A stretch of 64,000 nt of DNA from Bacteroidota bacterium. GTDB lineage: Bacteria; Bacteroidota; Ignavibacteria; UBA10030. Positions 1 through 64,000 of the stretch are shown piece after piece; the stretch's first letter is position 1, and each line of letters begins with the position of its first letter. The notes beneath the pieces are model-generated. The model saw only the letters and a program-made list of their open reading frames with translations, searched no databases and was not told where the DNA came from. The stretch lies in contig JBBEEC010000048.1 of the NCBI GenBank assembly GCA_040880975.1, forward strand, positions 23,064-87,063. The letters are read 5' to 3'. Position numbers and translations under genes: made by a program.

Positions 1-212
1 GAATCGTCGTATCAATATCCACCGCAGCGCATACGTCCATTCCTGCCGAACCCTCTGTGGCATATGCAGGCAACGGGAGGTCATTCGAACCCACCCTTGA
101 TATCTTTACCGAGACGTGATCGGACACAACTGAAAGGGGTTAGTGGAAGGACTTTCGTTTTGAAAATATAGAGAGAGGTGGGCGCAAATGCAAGAGAGTT
201 AAAACGGAACGT

Positions 213-233
213 CGAATGACGAATGACGAATTT
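213..233. repeat. short heptamer tandem repeat (CGAATGA CGAATGA CGAATTT)
   Basis: Read directly: three consecutive 7-nt units, the last imperfect, in the non-coding stretch downstream (minus sense) of the anti-sigma-like gene. Confidence 0.6.
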
Positions 234-241
234 TAAATTCG
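227..241. repeat. perfect 15-nt palindrome CGAATTT-T-AAATTCG
   Basis: 7-nt arms are exact reverse complements around a single central T. It belongs to a recurring AATTCGAA-type intergenic motif (see findings). Confidence 0.6.
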
Positions 242-249
242 AATCAAAC

Positions 250-265
250 GCTTGCCTTTGCAAGC
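250..265 (-). terminator. candidate stem-loop downstream of the sigma/anti-sigma pair
   Basis: GCTTGC-CTTT-GCAAGC gives a 6-bp stem and 4-nt loop. On the minus strand it is followed by GTTTGATT. The stem is short and the U-tract weak. Confidence 0.3.
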
Positions 266-332
266 ACCAGGGAATGAAGAGGAAGGTCGTCAGAGAAGAG
301 CAATTTCTCCGGAAAATCCGATGTTGCCAGCT

Positions 333-1784
333 TTACTTAAGCGAATCGACCCAGACGCCGGCACTTTGTCTTCTTGGGCGTGATTGTGTCCCTTGCTTGA
401 AGACAGAATCCATCCGCATAAGCTCTCGCACTTGGGTTTCCTGCTCCCTCTGCAATTGCCGCATCATGGAATCCAGCTCGCCGCGTATCCCAGATGACAC
501 TTCAGGCGATTCGGGGATCACAGGAGCGATGCCTTCAACTCCGGTCCGAAATTCAAATCGGAAAAACTTGTCGCGCTGTCCCCGGGGCTGAACCACGACC
601 CGCGCCTCCTCAGCCTCTTTCGCCATGAACTCGGCATCGAGTTCGATCTTGATCATATCTGTCTCGCCGACCACACGCACGGGTGACCTGGAGAGACCCT
701 TTGATTGGTGTACGGAGGGGGCACTTACGGCACGCGACCTCATAAGCATTTCCAGTTTGCGCTCCATATCCGGAAACCGCGTACGAACCATGGTGCCGGG
801 GCGCATAATACTATCAACGTTGAGATTCAGTACTGCGACTGTAAATGAGTCCGGTGTGATAACAATGAAATCCTTCGGCTGATGCGGGACAACAAGGTGG
901 CCCATTGGGACATCGGGAGGAATCGGGGTATCCCGATGGCCTGCTGCGATCGCATAGGATGCGTTTCGTCTCTGCAAGAACTTGTCGAATCGATCCCTTT
1001 GTGCCGGAGCGAGAACAGCTGCGATCCTTGTGAGGACCACGCGATTCAGCCGGGTCAGTTCGGGATCAATGGCGAGGGCATTATTCTCGGAATAAAACAC
1101 CGCCTGCTCAATGAGTTTGCGAGCCTCCCCGAGAACAGAATCGATCTTGACTGCCTGTACCATCGAAGGCCGCACCTCCTCAAGCAACTCATGGACCGTC
1201 ACTCTCGGCCTCACCTGTTCGCCTGTCAACCCGACTTCGATCCGATATCCCTCGGCAATTCCTTCATCCACTCGCAGGGCCGTTTCAGATTCCTTGTCGA
1301 GCGGAAGAGTCCCAAACAGGGCGTACTGAAGCACATCATCATTGCCGATGTTCGCAAAGAGGGGCATCACGGCCCCCTTGAGGATACTGCTTTCGTACAC
1401 CTCCTGCACAACGGCAGACCTTTCAGAAAGATACTGAAGAAGTGGCTCGCGTTGCACAAAGACGGTGACACCCAAGGCAACAAAAGCCAGGATTCCCATT
1501 GCAGAGGCAACCGGCAGGTACTTACGGGGGAACGGAAGGAGATTCCTTTCCTCTTCCTTTTGCGCATCGATGGCCTGAGACAGCCTGGTCCAGAAGTATG
1601 GATTAGGCGAAACGGCTCGACGATCATGCAGGAGCTCCTTCAGCGCTTTGCGTTCCCGAAGTTCTTGTGCAACTTCCGGATTGGCCGCAAGAAGTTCCTC
1701 GAGCTCCCTCTTCTGATTCTCATCAAGGGTGCCATCGACAGCAAGGAAAAGTAATAAAGATACACGTTGTGACAAGGGTTTCAT
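333..1784 (-). CDS. anti-sigma-factor-like single-pass membrane protein (large C-terminal domain of unknown function)
   Basis: 4-nt ATGA overlap with the upstream ECF sigma gene. The N-terminal ~60 aa form a helical, charged segment, followed by one hydrophobic helix (LPVASAMGILAFVALGVTVFV). No zinc-finger HC2 motif seen, so the anti-sigma role is contextual. Confidence 0.5.
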   Translation of the reverse strand: MKPLSQRVSLLLFLAVDGTLDENQKRELEELLAANPEVAQELRERKALKELLHDRRAVSPNPYFWTRLSQAIDAQKEEERNLLPFPRKYLPVASAMGILAFVALGVTVFVQREPLLQYLSERSAVVQEVYESSILKGAVMPLFANIGNDDVLQYALFGTLPLDKESETALRVDEGIAEGYRIEVGLTGEQVRPRVTVHELLEEVRPSMVQAVKIDSVLGEARKLIEQAVFYSENNALAIDPELTRLNRVVLTRIAAVLAPAQRDRFDKFLQRRNASYAIAAGHRDTPIPPDVPMGHLVVPHQPKDFIVITPDSFTVAVLNLNVDSIMRPGTMVRTRFPDMERKLEMLMRSRAVSAPSVHQSKGLSRSPVRVVGETDMIKIELDAEFMAKEAEEARVVVQPRGQRDKFFRFEFRTGVEGIAPVIPESPEVSSGIRGELDSMMRQLQREQETQVRELMRMDSVFKQGTQSRPRRQSAGVWVDSLK

Positions 1785-2515
1785 TCACCTGCCTCCTCGA
1801 GCAGGGGTTTCAGAATCGTTCTCAACATGGCCCTTCCGCGTGAAAGCCGGGATTTGACCGTGCCGATTTCGCATTGAAGAACCTCGGAGATCTCCTCGTA
1901 CGAGAGGCCATCGAGGTCCTTGAGAATCACCGGAAGGCGAAATTTCTCGGGCAGTGCTTTGAGCCCTTTTTCCACCAGCTCCTGCGTTTCAGAGTTTTTC
2001 GGATCGACCGTGGTGCGCTCCCTGAACTCACGATCCTCTGACTCCTCCAACGACTGGAATGAAAAGAACCGGCGGACCTTGCGCTTCCTTAGCTCGTCCC
2101 GGCTTCGATTGACCGCTATCCGGTATAACCACGTATAGAACGACGCTTCAAACCGAAACCGTCCGAGGCCTTCGTACGCCTTGATAAAGATCTCCTGTGC
2201 CAGATCATCAATGGTCGCGGGTTCATGAAAAATCGAATACAGGAGATTCCGGATCCGCTCCTGGTGTCGCTCTACCAGGAGACGGAACACACTGTCATCC
2301 CCGGCCTGAAAGAGGGAAACAAGGACCTCATCGCTTTTACTCTCAAGCCGATCATCGGCCGTTTGTGCAAGCATGCTCGCGGAATGGTCACTTGCTTTAT
2401 GCCGGGGTTCATTCATATAGACGGCTGAATCCATGGTGGAGTTCCCGGAATGTACCCGGGGGTTAAATGAGAAACCCGTATGATTCTCCAAGAAATGCGC
2501 CTCCTGAAGAGTCAT
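1781..2515 (-). CDS. ECF-type RNA polymerase sigma-70 family factor
   Basis: Region 2 (FRLLVERHQERIRNLLYSIF..AQEIFIKAYEGL..YTWLYRIAVNRSRDELRK) and region 4 HTH (LSYEEISEVLQCEIGTVKSRLSRGRAML). The longest ORF is given; the real start is probably an internal Met (2434, 2416 or 2374). Confidence 0.85.
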   Translation of the reverse strand: MTLQEAHFLENHTGFSFNPRVHSGNSTMDSAVYMNEPRHKASDHSASMLAQTADDRLESKSDEVLVSLFQAGDDSVFRLLVERHQERIRNLLYSIFHEPATIDDLAQEIFIKAYEGLGRFRFEASFYTWLYRIAVNRSRDELRKRKVRRFFSFQSLEESEDREFRERTTVDPKNSETQELVEKGLKALPEKFRLPVILKDLDGLSYEEISEVLQCEIGTVKSRLSRGRAMLRTILKPLLEEAGE

Positions 2516-2542
2516 ACGGGTTTTTGCCGGGAAAGTTCTCCG

Positions 2543-3805
2543 TTACGCGGCCTCTTCCTTGACCGGGTGGGCCCCCACCCTTTTTTCGAATTCATCCCTG
2601 AAGCGTCGGATCATCGACTGGACGGGCCATGCCGCGGCGTCACCGAGCGCGCAGATCGTATTGCCTTCGATGTTGTTCGCTATATCCATCAGGAGATCAA
2701 TATCCTCCCCTCGTCCTTCGCCCCGCACAAATCTATTCAGAACTTTCTCAAGCCATCCGGTTCCCTCCCGGCATGGCGTGCATTGTCCGCAGGATTCGTG
2801 ATGATAGAATTTTGCGATCCGCGCAAGCACCGCAAGGAGGTCAGTATCTTCATCCATGACGATAAGCCCCGCAGTACCGACGGCAGAGCCGGCAGCCTTC
2901 ATCGAGTCTGCATCCATCGAAACGCCTTCGAGCTGGTCTCCTCGTAAGATCGGTGTTGAAGAGCCGCCGGGAATGACCGCTTTGATTGCTTTGTTTCCCG
3001 GAACTCCTCCTGCGTACTTGTGAATAATCTCCAGAAGTGGAACGCCCGTCGGCATTTCAAATACGCCCGGATGATTCACGTGACCGCTCACTCCCACTAA
3101 AATGGGACCGGGATGCTTGGGAGCTCCAATCTTCGAATACCAGTCCCACCCGTTGTTGATAATGCACGGAACGTTGCTGAGCGTTTCCACATTGTTGATG
3201 GTCGTCGGGCAACCCCACAATCCGTACTGTGCCGGAAACGGAGGCTTGATCCTCGGATACCCGCGCTCACCTTCAAGAGAATTCATCAGAGCGGATTCTT
3301 CGCCGCAGATATATGCTCCTGCTCCTTTATGGACGATGATCTCTGCGGAAAATTCCGAACCAAGGATGTTCTTTCCAACGTAGCCGCGAGTTCTTGCATC
3401 ATCAAGGGCTTTCTCCACCATCCGGATCCACTTCCCGTACTCTCCCCGGATGTAAATGAAAGCGGTCGTGATTCCCATCGCATAGCATGCTACCAGTGTG
3501 CCTTCGAGAAGCAGATGCGGATTGGATTCAAAGATCTGACGGTCTTTGAACGTTCCTGGTTCCGACTCATCCCCGTTGACACAGAGGTACTTTGGCTTGT
3601 CGGTCTTCTTCGGCATGAACGTCCATTTAAGCCCTGTGGGGAAACATGCTCCTCCGCGGCCGCGCAGATTCGACTTCTTCACTTCGTCGGTCACCGCTTC
3701 GGGGGCCATACCAATCGATTTTTTGAACGCCTTGTAGCCGCCGTTCGCCTCATAGACGTCAATCGTATGGAGCTTCGGAATGTTCGGAAGAATAACAGGG
3801 TCCAT
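2543..3805 (-). CDS. nuoF: NADH-quinone oxidoreductase subunit F (51-kDa, FMN/NADH-binding)
   Basis: Motifs GRGGACFPTGLKW, GAGAYICGEESAL and the N3 cluster motif ESCGQCTPCREG. 1-nt overlap with nuoE. Confidence 0.95.
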   Translation of the reverse strand: MDPVILPNIPKLHTIDVYEANGGYKAFKKSIGMAPEAVTDEVKKSNLRGRGGACFPTGLKWTFMPKKTDKPKYLCVNGDESEPGTFKDRQIFESNPHLLLEGTLVACYAMGITTAFIYIRGEYGKWIRMVEKALDDARTRGYVGKNILGSEFSAEIIVHKGAGAYICGEESALMNSLEGERGYPRIKPPFPAQYGLWGCPTTINNVETLSNVPCIINNGWDWYSKIGAPKHPGPILVGVSGHVNHPGVFEMPTGVPLLEIIHKYAGGVPGNKAIKAVIPGGSSTPILRGDQLEGVSMDADSMKAAGSAVGTAGLIVMDEDTDLLAVLARIAKFYHHESCGQCTPCREGTGWLEKVLNRFVRGEGRGEDIDLLMDIANNIEGNTICALGDAAAWPVQSMIRRFRDEFEKRVGAHPVKEEAA

Positions 3806-4287
3806 TACGCTCCCACCTTCCGTTTCGATGCACTTTCGATCATCCGCTCGACCCCCTCGGGGGTCAGGTTCTCATAATATTCCTCTCCGATAGCGCACAT
3901 CGGTGCCCCGCCACACGCCCCCATGCATTCCACCTCCGAGAGCGTCCAGGCTCCATCGTTTGAGGTCTCGCCCATTTTAATACCAAGCTTCTCTTCAAGC
4001 TCCCGAACGATCTTCTGGGATCCCCGAATCATGCAAGAGACATTCGTGCACACCTCGATGTGATTCCTGCCAACCGGCTTCGTGTGGTACATGGTGTAGA
4101 ACGTCACAACGCCGAGGATATGTCCGAAGGGCAGCTTCAGAAGGGCGGCGACCTCCTTCATGGTATCCTGGGAGATGAACCCGTACTGCTCCTGGGCGAT
4201 CCACAGTACCGGAAGGACAAGGGCCTGAGAGTGGGGGTAACTTTTTTTGAGGTTTTCGATACGTTGGAGATTTTGAGGAGTTAGCAT
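3805..4287 (-). CDS. nuoE: NADH-quinone oxidoreductase subunit E (24-kDa, 2Fe-2S)
   Basis: Cys pattern CTNVSC...ECMGACGGAP and typical length (160 aa), immediately upstream of nuoF. Confidence 0.92.
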   Translation of the reverse strand: MLTPQNLQRIENLKKSYPHSQALVLPVLWIAQEQYGFISQDTMKEVAALLKLPFGHILGVVTFYTMYHTKPVGRNHIEVCTNVSCMIRGSQKIVRELEEKLGIKMGETSNDGAWTLSEVECMGACGGAPMCAIGEEYYENLTPEGVERMIESASKRKVGA

Positions 4288-4296
4288 ACGGATTGC

Positions 4297-4320
4297 GAAT
4301 TTCGAATTGGCAATTGCAAA
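4297..4320. repeat. direct-repeat copy 1 flanking the four-helix-bundle gene (GAATTTCGAATTGGCAATTGCAAA)
   Basis: About 20 of 25 aligned positions match 4728..4752, with a 12/13 core TGGCAATT(G/C)CAAA. A second short repeat, GCAA(A)ATAGTG, occurs at 4316..4326 and 4694..4702. Confidence 0.6.
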
Positions 4321-4330
4321 ATAGTGTACA

Positions 4331-4693
4331 TCATCGATTGAGTTTTGCGGTCTTTCCAGATGCCGTAAACATTGCCGTCAACTCCGTTGCCTCTCGATGA
4401 AGGTCGTGGGCCGATTCAGAAGAATTGATCCCTGAATCAATGACCATCTCAAGCCAACATTGCGACTCGTCAGCTTCTTCTTCGACGATGGTGATCTTAG
4501 AAATAAAGTCACGCCGCGATCGAGCCTTGCGGGCTGAGCGATAATTTGCAGCCACTGATGTTCCAGTCCGAAGGAGTTGTCCCCCGATAATATCGGCAGC
4601 CTTCGTTCTTGGGAAAGCTCCAACGAATTGAATTACTCGCAGGGCGAACTGTTTAGTCCGTGCCCCCAACTCGCTTGCATCCGTACCCCCCAT
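4331..4693 (-). CDS. four-helix-bundle protein (23S rRNA intervening-sequence protein / DGR Avd-like family)
   Basis: 120 aa. Characteristic G.QL.R...SV.ANY..A....S..DF..K....EEE..E...WLE pattern (GGQLLRTGTSVAANYRSARKARSRRDFISKITIVEEEADESQCWLEM). Confidence 0.85.
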   Translation of the reverse strand: MGGTDASELGARTKQFALRVIQFVGAFPRTKAADIIGGQLLRTGTSVAANYRSARKARSRRDFISKITIVEEEADESQCWLEMVIDSGINSSESAHDLHREATELTAMFTASGKTAKLNR

Positions 4694-4727
4694 GCAATAG
4701 TGACCACTTATGCCAGATTCACATCCT

Positions 4728-4752
4728 CAAATTCGCAACTGGCAATTCCAAA
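4728..4752. repeat. direct-repeat copy 2 flanking the four-helix-bundle gene (CAAATTCGCAACTGGCAATTCCAAA)
   Basis: See 4297..4320. It lies between the nuoD stop and the four-helix-bundle start. Confidence 0.6.
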
Positions 4753-4760
4753 TTCGAAAT

Positions 4761-6020
4761 CTACTTATCCGCTTCTCCCATCACCGGATCAAGACTTCCG
4801 ATGATCGCCACGATATCGGAGATCATCGAACCCTGTAACATGACGGGGAGCGACTGGATGTTCACGAACGACGGGGATCTGATCTTCATGCGCCAGGGGT
4901 TGCCGTCGCCGTTGCTGTAAAAATAGAATCCGAGTTCCCCTTTCGGGGCTTCCACCGCGTGATAGATTTCTCCGACCGGCGGATCGACGCCGAAATTGAT
5001 GAGCATGAAATCGTGGATCAACTCTTCCATCCTGGTATAGATCCGCTCTTTTTTGGGAAGGACTTTCTTCGGCTCGAACGCGTGGATACTTCCCTGGGGA
5101 ATTTTTTCGAGGAGCTGAATGAGCATTTTGCGGCTTTCTTTCATCTCGTCCATACGCACATAATATCTCGCGAGCGTATCACCGCCCTCATAAACCGGGA
5201 CGTTGAACTCAAGCTGGTTGTATACCAGGTACGGATTGGCACGCCGCAGGTCGTGGCCCACGCCACAAGCCCGAAGACATGGCCCTGTCACGCCAAGATC
5301 AATGGCCTGCTCCCGGGTGATCACGCCGATCCCATCGGTGCGTTCCACAAAGATCCTGTTCTTATTCAGCAGACGCTCGCATTCATGAAGGTTTTCCGGA
5401 AAATCATTAATAAATGTCCGGATCATCCCCTCCGCTTGGGGTGTCATATCATGGGCAAGGCCGCCGATGCGTGTATGGCTCGTGGTAAACCTTGCACCGA
5501 CGAGGTTCTCGAAGATATCGTAGAGTTTTTCCCGTTCGCGGAAGCTCCACATGAAGACCGTCAACGCGCCGACATCCATTGCCATGGATCCCAACCAAAG
5601 GAGATGCGAGGACAAGCGTGCAAGCTCGGTGATGATCGTGCGCAGGTACTGGGCTCTCGGCGGAGCCTCAATGCCGAGAAGTTTCTCGACGGCAAGGATG
5701 TAGGCAACGTTATTCGAGAGCGGGGAGAGATAATCGAGTCGGTCAGTGTGGGGAATAAACTCGTGGTATGACGATGCCTCGGCGAGTTTTTCGTACCCGC
5801 GATGGAGGTACCCCACCTCAGGTACGCACCCAGTGACTGTTTCGCCATCCAGGCGGACGAGCAGCCGGAGTACGCCATGCGTTGCCGGATGCTGCGGACC
5901 CATGTTCAGAATCAGGTCGTTCTCAAGCGGATCGGCATACGAGATCGAGGTGTTCTGATCTTCCAGAGCCTGGAGAATTTTAGATTTTCGTACGGGTTCG
6001 CGGGTCGCGGTGGTTTCCAT
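4761..6020 (-). CDS. nuoD: NADH-quinone oxidoreductase subunit D (49-kDa)
   Basis: GPQHPATHGVLRL motif and full-length conservation. I chose the start at METTATREP (6020), 4 nt after the nuoC stop. The longest ORF (to 6143) would overlap nuoC by 119 nt. Confidence 0.95.
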   Translation of the reverse strand: METTATREPVRKSKILQALEDQNTSISYADPLENDLILNMGPQHPATHGVLRLLVRLDGETVTGCVPEVGYLHRGYEKLAEASSYHEFIPHTDRLDYLSPLSNNVAYILAVEKLLGIEAPPRAQYLRTIITELARLSSHLLWLGSMAMDVGALTVFMWSFREREKLYDIFENLVGARFTTSHTRIGGLAHDMTPQAEGMIRTFINDFPENLHECERLLNKNRIFVERTDGIGVITREQAIDLGVTGPCLRACGVGHDLRRANPYLVYNQLEFNVPVYEGGDTLARYYVRMDEMKESRKMLIQLLEKIPQGSIHAFEPKKVLPKKERIYTRMEELIHDFMLINFGVDPPVGEIYHAVEAPKGELGFYFYSNGDGNPWRMKIRSPSFVNIQSLPVMLQGSMISDIVAIIGSLDPVMGEADK

Positions 6021-6024
6021 GAGG

Positions 6025-6504
6025 TCACTTCTTCGGAAGATGCAGAGAACCCGGTATACCCATGAGAGGGAAGTCTTTGCGCAGCGGGTAATGCTCGAAA
6101 TCGTCGGGCATATAGATGCGTCGGAGGTCCGGATGGCCGTCAAAAATGATCCCGAACATGTCGTAGGTTTCCCGTTCGTGCCAATTCGCTGTCGCCCACA
6201 CGGTTGTCACCGTGGAGAGATGGGGGTTCGACTCCTCAACGAACACTTTCAAACGAAGGCGATGGCGGTGTTGAAAGGAGTAGAGATTGTACACGACGCA
6301 AAAACGCTTCACAGGGGTGTACATGTCGAGCCCGCACGCGTCTGCCAGGAGTTCGTAGCGAAACTCTCCCGTTTTCAGGAATCGGCAAATCTCCACGAGA
6401 CGGTCGGCAGCCACAACGATGCTCATCTCGTTCCGGAATTCACCCGATTCAAGAATGGCCTCACCGAACAACGATTGGAGTTTCTGAAGGACGATCTGAT
6501 TCAT
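6025..6504 (-). CDS. nuoC: NADH-quinone oxidoreductase subunit C (30-kDa)
   Basis: ERETYDMFGIIFDGHPDLRRI motif; position between nuoB and nuoD. Confidence 0.92.
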   Translation of the reverse strand: MNQIVLQKLQSLFGEAILESGEFRNEMSIVVAADRLVEICRFLKTGEFRYELLADACGLDMYTPVKRFCVVYNLYSFQHRHRLRLKVFVEESNPHLSTVTTVWATANWHERETYDMFGIIFDGHPDLRRIYMPDDFEHYPLRKDFPLMGIPGSLHLPKK

Positions 6505-7059
6505 TTACGCGGGTATTGATGGGGACCGATCGCGATGCGGAAAATCTCCGATCAGAGTGGTGGCACTGCCGCGGCTTTCTCCGTTTTGTACTTTCTTTTG
6601 CAGAATCATCAGCGCATTCAGCAGATTATCCGGCCGTGGAGGGCATCCGGCAACATACAGATCCACAGGGAGAAACTGATCGATCCCCTGCACGACGGAA
6701 TAGGTACGATACATTCCGCCGGATGAGGTGCACGCCCCCATGGCAATCACCCATTTCGGATCCGGCATCTGATCGTAGATCTTCCGTACAACCTTTGCCA
6801 TTTTATAGGTGGTCGTACCGGCCACGATCATCACATCTGCTTGACGCGGAGAGAATCGAAACACTTCGGAACCGAATCGGGAAGAGTCGAATCTTGGCCC
6901 CGCGAATGCCATCATCTCGATGGCGCAACACGAGATACCCATGGGCATGGGAAAGAGCGAGTTCTTCCGGCACCAGTTGATGGCATCTTCGACCTTTGTC
7001 AACATCAGGCTATCGCCCAAGGCTTGTTCTAATCCCATTCCAACGCTCCTTTTCTCCAA
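6505..7059 (-). CDS. nuoB: NADH-quinone oxidoreductase subunit B (20-kDa, N2 cluster)
   Basis: Motifs [18 protein letters not shown] and GCPPRP. Either start (7059 or the Met at 7038) overlaps the nuoA 3' end. Confidence 0.92.
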
Positions 7060-7385
7060 ACGTAAAAATATCCAACGAGGAGAACGAAGATGAATGTCAC
7101 CATGCTGAAAAATCCCACCGGGCCAAGGTCGGAAAACGACACCGCCCAGGGGTACATGAACACAATTTCGATGTCAAACAAAATGAAGAGAACCGCCACC
7201 ATGTAAAACTTCACCGAGAAACGTTCACGGGCGGTGCGGATCGGCTCCATTCCGCTTTCATAGGTCGTCAGCTTTTCCTCCGTGGGGCGTTTCGGACCAA
7301 GCCACTCATTGACCTTGACGGCCACGATGCCAAAGATGACAGCGGCGGTCAGCATGAGGAAGATCGGTATATAGTTTTCGACCAT
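7029..7385 (-). CDS. nuoA: NADH-quinone oxidoreductase subunit A
   Basis: 118 aa, three hydrophobic helices, YESGMEP and [11 protein letters not shown] motifs. First gene of the nuo block. Confidence 0.9.
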
Positions 7386-7514
7386 GGGAGCAGGAAATAA
7401 GGCGGAATTTGCTGATTTTCTACAGTGAAGTTTATGGAAAATTGGAATGAAAGTAAAGACCGCGAGGGGGGGAATCGGGTTTTGCGGGAGCGAAAATGCA
7501 GATTGTATTAGGAA

Positions 7515-7542
7515 TTGAGTGCGAGAATTCGTATCTTATCAT
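7515..7542 (+). promoter_or_regulatory. candidate sigma70-type promoter for the cold-shock gene (TTGAGT-16 nt-TATCAT)
   Basis: Read by eye. It would give a leader of about 220 nt. An overlapping alternative is TTGTCA (7542..7547)-17 nt-TACACA. No experimental support. Confidence 0.3.
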
Positions 7543-7665
7543 TGTCAACTAACAGTACACCGTCTACACATCTTCAAGTCCCTGTTTCTGAGAAATCGGA
7601 AACGGATCCACTGCTGCCCGCTTAGGTACCTTCCAAGGTTCAACGCCGTCAGTCAGATGAGAGCT

Positions 7666-7742
7666 CACGAGATGTGTCTCGTGGGAAGGAAGTGATGTTC
7701 AGGTAAGTTCGGCGTACACCTTCTCCGGCGGTTGAGCCGGAG
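7666..7742 (+). promoter_or_regulatory. structured 5' leader of the cold-shock gene (two 7-bp hairpins)
   Basis: First hairpin: CACGAGA-TGTG-TCTCGTG (7666..7683). Second hairpin: CTCCGGC-GGTTGA-GCCGGAG (7723..7742). An AAGGA Shine-Dalgarno lies about 8 nt before the ATG. Confidence 0.5.
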
Positions 7743-7768
7743 GTTACTTAATCGAAAGGACTCGTTCC

Positions 7769-7969
7769 ATGGAAAAAGGAACAGTCAAGTGGTTCAACGG
7801 AGCCAAAGGCTTCGGATTCATTTCACGCAGTGGCGGCAGCGATGTGTTTGTGCATTTTCGCGCCATCAATGGTGACGGGTACAAGACCCTGAATGAAGGC
7901 GACGCCGTTGAATTCGAAGTCGAGAATGGCCCCAAAGGCCCCTCGGCCAAGAACGTCACGGCCGTCTAA
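7769..7969 (+). CDS. cspA: cold-shock protein, CspA family (CSD)
   Basis: 66 aa. RNP1 motif KGFGFI and RNP2 motif VFVHF; GTVKWFN start. Confidence 0.95.
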
Positions 7970-7993
7970 TCAACGAATCGGACCATCACAGAG

Positions 7994-8015
7994 CCCCGCC
8001 ACCCGGCGGGGTTTT
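7994..8015 (+). terminator. rho-independent terminator of the cold-shock gene
   Basis: CCCCGCC-ACCC-GGCGGGG (7-bp GC stem) followed by TTTT, 25 nt after the stop codon. Confidence 0.75.
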
Positions 8016-8065
8016 GTGTTTAGAGACCTTCGACAACCCCTCCCTCCCTGCTCTCCAGCTTCAAT

Positions 8066-9166
8066 TCACCGACGTTCGTTTGGAAATGCTACTTTAACCA
8101 CAACCCCCTGATCGATCTTTCCATCGATTTCTACATGGCCATGATGACGTTCCACAATCCTATGGACGATGGCCAATCCAACTCCCGTCCCCGGAAATTC
8201 ATCGTCCCGATGGAGGCGCTGGAATAATCCGAACAATTTGTGAGCATAGGCTGAATCAAATCCAACACCGTTATCGGATATTGAATACTCGGTCTCAGTT
8301 TCTCCGGCGGTTCCACTGATCCGGATCACCGGCCGATCGCGAGGTGATGAATACTTGACCGCATTGGATATCAGGTTGATCCACAGTTGCCGGAACAGGA
8401 TCGTATCGCCGAAAGCCGGTGGAAGGTCGCCGATCACCACTTCAACAGATTTGCCTGCTCCTGATACTGTCTCCTCGACAACCAATGAAACAAGCCTCTT
8501 CATGTCGACAACATCATAGTTCAGGGAAACCCTTGTCACACTGGAGAGAGCCAGGAGATCGGAAATAAGTTGATCCATTTTTCGGACATTCGATACAATG
8601 ACGGAAAGAAGGCGCTTTCCCTCGTCGTCGAGCCGTGCGGCGTGATCTGACCCCAGGATCCTCGAGAACCCTTCAACCGCGCGAAGGGGTGCTCGAAGGT
8701 CGTGCGACACGGAATACGCAAATGCTTCCAGCTCCCTGTTCATCGCCTTGATCTCCGCCGTCCTCTGACTTACCCTCTCCTCCAAACCCGCATTGAGCCG
8801 AAGGATTTCTTCCTGGTCACGTTTGTGTTCCGTTATATCCAGCGAAGTGATGACAATGCCTTGTGGCACGGCCATCACAGAAAGTTGAAACCAACCTTTG
8901 GCGCCATCTTCAAACACAAATTCGTTAATCAAACGATCCGACACCCCGCTTTCCATGCAACGTTGCAACATTTCGAACATGGGTGTGGTTTCGATGCCCG
9001 GATAAACATCCATCATTCTCCGGCCCAGTAACTCCTGTTTTGTTTTTCGGCCATGGCGAGCAACGGTATCATTGACATACAGATAGGTCCAATCCCTACC
9101 AATGATCTGACATCCTTCCAGCAGGTGATCGATAATACTTCTTAAGTCGGCGTCCCCAAAACTCAT
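8066..9166 (-). CDS. soluble PAS-domain sensor histidine kinase (HisKA + HATPase_c)
   Basis: H-box FAYSVSHDLRAPL, N-box LISNAVKYS, G-boxes DNGVGF and GTGVGLAIV. N-terminal PAS-like ~110 aa. No TM helix and no adjacent response regulator. Confidence 0.9.
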   Translation of the reverse strand: MSFGDADLRSIIDHLLEGCQIIGRDWTYLYVNDTVARHGRKTKQELLGRRMMDVYPGIETTPMFEMLQRCMESGVSDRLINEFVFEDGAKGWFQLSVMAVPQGIVITSLDITEHKRDQEEILRLNAGLEERVSQRTAEIKAMNRELEAFAYSVSHDLRAPLRAVEGFSRILGSDHAARLDDEGKRLLSVIVSNVRKMDQLISDLLALSSVTRVSLNYDVVDMKRLVSLVVEETVSGAGKSVEVVIGDLPPAFGDTILFRQLWINLISNAVKYSSPRDRPVIRISGTAGETETEYSISDNGVGFDSAYAHKLFGLFQRLHRDDEFPGTGVGLAIVHRIVERHHGHVEIDGKIDQGVVVKVAFPNERR

Positions 9167-9214
9167 ATGTTGACTCCCCTGGTGATGAATGAAATTCTTA
9201 AAATGTCCGGAGAT

Positions 9215-10600
9215 TTACTTTCGCGGAGAATAGAACGCAAGGTGCGATTTCGAATCCATCTCCCGCAGGAGCAACAACCCAAGTTCCCGCGCGTGGTAAT
9301 CTCCCCACTGCGACGATTCGCCGCGCGGAATGCGGCTGCCGGACGGCGTGTGATCCCAGTTGTTGGGACGGTGATAGATTGAGTGTAAAATAAGTCCCTG
9401 GTGCCGGGGGTTTTCTGAAAGATATGGAGGAGAGAGAAGCGTTTGGGCGACCGTCAAGGCGGCATTGACATATCGCAGGCCAGTTTTCCTCTGTCCGTTT
9501 ATTGCATGGTATCTGCCGAGACGAAAGAAACCTTGGGCTGCAATTGCGGCCGCAGAACTGTCAACGGGTTCATAATCATTGAAGGGATCTGCCGGCTTGC
9601 TTCTGTAATCTGCGAGTTGAACGAGCCCTGGAGCACCGGTGTCCCAATAAGGGATCCCATCGGCCGGCATTTCATCTAGATAACAGTCTGCAACGGCGTT
9701 GGCCACATCTGTAAATCTCCGGAGGACGCTGCGTTTGTTCCAATTTGGTTTGAACCCTGACTTGGGTAGGGTGGAAAGAAACTCCAGTTGTTCTGCAAAT
9801 CCCAGAAGGATCCATGCCAGGCCCCGGGTCCAGGTGGAGAACGGAGAATACCCCTGTTGGGTGCTCGGGCACCGATAGGAGCCATTATTGAGATTGAAGA
9901 TCGATTCATGAGCAACACGGCCCCGCACGTCGTACGCATCACGTTCCTTGCCAAAATAGACGCTGTATCGAGCCGTTGTTTCCGCGTGCGTCAGAAGCCG
10001 ATGAAGAAGATCCACCTGAGAATCGCCCTCCGCCATCAGCACATGCCCGAGTTGATAAGCAACAGCAAGAGACCGCAGGGTGCGGACAGTATCGGCAAAG
10101 AGCGAGTGCGGTCCGTTGAAGGAATAAATGTATCCCATACCGCCCGGTAGATCAGTCCATCGCGCAGCCTGCACTGCGCCGCTCACTTTGAGAGCCAGTT
10201 CCAGCTCCCGCCGTTCCGGTTCATTCTCCGGGATGACTCCTTCCTGCATCATTCGCAGGAGATTGCCGTAGGTGCTGACAATATTGAACCCGTGATCATG
10301 AACACCGGTATGGCTGACATGACGGGCCATATGGGCCGTCGTTCCATCGCGGCCAATTTTCAGGAACTGCCGGTCACCGGTTGCTTCGAATTGCAGCAAG
10401 GCCGACCCGAACTGAAAACCGTGAGTCCATTCGGTCCACCCGCGGGAGGTATAGGATCCTGCAACCGTGAAGACCGGTGCTCCGCGGGAGGAATCCCAGG
10501 ATTTTTCGAGGCTCAGTATTTTGCGCGCGGAAAGTTCGAACATCCGCACGACCTGCTGTCTCAGATCGCTTGTTCTCAGCGTCGTATCGATTTTCACCAT
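9215..10600 (-). CDS. glycoside hydrolase family 88-like (unsaturated glucuronyl/uronyl hydrolase)
   Basis: By-eye matches to GH88 signatures: HDHGF, WTRGLAW, DSSAAAIAAQG and a C-terminal WGDYH..E. No signal peptide. Confidence 0.7.
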   Translation of the reverse strand: MVKIDTTLRTSDLRQQVVRMFELSARKILSLEKSWDSSRGAPVFTVAGSYTSRGWTEWTHGFQFGSALLQFEATGDRQFLKIGRDGTTAHMARHVSHTGVHDHGFNIVSTYGNLLRMMQEGVIPENEPERRELELALKVSGAVQAARWTDLPGGMGYIYSFNGPHSLFADTVRTLRSLAVAYQLGHVLMAEGDSQVDLLHRLLTHAETTARYSVYFGKERDAYDVRGRVAHESIFNLNNGSYRCPSTQQGYSPFSTWTRGLAWILLGFAEQLEFLSTLPKSGFKPNWNKRSVLRRFTDVANAVADCYLDEMPADGIPYWDTGAPGLVQLADYRSKPADPFNDYEPVDSSAAAIAAQGFFRLGRYHAINGQRKTGLRYVNAALTVAQTLLSPPYLSENPRHQGLILHSIYHRPNNWDHTPSGSRIPRGESSQWGDYHARELGLLLLREMDSKSHLAFYSPRK

Positions 10601-10603
10601 AGG

Positions 10604-11398
10604 TTAGAGCCTCGGAATGGTAAGACCACCGTCCACATGGATGACCGTTCCGGCAGAGAATGGAACGGAACCGCTCAAAATTGCTTTCACGGTCAACCCC
10701 ACGTCATCCGGTTGACCCCAGCGATTCTGCGGAACAACCCCATCGGCCATGAAGGCGTCGTATTTCTGGCGGACACTTCCTGTCATATCCGTTGCCATGA
10801 TGCCTGGACGAATTTCGCAAACGAGAATTCCCTCAGGGCCCAAGCGAACCGCCCAGAGCTTGGCACACATCGAGAGTCCTGCCTTCGACATGCAGTATTC
10901 TCCCCTGTTTGTGGAAATCAACTCGGCAGACACCGACGAAATAAACACGACCGCAAGCCCGCCCGGAAGAAGCGGTTGCGGGCGCTCTTTGAGCCAGTAG
11001 TTTGCCACTCGCTGCGTCAGAAAATGCGGGCCTTCAAGATTCGTCGTCATGACATGGTTAAACGAATCCTTCCCCATTTCCAGAAGATCCTTGCGTTCCT
11101 TCGGACCAACACCGGCATTGTTGACCAGGGCGTCAATCCGGCCAAATGTCTCCATTGTCTTCTGCACGATTCCTTCGCGGTCTGTCGATTTTCCGACATC
11201 ACCCTTCACGGCAAGAAATTGTTGATCTGATCGTGTTTGCTTTTTCCGGCAGAGATCAACTGTTTCATTCGCGGCAGCTTTATTCGCCGCGTAGTTCACA
11301 ACGATCGAACAACCCATTTCTGCCACGCGCTGGGCAATTCCGCGCCCCAATCCGCGGCTTGCGCCTGTAATAAGAACAACGGGTACTGGTTGTGACAT
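10604..11398 (-). CDS. short-chain dehydrogenase/reductase (SDR)
   Basis: TGASRGLG nucleotide-binding motif, NNAG, and catalytic YCMSK. Confidence 0.9.
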   Translation of the reverse strand: MSQPVPVVLITGASRGLGRGIAQRVAEMGCSIVVNYAANKAAANETVDLCRKKQTRSDQQFLAVKGDVGKSTDREGIVQKTMETFGRIDALVNNAGVGPKERKDLLEMGKDSFNHVMTTNLEGPHFLTQRVANYWLKERPQPLLPGGLAVVFISSVSAELISTNRGEYCMSKAGLSMCAKLWAVRLGPEGILVCEIRPGIMATDMTGSVRQKYDAFMADGVVPQNRWGQPDDVGLTVKAILSGSVPFSAGTVIHVDGGLTIPRL

Positions 11399-11423
11399 GA
11401 TTGATCCTTGGTCGATTACGTGT

Positions 11424-12335
11424 TCAGGTTTTCTTGTTCGCCTGCAGCTTCTTGAGAGCCCGATCTCTGATGTCCGGTCGGGCTAAATCAGCATACAGTT
11501 CCGGCCGGCGTGAAGCCTGCACGGCTGCCGTTCTATCGACGGGGAACGAGAAGTAAAACTCAGTGACTCGTTTTCCGGCGAGGTCGACTTCCCCCGTTAC
11601 CACACCAATTCCGCGCCCCGCTTCACAAAGTATTCCTCCGTCCCGACCGATGATCCCGCTTCTCCCGATCATCTTTCCCGGCCGCCACTCTCCTTCCGGA
11701 AAGCCAAAGCAAGCCGAGAGAATCGGGAGACCTGTATCGATTGCTCGGGAGCGATACCGAATTTCCCAGTCCACTTCCCCCCATCCAGACTGGACGTGGG
11801 GGAATAACAGCAACTCGGCCCCGCGGAGCATCAGAACCTGAGCGACTTCCGGGTATTCTATATCCATGCAGGTCATGGTTCCCACCAACCCGAAATCGAG
11901 TTTGACAATTTTCAGGTCGTTCCCCGCGACGATCCCCAACCCTTGTTCGGGCATTGTTGGATGCGACTTCTGGTAACAATCGACCAGTTTCCCCTTCCGA
12001 TTGATGAACACCACATAGCTTGAAACCTCCCCCTTCCATTCTCCGAACACAGGCACAGCAACGTTGATCTTGTTTTTCCGTGCCATGGAAGCAACAGCAT
12101 CAACGAACCCGCCGGGAATCGGGTCTGCAATATAGTCCTTGGGGTCCTGCGAAATCGAACGGTGGTCAAGATTTGCATATTCGCCAAAGAGGATGAGATC
12201 CGAGCCTTTGCTTCCGGCGTCCTGGATCATAGCGGCAATTTCGTGCAGGTTCCGCTTTCTTCTCGCGGACAGGGATAATTCCGGAAGAACGGCAGGAAGC
12301 TGGCCTGCACTGATTCTCACAACACGGTTTTTCAT
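11424..12335 (-). CDS. carbon-nitrogen hydrolase (nitrilase superfamily) amidase
   Basis: E-K-C triad context: LILFGEYANL, CYQKSHP, GTMTCMDIEYPE. Confidence 0.8.
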   Translation of the reverse strand: MKNRVVRISAGQLPAVLPELSLSARRKRNLHEIAAMIQDAGSKGSDLILFGEYANLDHRSISQDPKDYIADPIPGGFVDAVASMARKNKINVAVPVFGEWKGEVSSYVVFINRKGKLVDCYQKSHPTMPEQGLGIVAGNDLKIVKLDFGLVGTMTCMDIEYPEVAQVLMLRGAELLLFPHVQSGWGEVDWEIRYRSRAIDTGLPILSACFGFPEGEWRPGKMIGRSGIIGRDGGILCEAGRGIGVVTGEVDLAGKRVTEFYFSFPVDRTAAVQASRRPELYADLARPDIRDRALKKLQANKKT

Positions 12336-14113
12336 GAGTGCAATTCTCCGGCATTAATTCGTTTGCGCGTACCCAACCATGCAACAACGCCCAGGGTCAA
12401 CAACATCGTTCCGGCAACAAGATTCAGGCTTGCGGGAGCAACCTCGGTTGAAGGAAGAAACGCGCATGCCGCCAAAATGCCTCCAAACACCATACAGATC
12501 CGGCCCAGCAACCCATAGATACGAAGCCCGGACATCACATCCTGATGACTCGAGTCCAACGCCGGGGTCGCAAGATCCTTCGCGAAAGCAAGAATAGTGG
12601 CATTCCGGGGATCATCTTCACGGAACCAGTATGCGGATCCGAAGAACACGGCACAGGCAACAACCGACTCGCTGAGCATATTCCGCACGAAGGTCTGTTC
12701 CTCCCAAATATTCGTCACCATCAGAAACAGAGCGACGATGATTGCAGACGAGCAGGACGCAATCCCGGACCACCAGGGAGTTCGGGTATAGAGGATTCCC
12801 AGGGCCACAGGCATGGCAAATGCGGCGGTGAGTGAGTAGAACACAAGCGCAAATTGAAACGCCCCGCCGAGTGTGGGAATATACAGTGCTACCCCAATGC
12901 CGAGCACTCCAACCACGAGCATTGTAAGCCTGGCAACGCGGAGCTGTGTCTGGTCCGAAGGAGTAGTGCCGCTCAGCCGCTTCTTGAGGGGAGCGTACAC
13001 ATCCCGGGTGAGAGTTGCCGACAACCAGTTAAACGAGTCGTTTGCCTGGCCGAGTGTTGCTGAAAGAATTGCTGAGACCACGAATCCGATGAGGCCGTGC
13101 GGAAGGAGCTTGAGAGCGAGGCTCACAAACGAAGCCTCGGCGGGCACGGCAAAGGACGGCCAAAGGGAGTTTATATCGGGAAAAATGATCCGGGAACCCA
13201 TGACAGGCAGAATCCAAAGGAGGGGTCCGACCACCGAAAGGACGGCACAAAGCAGTGCCATTTTTTTTGTATCCCGCTCATCAGGAACGCTGTGATAACG
13301 TTGGACAAGCTGCCAGCCAACATTGTAACCCAGAATAACATTCAGAAAGTATGAAAGGAGAAACAGCGGACTGGCCGCATCGCCGGTGACCGTAAGATAT
13401 CCCTCCGGAGCTTCGTCCAACAATCGTTGAAAGCCGCCAAGGAACCCGTCTCCCTCTCCGAGGTACATGAATGTTACCGGGAAGATGATGATCGTCATGA
13501 CCGTGATGATGATCGCCTGAATTGAATCCGAGAGCACCGCCGCCCACAATCCGCCGATCACTGAATACAGGACCATCACAATGCCTGTGAGCAGAATCGA
13601 GAGCTGGAACCCGCTGACGTCCATGATCCCAAAGTCAAACACTCGTTCACTGAACCCGAGAGCGGTCGAAACGAAGATGCAGAGAATATACAGCCCTTGT
13701 CCGATCCCGACGATCTGCGGAATGATCGCGGTGAGCGAATAGAAGTATGTCGTTGACGGCGAGAAGCGTTTCGTGAGGAATTCCAGGGGAGAATGGATTC
13801 TGGCCCTTCTCCACTTTACACCGAAAACAAAATACCCGAGCAGGTAAGCCCAGAACGCCGTCGTGAAAATCACCACGGCGCCCATGCCGTTCAAGTACGT
13901 GAATCCCGCCGCTGCGACAAACATGAAAGCCGAATAGCCGGAGACCCAGTTCGAGAGCCCCGCGACCAGCCACGGGATTCTCCCGCCGCCCCGGAAATAC
14001 TCATCGGTATTCTTGCTGCGCCGGGCGGCATAAACGCCGACCCAGACGATGGCGACAAAATAGAATCCGATGAGAACGTAATCGATCCCGTTAACGGTAT
14101 TAAACTCGGGCAT
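12332..14113 (-). CDS. sodium:solute symporter family (SSS) transporter
   Basis: 593 aa, about 13-14 hydrophobic helices, N-terminal pattern typical of SSS proteins. ATGA overlap with the CN-hydrolase gene. Confidence 0.85.
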   Translation of the reverse strand: MPEFNTVNGIDYVLIGFYFVAIVWVGVYAARRSKNTDEYFRGGGRIPWLVAGLSNWVSGYSAFMFVAAAGFTYLNGMGAVVIFTTAFWAYLLGYFVFGVKWRRARIHSPLEFLTKRFSPSTTYFYSLTAIIPQIVGIGQGLYILCIFVSTALGFSERVFDFGIMDVSGFQLSILLTGIVMVLYSVIGGLWAAVLSDSIQAIIITVMTIIIFPVTFMYLGEGDGFLGGFQRLLDEAPEGYLTVTGDAASPLFLLSYFLNVILGYNVGWQLVQRYHSVPDERDTKKMALLCAVLSVVGPLLWILPVMGSRIIFPDINSLWPSFAVPAEASFVSLALKLLPHGLIGFVVSAILSATLGQANDSFNWLSATLTRDVYAPLKKRLSGTTPSDQTQLRVARLTMLVVGVLGIGVALYIPTLGGAFQFALVFYSLTAAFAMPVALGILYTRTPWWSGIASCSSAIIVALFLMVTNIWEEQTFVRNMLSESVVACAVFFGSAYWFREDDPRNATILAFAKDLATPALDSSHQDVMSGLRIYGLLGRICMVFGGILAACAFLPSTEVAPASLNLVAGTMLLTLGVVAWLGTRKRINAGELHS

Positions 14114-14121
14114 GCCGTTGC

Positions 14122-16449
14122 TCAGGAATGATTTCCTGAAGGCTCAAATCCCGGCACCCGCCACTGGAAGTGCGGATCGACGTACGGCTCGTCGTTCTCA
14201 TGCCCCCGCATCAGCTCGAGCTTCTTTTTCACCAGCTCGCCGAAGTTCTTGTAATAGATGAACGTCGTTTCCCCGACTCCGGAAACGATCATCCAGTTTG
14301 TCTTCGACGTCTCCCAAAGATCCAGGAGGTCCTTTGCGTTTTCCATCTCATCAAGGACCATTTCCTTCAGGAGAGAGCGGAATTCCTTCTTCGCCGCGGG
14401 ATCCTTGGATTCGAGATAGCCATGCACACAGGAGACCCATTGCGTCACGTTTCGCTGCGTGCGATACCAATTCTTCAGAGCGCGCACCCGATCATACTGG
14501 TCGGTCACACATCCCTGCGAAGCTTTTCCGGATTCTTTCATTCGCTTCAGGAGGGCGAGAGCCTTGTCAAGTTCCGGAAAGAGATCACGGTCCATCACTT
14601 TGACGCAGAACGACGCGTGCGAAGGATCCACGAGGTCAAATCCAACGTCATAACGGAGGTCGATCCTCGTCCTGTTATGCGTCGTTGCAAGCATGAAGTC
14701 CTCATAATATCTGCGCTCGGGCTCCGGGATCGCTTCGATATTGGGAATAATCGGGCGGATGGCGAGCCGATACCACACTCCCCAACCCGCGTAGATCCAA
14801 ATCGGAATGGGGAACGAACGGCAAGCCTCGTCCGAATGCTTCCATACTTTTACCAGGTCGTCAGCGTGATCCGGACCGACCCACTGCGCAGCTTTTTGCT
14901 TCAGGAACGCATCGAGTTGCAAGCCCGGATCGGACTGAAAAGCGCGGACAAGTTCCTGGTTGATATTGCAGGGAGCGAACGATTCAGGGACGGCGCCGCC
15001 CAGTAAAGCGACCGTTTCCACTCCGGCAGCGGCCATGTCCTTTAGTTTATCATAGACGAGCCAAGGGAATGCAATGCCTATCAGAGGCTCGTGATTCCAT
15101 ATGATCCCCGGCGTGAAGTACACGTCGGTTTTCGATCCCTTTTTTTGAAGTTCGCTGATCAGAGGGACTTCCTCTTTTGTAAAGTGGTTATAGAGGGCCA
15201 TTTGATGAATTTCACGAGCCTCCGGATACTTCGGATGTTTATAAGAGAGTCCCCACCCCTTTGTTTGCAGCGAGGAAACTTCCACATCCAATCCATCCTC
15301 CAGTTCCTTCCAAATGTAATCGTGTTCGGCCCAGAAAGGTTCGAGGCGGATCAGGGTGCGGAAGGACGGATTGATCGCACGGCCGGCGTCGCGAAGTGTC
15401 CGCAGATACCGAACGAGGTTTAACGCCGCAGCTTCGGCTATCTCCTTATCCCCTTTCCATTCTCTGATGACGTATCCTCCACCGTTCCGACCGACATACA
15501 TTGAGCTTGTATACTCGAATCCGGCGCCGCTGTCGTTAGACCAAACAGACATATAACTGATCGTCGGAACCTCCTTTAGTAAATTCTGCACCATTTCCGC
15601 ATAATGATCGCGGACGACCGGATGAGCGATCGAAAGGTTAAATCTCGGGCGGAAGCTTCGCAAGGGATGATCGACACGAGCTCCCCGCAAAACCGGATAT
15701 TTTTGCAGAAGTTCGTCCGGAACGGACCGCGGTTCAAACGAAACGATCCCGGGAGTCAGTCCGTACTTCTCTGCAAGCTCAGCATTGGTCTTGAGAAGAT
15801 TGAGGTTTGCCTGGAGGTAGTCCTCATCGTAATACCCTTTCGTCAGCTTGCTGGTGACGAACTGATCAAGCGCGGGGCAATAGGTGTAGAACCTGTGAAG
15901 GAGTTCGCCTTTTGGGCCCTGCTCAAACGGGACGGGGTACGCAAGTCCGTTCACTTCGGCATGCGAGAATCCGAGCCGGGCAAGTTCCTTGAAGTACGTG
16001 GGACGATCAAAATTGCGGACGGACCGGGCGTGCTGGATCAGGAATATATCATAGACGGGCCGCAAATTGGAAAATGCGGGATGAAGGATTCTCCCTTTTG
16101 AGAACTCTTTCACATCCGTGTCCATCCATTCATCCAATGCTTTTCGAAACAACGTGTAAAGCAAATGAGGCCTCGAAGAACGGAATTCCACGCCCTTGCC
16201 TTCCTGCACCCGAAGCATCATCCAGTCCTTCGACGCATCGAGTCCGGGATTGATCGCTTTCCAGGATTTGGCATCTCCCGCAACGCTGACGAGGATCGAA
16301 CGCATCGGAGGGTCGGAAACCGGCGCTGCCGAAAGCGGAACACGCCCGATAAGAGCCTGAAGCTCCTCTGCCACGGTTTGTTCCACCTTATGCCGCGTGG
16401 AATAATGAATGGTTTGCGATTGCGTTAGTGCTTCGCGAAGTGACGGCAT
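14122..16449 (-). CDS. 775-aa cytoplasmic protein of unrecognised family
   Basis: Long uninterrupted ORF with its own AAGGAG Shine-Dalgarno (16455..16460) 5 nt before the ATG. No signal peptide. No motif I can assign. Confidence 0.6.
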   Translation of the reverse strand: MPSLREALTQSQTIHYSTRHKVEQTVAEELQALIGRVPLSAAPVSDPPMRSILVSVAGDAKSWKAINPGLDASKDWMMLRVQEGKGVEFRSSRPHLLYTLFRKALDEWMDTDVKEFSKGRILHPAFSNLRPVYDIFLIQHARSVRNFDRPTYFKELARLGFSHAEVNGLAYPVPFEQGPKGELLHRFYTYCPALDQFVTSKLTKGYYDEDYLQANLNLLKTNAELAEKYGLTPGIVSFEPRSVPDELLQKYPVLRGARVDHPLRSFRPRFNLSIAHPVVRDHYAEMVQNLLKEVPTISYMSVWSNDSGAGFEYTSSMYVGRNGGGYVIREWKGDKEIAEAAALNLVRYLRTLRDAGRAINPSFRTLIRLEPFWAEHDYIWKELEDGLDVEVSSLQTKGWGLSYKHPKYPEAREIHQMALYNHFTKEEVPLISELQKKGSKTDVYFTPGIIWNHEPLIGIAFPWLVYDKLKDMAAAGVETVALLGGAVPESFAPCNINQELVRAFQSDPGLQLDAFLKQKAAQWVGPDHADDLVKVWKHSDEACRSFPIPIWIYAGWGVWYRLAIRPIIPNIEAIPEPERRYYEDFMLATTHNRTRIDLRYDVGFDLVDPSHASFCVKVMDRDLFPELDKALALLKRMKESGKASQGCVTDQYDRVRALKNWYRTQRNVTQWVSCVHGYLESKDPAAKKEFRSLLKEMVLDEMENAKDLLDLWETSKTNWMIVSGVGETTFIYYKNFGELVKKKLELMRGHENDEPYVDPHFQWRVPGFEPSGNHS

Positions 16450-16496
16450 TAAGACTCCTTAGTGGATTTTAGTGAGAAAGAGTGAATCAATCTGTG

Positions 16497-16526
16497 ATAA
16501 TGAAATTAATCGCGTAATCGGGTCAA
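16497..16526 (-). promoter_or_regulatory. candidate sigma70-type promoter (TTGACC-18 nt-CATTAT) for the 14122..16449 unit
   Basis: Minus strand reads CGCTTGACCcgattacgcgattaatttCATTATcac. It lies between repeat-element copy A and the SD/ATG of the 775-aa gene. Confidence 0.4.
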
Positions 16527-16557
16527 GCGACATTCGATGTGATTGCTGATTTCGAAT

Positions 16558-16663
16558 TGCCCGCCCCCGCCCGCCTGACCTTGCTGTACAATCACAGTCG
16601 GGCAGGCCCGACCAAATGCGAGATTCTCGTTTGTCGTTTGGCGAGCGACCGAACTTAAGGGTC
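16558..16663 (+). repeat. GC-rich ~100-bp intergenic repeat element, copy A
   Basis: Colinear with the reverse complement of 56728..56822. Shared blocks are TGCCCGCCCCCGCCCG (16/16), TCACAGTCG (9/9), CGAGATT and GTCGTT. Flanked by GATTTCGAAT (16548..16557) and GATTTCGGAT (16664..16673). Confidence 0.65.
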
Positions 16664-16672
16664 GATTTCGGA

Positions 16673-17719
16673 TCAGGGTTTCGCAGAAGCGTCCGCGGCA
16701 ACTTCTTCAACTGCACTCCGAATCGCTGCCAACGCGGCAACAGGCGTCCCGTATGGCACGACTCCCGTGCCCATGATGAATCCCGGATACCCATGTGACG
16801 CGTGGATGTACTGCAATGCTTGCCGGCGTAATTCATCCGGTTGCACAATCAGAAAGTCTCTTGAGCTGATATTCCGACGAAATGCAATCTTTCGTTTTGA
16901 GCATTCGGAAAGAAACACGTCCCGATCGGCGGTTGAGTCACAAAGGATATTGTTCGCTCCGGTCTCGGCATAGAGTTCGACAATCGTCGTCGTGTTTCCT
17001 CCAATAATGAGCGGAATGTGCCTGATTCCGAGATCATGAAAAGAGGCGATCAATTGTTTCGTGGGACCAAGAATAAACTCCTTGTACATCGCGGGACTGA
17101 GAATATCCGGTGAAGACTGAGAATCAAAAATAATCACTCCACAGCCGACCTCACAAAAAGCTCTTCCGAATTCCCCGGCGACTTGTACGGCATACTCCAG
17201 AATCTCATGCACCCGTTTGGGGTTTGTCAGCGTCATGAGGAACAGATTCTCCGCCCCAAGAAGATTTGCCGCCAGGGAAAACGGACCTGAAATCGCGCCC
17301 CGAATGGGCACCTCCCGGCCGAGTTCCTTCATCACCCGACGAGCGACCTCCAGATTGAGCGGCATTCTTCCGCTGATCTTCGGGTCTGGAATCTTCAAAG
17401 AACTTACAGGAGCCTGTTCCTTGAGAACAGCCCCCTCCGTACCGATCGCCGGTATGGACGTGTCCTCCCCGTCAAAATAAGTCACTTCACTGCCGCACGC
17501 TTCCGCCTCGATGTTGTAGACATCGATCCCGATGACGAGAGCATCGGGCCGCACCAGTTCAAATTCCGCGAGAACGGCACTCGTAAAGAGCCCGGCATCG
17601 CGACAAATGGCAGAAGGCGTCTCACCGACAAACCAGGCTTTGTGCTCGTAGATCGCAGGTATGAACGGGACCCGGCCTGGGTTCCTGCAATCCAGTGCAT
17701 CCGGGAGTCGATTGTTCAT
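16673..17719 (-). CDS. uroporphyrinogen decarboxylase (URO-D) family protein (MtaA/CmuA-like methyltransferase or decarboxylase)
   Basis: 348 aa. N-terminal R.P..P...EHKAW pattern and overall URO-D-like TIM layout, judged by eye. Confidence 0.65.
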   Translation of the reverse strand: MNNRLPDALDCRNPGRVPFIPAIYEHKAWFVGETPSAICRDAGLFTSAVLAEFELVRPDALVIGIDVYNIEAEACGSEVTYFDGEDTSIPAIGTEGAVLKEQAPVSSLKIPDPKISGRMPLNLEVARRVMKELGREVPIRGAISGPFSLAANLLGAENLFLMTLTNPKRVHEILEYAVQVAGEFGRAFCEVGCGVIIFDSQSSPDILSPAMYKEFILGPTKQLIASFHDLGIRHIPLIIGGNTTTIVELYAETGANNILCDSTADRDVFLSECSKRKIAFRRNISSRDFLIVQPDELRRQALQYIHASHGYPGFIMGTGVVPYGTPVAALAAIRSAVEEVAADASAKP

Positions 17720-17728
17720 TCCCGTGAC

Positions 17729-18655
17729 CTACAGGCTTTGGACGCTTAGGTTCGGCTCGACATTCAAGATCGCCTCATGCGAAGAACTTGCCACTTCCCA
17801 AATGAGAGCGTTTGCCACACCAGCCGCAACACCGAACCTCAGGCAGCGTTCAAAATCCCAGTTCTTCACAAATCCGAAGATCATGCCTGCAAGCATTGCA
17901 TCGCCTGAACCGACAGGATTTATCGAACGAATCTCCGGCGGAGACACCTTCCACTCCCCATCCTTCGAAGCCGCATACACCGGGCGGGCACCGTCCGTGA
18001 AAATCGCGTAATGGACTCCGGCCTGAATCAGCTTCCCAAGTTCGCGCCGTGTGTCGCTTTCATTGTGAAGTTCCGTCCGAGAGGATTGAGCGAACTCTGC
18101 CTTATTCGTCTTGACCATCGTTGGTATTCCTTTGAGGGCCAGCGTAAACGCCTTGCCGTAGGAATCCAGAACGCTCCGGCATCCTGCCTTGTGAGCGGAG
18201 AGGACCCCTTCGTAGAACACATCATCCGCCTCTCCTCCCGGTGAACTTCCGCTGCATACGACCCATTCGCTTTCTTTTGCAAGTGCATCGAGTTTTCTAC
18301 TCAGACCATGCACACTTTCGACCGAAGGCCTCTGCGCAGGCTCAAACACCGCGGTTGAAGTTCCATCGGCCTCGAGGTAGGTCACTCCCTCACGCGTCAG
18401 CATCCCGGTCTCAACAAAGTCATGACGGACCCTTTCCTGATCCATGAGTGCCCTGATCACCTGCCCGGTCCATCCGCCGAGGAAACCCGTTGCCAATATC
18501 TCTACGCCAAGAGCTCCGAGTTGCCGGGAGACATTGATTCCCTTTCCCCCCGCAACCATCGTCAGGGAGGTTCCCCTGTGAATGCTTCCTCGTTGGAAAG
18601 CCTCAACGCGGATGGTCTTGTCCAACATGGGGTTCAGGGTAACCGTCGTGATCAT
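17729..18655 (-). CDS. PfkB-family ketohexose-phosphate kinase (1-phosphofructokinase / tagatose-6-phosphate kinase type)
   Basis: MITTVTLNPMLDKT start, GGKGINVSR motif, C-terminal NPVGSGDAMLAG. Confidence 0.85.
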   Translation of the reverse strand: MITTVTLNPMLDKTIRVEAFQRGSIHRGTSLTMVAGGKGINVSRQLGALGVEILATGFLGGWTGQVIRALMDQERVRHDFVETGMLTREGVTYLEADGTSTAVFEPAQRPSVESVHGLSRKLDALAKESEWVVCSGSSPGGEADDVFYEGVLSAHKAGCRSVLDSYGKAFTLALKGIPTMVKTNKAEFAQSSRTELHNESDTRRELGKLIQAGVHYAIFTDGARPVYAASKDGEWKVSPPEIRSINPVGSGDAMLAGMIFGFVKNWDFERCLRFGVAAGVANALIWEVASSSHEAILNVEPNLSVQSL

Positions 18656-19485
18656 CGAAGAAGCTTCAAAGCACTGGCGACCGTTGCATCCTCATGAACA
18701 ATGGCGCACAGGGCATGGATCACGGGCTTCAGATTCGGCCTCTGCCAAACCGATCGGCCGAACACGATGCCCGCGGCGTCGGCCTGAACGCAATCATGGG
18801 CAAACTTGAGCAAGGCCTCGTCGCTTTTATCGCTGGAAGGCGGCCCACCCGCAACGATGACCCTCGCACCGCATGTGCGCACGGTCTTTTTGAAAGCCTC
18901 CACCGATCCGGGATATCGGGTTTTGATGATATCGGCTCCATGCTCCGCCCCGATGCGGGCAACCGTCGTCGTTTGATCCTCAATGCTTCCTGTCAATCCC
19001 GATATCTTGAAGATCTCGCGCTCGAAATGGTTATTCAGCAATCCGGGGGGAAGAATTTCCGACGTAAGCGGGAGCCCCCAAATCGCAGCTTGCTCGGCCG
19101 TTTGGCCAAGTCTTTTGAGCGACGCTGCATCGAATTCCGTTCCGACGAATGTGAAGACAATGCCTGCATCAACGCCCAGTCGGACGGCGTGTTCAACAGT
19201 ACAAACCGATTCGTAGTCCCCGGCCACAGGTGTGTACTTGGTGAACGCACCATCGAGCCGAAGGAACACGGCCAGGTCGCCAAGGTCTCCCTTGACCCGT
19301 TCAAGCACACCGGGCGTCACGAGTACCGCATCTGCTCCGGCGGCTGCGATCGCCGTCGTAAGTTTTCCGGGATCCTCCAGCCCTTCGGGCACACCGCCGT
19401 ACTGCCCATGGTCGAATGGAATGATCACTGCGCGCTTATGGCGCCAGATTCTTCTTAATCGTAGTTGTTTCCCTGTGTTCATCAT
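18652..19485 (-). CDS. class I aldolase, DeoC/FbaB/LacD superfamily
   Basis: IIPFDHG substrate pocket motif and the Schiff-base lysine context GADIIKTRYPGS. ATGA overlap with the kinase gene. Confidence 0.75.
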   Translation of the reverse strand: MMNTGKQLRLRRIWRHKRAVIIPFDHGQYGGVPEGLEDPGKLTTAIAAAGADAVLVTPGVLERVKGDLGDLAVFLRLDGAFTKYTPVAGDYESVCTVEHAVRLGVDAGIVFTFVGTEFDAASLKRLGQTAEQAAIWGLPLTSEILPPGLLNNHFEREIFKISGLTGSIEDQTTTVARIGAEHGADIIKTRYPGSVEAFKKTVRTCGARVIVAGGPPSSDKSDEALLKFAHDCVQADAAGIVFGRSVWQRPNLKPVIHALCAIVHEDATVASALKLLR

Positions 19486-19501
19486 TGATCGTTCGTGGTT
19501 A

Positions 19502-21781
19502 TTATGGACGCGGAACCGTGTCTTCCCAATATCTCCACTTCACAAACCCTACCCTGGGGGGTGCCCCATCGAGCTGGAGGCCATGGGTGTTCGGCAGGGC
19601 TTCCATGAGAGGTTTCCCTTTATAGATCACCTTCAGCACATTAGAAGCACTGTATTCCACTTGTTTATTCTTTGTGGTTGCAAAGAAATAATCGGCGTCA
19701 GTCTCGTAATCTCCATAACGGACCTTTCCCAGGTCATACAAATAGCGCGGGCGGATGTTCTCGCGGGCAAGATCCATATCCAGATCGATCTTCACGCCAA
19801 GAACGGACGTTTTTCCCTCACGGCGAATTTCGAGACCTACGGCGAGATAGGGCTTTGAGACACTGGTCAGTTTGATCTTTTCCTTCAGACTCGCAATGCT
19901 CGCTTTCCTGTCGTGCGGAATCAGGACCGTCACGAACACCTCGGTATCTCCGGCGTTGTAATGGCTCGATTGGGTTTGATAAACCGCCTGTTCCTGCTGA
20001 TGGCTTCTGCTGATCGTCTCCGACCCGATGGTTTTCGCATACGTCTCCGGAAAGTACACGAAAAGCGAACGATTCGTTGCAAATTGAAATCTCTGGATCG
20101 AATCCGTGGCAATGTCGAAGTAATCCGGACCTTTGGACAGTATATGACGGCCATGCCAGAAATTTGTGAACGTAAAAAAGTCCGATCGAAGCACTTTGAT
20201 GCCGTCAACAACCACGAACAAGTCCTCCTCCTTCACATAGGTGATGATCCTATCCCACTGATATCCGAGGACATTGTCAATCAGCCGCGTTCTGCTCATA
20301 TCGACCTCCCGAAGATTCAGGAAATCGATCTTGCGGGTTACGACAGGTCTGTAGGCCCCGGAGTTCTGCACAAACTCCAGAACTGACTGGTTGGCGTCCC
20401 GTTTGTTGAGCCGCGCGACAATTCTGTTGTGAAAATAATCCTGCCTCCAGGCCCCGAATTTTCCGCTCGGCAGATCGCTGCGATAATCGGCATCATGCAG
20501 AAGCACGGAACCTTTGCTCATGAGCAACGGGATGCTGTTCTCATCTGCATGACCGTGATGCATTTTCTCCTCTTCCACAGAAATGGTCCGCCGGAGAAAC
20601 TCACGGTGCAGCCAACCGCCATCTCCCTCGTCGCGATAGGTCAGAAGAAGATAGGTGCTCTGATCCTCCCAACCATTCCGGAATACGATCTTCTTTCCGA
20701 CAACATCTTCCAGCACTTCCTGACTCAGACTTACGGGACGGCGAGAAACGATCGTTTCGTCGCCCCAACGAATCGCGTCTGAAAGCGAATACGCATCCAC
20801 CACTCCAAGGACAGAAGAGTGCTTCTTTGCGCTTTCGAAAATCGTCTTGGCAGCCCATTTAAGTTCCGGATCCCGAAACACGGCAGCCCCTTTTTCAAAC
20901 ACAGGAACCAGTCTCAGTCCCTCCCAGCCGGAATTCCATCGGGCGTCGCCAAATTCAGGGACAGTGCCGTTCGGGCCAATCAGTTTCTTGTAGTACTCCA
21001 GATAGTACTTCGTCAGCGGGGAATCAAATAAATCCAGACGGTTGGCCGCCTCGGCGTAGGAATAGAGCGACAGCAGCCAAACCGGATGATAAACGGTCGC
21101 GTCTTCGATCTCCCATTGCCGAAGGTTATCCTCTGCGATGATCGCTGCCATCTGGCGCCATTTACCGGCATTCTTGTGATCGGGCAGGGCAAGGGCAGCA
21201 TAGATGAGCGCTTCTGCCCGCAGCATGGCTCGATTGTGAGCTCCCCACTCGGGGAAATGAAAGATAAAATCCGCACTCCCGGCCAGGTCGCGTTCAATCA
21301 CGCCTTTTGTTTTTGCATCAATGACTCCGGCATTTCGAATCCTGAGATACGTACGAATATAGGGTGGCATGTAGAAGAAATTCGCTATCGCCGGTACACC
21401 GCTCATGTATTCTGCACGCGAAGTATCATAACCCTTCGGAAGCACCGAGCGCAGGCTTCCGTACGTCGAAATGAGTTCCGCCGCCTTGCGAGCATGCTCT
21501 TTTTCTCCGGTTTGCTCAAACAGGTATGCGAACGTGCATGCGAGGTAAAGCGGATGGCCCGGGGAATCATAGCCCCAAAGGACATTCGGCATTGTCGTTT
21601 GTTTCCATCGCTCGATAATGCCGGGATATTCCTGCCATCCCTTTTCAGCCGTCTTTTTGATTTCCTCCAGGTAAATGGCATTTTGTCCCGAAGCCACGGA
21701 ATTCCATACGAGCATCAAGACTGGAAGACGCAAGAGGTCAGTGTTAAAACGTGCGAACAAGTTCTTCATGAATGTTGTCAA
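19502..21781 (-). CDS. secreted heparinase II/III-like protein (putative polysaccharide lyase fold)
   Basis: Sec-type signal (LPVLMLVWNSVASGQ). HGHADENS motif, shared as H-x-H-A-D-x-N-S with the 44590..46608 protein. 759 aa, consistent with an alpha-toroid + beta-sandwich size. Confidence 0.55.
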   Translation of the reverse strand: MTTFMKNLFARFNTDLLRLPVLMLVWNSVASGQNAIYLEEIKKTAEKGWQEYPGIIERWKQTTMPNVLWGYDSPGHPLYLACTFAYLFEQTGEKEHARKAAELISTYGSLRSVLPKGYDTSRAEYMSGVPAIANFFYMPPYIRTYLRIRNAGVIDAKTKGVIERDLAGSADFIFHFPEWGAHNRAMLRAEALIYAALALPDHKNAGKWRQMAAIIAEDNLRQWEIEDATVYHPVWLLSLYSYAEAANRLDLFDSPLTKYYLEYYKKLIGPNGTVPEFGDARWNSGWEGLRLVPVFEKGAAVFRDPELKWAAKTIFESAKKHSSVLGVVDAYSLSDAIRWGDETIVSRRPVSLSQEVLEDVVGKKIVFRNGWEDQSTYLLLTYRDEGDGGWLHREFLRRTISVEEEKMHHGHADENSIPLLMSKGSVLLHDADYRSDLPSGKFGAWRQDYFHNRIVARLNKRDANQSVLEFVQNSGAYRPVVTRKIDFLNLREVDMSRTRLIDNVLGYQWDRIITYVKEEDLFVVVDGIKVLRSDFFTFTNFWHGRHILSKGPDYFDIATDSIQRFQFATNRSLFVYFPETYAKTIGSETISRSHQQEQAVYQTQSSHYNAGDTEVFVTVLIPHDRKASIASLKEKIKLTSVSKPYLAVGLEIRREGKTSVLGVKIDLDMDLARENIRPRYLYDLGKVRYGDYETDADYFFATTKNKQVEYSASNVLKVIYKGKPLMEALPNTHGLQLDGAPPRVGFVKWRYWEDTVPRP

Positions 21782-22909
21782 TCAGCTAGTGACGAGGTTT
21801 TGAATAATGTGGACAGCTTGATTCACCTGGTCGAGAGAGATCCATTCGGAATCCGTATGCGCCTGGGCGATATCCCCTGGCCCGAACACGACTGTAGGAA
21901 TACCCGCATTGTTGTAAATGCCGGCATCCGTGGCATAAGGAGCCGAAGTGATCTCCGCATTCCGACCGATTGCCGCCGAAAGCTTCCGGACAATGGGGGA
22001 GCTTTCCGGAACCTCCATTCCGCCTACGGTAATATGAGGCGTGGATACTTCCACGTCCGCAAGGCCTTTCAGGATTTCTTTCAAAGGGAGCAGAATACTT
22101 TCCGCCGTTTCTCCCGGGAGAGAGCGCCGATCTATTTCGATCCAGCAGGAATCCGGCACGACATTCACAGCCTGTCCGCCTTCGATCACGCCCACACTCA
22201 TGGTCGCCGGCCCCAGAAGCGGATGGGGCTTTTGTCGAACCAGATCACGCGTATATCCTTCGATTCTCCGGATAACTTCCGCCATGAGATAGATCGCGTT
22301 CCGTCCGCGCTCAGGGAACGCTGAGTGAGCCGCGACTCCTTTTGCCGTAATTCTCCAGCGGGTCACACCTTTATGGGCCCGGACGATGGAACAATTCGTC
22401 GGTTCTCCCGCAATGCCAAACGAAGCACGAAGCCCTTTTCGAACGGCCGCCTGGGCCCCTGAGAACCGATATTCTTCGTCGGAAACAAACAAGAACCGGA
22501 CGTTCTGGCGGAGTTTTTTTCCGCTTTCGAGAAGTGACGTTACCGCGTAAAGGAATGCGGCAATGGATCCCTTTGTGTCACACGCTCCGCGCCCGTAGAG
22601 CCTTCCATCCCGTATGGCCGGTTTAAACGGATCGATCGACATCCCATCGGCATGCACCGTATCCAGATGCGCCTCGAGCAGGAGTGTCTCATCGGATCCT
22701 GCATCGATAAATCCTTCAACATTCGGCCTCGAATCAGAACCACCGTACACTTCCACATCAACGGATGCGCTTCGCAGATACGATGAAATGAAATCGGCTA
22801 TCGTGCGTTCAGAATAGCGATCTCCGTCGAGCTTTCTCCCCATGGGATTCATGCTTGGGATGGCAACGAGATCTGCCAGCAACGCTGCGACTTTGTCCAT
22901 GCTAGTCAA
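21782..22909 (-). CDS. M20-family metallopeptidase / deacylase (ArgE/DapE/aminoacylase-like)
   Basis: Motifs LLLEAHLDTVH, GRGACDTKG and SDEE; 375 aa. Confidence 0.85.
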   Translation of the reverse strand: MTSMDKVAALLADLVAIPSMNPMGRKLDGDRYSERTIADFISSYLRSASVDVEVYGGSDSRPNVEGFIDAGSDETLLLEAHLDTVHADGMSIDPFKPAIRDGRLYGRGACDTKGSIAAFLYAVTSLLESGKKLRQNVRFLFVSDEEYRFSGAQAAVRKGLRASFGIAGEPTNCSIVRAHKGVTRWRITAKGVAAHSAFPERGRNAIYLMAEVIRRIEGYTRDLVRQKPHPLLGPATMSVGVIEGGQAVNVVPDSCWIEIDRRSLPGETAESILLPLKEILKGLADVEVSTPHITVGGMEVPESSPIVRKLSAAIGRNAEITSAPYATDAGIYNNAGIPTVVFGPGDIAQAHTDSEWISLDQVNQAVHIIQNLVTS

Positions 22910-23519
22910 TCACCGCCAAAACACGTGCAGGCGCGCCGTCGCCGCCGCGGATCAAGAGAGGGGCAGCGATAAGCCTGACCGATCCTTCTTTTAATGACCC
23001 CGTGTTGTTGATGTTCGTAATGAGGGGAATTCCTTTTCCCAGACAAATATAATGGACGTCCAATGTGTAGGGAGTATCTGAAGCAATGACAGGGACATCC
23101 ATGCTGACGAAATACTCCGCCGCTTCATTGCTCAAGGGCGGATAGGTCGTGTAAAAATCCTTTGAACCAAAATGAACGTCCCAGCCTGTTTTGATCAGAA
23201 CGCCGACACCCTTCTTCCTGAATTTCTTCCGCACTTCATCGACCGTAATGGCCTTCTTCTGTTCACGGGGAGTGAAGTCGAGAACATGAGCCTCGACAAA
23301 CCAGAGGCGCGGATCGTACTCATCGATGGTCGGTTTACCTTCGAACACGTGAGACGGAGCATCGATATGCGTACCGCTGTGCGTGCCAACACTCACTCTG
23401 GTCACCACACATTTATGGTCCCTGTAATTTGCCGTGGCTTCCAACTTCGTTGCCGGATGCCAGGGGAAATACACCGGCATTTCGTTCGTGAGGGGATGCG
23501 TAAGATCGACGATCTTCAT
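22902..23519 (-). CDS. cyclase-family metal hydrolase (kynurenine formamidase-like)
   Basis: HSGTHIDAPSH motif (HxGTHxDxPxH); 205 aa. Confidence 0.8.
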   Translation of the reverse strand: MKIVDLTHPLTNEMPVYFPWHPATKLEATANYRDHKCVVTRVSVGTHSGTHIDAPSHVFEGKPTIDEYDPRLWFVEAHVLDFTPREQKKAITVDEVRKKFRKKGVGVLIKTGWDVHFGSKDFYTTYPPLSNEAAEYFVSMDVPVIASDTPYTLDVHYICLGKGIPLITNINNTGSLKEGSVRLIAAPLLIRGGDGAPARVLAVID

Positions 23520-23845
23520 AAATCGGTGTCTTCGACGGGTTCAGAAGAGTTCTTCCCACGGTGCGGCTCACCCGTCGTGTCGGGCTTCCACTTGATTGCA
23601 TCGACGGGACATGCCTCAAAGCACAATCCACATCCTGTGCAATTCGGTTCAATGATCACCGCCGTTCGGCCGTATTTGTGTCCGGTACGATCCTCCATGA
23701 CAATCGCATCAAAAAAACACATGGGGGGACATCGGTCACATGCTATACATTCCTCCTCCGCGACGACCGCCACCGGGGCGTACTGACCGTCAAATTGGGG
23801 CGGAAGCGGATTCAATCCCGGATATTTTTTCTTGCTTTCATCCAT
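23516..23845 (-). CDS. 2x[4Fe-4S] ferredoxin-domain protein
   Basis: Two cluster motifs: CIACDRCPPMC and CTGCGLCFEACP. I chose the start at MDESKKK (23845), 10 nt after the upstream stop. The longest ORF (to 23929) would overlap the upstream gene. Confidence 0.8.
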   Translation of the reverse strand: MDESKKKYPGLNPLPPQFDGQYAPVAVVAEEECIACDRCPPMCFFDAIVMEDRTGHKYGRTAVIIEPNCTGCGLCFEACPVDAIKWKPDTTGEPHRGKNSSEPVEDTDL

Positions 23846-23855
23846 ACAACAACCG

Positions 23856-24881
23856 CTAGTTCCCCTTCTTGTTCTTCCAGAGATTCCGGGGCCCCGATTT
23901 AGGCTCTCCGGACCATCGCACAATGTCATCGGGGGGAGTCATTGATGTAAGTGCCTTGCCGCGAATGAGGTCAAGCGAGGCTAGGCCCTTTCGATCAAGG
24001 TATTCATTAACCTCACCGGTAATTCTCTTAATAGAGTCCCAACCGTTCACCATGATAACAGAAAGGATCTGGATCGTGGTGGCTCCCAAGAGGACATATT
24101 TGATCACATCCTCGCCGGTCATGACTCCGCCTGTGGCGCTGATGGGAATCTTGATCGTTTGGGAAGCCTCTGCGATGTGCCGAAACGTGTAATACTTCGC
24201 CCAAGGCCCGCCCACACCCGCGAAATTTCCATGAAGGATGGGACGTTGTGATTCGATGTCCACATCGAATCCGCGAATCCTGTTGCAGAGGGTTACCGCG
24301 TCTGCCTTGCATCCCTCCGCAACGATGCATTGGTGAAGGACGTCGGGCCCGGCGGCCAACTTGACGATGACGGGACATTTCACGGCCTTCCGGACCGCTT
24401 TGATGGCCGCGACAAATGTCGTTTCGAAGTCCAGGCTGCCCGGGCGGTGCGGGGAGGAGATATCGAGCTCGAGGCCGTCCGCCCCGCTCTTCTCGGATTT
24501 CTTCGCAAGGTCGGCCCAATCCTCGGCTGCATCTGCAAAAATGCTGGCGATGATGGGAACCGTTGCGCGTTCTTTGCTCGCTGCAATGAACTCCCAGTAG
24601 TCCTGGAGAGTCCCGCTGTAGCCCTGTTCGTACGAATACAACGTAAATTGTTTGGACCTTCCCTCTATCTGCTTGTCCCAATCCAGCAATTTATAGCGGG
24701 GACGCGGCCAGAAACGCATATGCTCATATTTGTCCGAGCAGGCAGTCTTCAGGATCACTGCGCCGACCCCCTGCTCTTCGGCCAGCTTGATCTGATTTAC
24801 ATCATGGCTGGCGGGGCCGGAAGCGACCATGAGCGGATTCTTCATCGTGAAACCGGCGAACGATGTGTTGAGCGATCTCAT
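23856..24881 (-). CDS. dihydroorotate / dihydropyrimidine dehydrogenase-family flavoprotein (PreA-like TIM barrel)
   Basis: NPLMVASGP, ILKT and ATGGV..GEDV..LGATTIQ FMN-site patterns. The catalytic-loop position reads LDISSPH instead of the usual LSCPN/LSCPH. Confidence 0.75.
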   Translation of the reverse strand: MRSLNTSFAGFTMKNPLMVASGPASHDVNQIKLAEEQGVGAVILKTACSDKYEHMRFWPRPRYKLLDWDKQIEGRSKQFTLYSYEQGYSGTLQDYWEFIAASKERATVPIIASIFADAAEDWADLAKKSEKSGADGLELDISSPHRPGSLDFETTFVAAIKAVRKAVKCPVIVKLAAGPDVLHQCIVAEGCKADAVTLCNRIRGFDVDIESQRPILHGNFAGVGGPWAKYYTFRHIAEASQTIKIPISATGGVMTGEDVIKYVLLGATTIQILSVIMVNGWDSIKRITGEVNEYLDRKGLASLDLIRGKALTSMTPPDDIVRWSGEPKSGPRNLWKNKKGN

Positions 24882-25990
24882 TCAGAACCTTTGAACAGCA
24901 TTTCAGCGATCTTATATTTCTTCAAGACGGGTTCCGCTATTCGATGGCAATTTCCGCTTCCGACCGGAATCTGCAACGTTCCGTTACGCACCTCCAATGC
25001 CGGCTCGACAATATCATCCACAAACCATCGACGCGAAGACTCCACATCGGTAGGATATTTGAAATTGGCCAGTGTGGCCAGATGAAGCGTCTGTGCACCT
25101 CCGACACCAAGCTCCGGCATCGTCCCGCCCCAGACGGGGATCCCGGCTTCCGCACACATGTCATGCATGTTTTTCGCTTTCTTCAATCCACCCACTCGCT
25201 GAATCTTGATATTGACAATCCTGCAAGCTTTCAACGCGAAGGCCTCCCGCAGGCTCGCAATATCCTCTGCACTTTCGTCAAGACACAACGGCGTCTTCAT
25301 TTTGTTTTGGAGTTCTGCATGCCACTGGAGCCTGTTCCGGGGAAAAGGTTGTTCGATCATCATGAGGCCGAATTTCTCGAGACTCCCCAGATGATCCATG
25401 TGCTCGTCCGAATAAGCGCCGTTTGCATCCACCATCAAAGGGAAATCGGCAAATTCTCTTCGAACCGCCTCCAGCGGCTTCACATCCCATCCGGGTTCGA
25501 TTTTGATCTTGATCCTCTTGTATCCCTCGGGCATATACCGATTGATGGAAGCAAGAAGGCTTTTGATATCAGGATAAATTCCCACAGCCAGGCCGGACTC
25601 CAGGCTGTGATACTGACCGCCGAGCAATTCTAAAACAGGCTTGCATGTCCGCTGACCCTCCAAATCCCAGAATGCAGTCTCGATACCCGCCTTTGCAAAC
25701 GGACTTCCTTCGATGCCGTCGAGGATAGCATTGACGCTGTCAATCGAATCGGCTTTTCCGCGAAGGGTCGCCGGCACCATGGTGTTCGTCAGGGCTTCCC
25801 AAACACTTTCCGGCGTATCGCCGGAATAAAAGGTACCCTCCATAGGAGAGGCCTCTCCGTAACCCGTCACGCCTTCGGCAGACACCCCAACGAGTATGGC
25901 ATCCTTGACGCTTACTTCACCACTGCTGATCCTGAACGGCTCAATCAATGGTATCCTGATATGCGTGAGCGTCACGCGATCGATTTTCAT
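24878..25990 (-). CDS. enolase-superfamily enzyme, MenC / N-acylamino-acid racemase-like subgroup
   Basis: KxK motif (YKRIKIKIEPG), metal ligands in MVDANGAY, MIEQP and CLDES, and a second Lys in VNIKIQRVGG. Confidence 0.8.
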   Translation of the reverse strand: MKIDRVTLTHIRIPLIEPFRISSGEVSVKDAILVGVSAEGVTGYGEASPMEGTFYSGDTPESVWEALTNTMVPATLRGKADSIDSVNAILDGIEGSPFAKAGIETAFWDLEGQRTCKPVLELLGGQYHSLESGLAVGIYPDIKSLLASINRYMPEGYKRIKIKIEPGWDVKPLEAVRREFADFPLMVDANGAYSDEHMDHLGSLEKFGLMMIEQPFPRNRLQWHAELQNKMKTPLCLDESAEDIASLREAFALKACRIVNIKIQRVGGLKKAKNMHDMCAEAGIPVWGGTMPELGVGGAQTLHLATLANFKYPTDVESSRRWFVDDIVEPALEVRNGTLQIPVGSGNCHRIAEPVLKKYKIAEMLFKGSE

Positions 25991-26883
25991 CGATGGCGCA
26001 CAGGGTTCTTAAGCTCCCCGATCTTTTCGATGTGGCACACCACCATGTCTCCGTGTTTTATGGGACCGATGCCTTCCGGTGTGCCCGTTGAGATGATATC
26101 ACCGGGATCAAGGGCTATATATTTCGTGATAAATTCGATTTGCGTCGGAATATCGAACACCATATCCCGGGTGTTGGCCTGCTGGCGGATCAAGCCGTTC
26201 ACGGTGCACTGCAGGTCAAGATGGATCGGCGGCGGAAATTCGTTGGCCGTCACCATCCAGGGCCCCAACGGTGTAAACGTGTCAAAGCTCTTGGATCTAA
26301 ACCACGGGTGCCGTTTTTCGAGGTCTTTGGTCTGAAGTTCCCTCGCACTGACGTCATTGAGGATCGTATATCCCGCGATGTAACGGAACGCATCCTTCTT
26401 CTTGACCTCGCTTGCCCGCTTGCCGATCACGACCGCGAGTTCCACCTCGTGATCCATTCTTCCGAGCTTCCTGGGAAGCCGAATGGGCTCCCCGGGACCG
26501 ATGACCGAAGACCCGGCTTTGAGAAAGGTGATGGGTTCCTCGGGGACTTTAAATTCCCCTTCGGCCGCGTGAAGAGCATAGTTCAAACCCAGGGCCACGA
26601 TTTTTGGAGGCCGGGAAATTGGCGCCTTCATAACGGCCTTCTTCCCGAGGCTCAGCATGTTTTCCAATTGTCGTTCGCGCACAAACGTCACAACAGACGT
26701 TGCGAGATCGATATCGAATGTCCCTTGCCGAAGCCACTCACCCAGATTCCTCCGCATCTCACCTGCACTGCCGTACTTCACCAGGGCGTAAAGCGCAAGC
26801 GCCTTGGTGAAATCCACCCAGGCGTTCTCCATATCCACTCCGATACACTCCCCCGTTGATTGTGTAAACTGAGCAACTCTCAT
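25987..26883 (-). CDS. fumarylacetoacetate hydrolase (FAH) family protein
   Basis: C-terminal FAH-fold patterns (HEVELAVVIG, GYTILNDVSAR, GDIISTGTPEG). Confidence 0.85.
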   Translation of the reverse strand: MRVAQFTQSTGECIGVDMENAWVDFTKALALYALVKYGSAGEMRRNLGEWLRQGTFDIDLATSVVTFVRERQLENMLSLGKKAVMKAPISRPPKIVALGLNYALHAAEGEFKVPEEPITFLKAGSSVIGPGEPIRLPRKLGRMDHEVELAVVIGKRASEVKKKDAFRYIAGYTILNDVSARELQTKDLEKRHPWFRSKSFDTFTPLGPWMVTANEFPPPIHLDLQCTVNGLIRQQANTRDMVFDIPTQIEFITKYIALDPGDIISTGTPEGIGPIKHGDMVVCHIEKIGELKNPVRHR

Positions 26884-28097
26884 TGAGGATCCTTTTTTGC
26901 GTTGATTGTTTCCTTGAAGTATACACCGACCGGGTGCTGGTCAGCCAGAACCTGATCAGGATATGCGAGAACACGTTTTCTGCGTTCGGGATCATTTTTT
27001 GTCAGTTCATCGATCCAGTGAATGCCGTAAAGAACGTGGTTGACCTCGTCAGCTAAGAGGAATTCGACCAGCTGTTTTGACCGAGTGTCTCCGGTTTTGT
27101 TCGCTTTTGCGATCCAATCCCGGAGATGCTTGCAGCTTTCGCTTTCGAACGTCATGTTGGAAAGTGCAAGGCGCTCAAGCGGATCCGGCCGGTTGACGTC
27201 TTGTTCCCATCCGAAAAAGCTCGTGGGATACATCCCGACATGACCGCCCAGTTCTTCCAGCCTTCGCTGAACAATCTCCGCATGCCGGGCCTCGTCCCAT
27301 GCCTGGTGTGCCATGTCCATTTTCATTTGCCAGGGAATTTCAGGGCAATCTGCGAGAATCCGCCCCATTCGCTCGACGGTGATGAATTCGCTGTTCAGAA
27401 GATCGTGGAGGAGATGCAGTTTTCCTTCGTTGGTGTCGAACGACCAGTTCTTCTCGGCAAACTGCTCACTTTCGCCGACAAGGGTCCACCGGGAGTCCCT
27501 CTTCGGTAATGTGCTGTACGAATGAGTTTTTTTGAAGGAGTATGTACCGGCGCTTCCGGTCGTTCCAATTGCAATACTGTCCATCCGTTGTTTCAATTCG
27601 GTTTCCCATCGGCCGATGGTGCCGGCTTCGGCTGCCGGAAGGATCTTCGGAATGATGGTCTCAGCCCAAGCCACCTGATCCTGCTCCTCATCGGCGATAT
27701 GTCGAAGGATGTACGCCGTTGGTTCGTCGGCCGGAAGTTCGATGTTCTCCAGATGCGCCCGCAGCGCCTTGATGACGGCGGGCTTGAGAATCCGATAAAG
27801 CCCGATCATCCGTCTCGCTTCGTCCTCCGCCTTCCAAATGGTTTCAACGATGCGAACATACTCGTCGCCAGGCGAAATGTACTGATGCTGCATCGACCGG
27901 CCCTTGAGTTCCGGGATCCGCTTTCCGATCAGATCTGCATGGACGGCATCTTGATACATATGTCTGCCAAAGGCGACCTTGATCTCGGGATGGACCATGG
28001 TATAAGCCCAGCTTCCCATCAGTTCCATCATTTGGATCTCGGCAAACCGGTATTTTCCCAGGAGCTGAAGATTTTCCTGGACAGTGAATGTTTTCAT
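26880..28097 (-). CDS. ferritin-like (DUF455-type) putative di-iron protein with two helical-bundle halves
   Basis: C-terminal half has WDEARHAEI ... LADEVNHVLYG (E..H pairs typical of di-iron four-helix bundles). The N-terminal half has MELMGSW ... QDAVHADL. Confidence 0.5.
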   Translation of the reverse strand: MKTFTVQENLQLLGKYRFAEIQMMELMGSWAYTMVHPEIKVAFGRHMYQDAVHADLIGKRIPELKGRSMQHQYISPGDEYVRIVETIWKAEDEARRMIGLYRILKPAVIKALRAHLENIELPADEPTAYILRHIADEEQDQVAWAETIIPKILPAAEAGTIGRWETELKQRMDSIAIGTTGSAGTYSFKKTHSYSTLPKRDSRWTLVGESEQFAEKNWSFDTNEGKLHLLHDLLNSEFITVERMGRILADCPEIPWQMKMDMAHQAWDEARHAEIVQRRLEELGGHVGMYPTSFFGWEQDVNRPDPLERLALSNMTFESESCKHLRDWIAKANKTGDTRSKQLVEFLLADEVNHVLYGIHWIDELTKNDPERRKRVLAYPDQVLADQHPVGVYFKETINAKKDPQ

Positions 28098-28118
28098 AGA
28101 AGTGCTCCCCTTGTCTCT

Positions 28119-29240
28119 TTACACCGAAACCCAGGTCCGTTTTTCCACAGCAGCATAGATCGTTTCGAGCAAATGATGCAGCTTTAGCGCATCGTGAAAG
28201 TTTGGCGAGGGCATGCGATCGTTTGCAACACAATCGAGAAAGTGATACTGGGCCGCGACATGCGAGCGCACCCAACCCATGGTGAATTTCGGTGCAGGCA
28301 TGACAGCCGGGGATGGATATTTTTGGACTGTCGTGATCCTTTTGAACCCCTGATTACCCTTTGGATCGGAAGCGTTGAACGCATGAAGTTCATTGGGTTG
28401 CATGAGATTGAATCCAAGAGCCCCCTTTTGCCCATGGACCTCAAACCGCATTTCGTCTTCCGCTCCGGTAGCCACGCGGGAAAACTCTGCAGTGCCAATG
28501 GCGCCATTCTTGAATCGAAGAACCGCGGTGAGAGCATCTTCGACCTCCACCGGTCCCATTTTCGACGGGTCCTCCGGAAGAGGCCGCTCTTTGAAGAACG
28601 TCTGCATTGTTGCAGAGACGCTTTCAACATCCCCGGCAAGGTAGTGCATGATGTCCAGGAGGTGCGGACCGAGATCCACCAGCACGCCGCCGCCGATCAC
28701 GTCTTTCTGCATCCGCCATTCGCGCGGGCGTTTCGGATCAATATAACCTGAGTGCAGATACACCCCGCGAAAATGGAACAGGCGGCCAACGAAATCCAGG
28801 TCGATCAGTTCCCGTGCTTTCATAATGGCCGGAATGAAGCGGTACTCGGCCGTTATCTGATGCTTTATGCCGGCTGCATCCGCGGCCTTGACGATCTCTT
28901 TTGCCTCTGCTTCATTGAAAGCGAGAGGCTTTTCGCAGTAAACGTGCTTTCCGTTCCGAATTGCCTCCAACAGTGCTTCGCGGTGCAGTTTGTTAGGCGT
29001 GCAGACGTTGATAACGTCAATATCTTTGCGTGAAACAAGTTGCCGGAAATCGGTCGTGCTGAACTCAAACCCGGCCTGGTCCACCCCCTTCTTTGCCAGA
29101 GCCTCGTTCGAATCGCAAACTCCTTTTAGAGTGACTTTGCATGGCTGACCGTCATAGTAGAGCGGAATGGACCGGTACGCATATGCGTGGATGCGTCCCA
29201 TTTGGCCGAAGCCGACGATGCCAACGCGAATTTCCTTCAT
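28119..29240 (-). CDS. Gfo/Idh/MocA-family NAD(P)-dependent oxidoreductase
   Basis: N-terminal Rossmann motif VGIVGFGQMGRIHA, and the EKP motif (VYCEKPLA). Confidence 0.85.
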   Translation of the reverse strand: MKEIRVGIVGFGQMGRIHAYAYRSIPLYYDGQPCKVTLKGVCDSNEALAKKGVDQAGFEFSTTDFRQLVSRKDIDVINVCTPNKLHREALLEAIRNGKHVYCEKPLAFNEAEAKEIVKAADAAGIKHQITAEYRFIPAIMKARELIDLDFVGRLFHFRGVYLHSGYIDPKRPREWRMQKDVIGGGVLVDLGPHLLDIMHYLAGDVESVSATMQTFFKERPLPEDPSKMGPVEVEDALTAVLRFKNGAIGTAEFSRVATGAEDEMRFEVHGQKGALGFNLMQPNELHAFNASDPKGNQGFKRITTVQKYPSPAVMPAPKFTMGWVRSHVAAQYHFLDCVANDRMPSPNFHDALKLHHLLETIYAAVEKRTWVSV

Positions 29241-30079
29241 GACCTGTTCCCCTTGCCGATGCGCGTCAGAGCCGATTGGACACTTGCACCTTCATGGACG
29301 ATGGAAGCGAGGGCTCTCAGAATACCGGCAGGGCTTTTGTGCTGCCAGACGTTTCGACCAAACACGATCCCGCTCGCTCCTCCATCCACCGCGTCCTTGA
29401 CCATCTGAAGCATCTCCTTGTCGGAATCCATTTTCGGGCCCCCTCGCACAAGGATCGGGGCTGTCGCCAGCGAAACCATTTGCTCAAACTGCGCGCGTGA
29501 CTCCGGAAAATCGGCTTTGATGAGGTCGGCTCCGATTTCCGACGCCATACGGACAATCAGCTTCATGATCTCGAAATCCCGCACAACGTTGGCCCCTTTT
29601 TGGATCGCCAGGGGTTCAACGATGAAGGGAATTCCATACATTCTTGCTTCTGCGCCGATGGCTGCGAGTGCCTCCAGATTTGCTGCTTCCTGTGCATCGG
29701 TGTCATATCCGGCGAACAAGAAAGTCACAACGGCATCTGCCCCAAGCTGAACCGCATCCCTGACCGACGCCACCTGTGCGTAGTAGCCCTCTTTCGGAGC
29801 GGGCTTTTTGCGCCATATGTTTGTTGCATCCAGGCGAACAACAACTCCTGGCTTGTTCCGGCCGAAGAATTTGTCTATACACGCCCGTGTCGTGCCGGGA
29901 GTCATTTGAATTGCATCCGGATTCCCTGGAAGCAGAGCATCCACGGCCTTGCGGGGATTCTCGACGCCAGGGAGCGGTCCGATGAATAATCCGTGATCAA
30001 TAGCGACAATGATACCTTTGCCCGTTTCCGCATTCAGGATCCGGTTCTGGCGTAGTTGATTTCCTGCGAGATGAGACAT
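29237..30079 (-). CDS. class I aldolase, DeoC/FbaB/LsrF-like (paralog of 18652..19485)
   Basis: IVAIDHG and GADLIKADFPES motifs, colinear with the other aldolase. Confidence 0.75.
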   Translation of the reverse strand: MSHLAGNQLRQNRILNAETGKGIIVAIDHGLFIGPLPGVENPRKAVDALLPGNPDAIQMTPGTTRACIDKFFGRNKPGVVVRLDATNIWRKKPAPKEGYYAQVASVRDAVQLGADAVVTFLFAGYDTDAQEAANLEALAAIGAEARMYGIPFIVEPLAIQKGANVVRDFEIMKLIVRMASEIGADLIKADFPESRAQFEQMVSLATAPILVRGGPKMDSDKEMLQMVKDAVDGGASGIVFGRNVWQHKSPAGILRALASIVHEGASVQSALTRIGKGNRS

Positions 30080-30082
30080 GGA

Positions 30083-32806
30083 TTAACCTTTTGATTTCGG
30101 GTTGTGGGGTGCGAGACGAATTCGCAGCGTAAAGATCTCGAAAGGCTTGAGGAATAGAGGAATTGCGTTCTTCCCGCGGACTTTCAAGGGCTCAATATTC
30201 TTCTCGTTGAGCAAACAGCGATGTGCTTTCAGTACTGGCCGATGAAAGCGCAGTGTCGCACGCCGGCTTTGGCCAACCGGGTTGCAAATTCGAACAATGA
30301 TGCCGTTACCATTCTCTGCTTCCTTCACGGCCGTGACCTGCGCAACTGCCGGATCGATCGACAGGAACGAGTACTCGAGAACCTTCTGATCGTTTTTCCG
30401 ATTAACCGTCACTGCGGGGGCCAAGAACCGATCAGCCTCGCGCAGAATAAGGGGCCAGGAGGACTCAACGTTTCCGGAGTGCGGCAAAAGAGCGTATTCA
30501 AATGTGTGCTCGCCCGGACATTGCGCTTCAGGCGTTTCCGTCCACCATCCTGCCGCCCCGCCGGGACGTGTGATCAGGTCGCGGCCTGACAGTTTGCCGA
30601 CACAGCGCAAGAGTGTCAGGGAGAGTTTTCCTTTTTCACGGACACTCAGCTCGTACTCCGGCAGACCCTTCGCAATAAGCGTCATTCCCTTTTCCCCGTC
30701 GGAGAGTGTCACAAATCTTTGCATGGGAGCAACAAGAGCAGGGTGTTCGTAAGGGAACTGCGATACATCATATTCCCTATGTTCTCGTTTCACAACTGCA
30801 AATGGTGTGTCCGCGAAGGAAACGACGCTTTGAACACCCGTGAACATCGCTGTCCTCAACCGATGGTCCCTGGCTGAATTGTGGACAGTAGTCGTAATAT
30901 CAATCCGCTCCGAATCATGGCCGAGGGAAATTGCCGTCACAAGAGGAACAGCTGTCTTCTCCGATGTGCGGCTTCGTTCATCGGGGGATGCCGAAACGGG
31001 AATCCTCATGGAATAGCGGATCGCAAGCGTTCCTCGAAAAGGTGATTGTTCCTTGATTGTCACCGTCGGCTTGAACTGCGTAGATCGAAAGGTCTCATCG
31101 CGTTGCGGATATGAATAATTGTACTCATCCCCCACATCGCCTGAATCCTCAAATACATTCAATGGCCCGTACACCCGACCGGAGCGCTTATCCTTCAAAA
31201 AGACCTCACCGTTCCTGCGAACCTCAACACGGAGAAACCGGTTCTCCAAATGATCCTTCCCCGTGACCACTCCGAAGGGAACCGGCATTGGCGCTTCATT
31301 TTTTACAACACTATACCCTTTCCAACCCAACGGTGGAATATCCGTTGCTGCGAGGACAATCGAATGCCGATCAACAAGTGTCTGACTCGGATAGTCGTGT
31401 TTGGAGTATGTTATGCCAAACGCTTCTGTACGGCGAATCGTGCTGAATGGAACCTCGTTGCCGCTGTCGTCCAATAATCGAAATCCGGAAATCAAGGGCC
31501 GCTTTGGTGAGACGCTGACCTCCGGATTTAATCCCACCACAATATCCTGGAGATAAAAATCCACATCAGCATCCACGACTTCTGAACGGGCAAATGGATT
31601 CGGATTAAAGACAAACACGAACCGATCGTCTTCCTTTGCACGTTCGTCATACGGAAGGAGTGCGGCAAAGCATTCCTGCATGACGAACGCTCCAATTTGT
31701 TTCGCCTTTTCGTAACGAACGATCATTTCACGGTGAACCTCATCCGTGCTCGTGCCGCAAATCGCGTCATGATCCTGATTTTGAATCACGTACTTCCACG
31801 CCTGTTCGATCTGCGGGGTCTTGCTCCTTGAGCGTTTGGTCATTGCCAGAACGTTCAGAGGCTCCAGGAGCCGCTCCAGAAGAATTTGGCATTCGGCGTT
31901 CATTTGTTTCAAGTACATCCGGCTTGAAAACACGCCCCCCTGCACGGCGTAGGCGTGACGAAATCCGAAGCGGGTTTCCCCTTCCAGTAAGCGCAAAACA
32001 GGGTTTCGCCCCAGGTCTTTTCTCACAGCCGCGATAAAATCCGGAAAATTGCTGTGAATGACGGACGCGTCATAGTGCTTTCGCAAAACACGGACCGCAT
32101 TAGTCACGGCAGCATCAGGCCAATGATGATCTCCGCCGTTAAAGAAGAGCCTTTGTGACGTCGTCGCCCGGGCATCGAGCTCCTTGCGAAGCCTGTCGAA
32201 TTTCTGGACGATGACATCCGGATCGTGCGTGCCAAAATATCCGGCGCTGTAACCATCTTTCGGCATGTGATGCAGCAGCACTTGTGATCCATCAGGACTC
32301 CTCCACCAGTACTCTGAAGGTTCCTGCCCCTGCTCGCCGCCAAATCCCCTGTAGAACATTGCGCTCTCCAGTTCAAAGCCGAGCAAAATCTGGGGCAATT
32401 GTGCGATGTGGCTGAATTGATCCGGAATGTACCCGAGCTTCATCACTCCGCCGAGCCGGCTTCCGAGCCGGAAGCCAAACTGAAGATTCCGAATGTGCGA
32501 TTCGCCGCCAGAAAGGAATTCATCGTTCAGAACATACCAGGGTCCGATGAACAGCTTTCTGCTCCGCACCAACGATCTGATCTTGTCCGCTCTGTCAGGC
32601 CTTATTTCCAGATAATCCATCACCGCTGCCATTTGGCCGTCGAGCGTGTAGGATCGGAATTCCTTGTCTTTTTCAAAAAGCACCAACAACTCTTCGACCA
32701 TATCCACCAACATGGCCCTGAAGCGGTCGAACGGAAAATACCACTCCCGGTCCCAATGAGAGTGCGAAACAATATGGTATGTGGGTTTTTTCCTTTTCAT
32801 TTCCAA
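30083..32806 (-). CDS. glycoside hydrolase family 38 alpha-mannosidase (cytoplasmic type)
   Basis: HIVSHSHWDREWYFPF N-terminal signature and QDHDAICG motif; 907 aa; no signal peptide. The alternative Met3 start gives an ATGA overlap with the upstream kinase gene. Confidence 0.9.
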   Translation of the reverse strand: MEMKRKKPTYHIVSHSHWDREWYFPFDRFRAMLVDMVEELLVLFEKDKEFRSYTLDGQMAAVMDYLEIRPDRADKIRSLVRSRKLFIGPWYVLNDEFLSGGESHIRNLQFGFRLGSRLGGVMKLGYIPDQFSHIAQLPQILLGFELESAMFYRGFGGEQGQEPSEYWWRSPDGSQVLLHHMPKDGYSAGYFGTHDPDVIVQKFDRLRKELDARATTSQRLFFNGGDHHWPDAAVTNAVRVLRKHYDASVIHSNFPDFIAAVRKDLGRNPVLRLLEGETRFGFRHAYAVQGGVFSSRMYLKQMNAECQILLERLLEPLNVLAMTKRSRSKTPQIEQAWKYVIQNQDHDAICGTSTDEVHREMIVRYEKAKQIGAFVMQECFAALLPYDERAKEDDRFVFVFNPNPFARSEVVDADVDFYLQDIVVGLNPEVSVSPKRPLISGFRLLDDSGNEVPFSTIRRTEAFGITYSKHDYPSQTLVDRHSIVLAATDIPPLGWKGYSVVKNEAPMPVPFGVVTGKDHLENRFLRVEVRRNGEVFLKDKRSGRVYGPLNVFEDSGDVGDEYNYSYPQRDETFRSTQFKPTVTIKEQSPFRGTLAIRYSMRIPVSASPDERSRTSEKTAVPLVTAISLGHDSERIDITTTVHNSARDHRLRTAMFTGVQSVVSFADTPFAVVKREHREYDVSQFPYEHPALVAPMQRFVTLSDGEKGMTLIAKGLPEYELSVREKGKLSLTLLRCVGKLSGRDLITRPGGAAGWWTETPEAQCPGEHTFEYALLPHSGNVESSWPLILREADRFLAPAVTVNRKNDQKVLEYSFLSIDPAVAQVTAVKEAENGNGIIVRICNPVGQSRRATLRFHRPVLKAHRCLLNEKNIEPLKVRGKNAIPLFLKPFEIFTLRIRLAPHNPKSKG

Positions 32807-33747
32807 TATGTATGGAACGCCCCGACCGCTGTCGAAGCCCCAAGCATTGTGACGCTGGATGCTGCGACGGCATTCGCCACCCGGGCTGCATCAAAAACGT
32901 CCAGCCCTTTGATCAGTCCCCCCATGAACCCTGCGGCGAACGCATCTCCTGCGCCGGTCGTATCAACAACGTTGCGAACACGCCGTGCTCGAATATATTT
33001 CGCTCCGGAACGGGTGGCGATATAGCATCCCTTCGATCCGAGTTTAACGCCTGCGATCCCGAGCGATCCTGATTCAAAAAGTGTTTTCACGATCGCTTCC
33101 GGCGAGGTTCGGCCGGTCACGAGAACTGCTTCGTCAAAACTTGGGATGAAGCAATCCACTGAAGACACGAGCTTTGCCAAGCCTTCACGGGACAAGCGTG
33201 CCGGCCGCCCGCCAGTGTCGAGAAAAATCTTCGCGCCAGTTGTTTTTCTGATCCTGCGAAACAATGACGACAGCCCCCGCTCCATTTCCGGGACCAACCC
33301 CAGATAGCCGAAGGCGAACCATGACGACTTTCGAATCAGCGGAAGGTGCTTAAGAACATCGGACGCACGAAACTTTGCCATACATCCGCGTGTATGGAGG
33401 AACGTTCGTTCACCGGCCTTGTCGACGGAAACGATGGTCGCCGACGTTTGCGCATTGGGATCCACGGCGATCCCTGTTGTCTTGATGCCGTATTCCTTGT
33501 ACTCCTGGAGCAAAAACCGTCCCAACGTATCGTCTCCGACCCGACTGATCGCTCCGACACGGAATCCGAGCTTGGCGAGATCGATTCCAACGTTCGAGAC
33601 ATTCCCGCCGGATGTTATCCGCAAAGATTCAATGATCCGCAGTCCGCCGGCCTTCGGGGGCCGCCGCAGATCGACGGGCTTTCCGATAATATCAACGACG
33701 GCCAGCCCCGCGACGACGACATCGAGTTCTTTTCGGACGACGGGCAC
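32797..33747 (-). CDS. PfkB/ribokinase-family sugar (acid) kinase
   Basis: GGNVSNVG and C-terminal DTTGAGDAFAAGF motifs. A KdgK-like role is possible but cannot be assigned. Confidence 0.85.
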   Translation of the reverse strand: MPVVRKELDVVVAGLAVVDIIGKPVDLRRPPKAGGLRIIESLRITSGGNVSNVGIDLAKLGFRVGAISRVGDDTLGRFLLQEYKEYGIKTTGIAVDPNAQTSATIVSVDKAGERTFLHTRGCMAKFRASDVLKHLPLIRKSSWFAFGYLGLVPEMERGLSSLFRRIRKTTGAKIFLDTGGRPARLSREGLAKLVSSVDCFIPSFDEAVLVTGRTSPEAIVKTLFESGSLGIAGVKLGSKGCYIATRSGAKYIRARRVRNVVDTTGAGDAFAAGFMGGLIKGLDVFDAARVANAVAASSVTMLGASTAVGAFHTYWK

Positions 33748-33751
33748 GCGA

Positions 33752-35605
33752 TCACTCCGTAACGCGCAACGTTTTGAAATCGAGGACGCGTTTGGAGTTC
33801 TTGTAAGTAATCGTCAGTTTCTGACTGCCAACGTCAGCGTTCAGATAAGGGCCGTCAAAGAGCCTTGTCTTCGTAAGATCGATCTTCTTGCCGTCGAGCG
33901 TACGCCCGTTCGGGAACGAGAATTTCATCGTGTTCCCACCGATGGTCTTATATTCCGCCGACACCGAGCCGGGTTTCAGGGTGGCTTTCGGAATGCGTTT
34001 CGTAAGCTGGGCACGGAATTTGTCAAACGATCCGATCTCCGCCGCCGAACTCACTTCGATCACATATCCGTTCTGAAGTTGATGACTGCGAAGCCTCCAA
34101 TTGCCGGCGAGCGGTGAACCGGACGTCATCTCCGGCCTTCCAATGGAGTTCTTGGCCTGCCCGGGTTTCTCGTACTCTTCGATCCAATCGTATTCCTGAA
34201 GAGGATACCACCCGACATAGGTGTCGCCGGACTTACAAATGATCCATCCGGATTTATCAATTTCCCTTCGCTCCAGATTCATCGGGAAAAATCCGTCAAT
34301 ATGTTCCGTGGTCGTCCCCGGCTCGATATCGTACAGCACGATCAGAGTGTTCTTGTGTTGAAACGTCCGTTCGAATGGCGAACTTCCGGTCCATTTGTCA
34401 GGGTTGTTGTATGTCCCTTTTGATGCAACAACATCGCTGATCATCATCTTCTCATCTTCCGGAAAGAACATGATCAGCTCTAATGCAGACCAATACGGAT
34501 GAAGGCCGAAGATCGTTGTGTAGGGCCTTCCCGTGGTGAACCGAACGCTCCATGTGTGCTGCTGAATGGGCTGAAGTATACCTCCCATTAACGAACTCAG
34601 CCCATAGTCCTTCGTCATGTACGTGTACTTATAGACAGGGGGATTCTTCTCAGTGCCAAGACGGATGATATTGCGAACTCTCTTCCGCTCTTTGTGGACG
34701 TAGCGGGTGGATCGATCCACAGCGATCTTGTAGATAATCTCCGGGAGTTCGTAAGACGAGAGCGTCGACAAAAAGACCCATCCTGACGTCGTGGGAACGC
34801 CGGTTCCAAAATAGATATTGGCGTATGCCGAAGCCTGGGAAAGCAGCGGTTTATACACCGCCGGCTCATAAATCCGGCTGAATCCGCCGATATACTGGCC
34901 TTCCAAATGATCCACGGCAAAATCGGCAAAGACGTAATCAGTCATCATTTGACCGCGGGTACGCATCTCGGGGTCCTGAGCAAACTGACCCAGGAGCATC
35001 ATCGGGATCGCGTACTCAGGGAAATAATCCGGTGAGTCGAACTCCCCTTGTCCGATGGTTGTCGTGGTCTTCATCCAGTCGATAAGGAATCCCTTTGCTT
35101 CGATCCGGTTTTCATCGGAGCTTTTTCCATTGTACCATTCAGAACGGGGCAACCCCGGCCATTGCTCCGCCGCGAGGAACAAGGAACCGTAATACATGAC
35201 CCAATGATTCTCCGTGTCGCCGCGGTACGGGGCATAGGTTTTCCACGCATTGCGGACAACGGCCTTCGTTTTCTCGGACATCACATCTTTTCCGTGAAGA
35301 TAGGCCCCCATCACGGGAAACATCCAGAACATGTCGCCTGCGGGATCCCTCAACACGTACTCAAAGACACTGTCTGCCCATGCGATGTCCCGGTTGCGTG
35401 CGTACCGTGCCGCAACAGTATAGTACGACGCACCTTGTGCAGTGTCATACACGGAGCGAAGGGTCTCAACACGTTGTTTGAATTCCCTCAGATAGGTCGC
35501 GCGATCCGGGATCTGGGCGTGGAGTTGTGCGGACAACACGAGTGCAACAAACGACAATTTCAGAAATCTCATAGTAATCATATTGAGCATATTGGGCACT
35601 TTCAT
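33752..35605 (-). CDS. secreted ~600-aa protein of unrecognised family, paralog 1
   Basis: Signal peptide ending LHAQ. Roughly half the residues match 36600..38378 by eye (YRGDTENHWVMYY, NGKSSDEN, TIGQGEFDSP.YF, KRVRNIIR.G.EKNPP.YKYTY, GGILQPIQQHTW). ATGA overlap with the upstream propeller gene. Confidence 0.7.
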   Translation of the reverse strand: MKVPNMLNMITMRFLKLSFVALVLSAQLHAQIPDRATYLREFKQRVETLRSVYDTAQGASYYTVAARYARNRDIAWADSVFEYVLRDPAGDMFWMFPVMGAYLHGKDVMSEKTKAVVRNAWKTYAPYRGDTENHWVMYYGSLFLAAEQWPGLPRSEWYNGKSSDENRIEAKGFLIDWMKTTTTIGQGEFDSPDYFPEYAIPMMLLGQFAQDPEMRTRGQMMTDYVFADFAVDHLEGQYIGGFSRIYEPAVYKPLLSQASAYANIYFGTGVPTTSGWVFLSTLSSYELPEIIYKIAVDRSTRYVHKERKRVRNIIRLGTEKNPPVYKYTYMTKDYGLSSLMGGILQPIQQHTWSVRFTTGRPYTTIFGLHPYWSALELIMFFPEDEKMMISDVVASKGTYNNPDKWTGSSPFERTFQHKNTLIVLYDIEPGTTTEHIDGFFPMNLERREIDKSGWIICKSGDTYVGWYPLQEYDWIEEYEKPGQAKNSIGRPEMTSGSPLAGNWRLRSHQLQNGYVIEVSSAAEIGSFDKFRAQLTKRIPKATLKPGSVSAEYKTIGGNTMKFSFPNGRTLDGKKIDLTKTRLFDGPYLNADVGSQKLTITYKNSKRVLDFKTLRVTE

Positions 35606-36597
35606 GAAGGTTCAATGACAATTTTTCCCACCTGAGCACCGCGCAAACCCGCCCAACGCCATGTAAGGCCCGAATCCTCCGACCTGTACACGCCGTTCCC
35701 ATAGGTGCCTGCAAACACGCGTTTCGTGTTCGCCGGATCGACGGCCACGGTCCGGATATTCTCTATATCCAGTCCCTTATTGCTTCGTTTCCACGAGTAA
35801 CCTCCGTCGGTCGACCTGTAAACTCCGGTTGCGTATCCGGCGGCATACATGTTCTTTGGCTCGACGGGATCGAAAGCGATCGTAAAGAAAGTCGGATGAT
35901 CGATTCCGGCTTCAACTTTTGTCCAGGTCTTTCCGCCGTTCGAACTCCTGTACAACCCATGGTACTCCGTTCCGACAAAGAGGATCATCGGATCGGTCGG
36001 ATGCTGGCTGATGGTTCGAATGCGGTTGATCGACAATCCCGTCCGCTTCCAGGTTTCCCCTTGATCTGTACTTTTGAAGACTCCGTCCTCCGTCGTACAA
36101 TACAGCACCGAGGAATTCGAATGATCGACAATGACCGACGAAACAAATCCGCGCAGGACCTGCTTCCATGTGTCACATCCATCTGTCGACTTGTAGACGC
36201 CGTAGGCCGTACCGATGTAAACATTCGAGGAATTCTTTGGATCAACCCAGACGTTCCAGACTTCCGTTATTTCCCATCCTGTGGTGATACGCCAGAAGCC
36301 GCCGCCGTCGGTGGTAACATGCAATCCGTTCCCAGAGGCCGTGTATAGCAGGCGCCCCTTGGATCCCTGGAAGACCGCCATTCCATTGGCACGGATATTT
36401 TTGGATCCTGTGTGATGCCAGACCGTGTCTTCGGATGCTTTCTGATAGAACAGGCCGGTGCGTGGATTCGCCGCCCCGACGACAAATAGCTTCGTGGAGA
36501 TGACGCTTGCATAGACCGTGGACTCCTGCGGTTGCGCTGAAAGAGCCGCAACCGCGCAAACGACCAACAATGAAATGAAACCGATGCGAGAGATCAT
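35602..36597 (-). CDS. secreted BNR/Asp-box repeat beta-propeller protein, paralog 1
   Basis: Signal peptide, then repeated S/T-x-D-x-G-x-T/S-W boxes (TTDGGGFW, STDGCDTW, STDQGETW, SSNGGKTW, STDGGYSW, SEDSGLTW). Confidence 0.75.
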   Translation of the reverse strand: MISRIGFISLLVVCAVAALSAQPQESTVYASVISTKLFVVGAANPRTGLFYQKASEDTVWHHTGSKNIRANGMAVFQGSKGRLLYTASGNGLHVTTDGGGFWRITTGWEITEVWNVWVDPKNSSNVYIGTAYGVYKSTDGCDTWKQVLRGFVSSVIVDHSNSSVLYCTTEDGVFKSTDQGETWKRTGLSINRIRTISQHPTDPMILFVGTEYHGLYRSSNGGKTWTKVEAGIDHPTFFTIAFDPVEPKNMYAAGYATGVYRSTDGGYSWKRSNKGLDIENIRTVAVDPANTKRVFAGTYGNGVYRSEDSGLTWRWAGLRGAQVGKIVIEPS

Positions 36598-36599
36598 GC

Positions 36600-38378
36600 T
36601 TAGGGGCTTTCGAGTATTGTTGCTTTCGTGAAATCAAGTACGCGGGTTTGGTTCTTGTATCGAATGGTGATGATACCGCTTCCCCGCCGGCTTTGGACGA
36701 AAGGACCGTCGAAGAATTGATAATCGTTCAGGTTAATTTCCTTCCCATTGAGGACCCGCGGGCCGTTGAAGGAGAATCTCATTTCTACTCCGTGACGATT
36801 GATGTAACGGATGGCATTCTTTTTATCGAACCCTTTCAGGTCGATCGTACTGGAAAGAATCTTCTTCTGGAAGGATTGGAAGGATTGGTCCTCAGATTCC
36901 GACCCGACCTCGACGACGACGCCATTCTTCAACGACCGGCTTCGCCACCGCCAGTTCACAGATTCTTCCGTCCACTCCCCGGGCCTGACGAAATACAATC
37001 CGACATACGTATCTCCCAACCTGCAAAACACCCATCCCTTCGGATGAACAAAACGTTCGTCCAAAGTTTTTGGGAAGAAGCCGTCAACGTGAGGCTGCGT
37101 CACACCCTTCTCGAGTTTGTAGAGAACCAGAAGCGTGTTACGGTGCTGAAACGTTTGCTCGTACGGCGAACTGGAATTCCATTTGCCGGGGTTCGTGTAC
37201 ACCTTGTGATAACGATCCACCTCATCGGACAGGAACTTCAGCTCCTCGGGAAAGAACATACCCAGTTCGTGGCCGGAATAATAAGGATGAAGCGTGAAGA
37301 TCGTATTGTAGGGTTTTTCCGAGGACAGCGTAACGTCCCACGTGTGCTGCTGAATTGGCTGAAGGATTCCGCCGTGCAAGGAACCAAGCACGTAGTCCTT
37401 TGTCACATAGGTGTATTTGTACGCGGGGGGATTCTTTTCCTTCCCGAATCGGATGATATTCCGGACCCTCTTTGTTTCCGTGTGTACGTACGGCTCGGAA
37501 CGATCGGTGGCAATCTTCCTGATGATCGCCGGAAGCCGATACGAACTCAACGCACCGAACACGGCCTCCCATCCGCCCCTGTTCCTTGGCCGAAACCGCG
37601 TTTCCTCCCACTGTTCAAATTGCGGTTCACCAAAATAGAGCCAAGCCCACATTGTGCTGGGAGCTCCGAGCGGATTGATAATATCTTCGGGATAATCCCT
37701 GCTGTGGGCTCCACCGTAATTTCCTTCAAGATGTTCTGCCGCAAAATCCACAAAAAGCAGATCGAGCATCAGCTGGGCCCTTGCCTTCATCATAGGGTCA
37801 GCCGCAAATTCGTACAAAGCGATCATCGGCGTGACAAACGTGATGAAGTACGTGGGGGAATCGAATTCTCCTTGTCCGATGGTGCTCGAGATGCGGAACC
37901 ACTCATTCAGCCACCCACCGGCTTCCCGGATGTTTTCGTCGGATGACTTTCCATTGAACCATGCCTCCCCCGGCTCACCGGGCCATGTCTGGGCTGCAAG
38001 ATACAAGCCGGTGTAATACATCACCCAATGATTTTCCGTATCACCCCGATACATCATTCGGTTTTTGTACGCCAACCGCACCTTTTGTTTGATAGAATCG
38101 GGAAGAGCGTCCTTTGTATAGAGGTACGTACCGATCAAAGAGTAGGCGTAAAACATTCCGCCGATCCCCTTGTCGTATGTCAAAGAGTCGAGGAGCAGCA
38201 ATGCGCGGTCAACCTCAAAGCGCCTGCGGATTTTCGAGGCAATGACGTAAGGGCTTTTTTCCTGTTCCTGACTGACCACATCGATCAGGCGCCCCCTTCT
38301 CGCTTCAAAGAGCGAGTCATTCTGTGCTTGAAGAGACAGAGGAGAGACTACGAGAAGGAGTATGAATATCTTCTTCAT
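36600..38378 (-). CDS. secreted ~600-aa protein of unrecognised family, paralog 2
   Basis: The start at MKKIFILLLVV (38378) gives a signal peptide and an ATGA overlap with the propeller gene; the longest ORF reaches 38396. Motifs as for paralog 1. Confidence 0.7.
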   Translation of the reverse strand: MKKIFILLLVVSPLSLQAQNDSLFEARRGRLIDVVSQEQEKSPYVIASKIRRRFEVDRALLLLDSLTYDKGIGGMFYAYSLIGTYLYTKDALPDSIKQKVRLAYKNRMMYRGDTENHWVMYYTGLYLAAQTWPGEPGEAWFNGKSSDENIREAGGWLNEWFRISSTIGQGEFDSPTYFITFVTPMIALYEFAADPMMKARAQLMLDLLFVDFAAEHLEGNYGGAHSRDYPEDIINPLGAPSTMWAWLYFGEPQFEQWEETRFRPRNRGGWEAVFGALSSYRLPAIIRKIATDRSEPYVHTETKRVRNIIRFGKEKNPPAYKYTYVTKDYVLGSLHGGILQPIQQHTWDVTLSSEKPYNTIFTLHPYYSGHELGMFFPEELKFLSDEVDRYHKVYTNPGKWNSSSPYEQTFQHRNTLLVLYKLEKGVTQPHVDGFFPKTLDERFVHPKGWVFCRLGDTYVGLYFVRPGEWTEESVNWRWRSRSLKNGVVVEVGSESEDQSFQSFQKKILSSTIDLKGFDKKNAIRYINRHGVEMRFSFNGPRVLNGKEINLNDYQFFDGPFVQSRRGSGIITIRYKNQTRVLDFTKATILESP

Positions 38379-39358
38379 TGGGATGAGAGCCCCCATACCT
38401 GACCTTCGTCCTGACTGTTAAACTGCCAGGTGGTGCCGCTGTCCGTGCTGCGAAAGAGTCCGCCGTTCAGCGTACCGGCAAAAACAATATTGGAGTTCGA
38501 TTTGAGGACGAGAAGAGAATGGATATCCGGGTTTCCGAGTCCGTTGACAATCTGCTCCCATTTCTTTCCGCCATCTGTTGTTCGGTACACTCCCCCACCG
38601 TGGGTTCCGAGGTAAACAGTTGAGGAACTCTTCGGATCTACTGCGATCGCGTACACCGTTTTGTGTTGAAGTCCGCTGTTCGTTTTCTTCCAGCTCGCTC
38701 CGTGATCGGTTGTAGCAAAAATCCCGTCATCCTGGGTGCCTGCCCAAAGGCGCTTTGTATCCGAAGGGTCCTGAACGATGGTCCGGACACCGAGTCCTTT
38801 CAACCCTGCCGATTTCCACGAATTGCCTCCGTCGGTGGACAGCAGAATTCCTTCTTCGGTTGCAGCAAAGACCCGTTTCCCGTTTGATCGGTCGACCACG
38901 ACATCCGAAGTGAACGGCATTGTGAGTCCGATATTTTTTTCCTGCCAGGTTTTGCCGTCATCCGTTGTTTTGAATATCCCATAGGCAGTCGCCGCATAGA
39001 CCGTTAAAGGGTTCGAAGGATCAACAGCGACTTTCAGTACTTCCGTCATTTCCCACCCCGTGGTAATGACCCAACGGTCCCCGTTATCGGACGAGCGCAA
39101 TACTCCATTGCCGCAAGCTGACCACAGGATTCCGCGCTCATCGGCCTCGGTGTAGAAGGTGCGGATGTACTCCTTCCATCCCCTGTGCTGCCAGGTGTTC
39201 CCCGTATCGGTACTCGTGAACACTCCAACCACGGGGTTGTCGCTCACATTCAGCCGGTGCTTTCTCGAGTTAAGCACAGACATGACGATGGTCTCCTGGG
39301 CTTCGACTGTGCTTATGATCATCAGCCCGGAGAGCACAATGAGCAATCTAGATCGCAA
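38375..39358 (-). CDS. secreted BNR/Asp-box repeat beta-propeller protein, paralog 2
   Basis: Signal peptide and Asp-boxes (STDTGNTW, SSDNGDRW, TTDDGKTW, STDGGNSW, TTDHGASW, TTDGGKKW, STDSGTTW). Colinear with 35602..36597. Confidence 0.75.
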   Translation of the reverse strand: MRSRLLIVLSGLMIISTVEAQETIVMSVLNSRKHRLNVSDNPVVGVFTSTDTGNTWQHRGWKEYIRTFYTEADERGILWSACGNGVLRSSDNGDRWVITTGWEMTEVLKVAVDPSNPLTVYAATAYGIFKTTDDGKTWQEKNIGLTMPFTSDVVVDRSNGKRVFAATEEGILLSTDGGNSWKSAGLKGLGVRTIVQDPSDTKRLWAGTQDDGIFATTDHGASWKKTNSGLQHKTVYAIAVDPKSSSTVYLGTHGGGVYRTTDGGKKWEQIVNGLGNPDIHSLLVLKSNSNIVFAGTLNGGLFRSTDSGTTWQFNSQDEGQVWGLSSQ

Positions 39359-41693
39359 TGGAGATGCCTTTCTGTAATTCCTCTTTGCTGTGAGTTCCCT
39401 TGCTTTCGCCGTTCACGATCAGGTTGTAAGATTTCTCTTTCATGTTTCCGAACGTCACACGGATGGTTCGTGGGGAGGCAACGTTGTCTGCAACATTAAA
39501 TTCCACACGCGTGCCATTCGTGCGCACCGAGGGAATTCTACATCCGTCAATTCCGACACCCCACTGCCCCGCGACATCGACAAACGCTTCCCCGTATTTT
39601 TGGCCAATGAGATGAATGGAAACCACCGAACTGCCTGTGCCCCAGTGGAATCCTGTGACCCCTGCCAGCTGATCTGCTGCCGCGTGCGCATAGTTCTCTG
39701 CCGTCCTCGGAGACTCGGGAGATTCAAAGAGTGAGAACATCGCCCGAAGGGCAGCAACGCCGCGCTCAAAGTATTCCCGCTTACCGGTCAATTCGTAAAA
39801 ACGAACGAGAGTAACGGCAAAATATCCCTGGCGCGAATCGCTCCATTCTCCGTCGGTGTTTTGCACTCCAAATCCACCCATCAACTCGCAGGAAAGCCAT
39901 TCCGGACTCCAGATTTGCTGATACAGACAGAGGTAATCCATGACGGCGATGCCCTGCTCTTTGTATTCCTGTTTGCCCGTGAGTTCATACAAGCTCAAGA
40001 ATGCTTCTGCGGCCTGATGCATGGAGAGCGTGTTCTGCGGATGCTGACCTGTGTAGGTGTCAAAAAATCCGAGCGGCTTCCGGGAGCAGGAAAAAAAAGT
40101 TTCGTAGTCGAACCACTTGTGATGGGGAAGGATGTCTGTGACGACGTATTGCATCGCCCGTTCAGCTGCATCCAGATACTTGCCCTGTCCTGTCCTGCGG
40201 TGGTATTCGGCAAGGAAGAAAGCAGCGCCGGCCGTCTCGGCATTCTCGTCCCGAAATTCCGGGACCGGTTCGAGGGTCACCGGATCGTACCAGGATGGAA
40301 TGACACCGGATGAGGCTTGCTGTTTTACAAGGAAGTCAGCGAACCGGCCGGTGTAAGCGATAATTTCATCGCGCCGTTCCGGAAGAATATCGGCCCATTG
40401 GAGAAGCCAGTATCCTGTCCAGGCATTGTGAAACATGGCGTAGGCAGATCCGTCCCGTATTCCGCCCCAGGCGTGATCGGCAACCCAGTGGCCTCCCGAG
40501 CTGTCCATGTAAAATACCGTCGGAGCGATCCCTTCTTTTTGGGGGGCGAGAAGCGCAAGGTTCAGATTACCCAGCGCCTGTTGCTTCAACCCGTCGTTCT
40601 TGTTCTCGACGGCAAACAGGTACATCCCGTACGCTGACCGCAGAGAATTGAACCATACGTTAAACCAGTTGTCATTGTTTGCTGCCTTGTGAAGCCTGTT
40701 GCTCCAGGCAAGCCTCTCCTGCCGGAGTAATGTGACCTGCTTTCCCTCATACGTGGCATCAAGTGCTATCAATGGGATAAACTCGTGCCAGGCTTTTCGA
40801 ACATACGCAGCAAACGGAAAGGATTGTGGGCCTATCGGATCGAGGAAATTGCTGCGTCCGAATTGCTCCCAATGAAATCTCACAATATCACGATATCCGT
40901 TCCGGGCTGGTGCAGTGGCCGAAACATTGAGAAAATATCCGTACTCAACGGTTCCTTTTGGAATTGCTGCAAGCGATACCTCCGAATGAGAATAGTACAC
41001 ATGGTTCTTCTTTTCCCAGGGAAGGAGGCCAAAGGACATCATGGGAAGCAATCCAGTCACCTGTACGTCCGCCCCCGTTCGTGATGCCCTGTTCTTGCCA
41101 TCAATCGTTGGAAGGTCGGGGACCATGGCAGCGAACAAAGACCCTTTTTGCATCATCAACGCAGGAGCGCGAAAGGTGTGATCAGCGATGACCTCGTCAG
41201 GCCCGGGACGCAGTTGCGGAGTGTACACAAAGTCCAGCGGACCTCCTGGTGCAAACGAATACGTCGACAGCAGGTATTCGAGCGAAACCGAATCCTTGAA
41301 TTCTGCAGTGACAAGCACATGAGCATAGGAGGTGCCTTGTTGAATCCGGATCGTCTTGCGCAACACCACGCCGGCAGTTTCGCCGCTCAGCACAAGAGAC
41401 GGGGCAGGCCCGCGGGCGTCGAGCACCGCTACATGTGTGTAGCGGACAGGAATGACTTCGCCTTTGAGTTTCAGTGCAGGATCCCGCCGGTCAGCGTTGC
41501 CGCTCATGAGGACCCGCGTCCATCCGCTTCCTGATTGAGCAGAAATGTGTTCCACAACGTATCCGTCGATCACTTCCGCCGTCACCATAAGCTTGTTATT
41601 CCTGATCTCATACCTCGCCGGCTCCTGGGCTTTGGTCAGGCTTACACTGGCAAATACGAGAATCGCGACAGCGGCTGTTCGAATTCCGGTCAT
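39348..41693 (-). CDS. secreted 781-aa protein of unrecognised family
   Basis: Sec signal (VAILVFASVSLTKAQE). The C-terminal ~400 aa are rich in W/Y-containing helical repeats, which suggests an alpha/alpha toroid. No family can be assigned by eye. Confidence 0.55.
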   Translation of the reverse strand: MTGIRTAAVAILVFASVSLTKAQEPARYEIRNNKLMVTAEVIDGYVVEHISAQSGSGWTRVLMSGNADRRDPALKLKGEVIPVRYTHVAVLDARGPAPSLVLSGETAGVVLRKTIRIQQGTSYAHVLVTAEFKDSVSLEYLLSTYSFAPGGPLDFVYTPQLRPGPDEVIADHTFRAPALMMQKGSLFAAMVPDLPTIDGKNRASRTGADVQVTGLLPMMSFGLLPWEKKNHVYYSHSEVSLAAIPKGTVEYGYFLNVSATAPARNGYRDIVRFHWEQFGRSNFLDPIGPQSFPFAAYVRKAWHEFIPLIALDATYEGKQVTLLRQERLAWSNRLHKAANNDNWFNVWFNSLRSAYGMYLFAVENKNDGLKQQALGNLNLALLAPQKEGIAPTVFYMDSSGGHWVADHAWGGIRDGSAYAMFHNAWTGYWLLQWADILPERRDEIIAYTGRFADFLVKQQASSGVIPSWYDPVTLEPVPEFRDENAETAGAAFFLAEYHRRTGQGKYLDAAERAMQYVVTDILPHHKWFDYETFFSCSRKPLGFFDTYTGQHPQNTLSMHQAAEAFLSLYELTGKQEYKEQGIAVMDYLCLYQQIWSPEWLSCELMGGFGVQNTDGEWSDSRQGYFAVTLVRFYELTGKREYFERGVAALRAMFSLFESPESPRTAENYAHAAADQLAGVTGFHWGTGSSVVSIHLIGQKYGEAFVDVAGQWGVGIDGCRIPSVRTNGTRVEFNVADNVASPRTIRVTFGNMKEKSYNLIVNGESKGTHSKEELQKGISIAI

Positions 41694-43321
41694 TTTCGCT
41701 TCTTCACCCGTTTGAGAATCTTTTGCATGTTCAGCCCGAACATTTTCTTCTTTTCTTCAAACGTGCAGTGTGCATATGCCATCCAGCCGAATTGCGGAAT
41801 GGGATCCCGCATGGGCTGATCCGTTCCAAAGAGTACGCGGTCTGCTCCGACATGCTTGACCATGTATTCGATGACACGGTACGTCACCGAAGTCAGGGTA
41901 ATTTCGAGGAAGACGTTCTTGTGTTTCTTTGCCACTTCAATTGCAAGACGGGCATCCGGGAACGAAGCCCCTGAGTGCGCCAGGATAAACGAAATGTTCT
42001 TGTATTTCCGTGCGAGATCAGACGCTTCACCAACAACTTTGGGGGACGGATGGATCAACGCATAGGCATTCATGGTATTTCCATAGGCAAACCACGGAGC
42101 CCAGGCCTTGTCATTGTACGGAATGAACGTCCGCGGATAATAGGGCTTCATTCCGCCCATTTTGTGTTTCCCGTACCACAGATTGCATTCCTTTTTCCAA
42201 TCTTTCACGTATTGTGGTTGGAGAGCTGCGTATCCGTGGTAGAAATTGGGGTAGCGATTCATCGCGTCCACGATGATCTTGTTCCCTTCTTCATAGTCGG
42301 TCCACACAGCAAGGAAACCGCTGACGCACATGGCATCAATACCCATGAGCTTGGCTCTTTCATACATGCTTTGGGCATCGCCGAACGGTTGGTGCAGAAA
42401 ACCGATGCCTTCAGCCCCGTCGTGCGACATGTGGGCATGGGAGTCGATCACAAGCATATTGTCCAGCGGCCTGCCTTCTTTTGCCAGAGCAAGAATGGGA
42501 TCGTTCGGCTCCTTCCCGGTGTATGCGGGAAGCGTGCGGTTGATTTTTGCCAACCGCCGTATGTTGCCGGAACTGATTTTCGCCTTCTGTTCCTCATTGA
42601 GTGTGCAGTAGTCTACGAAAGACTTCGCTGCGCCTGGGGATTTCTCCAGCGCGCCCGTTCCCAGGAGGATCCGATCGGCACCGTACCAGTCCGCGAACAC
42701 TTCCATGGCGCGATTTCCCTGGTGGTTCGACAATTCGAGGTGCAGTCGCCGGTGCTTTCGCATCAGCGGATTGACAAACCGGGTGGATTCCCAGCGTGAT
42801 CCCTGCAGAATGACATTCAGATTTGAATAGCGACTGAGCATGACATCCAGGTCGGACAAGAGTACCTGATTCATAGGTTCGAGCAGATCGGGATGATAAC
42901 AATGCCCGCCCTCAAGCATCAGGAGAATGCCGTTCTTCTCGAATTCCGCCAGCAATTCGCCGCAGAAATCCACGGTGAACGGGTAGCGGTGAGCGCGTGG
43001 GTACATCTTGGCGACATGGATTCCATGGTCAAGCATCTCACGCACCGCATCCTTGGGTTTCTTGAACTCCCGGGTATGATGCGGCATGACCGTCCAGACG
43101 CCGAACATTCTCTCACTTTTCCGAAGCTCATCCAGAAGCATGCGGTTACCATAATTCGGATCGTATTCCTTGGCCGTGGAATGAGCGATCAACGCGCCGT
43201 GAATTCCGCACCATTCCATTTCCTCGAGAAGGCTTTCCGTGTCGACAATGACCTCCACATCTTTCGGGCCTTTTTTACCCACCATCGCGTAACAGTCAAT
43301 ATATGTTCGTCCGTTTGCCAT
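41690..43321 (-). CDS. tandem double amidohydrolase-fold protein (PF04909-like); the N-terminal copy looks degenerate
   Basis: The C-terminal half starts VIDSHAHM and ends VLFGTDQP (metal ligands). The N-terminal half has YIDCYAMVG at the equivalent position and ILLGTGAL at the end. Confidence 0.7.
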   Translation of the reverse strand: MANGRTYIDCYAMVGKKGPKDVEVIVDTESLLEEMEWCGIHGALIAHSTAKEYDPNYGNRMLLDELRKSERMFGVWTVMPHHTREFKKPKDAVREMLDHGIHVAKMYPRAHRYPFTVDFCGELLAEFEKNGILLMLEGGHCYHPDLLEPMNQVLLSDLDVMLSRYSNLNVILQGSRWESTRFVNPLMRKHRRLHLELSNHQGNRAMEVFADWYGADRILLGTGALEKSPGAAKSFVDYCTLNEEQKAKISSGNIRRLAKINRTLPAYTGKEPNDPILALAKEGRPLDNMLVIDSHAHMSHDGAEGIGFLHQPFGDAQSMYERAKLMGIDAMCVSGFLAVWTDYEEGNKIIVDAMNRYPNFYHGYAALQPQYVKDWKKECNLWYGKHKMGGMKPYYPRTFIPYNDKAWAPWFAYGNTMNAYALIHPSPKVVGEASDLARKYKNISFILAHSGASFPDARLAIEVAKKHKNVFLEITLTSVTYRVIEYMVKHVGADRVLFGTDQPMRDPIPQFGWMAYAHCTFEEKKKMFGLNMQKILKRVKKRK

Positions 43322-43338
43322 GCTTTGTCGGTTTCTTT

Positions 43339-44586
43339 CTACCAGTAAAAAGGTTTAATCGAGGATCGTTCTTTCGGTTCCGCATCGAGAGCCCGCTTCA
43401 AAGCCTTGCGCGCCCGCTCGATCGTGAGATCAATGTCTGCTTCCTGATGCGAATAACAAATGAACCAGCGGAGGATGACGAAGATCCCTTCGCGGAATAA
43501 TTCGCGGAACCAAAGGTATTCGAGTCGTGAGTTGTAGAGTGGATCAGATGTATTAAATTTCAGATAGGATGACACGGGCAGGCCGGCTGCGTATCCTTCG
43601 ACTCCCAATTCCTTTGCGATTGCATTGAAACCATCCATTAATCGCTTCCCCATGGAATACAAGTGCTTATGGACCGGTTCACGCTTCATGATGCTGATGG
43701 TGGCGATCGCCGCGGCGGTGGAGAGAGTCTCTCCGGCATACGTGGTTGTCATTTTGAAGTGATTCAGTTCGGAGAGATACTTACTCTTACCGACATACGT
43801 CGATATTGGATACCCGTTTGCCATCGCCTTGGCATAGCTTGCAAGGTCTGCGTCTACGCCAAAGAATTCCTGAGCTCCGCCCAACGCCAGGCGAAAGCCA
43901 GTCCACACTTCGTCGATGACAAGGAGGATCCCGTATTCCTTCGTCAGCTTTCGAAGATGTTTGATGTACGACCCACTGGTGTCTTCATTCATATCGTACG
44001 GTATCGAAATCACGCAGGCGATCCGCTCATTGTAGGTGCGGATAAGCCGCTCAGCCTCCTCCAGATTACCCCATGGAATGACCTTCACATAATCCTGGAG
44101 CATCTTCGGAACCCCGTTCGTGGGGCTCTCTTCCACCGCGAACCAATCTGGATACCCGTGGTATCCGCTGGTAAGGATCATATCCCGTTTTGTGTGGGCG
44201 CGGGCAATGCGAATATTGCTCAGGTTCGCGTCTTCCCCGGTTTTCATAAAACGGACCATCTCGGCATTCGGAATGACCTCATGCACGAGACGGGCAAGAT
44301 CCAACTCGAGCGGGCTGGCCATGCTGAAGAGAACGCCGTTTTGCATTTGCCTACGCACGGCATCATCCACCTCGTCATAACAATAGCCAAGGGTCACGGG
44401 ACCGAGGGCCAGGCGGTAATCGATGTATTCCTTCCCTTCCATATCCCACACCCGACATCCTTTGCCGCGAACGATGTACTTTGGCATGGTCTCATCGAAG
44501 GCAGGGTACGGCCGCTTGGCATTCGTCTGCGTACCCCACGGAATGAGCTTGAGGGCTTCTTGAAAATGCTTATCGGAAAGACGCAT
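43339..44586 (-). CDS. class III PLP-dependent aminotransferase (GSA-aminomutase-like)
   Basis: LLVIDEVWTGFR motif and PLP-lysine context ASYAKAMANGYP. Confidence 0.85.
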   Translation of the reverse strand: MRLSDKHFQEALKLIPWGTQTNAKRPYPAFDETMPKYIVRGKGCRVWDMEGKEYIDYRLALGPVTLGYCYDEVDDAVRRQMQNGVLFSMASPLELDLARLVHEVIPNAEMVRFMKTGEDANLSNIRIARAHTKRDMILTSGYHGYPDWFAVEESPTNGVPKMLQDYVKVIPWGNLEEAERLIRTYNERIACVISIPYDMNEDTSGSYIKHLRKLTKEYGILLVIDEVWTGFRLALGGAQEFFGVDADLASYAKAMANGYPISTYVGKSKYLSELNHFKMTTTYAGETLSTAAAIATISIMKREPVHKHLYSMGKRLMDGFNAIAKELGVEGYAAGLPVSSYLKFNTSDPLYNSRLEYLWFRELFREGIFVILRWFICYSHQEADIDLTIERARKALKRALDAEPKERSSIKPFYW

Positions 44587-44589
44587 GTT

Positions 44590-46608
44590 TTATTCCTGTC
44601 GAACTTCGACTTCTTTTCCTGGGGACAACACAACCGTGAAGCTCTTTGCTCCCTGTTTTCCTGAAATGGTCCAGGTGTCTTTATCCCGTTTCGTCTTGAA
44701 ATCTATGCCTTTGGCGCCCGGCCCGCCCAGAGAGCATACGGTGATGATTTGATGTTCCGTTGAAGTCGGATTTTCCACTTCGACAAAAGGAAACACACCG
44801 ATTTTTTCCGGAAGATCGAGCTTGCTTACCTTTATTGTTGGGGTGCCGGAAGACAGAACTGTTGCCGCGAGGGATGCTCTGGGACGCCCGATGGAGAATC
44901 CTGATTTCCTTGCAGATCCCTTGCCTTTTCCGTCCTCATTGTAGATCTGGAACCTGGCCTGAACACTTCCGGGCTCTTTGAGTTTGACATCATCATGAAC
45001 GATCAAGACGTCCGGCTTGACGAATACCAGAGTCCGGCGCACGTGGTCCACCGACGGACTCACAAGCCGATAGGCCTCCGACGCATCACTTGTTGTCACC
45101 ATGTACCCTTCGTTGGATTTGTACTTGGTGATATGCGCTTCGGCCCAGGAAGAATTCGTCCCCTCTTTCCCGTCATGATACTGATGCCCTTTGCCGTTGA
45201 TGAGAATGGCCGAATGCGCCTCCGTTTTTCGCAACAGCCAATCCGGCTCGGTGTAGGAATAGGAGGCCTTGAACGGATCGTGGAACAGCCGTTCACCGCG
45301 GGTTTTCAGAATGATGCTGTTCCGGTCGGCATGCTCATGATTTGCCGGAAGCCCGCTTCTCATCGCCACCACCGTACTTGCTTCATCCCATCCCGTTCTC
45401 GACACCACCCAATCGATCGCAAACCGTGCGTCGTAGAGTTCGGGACCGGGTGTCTGGGGAGTCACCGCCGGATCAAACCACACGATGGAATAATGGCTGC
45501 TGATCTCACCAATCTGTGTGACCACAAATTGTGAGATCCGATCCTTGTGATTTCTTGCGACCCAGGCCGCAACCGAAGTATCGCCGACCAGGCTTGCATC
45601 GCCGAAATTGACACAATCGCGCGGCTTTCCGATCGTGGGCATGGACATTTGCAACCCGTATCGAACGGACCCCGGAAAATCGATGAGCGATCGAATGTCG
45701 GTTCCTTGTTTGCGGTGGAGCACTTCTGCGAATAAGGCAAGATGCAGGGCCGTATATCCCCAGTAACTGACGCCTTCCTCGTAGCTTCCGTCAGACCCGA
45801 ACATCGGTGCAAATGCGCGTGCGCTCTGGATGGCCAGATCTCTCCACCGATCCGCCTGCGGATGTTTTCCAGCAAGAAGGCATCCGGCAATTCCGAGACC
45901 GGCGATGGGAATGACCTTCAGATTTGTAGAATTGAGAATGATCGGCCAACGGCTCAAGTCAATGGTCCCGCGATAACGGTAGTCGCTGTTGATATCAAGG
46001 GTCCAGCCGCGCACGCGGTCCGGGTGAAGCATGCCCCAAAGTGTTCGATAGCAGGCGGGCGCCCCTTTCTCCCCTATTTGCCTTTCCATTTCCGAACGCA
46101 TTTCTGCCGAAAGCTCACTCCCCATCCAATCCAGGGCAAACGCCATGGCGATCGTTGCTTCGGGGGCTCGTTGTAGCCCGATCGTGAACTCGCCGCCCTC
46201 GTAGAAATAATCCCATTTGGGGTATGCCAATATTTTTTCGATCGCAAGCTTTGCAACTTCGAGTTGCTTCCGGTCACGGGAAATTACATAGGCGAAAGAC
46301 GTGCGTTCGAGAATGACCCTCGCCCGCGCCATGTCGTAGACATGACTTGTGAGTTTGAGTTCTTCGCGCAGAAATTTCATATCCGCATCCAGATCGGCGT
46401 CCGCAAGCGATCTCCAGTATGGAGCGAACCGCGGATGTTTCACCGTTTCGCGCATGCGGGGCAGGTCCGTTTCGTCGAAGAGCAGGCCGACGGAACCTTC
46501 GGGCGAATGGCGTAATCCGTGGCTCAGTGATTTCCATGACCCAAGCGAAAGCCCGGCCGCGACCAAGGCTGTGCGATTGAGAAAATCTCTGCGAGATTCG
46601 TTGCTCAT
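44590..46608 (-). CDS. Tat-exported heparinase II/III-like protein
   Basis: Start MSNESRRDFLNRTALVAAGLSL carries a twin-arginine motif (SRRDFL) and gives an ATGA overlap with the upstream gene. NHEHADRNS motif. The longest ORF (to 46737) is rejected. Confidence 0.6.
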   Translation of the reverse strand: MSNESRRDFLNRTALVAAGLSLGSWKSLSHGLRHSPEGSVGLLFDETDLPRMRETVKHPRFAPYWRSLADADLDADMKFLREELKLTSHVYDMARARVILERTSFAYVISRDRKQLEVAKLAIEKILAYPKWDYFYEGGEFTIGLQRAPEATIAMAFALDWMGSELSAEMRSEMERQIGEKGAPACYRTLWGMLHPDRVRGWTLDINSDYRYRGTIDLSRWPIILNSTNLKVIPIAGLGIAGCLLAGKHPQADRWRDLAIQSARAFAPMFGSDGSYEEGVSYWGYTALHLALFAEVLHRKQGTDIRSLIDFPGSVRYGLQMSMPTIGKPRDCVNFGDASLVGDTSVAAWVARNHKDRISQFVVTQIGEISSHYSIVWFDPAVTPQTPGPELYDARFAIDWVVSRTGWDEASTVVAMRSGLPANHEHADRNSIILKTRGERLFHDPFKASYSYTEPDWLLRKTEAHSAILINGKGHQYHDGKEGTNSSWAEAHITKYKSNEGYMVTTSDASEAYRLVSPSVDHVRRTLVFVKPDVLIVHDDVKLKEPGSVQARFQIYNEDGKGKGSARKSGFSIGRPRASLAATVLSSGTPTIKVSKLDLPEKIGVFPFVEVENPTSTEHQIITVCSLGGPGAKGIDFKTKRDKDTWTISGKQGAKSFTVVLSPGKEVEVRQE

Positions 46609-47618
46609 GATTGAAGGATCTCCTTCATGTCGATGACGCGGCGGGTGGAAATCGATTGCACCATGGCCTCGATCACCGCCAGGGCCCGGAGCCCTTCTCC
46701 GCCGCCGGTTTCCGGTTGTTTTGAATGCAAAATACACTCTCCAAATTCATTCATTTCTTCCCGATAACTGGCAAACCCTTCATTGGGAAAGTCCTCACTC
46801 ATCGCCGTCCGGAGGGCATCTCCCTCCAGAAGCTCCATTTTCAATCCGCTTACGTGACAATGCAGAATTCCCTTTGTGCCATAGATCCGCAGAAAATACT
46901 CATCCGGGGTGACGTACGATCCGGACAACGCGACGGGTACTCCCGATTCCAACTGGAGAATGGATGATGAAGAATCCCAGGCCCCGCCGGGCATGGCGGC
47001 ATTGTTTGCAACACACGCGACGCGTGCGACCGGCCCGAGCAGATAATCGATTGTATCGGCAAAATGGATCCCCAATTGCGTCATAGGGATGAGATTCGCA
47101 GCGTTCGCATCCGTTTTCCACGCGGGCAATCCGGCACGTATGCCCACCGGCCGTGACATATTCATATCGACGCCCGCGATCACCCCGATCCTGCCCTCTT
47201 CCAGTATTGCCTTTGCCCGCCGAAACAGGGGTCTGCGGCGCGTGTTGTGGCCGACCATGAGCAGTTTTCCCGCAGATCGTGCCTGCGCAATACTCTGGTG
47301 CGCTTCTGCAACAGTTCTCGTGATCGGCTTCTCGACAAACACGTGCTTTCCCGCACTGAACGCTGCGGCAATCTGCGCGGCATGGAGGTGATTCGGGGTA
47401 ACCAACGCGACGGCCTCGACATCTTTCTCCTTTAGTATCGCTTCGTAGGTATCGGCATGACGCACACTGAGGCCCTTCGTCGCCTTGCGGGCTTCTTCGC
47501 CTTCGATATCGAACACCGAAACAAGCTCGAGCGTCTCGGAATCACGTATGGCCTGAAGAATCGTGAGCCCATGATTCAAGATGCCGACTTGCGCAATGCG
47601 AATTTTTGTTTTTGCCAT
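46605..47618 (-). CDS. Gfo/Idh/MocA-family oxidoreductase
   Basis: IRIAQVGILNHG Rossmann start and VFVEKPI motif. Confidence 0.85.
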   Translation of the reverse strand: MAKTKIRIAQVGILNHGLTILQAIRDSETLELVSVFDIEGEEARKATKGLSVRHADTYEAILKEKDVEAVALVTPNHLHAAQIAAAFSAGKHVFVEKPITRTVAEAHQSIAQARSAGKLLMVGHNTRRRPLFRRAKAILEEGRIGVIAGVDMNMSRPVGIRAGLPAWKTDANAANLIPMTQLGIHFADTIDYLLGPVARVACVANNAAMPGGAWDSSSSILQLESGVPVALSGSYVTPDEYFLRIYGTKGILHCHVSGLKMELLEGDALRTAMSEDFPNEGFASYREEMNEFGECILHSKQPETGGGEGLRALAVIEAMVQSISTRRVIDMKEILQS

Positions 47619-47624
47619 CGAGGT

Positions 47625-49094
47625 TCAGGCCTTTGAGGTGCTTACTTTTGTTTGAAGCGTGCGGGACTTTGATTTCTTCGCCAAAAGATCCTGATAAATG
47701 GCCGTATAAACGTCGTCGCGGGGCACACATCCGGCTTCATACTGACCGAGCTCGTTGTTCTTCGCTCGCATGAGATTGGTGCAATAGCTTATTGCAAGGC
47801 AAACGCGCGATTGCTTCAAAGCTCCGTCCTTCATCGCGTCGCGGGCAAACTCCGGATATGCAATGGCCCCGCGCCCCGTGGCGACAATGGTCACCATTTT
47901 GTTCCGGATGTTTGCTTCCGCCGCCGCGAGCAGGAACTGTCTGAGCCAGCTATAGCCCGTTCCTACTACGGGCAAATCCGGAAAGGCCGCTTGAATTGCG
48001 CCGGTGATCCTGAAATGGCGTGCAACTCCGATGAGCGGGTGTTCAGGCGCGTAATAACCGTCTTCCGGGGTCCTCTCGAACGGTCTCCCGTAGTGCATAT
48101 TATAGTAGGGACTTCCGAGAGAGACGTTCACGAGGCCTACTCCGAATTCGCGTAGCAACCTGATCAGGGCTATTGGCTCTGTGAGATCCTCTTCCATCGG
48201 ATTATTCTTATTGATGCCGAAACTGTATTCGTACGGAATTGCAAATGGAATGACCCGGCCAACTCCTGTGATCGGATCTTTTGTAAACGGCACGCCGTCA
48301 TACGCGTTCATTCGGGATGCGAGCAAAGGCTCGCTTCCAACTTCATTCCGGATCTTCCCGAAGATATTCCGGACCATACGGGTTCTCCCCATGAAATCTC
48401 CTCCGTATTTTCCCGGCCGCGTTCGCGCCCCCAAAAGTTCATTCAACAAATACGTATGACATTGTTTAATGTCGACAAAGTCGAATCCGACCTTGAACGC
48501 ACGTTTTGCCGCCTCGGCGTAAGCGTCTTCAATTCCTTCCAGATCTGAATCTTTGAGAACGGGATAATCCTTTGGGATCTTGATCCCTTTGGCTTTGTCA
48601 AGGTACGTAAGCTCGTCGGCTTGAGGGTGATGGTAAGCAATGAGGGGTTTTTGGTAGCTATAGCGGCCCGAGTGCGTTAACTGGAGTCCGACCAGAAGAT
48701 CCTCATCCGACCCGTAGGCGCCACGATGGGCGCGACGCGTACGTTTCAACAATTCTTCAAAGACCGGCAAGTTGATTTCGTTGATAAGTAACTGGCGCGG
48801 ATTCGCCAGTCCCTCGGGAACTACAGCCGTTGCTTCTCCCCAGATCAATTTTGCTCCGCCGTCGCCGAACCGCTCCCATCGGCGAAATGTCAATTCACCA
48901 GGTTTTCCGTCAAGCGTTCCGTCACAGCCTTCCATCGGATGAATACCCAGAGAATTGCCGAGAACGCGGCCTCCCACCTTGACCTTTCGAAAGACCATCT
49001 CGGGTTTCTCCTCAAACGAGATATTCAGCCCCATGGAGTCCACGTCCTTGCGGAGGTCGGCCAGTGTTTTATATGCGAAGAACTTCTCGATCAT
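47625..49094 (-). CDS. Old-Yellow-Enzyme-like NADH:flavin oxidoreductase
   Basis: Motifs LQLTHSGR, GFDFVDIKQCHTYLLNELLG, R..KYGG. Confidence 0.75.
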   Translation of the reverse strand: MIEKFFAYKTLADLRKDVDSMGLNISFEEKPEMVFRKVKVGGRVLGNSLGIHPMEGCDGTLDGKPGELTFRRWERFGDGGAKLIWGEATAVVPEGLANPRQLLINEINLPVFEELLKRTRRAHRGAYGSDEDLLVGLQLTHSGRYSYQKPLIAYHHPQADELTYLDKAKGIKIPKDYPVLKDSDLEGIEDAYAEAAKRAFKVGFDFVDIKQCHTYLLNELLGARTRPGKYGGDFMGRTRMVRNIFGKIRNEVGSEPLLASRMNAYDGVPFTKDPITGVGRVIPFAIPYEYSFGINKNNPMEEDLTEPIALIRLLREFGVGLVNVSLGSPYYNMHYGRPFERTPEDGYYAPEHPLIGVARHFRITGAIQAAFPDLPVVGTGYSWLRQFLLAAAEANIRNKMVTIVATGRGAIAYPEFARDAMKDGALKQSRVCLAISYCTNLMRAKNNELGQYEAGCVPRDDVYTAIYQDLLAKKSKSRTLQTKVSTSKA

Positions 49095-51277
49095 GATGAG
49101 ACGTGGATCTCGATGCTGGTGTCGACGGTGGGGATCGGCAGGTCAATTGCCCCCAGCTTCAGGGGTTTTTGCTTGCCATCGATCAGGGCAAACTGATTCT
49201 TGTCGCTCACGACTTTTATGTCAATGTTTTTTCCGCGCAGCTTCACTGTCGCCTTGATTTCGTTTATCCCGGAAAGAAGACGCGGACGCAGGGTCAGCGT
49301 TCGCCGTGAAGGACGAACACCAAGCATATGGTGCACGAAGAGAGCAACAAATTCGGCCCATGTCCAGACGACAATTCCCACGGGGGGAAGCGGCGGCGTC
49401 GGGCGCTCGCCGTAAAATTCAAACCAAGCCCCTGCGTTGGCGCCCTGGCATCCGAGCAACCATTCGAGCGCCCGCCAGACCTTCTCATCGTTTCCGGCCT
49501 CGTAATAGGCCCTCGCGATAAAAAGGGTCGCAAACGGCCAGGGTCCCGGGGAATCAGGCTCCGATGTTACGTGATAGCGGCCGTATCCGCCGTATTTCCA
49601 GCGCTGGTTCCAGAGTTCCTCAACCGATTGCAGGGTTTTCGATGCCAGATCGCTGCGCGGATCGACAACACCATAGGCAATGGGGAGAACCACCGAGCTG
49701 TCGGGATCACAATACGAAACTGATTCGACGTTCAGCGGCATGCCCTCCGGCATGGATTTTCGATTCACAGGCTCCATGGTCCGCTGGACCTCTCCGTTTG
49801 CCAGACGACGCTTGATCAATCTCCCCTTGTCGACCAGAGAATACTTTCCGTGGCCGATATACGCCTTCCGCATTTTCTCCGAAGCCGCACGCCATTCCCG
49901 GGACTTACCGGAATCGTTCATGTGCAGGGCCATCTCCGCCGCCAGGTTAAGTCCCAGGATATTCCAGAACTGATAGGAGTTTTCATATCCCTCCCGTATT
50001 CCGAATCCCGGGTCACGTTCCCAGTATTCACGCGAATTCTTCAGAAGGCCGATCGCGGGGTCCCGGAATTCGGGCCTGAGGACGTAGTCGGCAACATTTT
50101 TTATCTTCGGCCACTGCGTATGCAGAATCGTGTCATCGCCGGACCACACCCAATGCATGTAAAGGGCATACAGCAATTCGCCGTTCTGGTCAAGTTCCAT
50201 TGTCTCCGGCGGCCGATGACGGCTTGCATCGACGGTCTTCCCGGTTTCATCAACGGATTGTGAGAGTATCCTGGAGAGCAAGGATCCCGACACATCGGTC
50301 AAACCCACCATCGCAGAACCGGCGGCAACCATGCTTTGATCGCGCACCCATTCGAGATTATACTGCCAGATGCTGCCGTCCATTTTGCCCGAGCGGGAAA
50401 CAGCGCTTCGGAGGCCGCTGGCTGAAACCCGGTACAAATGATCCAACCCTGCATGTCCGAAATTCACCGAGGTGACACCTTTCCAGTACTGGGCAGCCTC
50501 GCGTTTCAGAGAGTCCAATCCCCTGGATTCGAGAATATGCCGTTCTGTGTCAAGAGTGAGAACAAACGTGGCAGACTGTTCACCGCCGGGAGGAATCGAT
50601 CCCAACACCGCCGTCATGTGCCGGTCGCCGACATTGATGGGCTTCAGGCAAAAAAGGCGCAAGGTCTTGTAGCCTCTTGCCGTCAGGGTCCCATGGACCC
50701 TGTCAACATCGTACTCGTCAAAGTACATGAGATTCGGATACAGCAGCACGGTCAACCGAACATCAGAGGCCCCTGTCGCCGGCGCCTTGACGCTGACGGT
50801 CCTGACGACTGCGGCGTGACTGGGGGGAACAAAGTACTCCTCGCGAACGATGCAACCACCCGCGTTCCATTCAGCGACAACGGTCGGCACCCCATCGGGA
50901 TATTCCCATCGTACCGTTGAAGAGGTTGGGTCCGGGACATACGAAGCCGCCCCATGAGCCACGGTGCATCGGGAATTTTGAAGTCCGCGTTCGGGGTGGT
51001 ACAAATACGTGCTGATCTTTCGTCCGAAATGCTCCGGGGACATCACCATAAGTCCGCAATGCGTACCCGCGGCGGCATCTTTCGCCGTCTGCAGTGCGGC
51101 AAAGATCAATCCATTCCCGAGGAGAAAGTATTCGGTACCTGAGTTATTCGACTGATAATCCTGATGGAGAAGTTGGTCGTCGGGTCCGGCATCGGCATGA
51201 AGCCTGGCGGAGGGAAGCGATGACAGGACAGCTCCCGTTCCGAGGGTTTTGAGGAAATGCCTGCGTTCCAGTTTCAT
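49091..51277 (-). CDS. Tat-exported (alpha/alpha)6-toroid glycoside hydrolase-like protein (GH15-related by eye)
   Basis: Start MKLERRHFLKTLGTGAV carries a twin-arginine motif (RRHFLK). WVRDQS motif and W-rich helical C-terminal half. The longest ORF (to 51373) would overlap the upstream gene. Confidence 0.5.
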   Translation of the reverse strand: MKLERRHFLKTLGTGAVLSSLPSARLHADAGPDDQLLHQDYQSNNSGTEYFLLGNGLIFAALQTAKDAAAGTHCGLMVMSPEHFGRKISTYLYHPERGLQNSRCTVAHGAASYVPDPTSSTVRWEYPDGVPTVVAEWNAGGCIVREEYFVPPSHAAVVRTVSVKAPATGASDVRLTVLLYPNLMYFDEYDVDRVHGTLTARGYKTLRLFCLKPINVGDRHMTAVLGSIPPGGEQSATFVLTLDTERHILESRGLDSLKREAAQYWKGVTSVNFGHAGLDHLYRVSASGLRSAVSRSGKMDGSIWQYNLEWVRDQSMVAAGSAMVGLTDVSGSLLSRILSQSVDETGKTVDASRHRPPETMELDQNGELLYALYMHWVWSGDDTILHTQWPKIKNVADYVLRPEFRDPAIGLLKNSREYWERDPGFGIREGYENSYQFWNILGLNLAAEMALHMNDSGKSREWRAASEKMRKAYIGHGKYSLVDKGRLIKRRLANGEVQRTMEPVNRKSMPEGMPLNVESVSYCDPDSSVVLPIAYGVVDPRSDLASKTLQSVEELWNQRWKYGGYGRYHVTSEPDSPGPWPFATLFIARAYYEAGNDEKVWRALEWLLGCQGANAGAWFEFYGERPTPPLPPVGIVVWTWAEFVALFVHHMLGVRPSRRTLTLRPRLLSGINEIKATVKLRGKNIDIKVVSDKNQFALIDGKQKPLKLGAIDLPIPTVDTSIEIHVSS

Positions 51278-51293
51278 GGGAGGATCTTTCGGT

Positions 51294-52094
51294 TTATGGC
51301 TCGCGAAGATAGGATCGGAGAATATCCACGTTCTTTTTGGAATTCTCGATGAGGGGGAGGCAGTGGGTTTCAATCGTGACGTGGTTTACGATCTGATCGC
51401 GGACGATCGCCGCGATCTGGCCTTTCCAATCGATGGCGCCCTCTCCGACTGGAACACACTGAATGAGGGATCCCTTTCGCGTGTCTTTAACGTGGACATT
51501 GAAGATGACTCCCTTGACCGCCTCATATCCTTCGGGGTAGGGTAGTTCTGCGGTTCCATAGCCGTTGCAGGGATCCCAATTCGCACCCAGGTTCGGCATG
51601 CCGACCCTGCGTATAAGCGCTGCTGTATTGGAGCCGGAGTCGGCCCAGAATCCCGGCTCGTTTTCGATCGCAATCTTCACTCCGCCTTTTTGGGCAAGCT
51701 CGGATGCCTGACGCATATACTCGAGCCAGTCGTTCACGCGGCCTTCCGGTTCTCCGGCTTCACGCCGAAATCCGAAGACAATGATCAGCTTGGTGCCGAG
51801 TTGCCCCGCCATATCGATCGTACGCGGAAGGGTGTCTTTGAGTTCGGCAAGGATCTCGTTCTTCTTTGAAAGATGATGTTTAAAAATGCCGGGTGAGAGG
51901 GCAGAAATGGTCACTCCGCGGTTCGCGGCAAGGCCAAGGACTTCCCGGAATTCCTCTGGGTCCACCGCTGGCACTCTCCCTGATCGAAGCACTCTTAGTT
52001 CATAAATCGATAGGCCCCATTCCGTTCCATAACGGAGGGCCTCTTTGAAGTCGGGTGATATTTCATCGCTGACGATACCAAGGGCCAGGTTCAC
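51294..52094 (-). CDS. sugar phosphate isomerase/epimerase (xylose-isomerase-like TIM barrel, AP_endonuc_2)
   Basis: 266 aa. Motifs KIAIENEPG and NWDPCN. Confidence 0.8.
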   Translation of the reverse strand: MNLALGIVSDEISPDFKEALRYGTEWGLSIYELRVLRSGRVPAVDPEEFREVLGLAANRGVTISALSPGIFKHHLSKKNEILAELKDTLPRTIDMAGQLGTKLIIVFGFRREAGEPEGRVNDWLEYMRQASELAQKGGVKIAIENEPGFWADSGSNTAALIRRVGMPNLGANWDPCNGYGTAELPYPEGYEAVKGVIFNVHVKDTRKGSLIQCVPVGEGAIDWKGQIAAIVRDQIVNHVTIETHCLPLIENSKKNVDILRSYLREP

Positions 52095-52885
52095 GATTCG
52101 CGCTTCTTTCTGGGCTTTTTATGCCCAAGCAGGCGTGAAATGAGTTCCCCGTTCTCCGCCAGGATCCCAATAAGGCGGTTGGCATTCCGCTTATCCTTCT
52201 TATAGCGTTCTGAAGGAATGGCAGTCATCAGTGAGGCGACGACGCTGTTGTTGTGGTCAAAGATGGGAACCGCAATGGCGCAAAGGTCCTCTTTGTATTC
52301 TCCGTCCACAATGGAGAATCCATCTTTGCGGATCTGCGCGAACCTGCGTTTAAGCCTCGCGGCACTTGTAATAGTCGAATCCGTGAATTTGCGAAGCCCC
52401 TTGCGCTGAATAATGCCGTCCATCTCCCCGTCATCCAAACCTGCGGCAAGGACCAATCCCGTTGCGGTGCAATGAATCGGGGACCGATGTCCGAGACGGG
52501 TCACCATTTTCCAGACTTCCGGAGTGTCGACATGATCGATGATGATGACGTCGTCCTGATCCAGAATCGCAAGATAGAAGCTTTCGCGGGTCTGGTGTGC
52601 GAGTTTTTGGAGATGCGGGTGGGCAATGCTTTTGAGGTCAATACGGGAGAGCGCCGCGTGCCCCCACTCGAGGAGCTTCATCCCGAGGGAAAAGAGCTTC
52701 CTCTCGCGGTCTTCCACCACCACCGCGTGTTCCTGGAGGGTGTGCAGAATGCGAAACAGCGTGCTTTTAGGAACACGCAGTTCTTCTGCGAGCTGGGCGA
52801 GGGACCGGCCCTGCGGCGAAAGCGAAAGGATCTCCAGCAACCGGACAGTGCGATCGATCGCGGGGACGGTGTAATCGACTGGCAT
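52091..52885 (-). CDS. IclR-family transcriptional regulator
   Basis: N-terminal wHTH (IDRTVRLLEILS...LAQLAEELRVPKSTLFRILHTL) plus a C-terminal IclR effector domain of typical length. Confidence 0.9.
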   Translation of the reverse strand: MPVDYTVPAIDRTVRLLEILSLSPQGRSLAQLAEELRVPKSTLFRILHTLQEHAVVVEDRERKLFSLGMKLLEWGHAALSRIDLKSIAHPHLQKLAHQTRESFYLAILDQDDVIIIDHVDTPEVWKMVTRLGHRSPIHCTATGLVLAAGLDDGEMDGIIQRKGLRKFTDSTITSAARLKRRFAQIRKDGFSIVDGEYKEDLCAIAVPIFDHNNSVVASLMTAIPSERYKKDKRNANRLIGILAENGELISRLLGHKKPRKKRES

Positions 52886-52916
52886 GTCGTTTTGCTAATA
52901 GAATGGTGTTTAATTT

Positions 52917-52945
52917 AGTATAAAGCTAATCCGCTCCTTTGTCAA
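52917..52945 (-). promoter_or_regulatory. near-consensus sigma70 promoter (TTGACA-17 nt-TATACT) upstream of the IclR gene
   Basis: Minus strand reads GCTTGACAaaggagcggattagcttTATACTaaat. The -10 element lies 32 nt upstream of the IclR ATG. Confidence 0.55.
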
Positions 52946-52961
52946 GCGCTTTCCATGAAGA

Positions 52962-54266
52962 TCAAACGATCCCGGAACCAGACCCCGAACCCGACGGCCT
53001 CTCAGCAGACTTTTGTTCCCGATACCCGCTCGCACGGTAAACATCTATCGGATCGGCGGCTCCCCCGCCGGAAACTCTCGCCTTCCGCAGAATTGGCGAA
53101 ACATCCGTTCGGAATGATTCCTTTAATGTCCGATGGGCCATGAGCGGATCATTCTGTTGCTGGCAAGCCCTCAATTTCTTCCGATCGACAAGCAGCGCCT
53201 GCACATAGGCCCGCTGGATCTCTTCCGCAGAACAGATAAGTGATTCGATGGGATCGGTGATGTTGTGGCTCTGATCGATCATGTACGCCGGCCGGAATTC
53301 TCCTGCCGGTCCACCCGTCGAAGCACTGACCAACTCGTGGAATATCAGAAAAAGCTGAAACGGCTTGATGCTTCCCGCATCCAGATCGTCATCTCCATAC
53401 TTGCTGTCATTGAAATGAAATCCGCCGAGCTTCTTGACCTGAATGAGTCGAGAAACAATCATTTCAATGTTCGTGTTTGGCAGGTGATGTCCGAGATCAA
53501 CGAGACCAAGCGCTTGCGGACCCAGTTGCATTGTCGCGTGATAGACCGTTCCCCAATCATTGACGACTGTTGAGTAGAAGGCAGGCTCATACGGTTTGTA
53601 TTCGAGAAACAGCTTCCAGGAAGCAGGAAGGGTTGAATAGATCTCATGCGTGCTTTCGAGGTAACGTTCAAAACTTGCCCGAAAATCAGATTGCCCCGGA
53701 AGGTTGGCTCCATCGCCAATCCACACCGTGAGCGCCTCGGACCCCAGTTGTTTCCCAATTTCAATACACTCTTTGTTATGGGCGATGGCGTGCCGCCGCA
53801 CCGCGGGATCCGTGTGGGTCAGGCTTCCATACTTGTAACTCACCTTTTGGCCCGGCTGATCCTGAAACGTGTTGGAATTCATGGCATCAAATCCCAATCC
53901 CAACGAAGCAGCATACTCTTTCAGTTCGTGGGTATCGGACGGCTTGTCCCAGGGAATATGGAGAGACACGCGGGGAGTCACCCGAGTCAACTGCTGAATC
54001 GTCGCACAGTCCGCGAACTTTTCAAAAATGTTCCGCGGTTCGCCACCCCCCGCGAATCTTGCAAACCTGGTACCTCCGGTCCCCACGCCCCATGAGGGCA
54101 ACGCAACCTCAAAGGACACGGCCAGGCGAGTCACAGCGTCGATGTCAATCGATCTGCGCTCCAATTGACTCCGAAGGGCTTCATAGTCTTTTGCAAGAGA
54201 AGCAGCGCTTTCCTTGTTTTTTTCCTCCACGAGGGAAGATGGAATTTTGAATCCGAAATCGTTCAT
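52962..54266 (-). CDS. L-rhamnose isomerase-like sugar isomerase (Pseudomonas stutzeri / actinobacterial RhaI type TIM barrel)
   Basis: 434 aa. N-terminal ALPSWGVGTGGTRFARF pattern typical of this isomerase type, judged by eye. Confidence 0.65.
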   Translation of the reverse strand: MNDFGFKIPSSLVEEKNKESAASLAKDYEALRSQLERRSIDIDAVTRLAVSFEVALPSWGVGTGGTRFARFAGGGEPRNIFEKFADCATIQQLTRVTPRVSLHIPWDKPSDTHELKEYAASLGLGFDAMNSNTFQDQPGQKVSYKYGSLTHTDPAVRRHAIAHNKECIEIGKQLGSEALTVWIGDGANLPGQSDFRASFERYLESTHEIYSTLPASWKLFLEYKPYEPAFYSTVVNDWGTVYHATMQLGPQALGLVDLGHHLPNTNIEMIVSRLIQVKKLGGFHFNDSKYGDDDLDAGSIKPFQLFLIFHELVSASTGGPAGEFRPAYMIDQSHNITDPIESLICSAEEIQRAYVQALLVDRKKLRACQQQNDPLMAHRTLKESFRTDVSPILRKARVSGGGAADPIDVYRASGYREQKSAERPSGSGSGSGIV

Positions 54267-54268
54267 GA

Positions 54269-55201
54269 TCAGGTCTTTTGAAGTAATTCCAGTGCAAGAA
54301 GGGCCGCGCGCCGCTGAAGCTCTTGTATGCTGGCACTGCTGTACCAGGCGATGTGACTTGTCGCAATGGCATTCGGCAGAGTCAGGAACTTATGGCCGGC
54401 CGAAAGCGGCTCCTGCTCAAAAACATCAAGCGCCGCGCCGGCAATAACTCCGCTTTGTAATGCCTCGACAACCGCATCCAGATCCACCAATCCTCCCCGA
54501 CTCGTATTGACGAGAATTGCCGTTGATTTCATCTGCCGGAGGGTCGATGCGTTGATCAGATGCCGGGTTTTTTCGTTAAGCGGGCAATGCAGGCTGATCA
54601 CATCGGATTCCCTTATGATCCGGTCGAACGCCGCGGGAGCTGCTCCCGATTGCCGAAGGTCGGATTCCGGCACAACCGGATCCGACACCAACACCGTCAT
54701 TCCGAAAGCCCTTGCCCGCCCAGCCACCAACCTGCCGATCCGTCCAAATCCGACCAGCCCGAGCACACTTTGCCGCAAAGGGAGCAAGGCAAGCGGGGGA
54801 GTTATCTTCCACGTCCCTTCCTTGAGACGCTGAAACACACTCACCACCTGACGTTGAGCGGCGAGCACAAGCGCCATCGTGTGGTCGGCCACCTCATCGA
54901 CACAATAGTCCGGAACATTCCGGACGGGAATGCCCTTCTTCCGGGCTTCTTCAAGATCGATGTTATCCAATCCGATGCCGTACCGTACGATACCCTTGCA
55001 GCGGCTCATGGCAGCCATGGCAGTTGCCCTTACAGGGGCCCACTGCGCCATCACGACATCGGCCTCCGCGACAACCCGAGCGACATCTTCCTCGGATTTG
55101 CATTGGTACTCAAGAAGCTCAACACCCTTTCCCTCGAAGACACTTCGTTCAGGATCAAGCGTGGGAAATCCCCAATCTGTGATGACGATCTTTGCGCTCA
55201 T
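54269..55201 (-). CDS. D-isomer-specific 2-hydroxyacid dehydrogenase family
   Basis: GLVGFGRIGR NAD motif, and the R/E/H catalytic context (NTSRG...E...SHIAW). Confidence 0.85.
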   Translation of the reverse strand: MSAKIVITDWGFPTLDPERSVFEGKGVELLEYQCKSEEDVARVVAEADVVMAQWAPVRATAMAAMSRCKGIVRYGIGLDNIDLEEARKKGIPVRNVPDYCVDEVADHTMALVLAAQRQVVSVFQRLKEGTWKITPPLALLPLRQSVLGLVGFGRIGRLVAGRARAFGMTVLVSDPVVPESDLRQSGAAPAAFDRIIRESDVISLHCPLNEKTRHLINASTLRQMKSTAILVNTSRGGLVDLDAVVEALQSGVIAGAALDVFEQEPLSAGHKFLTLPNAIATSHIAWYSSASIQELQRRAALLALELLQKT

Positions 55202-55941
55202 TTGAGATAGTCATGGACAACAGTCCCCTCGACGAGGGTAAAATCAGCTTTCCAATAAAGCCCCAGCCCATGTTCAATCACGGGAAGTTTGAAAACCGGT
55301 GCCTGTGCATTCGGCCGCAACTCCACCGTGCAAGGCCCGATCCAGCTTTCATGGACACGCACATCCGTTAGACTCCGGCTCGTTATTTGTCTGATGGCAG
55401 TGGTTCCGTCAATGTGTGAAACAACCTTGTAGTTCAGATTTATTCCAAAATCGAACGTCTCATTCTTGAATTCTTCGATTGTCCCCCGTTGCTGTTTGTA
55501 GGCCATGGTCCCTGTGACGATGTCAATCCCATTTCTCTTAACAGTTCCGACCAGCAGATCGCCGCGGGTCTCAACGCCGGCGTCCGCATACTTCTTTGGC
55601 TGACCATGCACTTCTCTTCCATGTGCGAGCCCGACATCACTGTTCAAGAACAGATACGGAGAGTATCCCCCGCGGGCCTTTTTGGAAATTTCCGCACCGA
55701 TCATCACATTGCATTCGCCGTACTTCCCAAGCCATTCCACGTCGTTCATGTTATAGATGTGAATCACAACCTGATCTCCCGTCGCCTGTAGCGGAGGAGG
55801 GAGCAACGCGCTGATTGCTTCCCGGCTTGTTCTGTAGGACAGGGTCAGAACTTCTATATTCCGAAAGGTGAAAGGAAACTCGGGGACGAGGGGAGCGTCC
55901 CAGGGCGTGGACAATGTATCTTTGGGGTTGCGGGATTTCAT
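55198..55941 (-). CDS. acetoacetate decarboxylase (ADC) family protein
   Basis: 247 aa. N-terminal P..P.FPF.FRN.E.L...YRT pattern typical of the ADC fold, judged by eye. Confidence 0.6.
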   Translation of the reverse strand: MKSRNPKDTLSTPWDAPLVPEFPFTFRNIEVLTLSYRTSREAISALLPPPLQATGDQVVIHIYNMNDVEWLGKYGECNVMIGAEISKKARGGYSPYLFLNSDVGLAHGREVHGQPKKYADAGVETRGDLLVGTVKRNGIDIVTGTMAYKQQRGTIEEFKNETFDFGINLNYKVVSHIDGTTAIRQITSRSLTDVRVHESWIGPCTVELRPNAQAPVFKLPVIEHGLGLYWKADFTLVEGTVVHDYLK

Positions 55942-56696
55942 GAACGGTTCTCCGGATTCAATCTCGGTGCTCCGGCCGGGGCTTGTTTGCCCACACGTTC
56001 GTAATACTCAGCCGGGATCTTCTTGGGATCCTTGTAGATGTACCAGACACAGGCATCTTCTGCTTTTTCAGGGTACTCGGTGATTCGCATGGGATGGCCG
56101 TAATTCTCGATCGCAAGGATCTCGTTCACCATGGAACAGTGCGCGCAATAGTGACAGACTTTTTCCTTCCCCCAGGAAAGAGGCCCGGCTTTCTTCGTAT
56201 AGCCAAAGAGTTCGGGGCGGGGTTCCTTGCCGCTCTCCACGCGCTGGCGTGCGACTCCTCCGCTTCCGCACGGATCGAGCCGGAGGACATAACGGTCCTT
56301 CTCTTCCGTGATCCCGATATCTCCCTGACGATCTTTTCCCATCAAGTGCCCGCGCAGGCCTTCCACGGTGAGCTGAAGTTGCGTTTTGACATCACTCGCC
56401 ATCACTTTGTCATATCGGGCTTTGTAATAGCTGCCGAGAACCGACCGCATGGCTTTCTCAAGCTCCGCTTCACCGAAGTGCTCGGCGATATAGGTGAAGA
56501 AAGACCAGGACCAGTTCACATACATATCATGAACGACCTGCCATTCGAGCCGTGCATATTCGGCGATCTTCTTCGCTTCCGCGATATCCCCGCGATCCAT
56601 GGCATCATACGCTTGTTTGAGCGTCGATATCCCAACTTCCTGCGGCTCATCGTGTCGCAGGTCTCGGCTAATGAGAGGAGAGTGTTTGATATTCAT
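55938..56696 (-). CDS. 252-aa hypothetical protein with a CHYCAHC motif
   Basis: ORF with an ATGA overlap to the ADC-like gene. A CxxCxxC cluster plus one distal Cys. No family recognised. Confidence 0.55.
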   Translation of the reverse strand: MNIKHSPLISRDLRHDEPQEVGISTLKQAYDAMDRGDIAEAKKIAEYARLEWQVVHDMYVNWSWSFFTYIAEHFGEAELEKAMRSVLGSYYKARYDKVMASDVKTQLQLTVEGLRGHLMGKDRQGDIGITEEKDRYVLRLDPCGSGGVARQRVESGKEPRPELFGYTKKAGPLSWGKEKVCHYCAHCSMVNEILAIENYGHPMRITEYPEKAEDACVWYIYKDPKKIPAEYYERVGKQAPAGAPRLNPENRS

Positions 56697-56701
56697 GGGT
56701 T

Positions 56702-56729
56702 GGTTTCAGGTTTCAGGTTTCAGGTTTCC
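56702..56729. repeat. heptamer microsatellite (GGTTTCA)x3 + GGTTTCC; a further 1.7 units at 56823..56834
   Basis: Read directly. It lies immediately upstream (minus sense) of the ATG at 56696. The two tracts bracket repeat-element copy B. Confidence 0.8.
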
Positions 56730-56822
56730 CGCCCGAACGACCGCATGAGATTCAATCTCGTTCGGTCGCCCGCCCGAACGACTGTGAAGAGCTATCATCG
56801 TTCAGTCGGGCGGGGGCGGGCA
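56728..56822 (-). repeat. GC-rich ~95-bp intergenic repeat element, copy B (inverted relative to copy A)
   Basis: Contains a 14-mer direct repeat CCCGCCCGAACGAC (56728..56741 and 56769..56782). Also a 31-nt near-palindrome CGACCGCATGAGATT-C-AATCTCGTTCGGTCG (56738..56768) and CGGGCGGGGGCGGGCA (56807..56822). Flanked by identical 13-mers CAGGTTTCAGGTT (56714..56726 and 56821..56833). Confidence 0.65.
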
Positions 56823-56860
56823 GGTTTCAGGTTCTTGATCTTCTCTCCCACGAATTGGCA

Positions 56861-57646
56861 CTAGCTATTGAGCATAAATCCGCCGCACACATTGATCTCC
56901 TGCCCATTAATAAACGATCCTTTCTCGGAAGCCAGGAAAACAATGAGATTTGCCACGTCCGCCGTCGTTCCTATCTTCCCCAGGGGCGTTTGTTGTTTCC
57001 ATTGTTCCCAGAACTCCTTCGGCTCTTTGCCGGTAATGGACTTCAGTCCCTTGAAATTCACTTCCCACATGGACGTGTCGATGGGGCCGGGGCAGACGGT
57101 GTTTACTGCCACATTCCGTGATCCGTATGCAAGGGTAAGAGACTCGGTGATGCTCTTGACCGCCGATTTGGAAGCGGCATAGTGGGCAGACAACGCGCGC
57201 CCCTTCCTCCCGGCATTGGAGCCCATGTTGATGATGCGGCCTCCGCGGGGACTCTTCATCGACTCTGCAGCATCCACCGCAATGAAATACAGCGCCCTGA
57301 CATTTACGTCCATGATATCGTTGTATTCTTCTTCCGATACCTCTGCCATTTTCGTGAAGTAACAGACGCCGGCTGCATTCACGACAATATCGATGTACCC
57401 GGCCTGTTTGAGTGCCTCAGGAACAACGGATCGAACTTCAGTCATATGTTGCAGGTTCTTCAACAATCCGATATGACTGGCTGCCACCGGTTTCAAAGAA
57501 CTGATCGCTTCTTTAAGTTTCCCTTCATTTCGATCGACCCCGACGATACGGCAGCCCAACCCCGAAAGCTGGCGCGCTGTTTCAAGTCCGATTCCGCCGC
57601 CGATGCCGGTGACAAGAGCTGTTTTCTTTTCGAATTCAGTACTCAC
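56861..57646 (-). CDS. short-chain dehydrogenase/reductase (SDR)
   Basis: Motifs TGIGGGIG, NAAG and YAASK. Confidence 0.9.
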   Translation of the reverse strand: MSTEFEKKTALVTGIGGGIGLETARQLSGLGCRIVGVDRNEGKLKEAISSLKPVAASHIGLLKNLQHMTEVRSVVPEALKQAGYIDIVVNAAGVCYFTKMAEVSEEEYNDIMDVNVRALYFIAVDAAESMKSPRGGRIINMGSNAGRKGRALSAHYAASKSAVKSITESLTLAYGSRNVAVNTVCPGPIDTSMWEVNFKGLKSITGKEPKEFWEQWKQQTPLGKIGTTADVANLIVFLASEKGSFINGQEINVCGGFMLNS

Positions 57647-58437
57647 GCAATGACTCCTTTTAAATGACGCTCCATGACAAGCGGATCATACAACGGAATG
57701 ACGATATCCGTTTCTCTCTTCAATTTCGCAAACAAGCGATAATGTTCTTCCAACGATTCTGAGAGCCCCAGCGGGATCTTTTCTTCATAATTTCGGTACT
57801 TAAAAACCGCGTCCGTAAAGCCGACGCGCCCCTTTGCGCTCTGGACAACGAACGTCATGCTCGACCGGTGATGAGCGCCGCAAAACCATGACCGGATCCC
57901 CGGCAGGAACTCGACTTCCTCATCCGGCAGGAGGTTCAATCGGTCCGCGCCTTTTGATTGCAGCCATTGCAGAACGTGATCCGGAAAGACAATGTGCTTC
58001 GGCAACTGGGGGATTTCGAGATCCGGAGTGTTGAAATCAGCCCACCCGCGCCGCGAAACCCAGATGCGTGATTTTGGAAACTGGTCAAGTCCACCCGTCG
58101 CGTACGATGTCAACGGAGTGACCAGGACATCAGTGATATCCTCCGGTGAAAGGTCCGCATTCTTCAGTGCATTGACGATCCACTGTTCTTCGGACACGAC
58201 GGGAACATGACCTTCTTCTCCCGTCGCCGACTTTGCCCACGTCGTCCAATGTTGGTGAAGGGCTGAATAATCCTGCGGAAATCCTGTATTGATCAACACC
58301 TTCCGATCGGCATTCTCGATCAGGATCGCCCAAAATGTCAGCGGTTCCCATCCGTACAATTTCGTCATCCAGTAGAGTTCAGCACAGGGGACCTTCGTCT
58401 CGCCCATGCTCAAAGCACGTATGGAATATGGTTTCAT
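57643..58437 (-). CDS. 264-aa hypothetical protein, possibly a degenerate metallo-beta-lactamase fold
   Basis: Layout resembles lactonase-type MBL proteins. However, the position expected for HxHxDH reads INTGFPQD. ATGA overlaps on both sides. Confidence 0.35.
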   Translation of the reverse strand: MKPYSIRALSMGETKVPCAELYWMTKLYGWEPLTFWAILIENADRKVLINTGFPQDYSALHQHWTTWAKSATGEEGHVPVVSEEQWIVNALKNADLSPEDITDVLVTPLTSYATGGLDQFPKSRIWVSRRGWADFNTPDLEIPQLPKHIVFPDHVLQWLQSKGADRLNLLPDEEVEFLPGIRSWFCGAHHRSSMTFVVQSAKGRVGFTDAVFKYRNYEEKIPLGLSESLEEHYRLFAKLKRETDIVIPLYDPLVMERHLKGVIA

Positions 58438-59201
58438 AATTGAGCGTTCCAGCCTCCGTCCACGTGCACCGTGGACCCGTTGACATAGTCTGCTTCTTTG
58501 CTGGCTAAAAACAAGACTGCAGATTTCATATCGCCCGGCTTGCCCAGCCGGCCGACGGAAACATGCGAAGGCAGCCAGGATTTGACCGACGCCTCATCAC
58601 GGGATTGTACGTCGTTGATGTCCGTATGCATCCATCCGGGAGCGATGCAATTGACCGTAATTCCGTATGCACCCAATTCAATCGCCATCCCCATGGCAAG
58701 GATGTGCAATCCGCCCTTCGTCGCGCAATAATGCGTTTGTGTCGCATTGGACCGAAAAGCGCCGATGCTCGTCGTAAAGAGAATCCGGCCACCGTTCCCC
58801 GCCTTGACCATAAGCTTCGCCGCCGATTGCGTGACGTAGAAACCGCCGTTGAAATTCGTATCGATGTGCGCCCGCCAGTTCTCATCGTCGATTTCCAGAA
58901 ATGGAGTGAACCGGCAGATCCCTGCATTACTGTGGACAATGGCGAGGCCGCTCAGGAGGTCAGCCGCTTTGGAGACCATGGCGCGGGCGGCGGCGGCATT
59001 TCCCGCATCGGCATCGATCTCGAACACTTTGCGGCCTGTGCTTGCTTTCAACCGATCGCACTCCTTGCGCGCTTTGGCAGAGTCGCCGTGGTGGTTGATC
59101 ACCACATCACAGCCGGCCTCCGCCAACGCCTCGGCGCTCGCAAGTCCCAGACCCCTTGACCCGCCCGTGACGAGGGCAGTGGTACCAAACGGGTGGAGCA
59201 T
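58434..59201 (-). CDS. short-chain dehydrogenase/reductase (SDR)
   Basis: Motifs TGGSRGLG, SNAG and YCATK. Confidence 0.9.
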   Translation of the reverse strand: MLHPFGTTALVTGGSRGLGLASAEALAEAGCDVVINHHGDSAKARKECDRLKASTGRKVFEIDADAGNAAAARAMVSKAADLLSGLAIVHSNAGICRFTPFLEIDDENWRAHIDTNFNGGFYVTQSAAKLMVKAGNGGRILFTTSIGAFRSNATQTHYCATKGGLHILAMGMAIELGAYGITVNCIAPGWMHTDINDVQSRDEASVKSWLPSHVSVGRLGKPGDMKSAVLFLASKEADYVNGSTVHVDGGWNAQL

Positions 59202-59232
59202 CGTCCTCTCCTTCAGGAATTACGGTGAAACT

Positions 59233-61131
59233 TCATTCGGAATATTGCGCTGCACTTCGAATTTCTGATTTCTTCCCAAAGTACCACATCAAACTTCCAA
59301 ACACGACCATGATCGCTATCATAACTCCCAGGATCATCCTCTCGTCCGTTTCGATATCGGTGAAGAGTATCAGGCCCATGAGGAGGCCCATGACGATGGT
59401 GGTTGCTCCCACGAGGGGAAACGTCGAGATTTGCTTCTTCCCGGCGCCGAATACTTCTTTAGCGACATCCACAGGCGTATCGAGCTTCCGGAAGAACTCC
59501 TCAACGGCCTTTCGTTGCTCATCTGTTTCCAAAGAGAAGAGCCGGGAGAAACCGAACAGACTCAGTCCAAGCGCAAGGGCACTGATGAGGGCCAGCGGTA
59601 CCGTGAAGGCCGTTGGTTCGATAATAATGGTATTCAGGAACAGTGCGGCTGCTGCGGCAGTGACGCCAAGGCTGATCACCCCAAGCCTCGCCCTGTTTGC
59701 GATGTAGAGTCTCCCCAGGGCAGGAGCGGCGACGAAGATCCCAAACGTCATGACAAAGGCGAGATATACTTGCGGGCCGATATCCCATCCCAGGATGTAT
59801 CGCGCCGTGATCCCGATAATGAGACCCCAGGTAATTGCTGCCACTGCGCCCCACTTCGGAACCCGCCGGAAGATCAATCCGAACGCTGTTGGTACGACAA
59901 CAGGAATATTCAGAAGGGTGAAGAACGCCTGCATGAGATTGAACAGTCCGAATTGGCTCGTCACGAACACAACAGCGAGCCCCGTCACGATCAGTCCAAT
60001 ACAGATCGAGAATATCCGGCCGACTTTCAACATAGCCTGGTCCGTCATGTCGGGTTTAAACAAACTCTGGTAAATATCTCTTGTCATGATCGACGATACC
60101 ATGTTGTACACCGAGCTTAACGCGCTCATCGTTGCCGCCAGCATCGCCGCGAGGAAGACGCCGATCAGCCCATTCGGAAGAAGTTTGAGACACAAAGCCA
60201 CAAACACCAGGTCTTGCGGGTTATTGCCGATGTAGGGTTGAAAGAATTCGACCTGCGTCAGGTCCGGCCAGAGGACGCTTGCCACGAGGGGCGGAATCCC
60301 AAAGACAAAAGGCACCGTGAGGAACAATGCACCGGCAAACTTGCCCACGCGTTTGGCGTCAAATTCGTCTTTCACGCTGTAGAACCGTTGTGCGCCGCCT
60401 GCGGCAGTGCCAAGGGACATGATGATGAAGATGGAGACCAGCCAGTGCTCAGTGTAATGCACCCCGTTATAGTTGTGTTCGAGCGTCAACGCCGGGAGCG
60501 CATCGATGAGATTGCCGAAACCGCCGACAAGGTTCAGAGAAAGTGGCATGACGATGAACGTGATGCTCAGCAGGATGACCCCCTGCACGACGTCTGTGAT
60601 GGATACCGCCCACAGGCCTCCGAGAAATGTGTAGAGGAGAATAACGATTCCGGTCACCAGGGTCACCATGACAATATCGAGGCCCATCACCGGAGCGATG
60701 AGTTTGCACGTCGCAGCGAGCTGAACGCCGGCAGAAAGAGTGAAGTTCGTTGCGATCACCCAGCTCAGGAATTGCTGAGTCGTCACATTGAAGCGGGTGT
60801 GGGTGTATTCCACCGGAGAAATGGACCGGGTGCGGCGCCACTTTGCCGCCGTGATCTGTGATCCGACATAATAAGAAACAGACCAGGTGGCAAAATAGAG
60901 GATGGCGAACCAGCCTGTCGCATAGGCGAAACCGGCTGCGCCGGTGAATGTCCATGCGCTGAAATTTGCCATATACAGGGTCATGCCGGAAACCCACCAC
61001 GGGATCATGTTCCCCCCTGCGAAATAATCCCTTCCGCCCTTGTTCACCTTCATGAAGTAGAATCCGATCCCAAGCATAAAAACGAAATATGCCGCAATGA
61101 CAAGGTAATCGTAGATGTTGACGGCTTTCAT
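59233..61131 (-). CDS. sodium:solute symporter family transporter (tandem paralog 1)
   Basis: 632 aa, multi-helix, colinear with 61176..63083 along the whole length. Confidence 0.85.
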   Translation of the reverse strand: MKAVNIYDYLVIAAYFVFMLGIGFYFMKVNKGGRDYFAGGNMIPWWVSGMTLYMANFSAWTFTGAAGFAYATGWFAILYFATWSVSYYVGSQITAAKWRRTRSISPVEYTHTRFNVTTQQFLSWVIATNFTLSAGVQLAATCKLIAPVMGLDIVMVTLVTGIVILLYTFLGGLWAVSITDVVQGVILLSITFIVMPLSLNLVGGFGNLIDALPALTLEHNYNGVHYTEHWLVSIFIIMSLGTAAGGAQRFYSVKDEFDAKRVGKFAGALFLTVPFVFGIPPLVASVLWPDLTQVEFFQPYIGNNPQDLVFVALCLKLLPNGLIGVFLAAMLAATMSALSSVYNMVSSIMTRDIYQSLFKPDMTDQAMLKVGRIFSICIGLIVTGLAVVFVTSQFGLFNLMQAFFTLLNIPVVVPTAFGLIFRRVPKWGAVAAITWGLIIGITARYILGWDIGPQVYLAFVMTFGIFVAAPALGRLYIANRARLGVISLGVTAAAAALFLNTIIIEPTAFTVPLALISALALGLSLFGFSRLFSLETDEQRKAVEEFFRKLDTPVDVAKEVFGAGKKQISTFPLVGATTIVMGLLMGLILFTDIETDERMILGVMIAIMVVFGSLMWYFGKKSEIRSAAQYSE

Positions 61132-61175
61132 GGAAGAGCCCAGGGTAGTTGAGGGTTAATGTGGGATGTTCAATG

Positions 61176-63083
61176 TTATTCTATTGAATACCGACTCGCA
61201 TCGCGAATTTCTGATTTCTTTCCAAAATACCACATCGCTCCCCCAAAACAAATCAACAGAAAGATGATCGTGCCGAGAATAAGTTCTTCCCCTTTCGTCA
61301 GTTCCGTCAGGAAGATCAACGTCATGAGGAGTCCCATACCGATCACCGTTGCACCGACAAGCGGAAAGGTCGAGACCTGTTTCTTCCCCTGTCCGAACAC
61401 CTCCTTCGCAACATCGATCGGCGTGTCGAGTTTCTTGTAAAATTCATCCAGCACCTGCTTTTCCTCCGGCGTCTGGGATGCAAAAAGTCGCGCAAAAGCA
61501 AAGAGACTCAAACCCAGGCCCGCCCCCGCCCCATAACCGAAGACGAGTTGAATCGTTGTGAGTTCTGCCACTGCCGTACCGGTAAACAGCCAACTGAGCA
61601 GGGCTGCCAAACCAACGCTCAAAACCCCGAGCACAGGTTTGTTGTTCTCGTAGAGCCGGCCTGTCCAGTGCGATGTCACGAAGACCCCGAACGTCATGAC
61701 AAAAGCCAGATAGACCTGCGGCCCGATGTCCCACCCGAGAATGTACCGGGTTACTCCTCCGGTTACCAATCCCCAGGTAATTGCCGCTGCACCGGACCAC
61801 CGGGGAACATGACGGAATATCAGTCCGAAGGCCGTTGGAACGGTGACGGGTGTGTTGAACAGAACAAAGAAGGCCACGAGCAGATTAAAGATGCCGAACT
61901 CACTGTTCACAAAAAACACGGCAAGGCCGGTGACAATGAGTCCACACACGATGGATAAGACACGGCCAATCTTCAGGAGTTCCTGATCAGTCGTGTTGGG
62001 CCGGAACACACCCTGATAGACATCCCGGGAAAGAATGGACGAGACCAGGTTGTAGACGGAACTCAGTGTGCTCATTGTCGCCGCAAGCATCGCTGCCAGA
62101 AAGACCCCGATGAGTCCATTGGGAAGAATGCGCATGCACATCCCAAGATACACCAAGTCCTGGGGATTGCTGTCAGCGTACGGCTTGAAAAACTCCACTT
62201 GCGAAAGGTCCGGCCATATCACTTTGGCAACAAGCGGTGGAATTCCAAACACGATCGGCCCTGTTAACGCCATGGCTCCGGCCAACCAGCCTACCTTTCT
62301 GGCGTCTTTCTCATCCTTCACGGAATAGAACCGCTGAGCTCCGCCTGCCGCGAAACCGACTGACGAGATAACAAAAATCGAAATCAACCAATGCTCATCG
62401 TAGTGGACGCCGTTGTAATCGTGCTCAAAAGCAATCGCCGGGAGACTTTCGATCAATACATCAAATCCGCCCACCAAATAAAGGCTTGCAGGAACAACGA
62501 TTGCGACGGTCGCAAGCAGAATAACACCCTGGAGCGTGTCTGTCACGACTACGCCCCATAATCCGCCCAGGAATGAATACGTGAGAATGACAATGCCCGT
62601 GATCAGCACCACCGCCGTAATGTCAAATCCAAACACTGGTGCCAGGAGTTTCGACGTGGAGGCAAGTTGGACACCTGCCGAGAGTGTAAAATTGACTGCG
62701 ATGACCCAGCCAATCAGTTGCCGTGTAACCCCGTTGTAGCGCGTGTAGGTATATTCGATCGGTGAAATCGATCGTGACCTGCGCCAAAGCGCAGCGGTCA
62801 TTGCACTCCCAACCCAGTACGCAAAGCCGCCAATCCCGAAATAGATCAGCGCGAACCATCCGACCGAATACGCAAACCCGGCACCTCCGGTGAAGATCCA
62901 CACGCTGAAGTTCGTCATGTACAGGGACATGCCGGAAACCCACCAGGGAAGCATATTCCCGCCGGCAAAAAAATCCTTGCCGCCTTTGCTCACCCTGGAG
63001 TAATACACTCCGACCGCAAGCATAAACGCCATGTAAACACCCACGACAATCAGGTCGTAGATGTTGATTGTGCTCATCCGCAT
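61176..63083 (-). CDS. sodium:solute symporter family transporter (tandem paralog 2)
   Basis: 635 aa. Shares long identical stretches with paralog 1 (FAGGNM.PWWVSGM.LYM.NFS.W.FTG.AGFAY, GGAQRFYSVKDE, YFGKKSEIR). Confidence 0.85.
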   Translation of the reverse strand: MRMSTINIYDLIVVGVYMAFMLAVGVYYSRVSKGGKDFFAGGNMLPWWVSGMSLYMTNFSVWIFTGGAGFAYSVGWFALIYFGIGGFAYWVGSAMTAALWRRSRSISPIEYTYTRYNGVTRQLIGWVIAVNFTLSAGVQLASTSKLLAPVFGFDITAVVLITGIVILTYSFLGGLWGVVVTDTLQGVILLATVAIVVPASLYLVGGFDVLIESLPAIAFEHDYNGVHYDEHWLISIFVISSVGFAAGGAQRFYSVKDEKDARKVGWLAGAMALTGPIVFGIPPLVAKVIWPDLSQVEFFKPYADSNPQDLVYLGMCMRILPNGLIGVFLAAMLAATMSTLSSVYNLVSSILSRDVYQGVFRPNTTDQELLKIGRVLSIVCGLIVTGLAVFFVNSEFGIFNLLVAFFVLFNTPVTVPTAFGLIFRHVPRWSGAAAITWGLVTGGVTRYILGWDIGPQVYLAFVMTFGVFVTSHWTGRLYENNKPVLGVLSVGLAALLSWLFTGTAVAELTTIQLVFGYGAGAGLGLSLFAFARLFASQTPEEKQVLDEFYKKLDTPIDVAKEVFGQGKKQVSTFPLVGATVIGMGLLMTLIFLTELTKGEELILGTIIFLLICFGGAMWYFGKKSEIRDASRYSIE

Positions 63084-63127
63084 GGTATCAGGGCCTCGTT
63101 ATGAGTGATCGGGGCATGTTAGATGCA

Positions 63128-64000
63128 TTACAGTGAAATCCTCGCCTCTTCAAAGTCGATCTTCTGATTGATGACGCTTCTCAGGAGCCTGCTCACCTTG
63201 GTTTCGTCCGGGTCTCTAAATATCGATTGCATTTCTTCGGGGGGAGGAAGCCGCTTGACAATTTCACGCCGGTACCGTGTTGCGTTGATGCACTCGACCA
63301 AATGCTCTGAAAATCGACGGATGGTGTCCTTTTTGGTTTCCCCCGGAACCCGTTGCGGCCAGATATCGAAATTCCAGAGACCGTCGAATCCTTTCCAGTA
63401 AAGCCAGTATTCGGCTTCCAGTACTTCCTGGAAATTGTCGTTCCCCGGAATGTGGTCGTTATCCCAATGCTTCCGGTTATCATTCAAATCGATCTGACGC
63501 AAGATTCCAAAATCCAATGCAAGGCAAATGCTTTCTGCGAGTTTTCCGCCTGCGATATGTGCATGGCCATACTCAATATTCTGAACAATGCGTCCGCGTG
63601 TGCGTGCGAGAATTCCGTGGAGACGTTCAAAGAACGCGTCCGCACGAAGGCCTGGCTCGTCCTTTAAAAGACGGTTCCGAAGCCGTTTTCTGATGCGGTC
63701 TTCCGTTGTCCTTGCGATGAAAAGGCCATGGACGGTTTCGCGTACGAACATGTCCTCCGCCGGATCGCCGGATTTTGGTTCGAGGCAAATCTGACAATCG
63801 GGTACAGCTTCGAGGACCTCGATATATCCGTCCACGAGAAGATTCCACGCCTGCGAATAATCACAAAGAAAAAGCCCATTGGAGCCGTCGTTTCCCTGCC
63901 AGAGAACGGAGTGCCGGCAGCCGAGGGGTTTCTTGAGTTTCTCCATCACAGGTCGAAGGGCGTTGTTCAGTTCCATTGCCCGTTTGACGTTGTCGATGGC
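63128..64000 (-). CDS. xylose-isomerase-family TIM-barrel sugar isomerase, 5'-truncated by the window edge
   Basis: Motifs CLEPKSGDP (compare EPKP.EP), NIEYGHAHIAG, IDLNDN and FDIWPQR. The frame stays open upstream of the Met at 63976 to position 64000 (AIDNVKRA-MELNN). Confidence 0.65.
   Translation of the reverse strand, partial: AIDNVKRAMELNNALRPVMEKLKKPLGCRHSVLWQGNDGSNGLFLCDYSQAWNLLVDGYIEVLEAVPDCQICLEPKSGDPAEDMFVRETVHGLFIARTTEDRIRKRLRNRLLKDEPGLRADAFFERLHGILARTRGRIVQNIEYGHAHIAGGKLAESICLALDFGILRQIDLNDNRKHWDNDHIPGNDNFQEVLEAEYWLYWKGFDGLWNFDIWPQRVPGETKKDTIRRFSEHLVECINATRYRREIVKRLPPPEEMQSIFRDPDETKVSRLLRSVINQKIDFEEARISL

Follow-up and report, generated by a model that had tools for sequence, protein, structure and literature searches.

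Gene content and organization of the locus

The window (the whole analysed stretch of DNA, 64,000 nucleotides) comes from an uncultured Ignavibacteriales bacterium, and all long ORF chains in it are on the minus strand. The region 9215-64000 holds 43 minus-strand genes (Table 1); our recount of the gene layout confirmed the initial annotation, which had described about 43 consecutive genes on this strand with only three gaps exceeding 50 nt. Neighbouring genes overlap at 20 junctions, in 16 of these by 4 nt, and the 28 genes between 52885 and 16673 (IclR first, URO-D last) cover 36.2 kb with spacers that are all at or below approximately 21 nt. Promoter-like sites were found in two of the three longer spacers, i.e. 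TTGACA-17-TATACT (minus strand, 52945-52917; 11 of 12 matches) in the 76-nt and TTGACC-18-CATTAT (minus strand, 16526-16497) in the 223-nt spacer, and the island is likely to comprise at least three transcription units. Its GC content is 53.6% vs 53.0% for the genome.

Table 1. Features of the island, by window coordinate
Position	Strand	Feature	Evidence
9215..10600	-	GH88-like unsaturated-uronyl hydrolase, 461 aa	Pfam GH88 27.7 bits, cut-off 26.6
10604..11398	-	SDR oxidoreductase, 264 aa, paired with GH88-like gene	Pfam adh_short; KduD and Lra1 models below cut-off
11424..12335	-	Carbon-nitrogen hydrolase, 303 aa	Pfam CN_hydrolase 104 bits
12332..14113	-	Sodium:solute symporter 1 (SSS593), 593 aa	Pfam SSF 122 bits
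14122..16449	-	Cytoplasmic glycosidase-fold protein (predicted), unannotated family, 775 aa	AlphaFold2 + Foldseek
16450..16672	.	Spacer, 223 nt	GC-rich repeat; promoter-like site
16673..17719	-	URO-D/MtaA-like protein, 348 aa	Pfam URO-D 156 bits; MtaA/CmuA models about 93 bits, below cut-off
17729..18655	-	PfkB kinase, 1-PFK/LacC "hexose kinase" subfamily, 308 aa	TIGR03168 245 bits, cut-off 216
18652..19485	-	DeoC/LacD-family class I aldolase, 277 aa	Pfam DeoC 102 bits
19502..21781	-	Exported protein, weakly heparinase II/III-like, 759 aa	Hepar_II_III_N 23.3 bits, cut-off 22
21782..22909	-	M20 ArgE/DapE-type deacylase, 375 aa	TIGR01910 250 bits, cut-off 218
22902..23519	-	Cyclase/formamidase-like hydrolase, 205 aa	Pfam Cyclase 103 bits
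23516..23929	-	2x[4Fe-4S] ferredoxin	Pfam Fer4 family
23856..24881	-	DHODH/PreA-like flavoprotein, 341 aa	Pfam DHO_dh 109 bits; NCBIfam "DHODH-like" 176 bits, below cut-off
24878..25990	-	Enolase superfamily, NSAR/OSBS subgroup, 370 aa	TIGR01928 254.5 bits, cut-off 200.65
25987..26883	-	FAH-family hydrolase, 298 aa	Pfam FAA_hydrolase 239 bits; 2,4-didehydro-3-deoxy-L-rhamnonate hydrolase model 204 bits, below cut-off 500
26880..28097	-	DUF455 ferritin-like protein, 405 aa	Pfam DUF455 91.7 bits
28119..29240	-	Gfo/Idh/MocA oxidoreductase, 373 aa	Pfam
29237..30079	-	Second DeoC/LacD-family class I aldolase, 280 aa	Pfam DeoC 121 bits
30083..32806	-	Cytoplasmic GH38 alpha-mannosidase, 907 aa	Four GH38 Pfam domains above threshold
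32797..33747	-	PfkB sugar or sugar-acid kinase, 316 aa	Pfam PfkB 170 bits
33752..35605	-	Exported protein, predicted polysaccharide-lyase fold, unannotated family, 617 aa	AlphaFold2 model + Foldseek
35602..36597	-	Exported BNR/Asp-box propeller, 331 aa	Pfam BNR and Sortilin-Vps10
36600..38396	-	Exported paralog of 617-aa protein, 598 aa	45% identity
38375..39358	-	Second exported BNR propeller, 327 aa	Pfam; 37% identity to first propeller
39348..41693	-	Exported protein, no family, 781 aa	Sec signal
41690..43321	-	Amidohydro_2 protein, long N-terminal extension, 543 aa	Pfam 74 bits
43339..44586	-	Class III aminotransferase, 415 aa	Pfam 144 bits; GSA-aminomutase and GntE models about 300 bits, below cut-off
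44590..46737 (start near 46608)	-	Heparinase II/III-type lyase, twin-arginine, 715 aa	Hepar_II_III_C 61.9 bits
46605..47618	-	Gfo/Idh/MocA oxidoreductase, 337 aa	Pfam
47625..49094	-	OYE-like flavin oxidoreductase, 489 aa	Pfam Oxidored_FMN 63 bits
49091..51373 (start near 51277)	-	Six-hairpin glycosidase-like protein, twin-arginine, 760 aa	Atlas structure
51294..52094	-	Xylose-isomerase-like TIM-barrel protein, 266 aa	Pfam AP_endonuc_2 107 bits
52091..52885	-	IclR-family regulator, first gene of 36-kb gapless stretch	Pfam IclR_C 145 bits
52886..52961	.	Spacer, 76 nt	Best sigma-70-like site of the island
52962..54266	-	L-rhamnose isomerase, P. stutzeri type, 434 aa	2HCV 617 bits, E 1e-184, full length
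54269..55201	-	D-2-hydroxyacid dehydrogenase, 310 aa	Pfam 198 bits
55198..55941	-	Acetoacetate-decarboxylase (ADC)-family protein, 247 aa	Pfam ADC 183 bits
55938..56696	-	Protein without family, 252 aa	No Pfam match even at E 0.1
56697..56860	.	Spacer, 164 nt	
56861..57646	-	SDR oxidoreductase, 261 aa	Pfam
57643..58437	-	Protein without family, 264 aa	No Pfam match
58434..59201	-	SDR oxidoreductase, 255 aa	Pfam
59233..61131	-	Sodium:solute symporter 2, 632 aa	Pfam SSF 158 bits
61176..63083	-	Sodium:solute symporter 3, 635 aa	Pfam SSF 142 bits
63128..64000 (on to 64321)	-	Xylose-isomerase-like TIM-barrel protein, 397 aa	AP_endonuc_2 29.8 bits, just under cut-off 31.1

Beyond 64000 the array is carried on to the end of the contig (window coordinate 69268) by five genes, of which one is the TIM-barrel gene truncated at that position; after it come genes for a class V aminotransferase (N-terminus of exported type), an orphan of 526 aa, a dioxygenase of the PhyH family and a further URO-D protein. 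Synteny with the relative G006 suggests that the island continues on contigs C77, C75 and C36; the joins C48-C77-C75-C36-C43 were made in this way and not by assembly. Genes for a large lyase, components of T9SS type, a TonB-dependent receptor and ABC-permease-like proteins are present on these small continuation contigs, and the full locus in the relatives includes a TonB-dependent receptor (ortholog on C75), a PorV-like protein and ABC-permease-like genes. The initial annotation had seen no TonB receptor or ABC genes and had uptake by SSS symporters only; since the island is larger than the window, that absence is a window-edge artefact and the uptake claim fails for the whole locus. As claimed, sulfatases and SusD are lacking, but this applies to the whole genome and is not specific to the island. 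The best explanation is a modular supercluster for glycan catabolism, approximately 85-90 kb long and with about 60 or more genes; the window covers roughly two thirds of it.

Exported proteins

Export signals were judged by eye from the N-termini. The 759-, 617-, 598- and 781-aa proteins and both propellers have Sec-type signals, and the 715-aa lyase (SRRDFL motif) and the 760-aa toroid (RRHFLK motif) have twin-arginine signals, with M44 and M33, respectively, probably being the true starts. For the 617-aa protein there is no Pfam match, and every one of its more than 2000 homolog clusters is "hypothetical" or nameless. Its AlphaFold2 model (pLDDT 70.6, pTM 0.75) combines a helical toroid with a beta-sandwich, and the top 44 Foldseek PDB matches are all PL8, PL12, PL15, PL17, PL21 or PL35 lyases, the confidence of the model being moderate (pLDDT about 70) and the TM-scores low, 0.3-0.37. 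Both exported "orphans" of about 600 aa, i.e. this protein and its 598-aa paralog, are assigned a polysaccharide-lyase fold. The gene for the 331-aa propeller overlaps the 617-aa gene, and among 79 loci with a 617-aa homolog this homolog is adjoined by a BNR propeller gene in 69 and by a gene for the PfkB kinase (316 aa here) in 51.

The family calls made earlier for two heparinase II/III-like proteins and two BNR propellers hold. Specifically, the 715-aa lyase matches PL15 Atu3025 (68 bits) and PL35 8KHW (56 bits) in sequence, while for the 759-aa protein, which has orthologs of 64-69% identity in relatives, the sole PDB match is 4FNV (E 0.056). The 760-aa protein has a single PDB sequence match, the GH116-type 8IC6 (E 0.011), and its Atlas model matches GH15-, GH94- and rhamnosidase-type six-hairpin clusters (TM 0.65-0.93), which bears out its description as a GH15-like toroid. 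Only sub-threshold GH76 and C5-epimerase matches, and none in a PDB sequence search, were obtained for the 781-aa protein. Moreover, contig C77 encodes a 1310-aa PL17-like lyase with CBM9, adjoining PorV-like and TonB-receptor genes.

Cytoplasmic enzymes and symporters

The GH88-like protein lacks a signal peptide and matches the Bacillus UGL 2AHF (37 bits, residues 48-439); the GH88 call stands, though the match is weak, and the pairing with the SDR gene is kept in distant Bacteroidetes loci (L100, L103, L104). The 775-aa protein, first described as a cytoplasmic orphan, is one with respect to sequence (no Pfam or NCBIfam match), but not with respect to its predicted fold, which is that of a glycosidase. 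In its AlphaFold2 model, which is of moderate confidence (pLDDT 70, pTM 0.77), the GH138 RG-II alpha-galacturonidase 6HZE ranks first among the Foldseek matches (E 4e-13, TMq 0.53), ahead of GH20, GH84, GH89, GH67 and GH115, and a paralog is encoded on C77. GH38 and the three SSS symporters were correctly called; GH38 orthologs are confined to island-carrying relatives, symporter 1 has about 12 predicted membrane helices and its gene adjoins that of the CN-hydrolase in relatives, and symporters 2 and 3 share 64% identity.

Likewise, we recovered the two PfkB/DeoC pairs, with a 4-nt overlap between the 308-aa kinase and 277-aa aldolase genes and 34% identity between the aldolases, and the M20, CN-hydrolase, Amidohydro_2, cyclase, aminotransferase and IclR family assignments. 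The NSAR/OSBS model score above cut-off fits the N-acyl-amino-acid reading proposed for the enolase/M20 pair. The ferredoxin probably starts internally, giving about 109 aa (homologs in relatives align over 96-109 aa), and the DUF455 protein, which has only weak bacterioferritin matches in the PDB, is probably a di-iron protein. The class III aminotransferase is the most conserved gene of the island (76-95% identity in relatives), and the 373-aa Gfo/Idh/MocA (76-93%) and Amidohydro_2 (68-90%; sole PDB match E 0.007) proteins are also conserved; the 337-aa Gfo/Idh/MocA is a core member in reduced loci.

Synteny, co-occurrence and accessory modules

G001, G003, G006, G015, G019, G039, G050, G090, G094 and G095 share the gene order of the island, with amino-acid identities of 50-95%, and G022 and G098 have reduced versions of it; approximately 30 core genes retain their order in different genera and also outside the family, in G039, with identities of 50-70%. 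Among 86 genomes of the family the 617-aa, 775-aa and GH88-like families are present in 29, 31 and 29, respectively, all three in 28 and none in 55; since the genomes are related, and so do not represent independent samples, these counts overstate the number of events. Three genomes depart from the pattern, with completeness values of 69-90%. All 29 genomes with the 617-aa protein have the 775-aa family, and co-occurrence holds although the GH88-like gene is frequently on a separate contig. In relatives lacking the island the site next to nuoA is empty: the nuo operon orthologs of G017, G064, G005 and G042 directly adjoin the block that in G006 lies on the far side of the island. Taken with synteny and the co-occurrence data, this empty site makes the island one coherent catabolic unit, which is inherited or lost as a block by this bacterium and many relatives.

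Genes from opposite ends of the island are also brought together in distant loci (L100, L102-L104). In L100, L103 and L104 one or two 617-aa homologs occur with an SDR gene, a GH88-like gene or both, and with URO-D and Gfo/Idh/MocA, joined by a xylose-isomerase-like TIM gene in L103 and L104 and by a 775-aa homolog in L100 and L103; L102 has a 617-aa homolog, GH38 and a 775-aa homolog, and L103 additionally a GH47 mannosidase.

The content of the island is modular, and "one pathway, one substrate" is therefore too simple; on the best reading the accessory modules vary, including N-acyl-amino-acid and keto-sugar routes. The rhamnose isomerase occurs in 11 of the 86 genomes, all 11 island-positive; the proposed deoxy-hexose (rhamnose) branch is real, the RhaI-like protein being a strong homolog of the P. 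stutzeri enzyme, but with presence in 11 of 29 island genomes the gene is accessory and not core. Among stretches from twelve relatives the ADC/2-HADH/SDR block, with the D-2-hydroxyacid dehydrogenase, was seen only in the two that belong to genera g1 and g6, and the OYE-like gene in just some. MtaBC, FGGY, LarA, GH3, ROK and glycerate kinase genes are found in loci of other genera and are absent here. Corrinoid methyltransferase genes, MtaC- or MtaB-like or both, separate the URO-D ortholog from the 775-aa ortholog in G003, G015, G022, G050, G090, G094, G095 and G098 (MtaB 518 bits; a B12-binding protein adjoins the URO-D ortholog), and G039 has an MtaB-like gene on a stretch without either neighbour. 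At this site they are absent from G006, G075 and the present genome, which has the 223-nt spacer instead and a paralogous methyltransferase set on contig C34.

Interpretation

The island might be a mosaic of independent small sugar, sugar-acid and amino-acid operons, placed side by side through leading-strand clustering and without a common substrate. The rhamnose isomerase, ADC/SDR, OYE, MtaBC, GH3 and ROK blocks do come and go between genera, the spacers with promoter-like sites suggest separate transcripts, and SDR, PfkB, FAH, M20 and many other enzymes are generic. We nevertheless consider a mosaic, raised in the initial annotation as what would overturn its reading, unlikely: the core order is kept across genera and in G039, opposite-end genes re-associate in other phyla, the three markers have the same distribution among genomes even when unlinked, and the whole block is cleanly missing in relatives. 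Moreover, the rhamnose isomerase alone closely matches a characterised enzyme and no sub-block matches a textbook operon.

Catabolism of plant phenolics or another pool of small-molecule glycosides or glucuronides (e.g. methoxylated flavonoid/lignan glycosides or humic-bound sugars), through deglycosylation, corrinoid O-demethylation, ene-reduction and C-C hydrolases, appears improbable, in spite of several features that suit it. Pairs of Gfo/Idh/MocA and xylose-isomerase-TIM proteins form the core of C-glycoside and 3-keto-glycoside routes, and such pairs are present together with an OYE-like reductase, a PreA-like flavoprotein with ferredoxin, FAH, Amidohydro_2, ADC-family and PhyH proteins, a rhamnosidase-like six-hairpin fold (760 aa) and rhamnose isomerase; relatives have MtaB/MtaC and URO-D, and fen, soil and groundwater are the sources of the MAGs. 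However, five or six exported lyase-fold proteins, among them the 1310-aa CBM9 lyase next to PorV-like and TonB-receptor genes, point to an extracellular polymer, the GH88-like gene strictly co-occurs with the island, MtaB belongs to the methanol-type and not the aryl-ether-type methyltransferases, and OYE, ADC and PhyH are accessory. That the island builds or remodels the surface glycan of the cell itself, with no external breakdown, is already disfavoured and very hard to sustain: a GHMP sugar-1-kinase and a nucleotidyl-transferase gene in the locus of relatives would agree with it, and biosynthetic clusters also hold aminotransferases and epimerase-like proteins, but no glycosyltransferase, flippase, polymerase or chain-length-regulator family match was obtained among the scanned window genes, and the symporters, lyases, exo-glycosidases, kinase/aldolase pairs and IclR regulator are characteristic of catabolism.

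With every enzyme assigned by homology or fold, the island most likely serves to degrade an acidic sugar polymer of complex structure by means of several uncharacterised enzyme families, and we regard a modular Sus-less glycan-utilisation supercluster (PUL-like without SusD) working as outlined below as rather probable. A uronate-containing glycan, as suggested initially, is the best-supported substrate class, the two lyase-fold proteins of about 600 aa now adding to it; an unsulfated uronate-containing heteroglycan is the best reading, and mannose is probably a constituent. Our leading, still tentative, guess is a motif joining uronate to mannose, glucuronomannan-like or xanthan/acetan-like, in which rhamnose may or may not occur.

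The exported lyase-fold enzymes (715-aa PL15/PL35-like, 617 and 598 aa with propeller partners, 759 aa and the PL17-like protein of C77) would cut this glycan at 4-linked uronates, helped by the six-hairpin glycosidase-like proteins of 760 and possibly 781 aa. Fragments would enter through the TonB-dependent receptor outside the window and cross the inner membrane via the three symporters, in relatives also via an ABC system. In the cytoplasm the GH88-like hydrolase would remove the unsaturated uronate, GH38 alpha-mannose and the 775-aa enzyme one more residue, which could be an alpha-linked uronate or hexosamine. The products may be processed by SDRs and the two PfkB kinase/class I aldolase pairs, the Gfo/Idh/MocA and xylose-isomerase-TIM keto-sugar enzymes, the accessory rhamnose isomerase module and, for N-acyl-amino-acid substituents, the NSAR/M20 block, with the IclR regulator and its strong promoter-like site heading the central 28-gene unit.

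Finally, a probable role for the URO-D and MetE-like proteins is to process the methyl groups or methanol released from a methyl-decorated sugar; in relatives they would act together with the adjacent MtaC-MtaB pair. For the window this step is weakly grounded, because the MtaBC pair of the island has been lost and because the URO-D protein, aligned with MtaA (4AY7), has both zinc-binding Cys replaced, while the His is kept.

Layout and extent of the island

We report that the minus-strand island of the Ignavibacteria genome G000 (3.4 Mb, 83 contigs, 100% complete) is one inherited unit and not a mosaic of known operons, as judged from its synteny, re-assortment, co-occurrence pattern and an empty site. 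All long ORF chains in the window, which is C48:23064-87063 of this genome, run on the minus strand, and the count in the initial annotation of about 43 consecutive genes with three gaps over 50 nt was borne out (43 genes; spacers of 223 nt at 16450-16672, of 76 nt, and of 164 nt at 56697-56860). Twenty gene junctions overlap, 16 of them by 4 nt, and within the stretch that begins with the IclR gene all spacers are at most approximately 21 nt. The family calls made from the sequence were likewise confirmed by Pfam. The GC content of the island (53.6%) equals that of the genome (53.0%) and it is therefore not recent foreign DNA.

The array reaches the contig end, and, judged by synteny, further parts of the locus lie on other contigs of G000 (Table). 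Specifically, in a relative belonging to another genus (G006) the counterparts of contigs C77 and C75 are present on one contig, in the same order and immediately upstream of the PhyH gene; next come a block that corresponds by homology to contig C36 (ABC-permease-like genes) and, after it, one that corresponds to the start of contig C43. A TonB-dependent receptor gene without SusD heads the locus both in G006 and in a fen genome (G090), and its ortholog is on C75. The statement that TonB receptor and ABC genes are lacking consequently holds for the window but not for the full locus, which comprises approximately 60 genes.

Searching the entire G000 genome with PF07980 (SusD) gave no match, while the control matched in B. 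thetaiotaomicron, and no sulfatases are present in the entire genome; both absences noted for the window thus extend genome-wide. The adjacent SusC-like receptor and SusD pair that defines the Bacteroidota Sus-like PUL is accordingly missing in G000. Exported and cytoplasmic CAZymes are nevertheless co-localised with a dedicated regulator and transporters, as expected for a PUL: one array combines lyases and GH38 with a GH88-like gene and a six-hairpin GH-like protein, together with an IclR regulator and three SSS symporters. We describe the locus as a Sus-less glycan utilisation supercluster with unusually many uncharacterised enzyme families.

Table. Location of the island, its continuation, its flanks and related clusters.
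Feature	Location	Content or remark
Island	window 9215-64000, minus strand	43 genes
IclR-led stretch	window 52885 (IclR start) to 16673 (URO-D end), minus strand	28 genes, 36.2 kb
Contig end	window coordinate 69268	end of the array
Xylose-isomerase-like gene (397-aa TIM protein)	beyond 64000, fetched locus L009	remainder of the gene cut at the window edge
Class V (PLP) aminotransferase gene	L009:1467-2807 (window coordinates 64403-65743)	exported-type N-terminus
Genes for a 526-aa orphan, a PhyH dioxygenase and one further URO-D protein	L009, following the class V gene
Contig C77	11.5 kb	URO-D; 623-aa paralog of the 775-aa protein; MetE-like protein; 1310-aa Alginate_lyase + Hepar_II_III_C + CBM9 protein; PorV-like protein; tail of an 864-aa protein
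Contig C75	1947 bp	interior of a TonB-dependent receptor gene
PAS histidine kinase gene	window 8066-9166	between island and nuoA; no adjacent response regulator
Gene for 23S-rRNA-intervening-sequence-type four-helix protein	window 4331-4693	between nuoD and nuoE, in the nuo operon flanking the island
Second nuo operon	contig C1	43-47% identity
Paralogous MtaC/MtaB/URO-D set	C34:38654-44581 (fetched locus L131)	outside the island; MtaC-like 53%, MtaB-like 45% identity to the relatives' in-island genes; FGGY kinase a few genes away
SSS symporter and distant GH38 paralog	C44:80427-85128	separate small cluster; approximately 23-26% identity
Nucleotidyl-transferase homolog	C44:97880-98996	approximately 13 kb beyond the SSS/GH38 cluster
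Peptidase_MA + PD40 propeller + Omp85 fusion (1066 aa)	L102:4097-7294	'Chromatiales' MAG locus; adjoins a 617-aa/GH38/775-aa trio

Conservation, carriers and the empty site

All island proteins were compared using tblastn with contigs fetched from relatives, and gene order is kept at 50-95% identity in a genome of the same genus (G001), in eight of other genera (G003, G006, G015, G019, G050, G090, G094 and G095) and in one of another family (G039). The fullest version, in G090, occupies approximately 80 kb of a single strand on a fen contig of 492 kb, and versions of approximately 35 kb are present in G022 and G098. Single in-frame TGA/TAG codons, which could be assembly errors or pseudogenes, were seen in six-frame matches to several relatives' orthologs including GH38 and NuoD (on G019:C39 and G006:C6, and in the nuoD matches of G062, G064 and G005).

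According to the record titles, the closest loci belong to MAGs that are labelled Ignavibacteriales, Ignavibacteriota or 'Bacteroidota' and were recovered from groundwater, fens, soils and lake sediments. KSB1, Acidobacteriota, Calditrichota and Bacteroidetes account for the more distant ones, and no cultured organism was seen among the best 80 loci. Relatives of the 617-aa family are found in approximately 490 species genomes. In 79 fetched loci the neighbours of the 617-aa homologs include a propeller (69/79), a PfkB kinase (51/79) and GH38 (49/79). The genes re-assort among distant loci: in those from Bacteroidetes the SDR, GH88-like and 775-aa genes, which here lie at the far left end, directly adjoin one or two 617-aa homologs, while one locus (L102) has just a 617-aa homolog, GH38 and a 775-aa homolog, and another (L103) has a GH47 alpha-mannosidase in addition.

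Among 86 genomes of the family, the 617-aa family is present in 29, the 775-aa family in 31 and the GH88-like gene in 29; all three occur together in 28 and none of them in 55, counts that overstate the number of independent events since the genomes are related to one another (11-13 genera). The three genomes that break the pattern are 69-90% complete. The GH88-like gene is often on another contig than the main locus, yet it tracks the presence of the locus. The island is thus carried by a third of one family. In four island-free relatives (NuoD 70-77% identical) the orthologous nuo operon directly adjoins the block located, in G006, past the far end of the island, i.e. the site is empty. A mosaic of already characterised operons, which would have spoken against the initial annotation, was looked for, and synteny, co-occurrence and the empty site argue against it. 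At the near end, nuoA directly follows the GH88-like gene in G006 and G075 with no match to the PAS histidine kinase, which therefore represents a lineage-specific insertion.

Comparison of the versions separates a core from accessory genes. The core, present in nearly all versions, consists of the 775-aa protein and its paralog, URO-D genes, the MetE-like gene, the 617-aa protein with its propeller, a 316-aa PfkB kinase, a 337-aa Gfo/Idh/MocA protein, the 760-aa six-hairpin protein, a 266-aa TIM-barrel protein, an SSS symporter and the class V aminotransferase. Often added to these are the 759-aa protein, GH38, a DeoC/Gfo/DUF455/FAH/NSAR/PreA-like/cyclase/M20 run, the 781-aa protein, an aminotransferase/Amidohydro_2 pair, the 715-aa lyase and a second lyase-propeller pair. 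Within the stretches fetched from 12 relatives, the ADC/2-HADH/SDR block, the 397-aa TIM protein and PhyH are confined to two genera, g1 and g6 (G000, G001 and G006), and only there are the GH88-like gene and its SDR neighbour physically joined to the main locus. Loci of other genera have instead FGGY kinase, an ABC system, LarA-like, DUF4432, GH3, ROK, glycerate kinase, EamA, GHMP sugar-1-kinase and nucleotidyl-transferase genes.

Lyases and other exported proteins

The 715-aa protein matches Hepar_II_III_C with 61.9 bits (Pfam cut-off 24) and aligns with the solved lyases Atu3025 (PL15, 68 bits) and 8KHW (PL35, 56 bits); on this homology it is predicted to be a true heparinase II/III-type lyase (PL12/15/17/21/35 fold). 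The 617-aa protein has no sequence-level membership in any Pfam family, and its family forms more than 2000 clusters, none of them named. Its structure was modelled from ten sequences, orthologs and paralogs together (pLDDT 70.6, pTM 0.75), and the predicted model comprises a helical toroid and, C-terminal to it, an antiparallel beta-sandwich. The top 44 Foldseek matches are all uronate lyases (PL8, PL12, PL15, PL17, PL21 or PL35), with probabilities of 0.63-1.00 but TM scores of only 0.27-0.37, and residues 365-441 are poorly modelled.

Reading the N-termini by eye suggests Sec-type signals in the 759-, 617-, 598- and 781-aa proteins and in both propellers, and, given internal starts, twin-arginine motifs in the 715-aa lyase and the 760-aa toroid; the GH38, GH88-like and 775-aa proteins are without signal peptide. 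Beyond the window edge, the class V (PLP) aminotransferase-fold protein also has a hydrophobic, twin-arginine-like exported N-terminus (KRKQFIK...). This exported-type protein is conserved in the core of the relatives' loci, and a periplasmic PLP enzyme is unusual in a glycan locus.

Five proteins (775, 617, 598, 252 and 264 aa) have no Pfam match, and four (the 759-, 781- and 760-aa proteins and the product of the gene cut at 64000) have marginal matches only. For the 252-, 264- and 526-aa proteins Pfam offered nothing usable at E-values up to 0.5; the 264-aa protein was at first guessed to be a metallo-beta-lactamase-type lactonase, for which no support was found. Sequence searches of the PDB found nothing for the 781- and 526-aa proteins and chance-level matches only for the 759-aa, 760-aa, DUF455 and Amidohydro_2 proteins.

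Glycosidase-like proteins

The model of the 775-aa protein (pLDDT 70, pTM 0.77) resembles three-domain glycosidases. Its best structural match is the GH138 RG-II alpha-galacturonidase 6HZE (E 4e-13, TMq 0.53), followed by GH20, GH84, GH89, GH67 and GH115. Identity to GH138, GH67, GH115 and GH89 is 8-13%, a likeness at the fold level only, and Pfam and NCBIfam gave no match placing the sequence in these families. From its model, the protein would work like a member of this structural class while belonging to none of those families. The 760-aa twin-arginine protein is predicted to have a six-hairpin glycosidase-like fold.

The GH88-like protein scores 27.7 bits, marginally above the Pfam cut-off of 26.6, and aligns over its full length with the Bacillus UGL 2AHF (37 bits, residues 48-439). 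The GH38 alpha-mannosidase has N-terminal, middle and C-terminal GH38 domains, with four domains above threshold. Elsewhere in the genome, the SSS symporter/GH38 paralog cluster on contig C44 may be a second mannoside system.

Other enzymes

The gene called RhaI-like matches the P. stutzeri L-rhamnose isomerase 2HCV with 617 bits (E 1e-184; residues 6-434 versus 4-430), and its product is a close homolog of that characterised enzyme. It is present in 11 of the 29 island genomes, inside the island wherever the contig permits a check. The enolase-superfamily gene belongs to the NSAR/OSBS subgroup (TIGR01928, 254.5 bits; cut-off 200.65) and its M20 neighbour passes the ArgE/DapE model TIGR01910. 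Two aldolases, the SDRs, FAH, Amidohydro_2 and a class III aminotransferase could be assigned generically only; NCBIfam equivalog scores for KduD, Lra1, LacC, IolC, HemL and the rhamnonate-pathway hydrolase were sub-threshold and none was accepted.

Corrinoid-related genes

The locus has three URO-D genes and a MetE-like gene. In six relatives (G003, G050, G090, G094, G095 and G098) genes for a 233-aa B12-binding protein and MtaB (PF12176, 518 bits) come after the URO-D ortholog and are themselves succeeded by the 775-aa ortholog and glycerate kinase. An MtaB-like gene alone is present in G015 and G039, and an MtaC-like gene alone in G022. The same slot in the window is the 223-nt spacer between the URO-D and 775-aa genes, where neither MtaB nor MtaC is present, and G006 and G075 are likewise without the pair: MtaBC has been lost from the island in the G000 lineage. 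A candidate MtaB remnant in the spacer, a single 25-residue match (E 0.009 against a two-sequence target), was rejected as it overlaps the URO-D end.

Aligning the 348-aa URO-D protein with MtaA (4AY7) using phmmer shows that the His of the zinc site (H-x-C ... C) is kept while both Cys positions are Gly and Thr, and MtaA/CmuA models score approximately 93 bits against cut-offs of 235-400. With both zinc Cys replaced, the protein is not a canonical CoM-type MtaA; its acceptor could be a non-thiol such as tetrahydrofolate, which needs no zinc. We read the richness in UROD/MetE-superfamily genes as a possible sign that methyl groups or methanol derived from a methyl-decorated sugar are processed. 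The mlp methyltransferase clusters were considered as a match for the locus and set aside as something different, given their role in methyl-sulfur or methyl-selenide metabolism (Kountz and Balskus; PMC10418091).

Predicted transcription units

Scans for sigma-70 promoters and terminators were not enriched relative to shuffles, and only the two promoter-like sites located inside spacers were used, as hints. The 76-nt spacer that immediately precedes the IclR gene contains, on the coding strand, the best sigma-70-like site of the island (11/12), and a 9/12 site is present upstream of the 775-aa gene. A minimum of three transcripts is predicted: one for the symporter/SDR/ADC/rhamnose-isomerase part, one for the 28 genes led by IclR, and one for the five genes that begin with the 775-aa gene and end with the GH88-like gene.

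Proposed breakdown route and candidate substrates

The strongest chain of steps would begin with the exported lyases, continue with the GH88-like hydrolase and end with GH38 and the 775-aa protein as exo-glycosidases. This is the logic of xanthan-type side-chain breakdown and would fit a uronate linked to alpha-mannose. Mannosidases recur (GH38 in this island and in L102, GH47 in L103) and the GH88-like gene strictly co-occurs with the locus, both of which support such a motif. The initial annotation, which had proposed degradation of a complex decorated glycan containing uronate, stands with corrections as an observation and is supported in part as an interpretation.

Its remark that the gene set fits no textbook pathway also agrees with the gene content. 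Heparin, other sulfated GAGs and ulvan are set aside because the genome lacks sulfatases. Alginate alone would leave GH38, the 775-aa protein, the six-hairpin proteins and the rhamnose isomerase without explanation. Among the window genes scanned, there was no match to PL1, PL9, GH28 or CE8, which sets aside classical pectin, nor to IolD/IolB or YihQ/YihS, which sets aside inositol and sulfoquinovose. Searches of the literature on Ignavibacteria lyases, on glucuronomannan lyase and on URO-D/MtaB/corrinoid with glycans found no published description of the locus. New here are how far the island truly extends, its division into core and accessory genes, the co-occurrence of three markers, the empty site and the finding that the lineage has lost MtaBC.

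Going further, we consider the following possible, if on the unlikely side when all its parts are taken jointly: that the island and its approximately 500 relatives in species genomes carry out complete breakdown of an abundant, unrecognised, methyl-decorated acidic heteroglycan of anoxic soils, fens and aquifers, using at least four new carbohydrate-active enzyme families (617-aa with propeller, 775-aa, 781-aa and 526-aa) together with oxygen-independent, corrinoid-dependent removal or capture of sugar methyls (URO-D, MetE-like, MtaBC) inside a glycan locus. Fens, groundwater, lake sediments and soils commonly harbour Ignavibacteriales, whose role in carbon turnover has been inferred mostly from generic CAZyme counts. 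Finding the substrate would give a function to several large 'hypothetical' families at once, would probably bring new lyase and glycosidase families into CAZy, and would test whether anaerobes couple glycan breakdown to corrinoid-dependent methyl handling, a coupling that bears on the source of methanol, and hence of methylotrophic methane, in wetlands. With its conserved order and clean presence/absence pattern, the locus is a well-defined target for expression and assay.

Comparison with known systems

Xanthan-type degradation is known from Bacillus sp. GL1, gut Ruminococcaceae UCG13, Bacteroides intestinalis and Microbacterium XT11, and the comparison with these systems is one of pathway logic. 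As in the order proposed here, an exported uronate lyase leaves an unsaturated glucuronate end for GH88, after which GH38 acts on the alpha-mannose beneath; GH3, present in the relatives' loci, finishes the glucan. However, the island has no PL8, GH5 or GH9, its lyases are PL15/PL17-like or of an unannotated family, it has approximately 40 further genes (keto-sugar, amino, N-acyl and methyl-handling) and no SusD, and its carriers inhabit fen, soil and groundwater.

Rhamnogalacturonan II (RG-II) is a glycan that carries methyl-ether sugars and rhamnose. The PULs of B. thetaiotaomicron that degrade it (reportedly described by Ndeh et al. in 2017; GH138 structure 6HZE) resemble the island in their very large size, many one-off enzyme families, abundant propeller and six-hairpin enzymes and hyper-decorated acidic glycan, and GH138 is the best structural match of the 775-aa protein, although that likeness is at the fold level (approximately 10% identity). 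The window genes scanned gave no match to GH28, PL1, GH78, GH95, GH105 or GH106, and the SusC/D pair is absent.

The KdgR system for pectin/alginate uronate catabolism consists of an IclR-family regulator, a KduD/DehR SDR and the PfkB kinase KdgK. The island shares with it an IclR-family regulator in a lyase locus, PfkB kinases and an SDR adjoining the unsaturated-uronate hydrolase, whereas no KduI or KDPG aldolase match was found among the window genes scanned, the aldolases are DeoC/LacD class I and the SDR is below the KduD cut-off.

As for the MtaABC system of methanogens and acetogens, URO-D (MtaA-like), B12-binding and MtaB genes are in a row in the relatives' loci, and G000 has kept URO-D genes and the paralogous set on C34. 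Unlike MtaABC, the relatives' genes are embedded in a glycan locus, with a glycosidase-fold gene and glycerate kinase as neighbours; the host is no methanogen, the URO-D protein is without the zinc-binding Cys of MtaA, and MtaB/MtaC are deleted from the window.

Finally, LacAB, YihS and YihQ equivalents are lacking and the aldolases are below every equivalog cut-off, in contrast to the LacC/LacD tagatose-6-phosphate and YihV/YihT sulfo-EMP pathways. The island nevertheless has two PfkB/DeoC-family pairs, one of which overlaps by 4 nt, and the 308-aa kinase passes the 1-PFK/LacC subfamily cut-off. The YihV/YihT precedent shows that kinase/aldolase pairs of this kind are able to process 6-deoxy ketoses, an activity that would suit rhamnulose.
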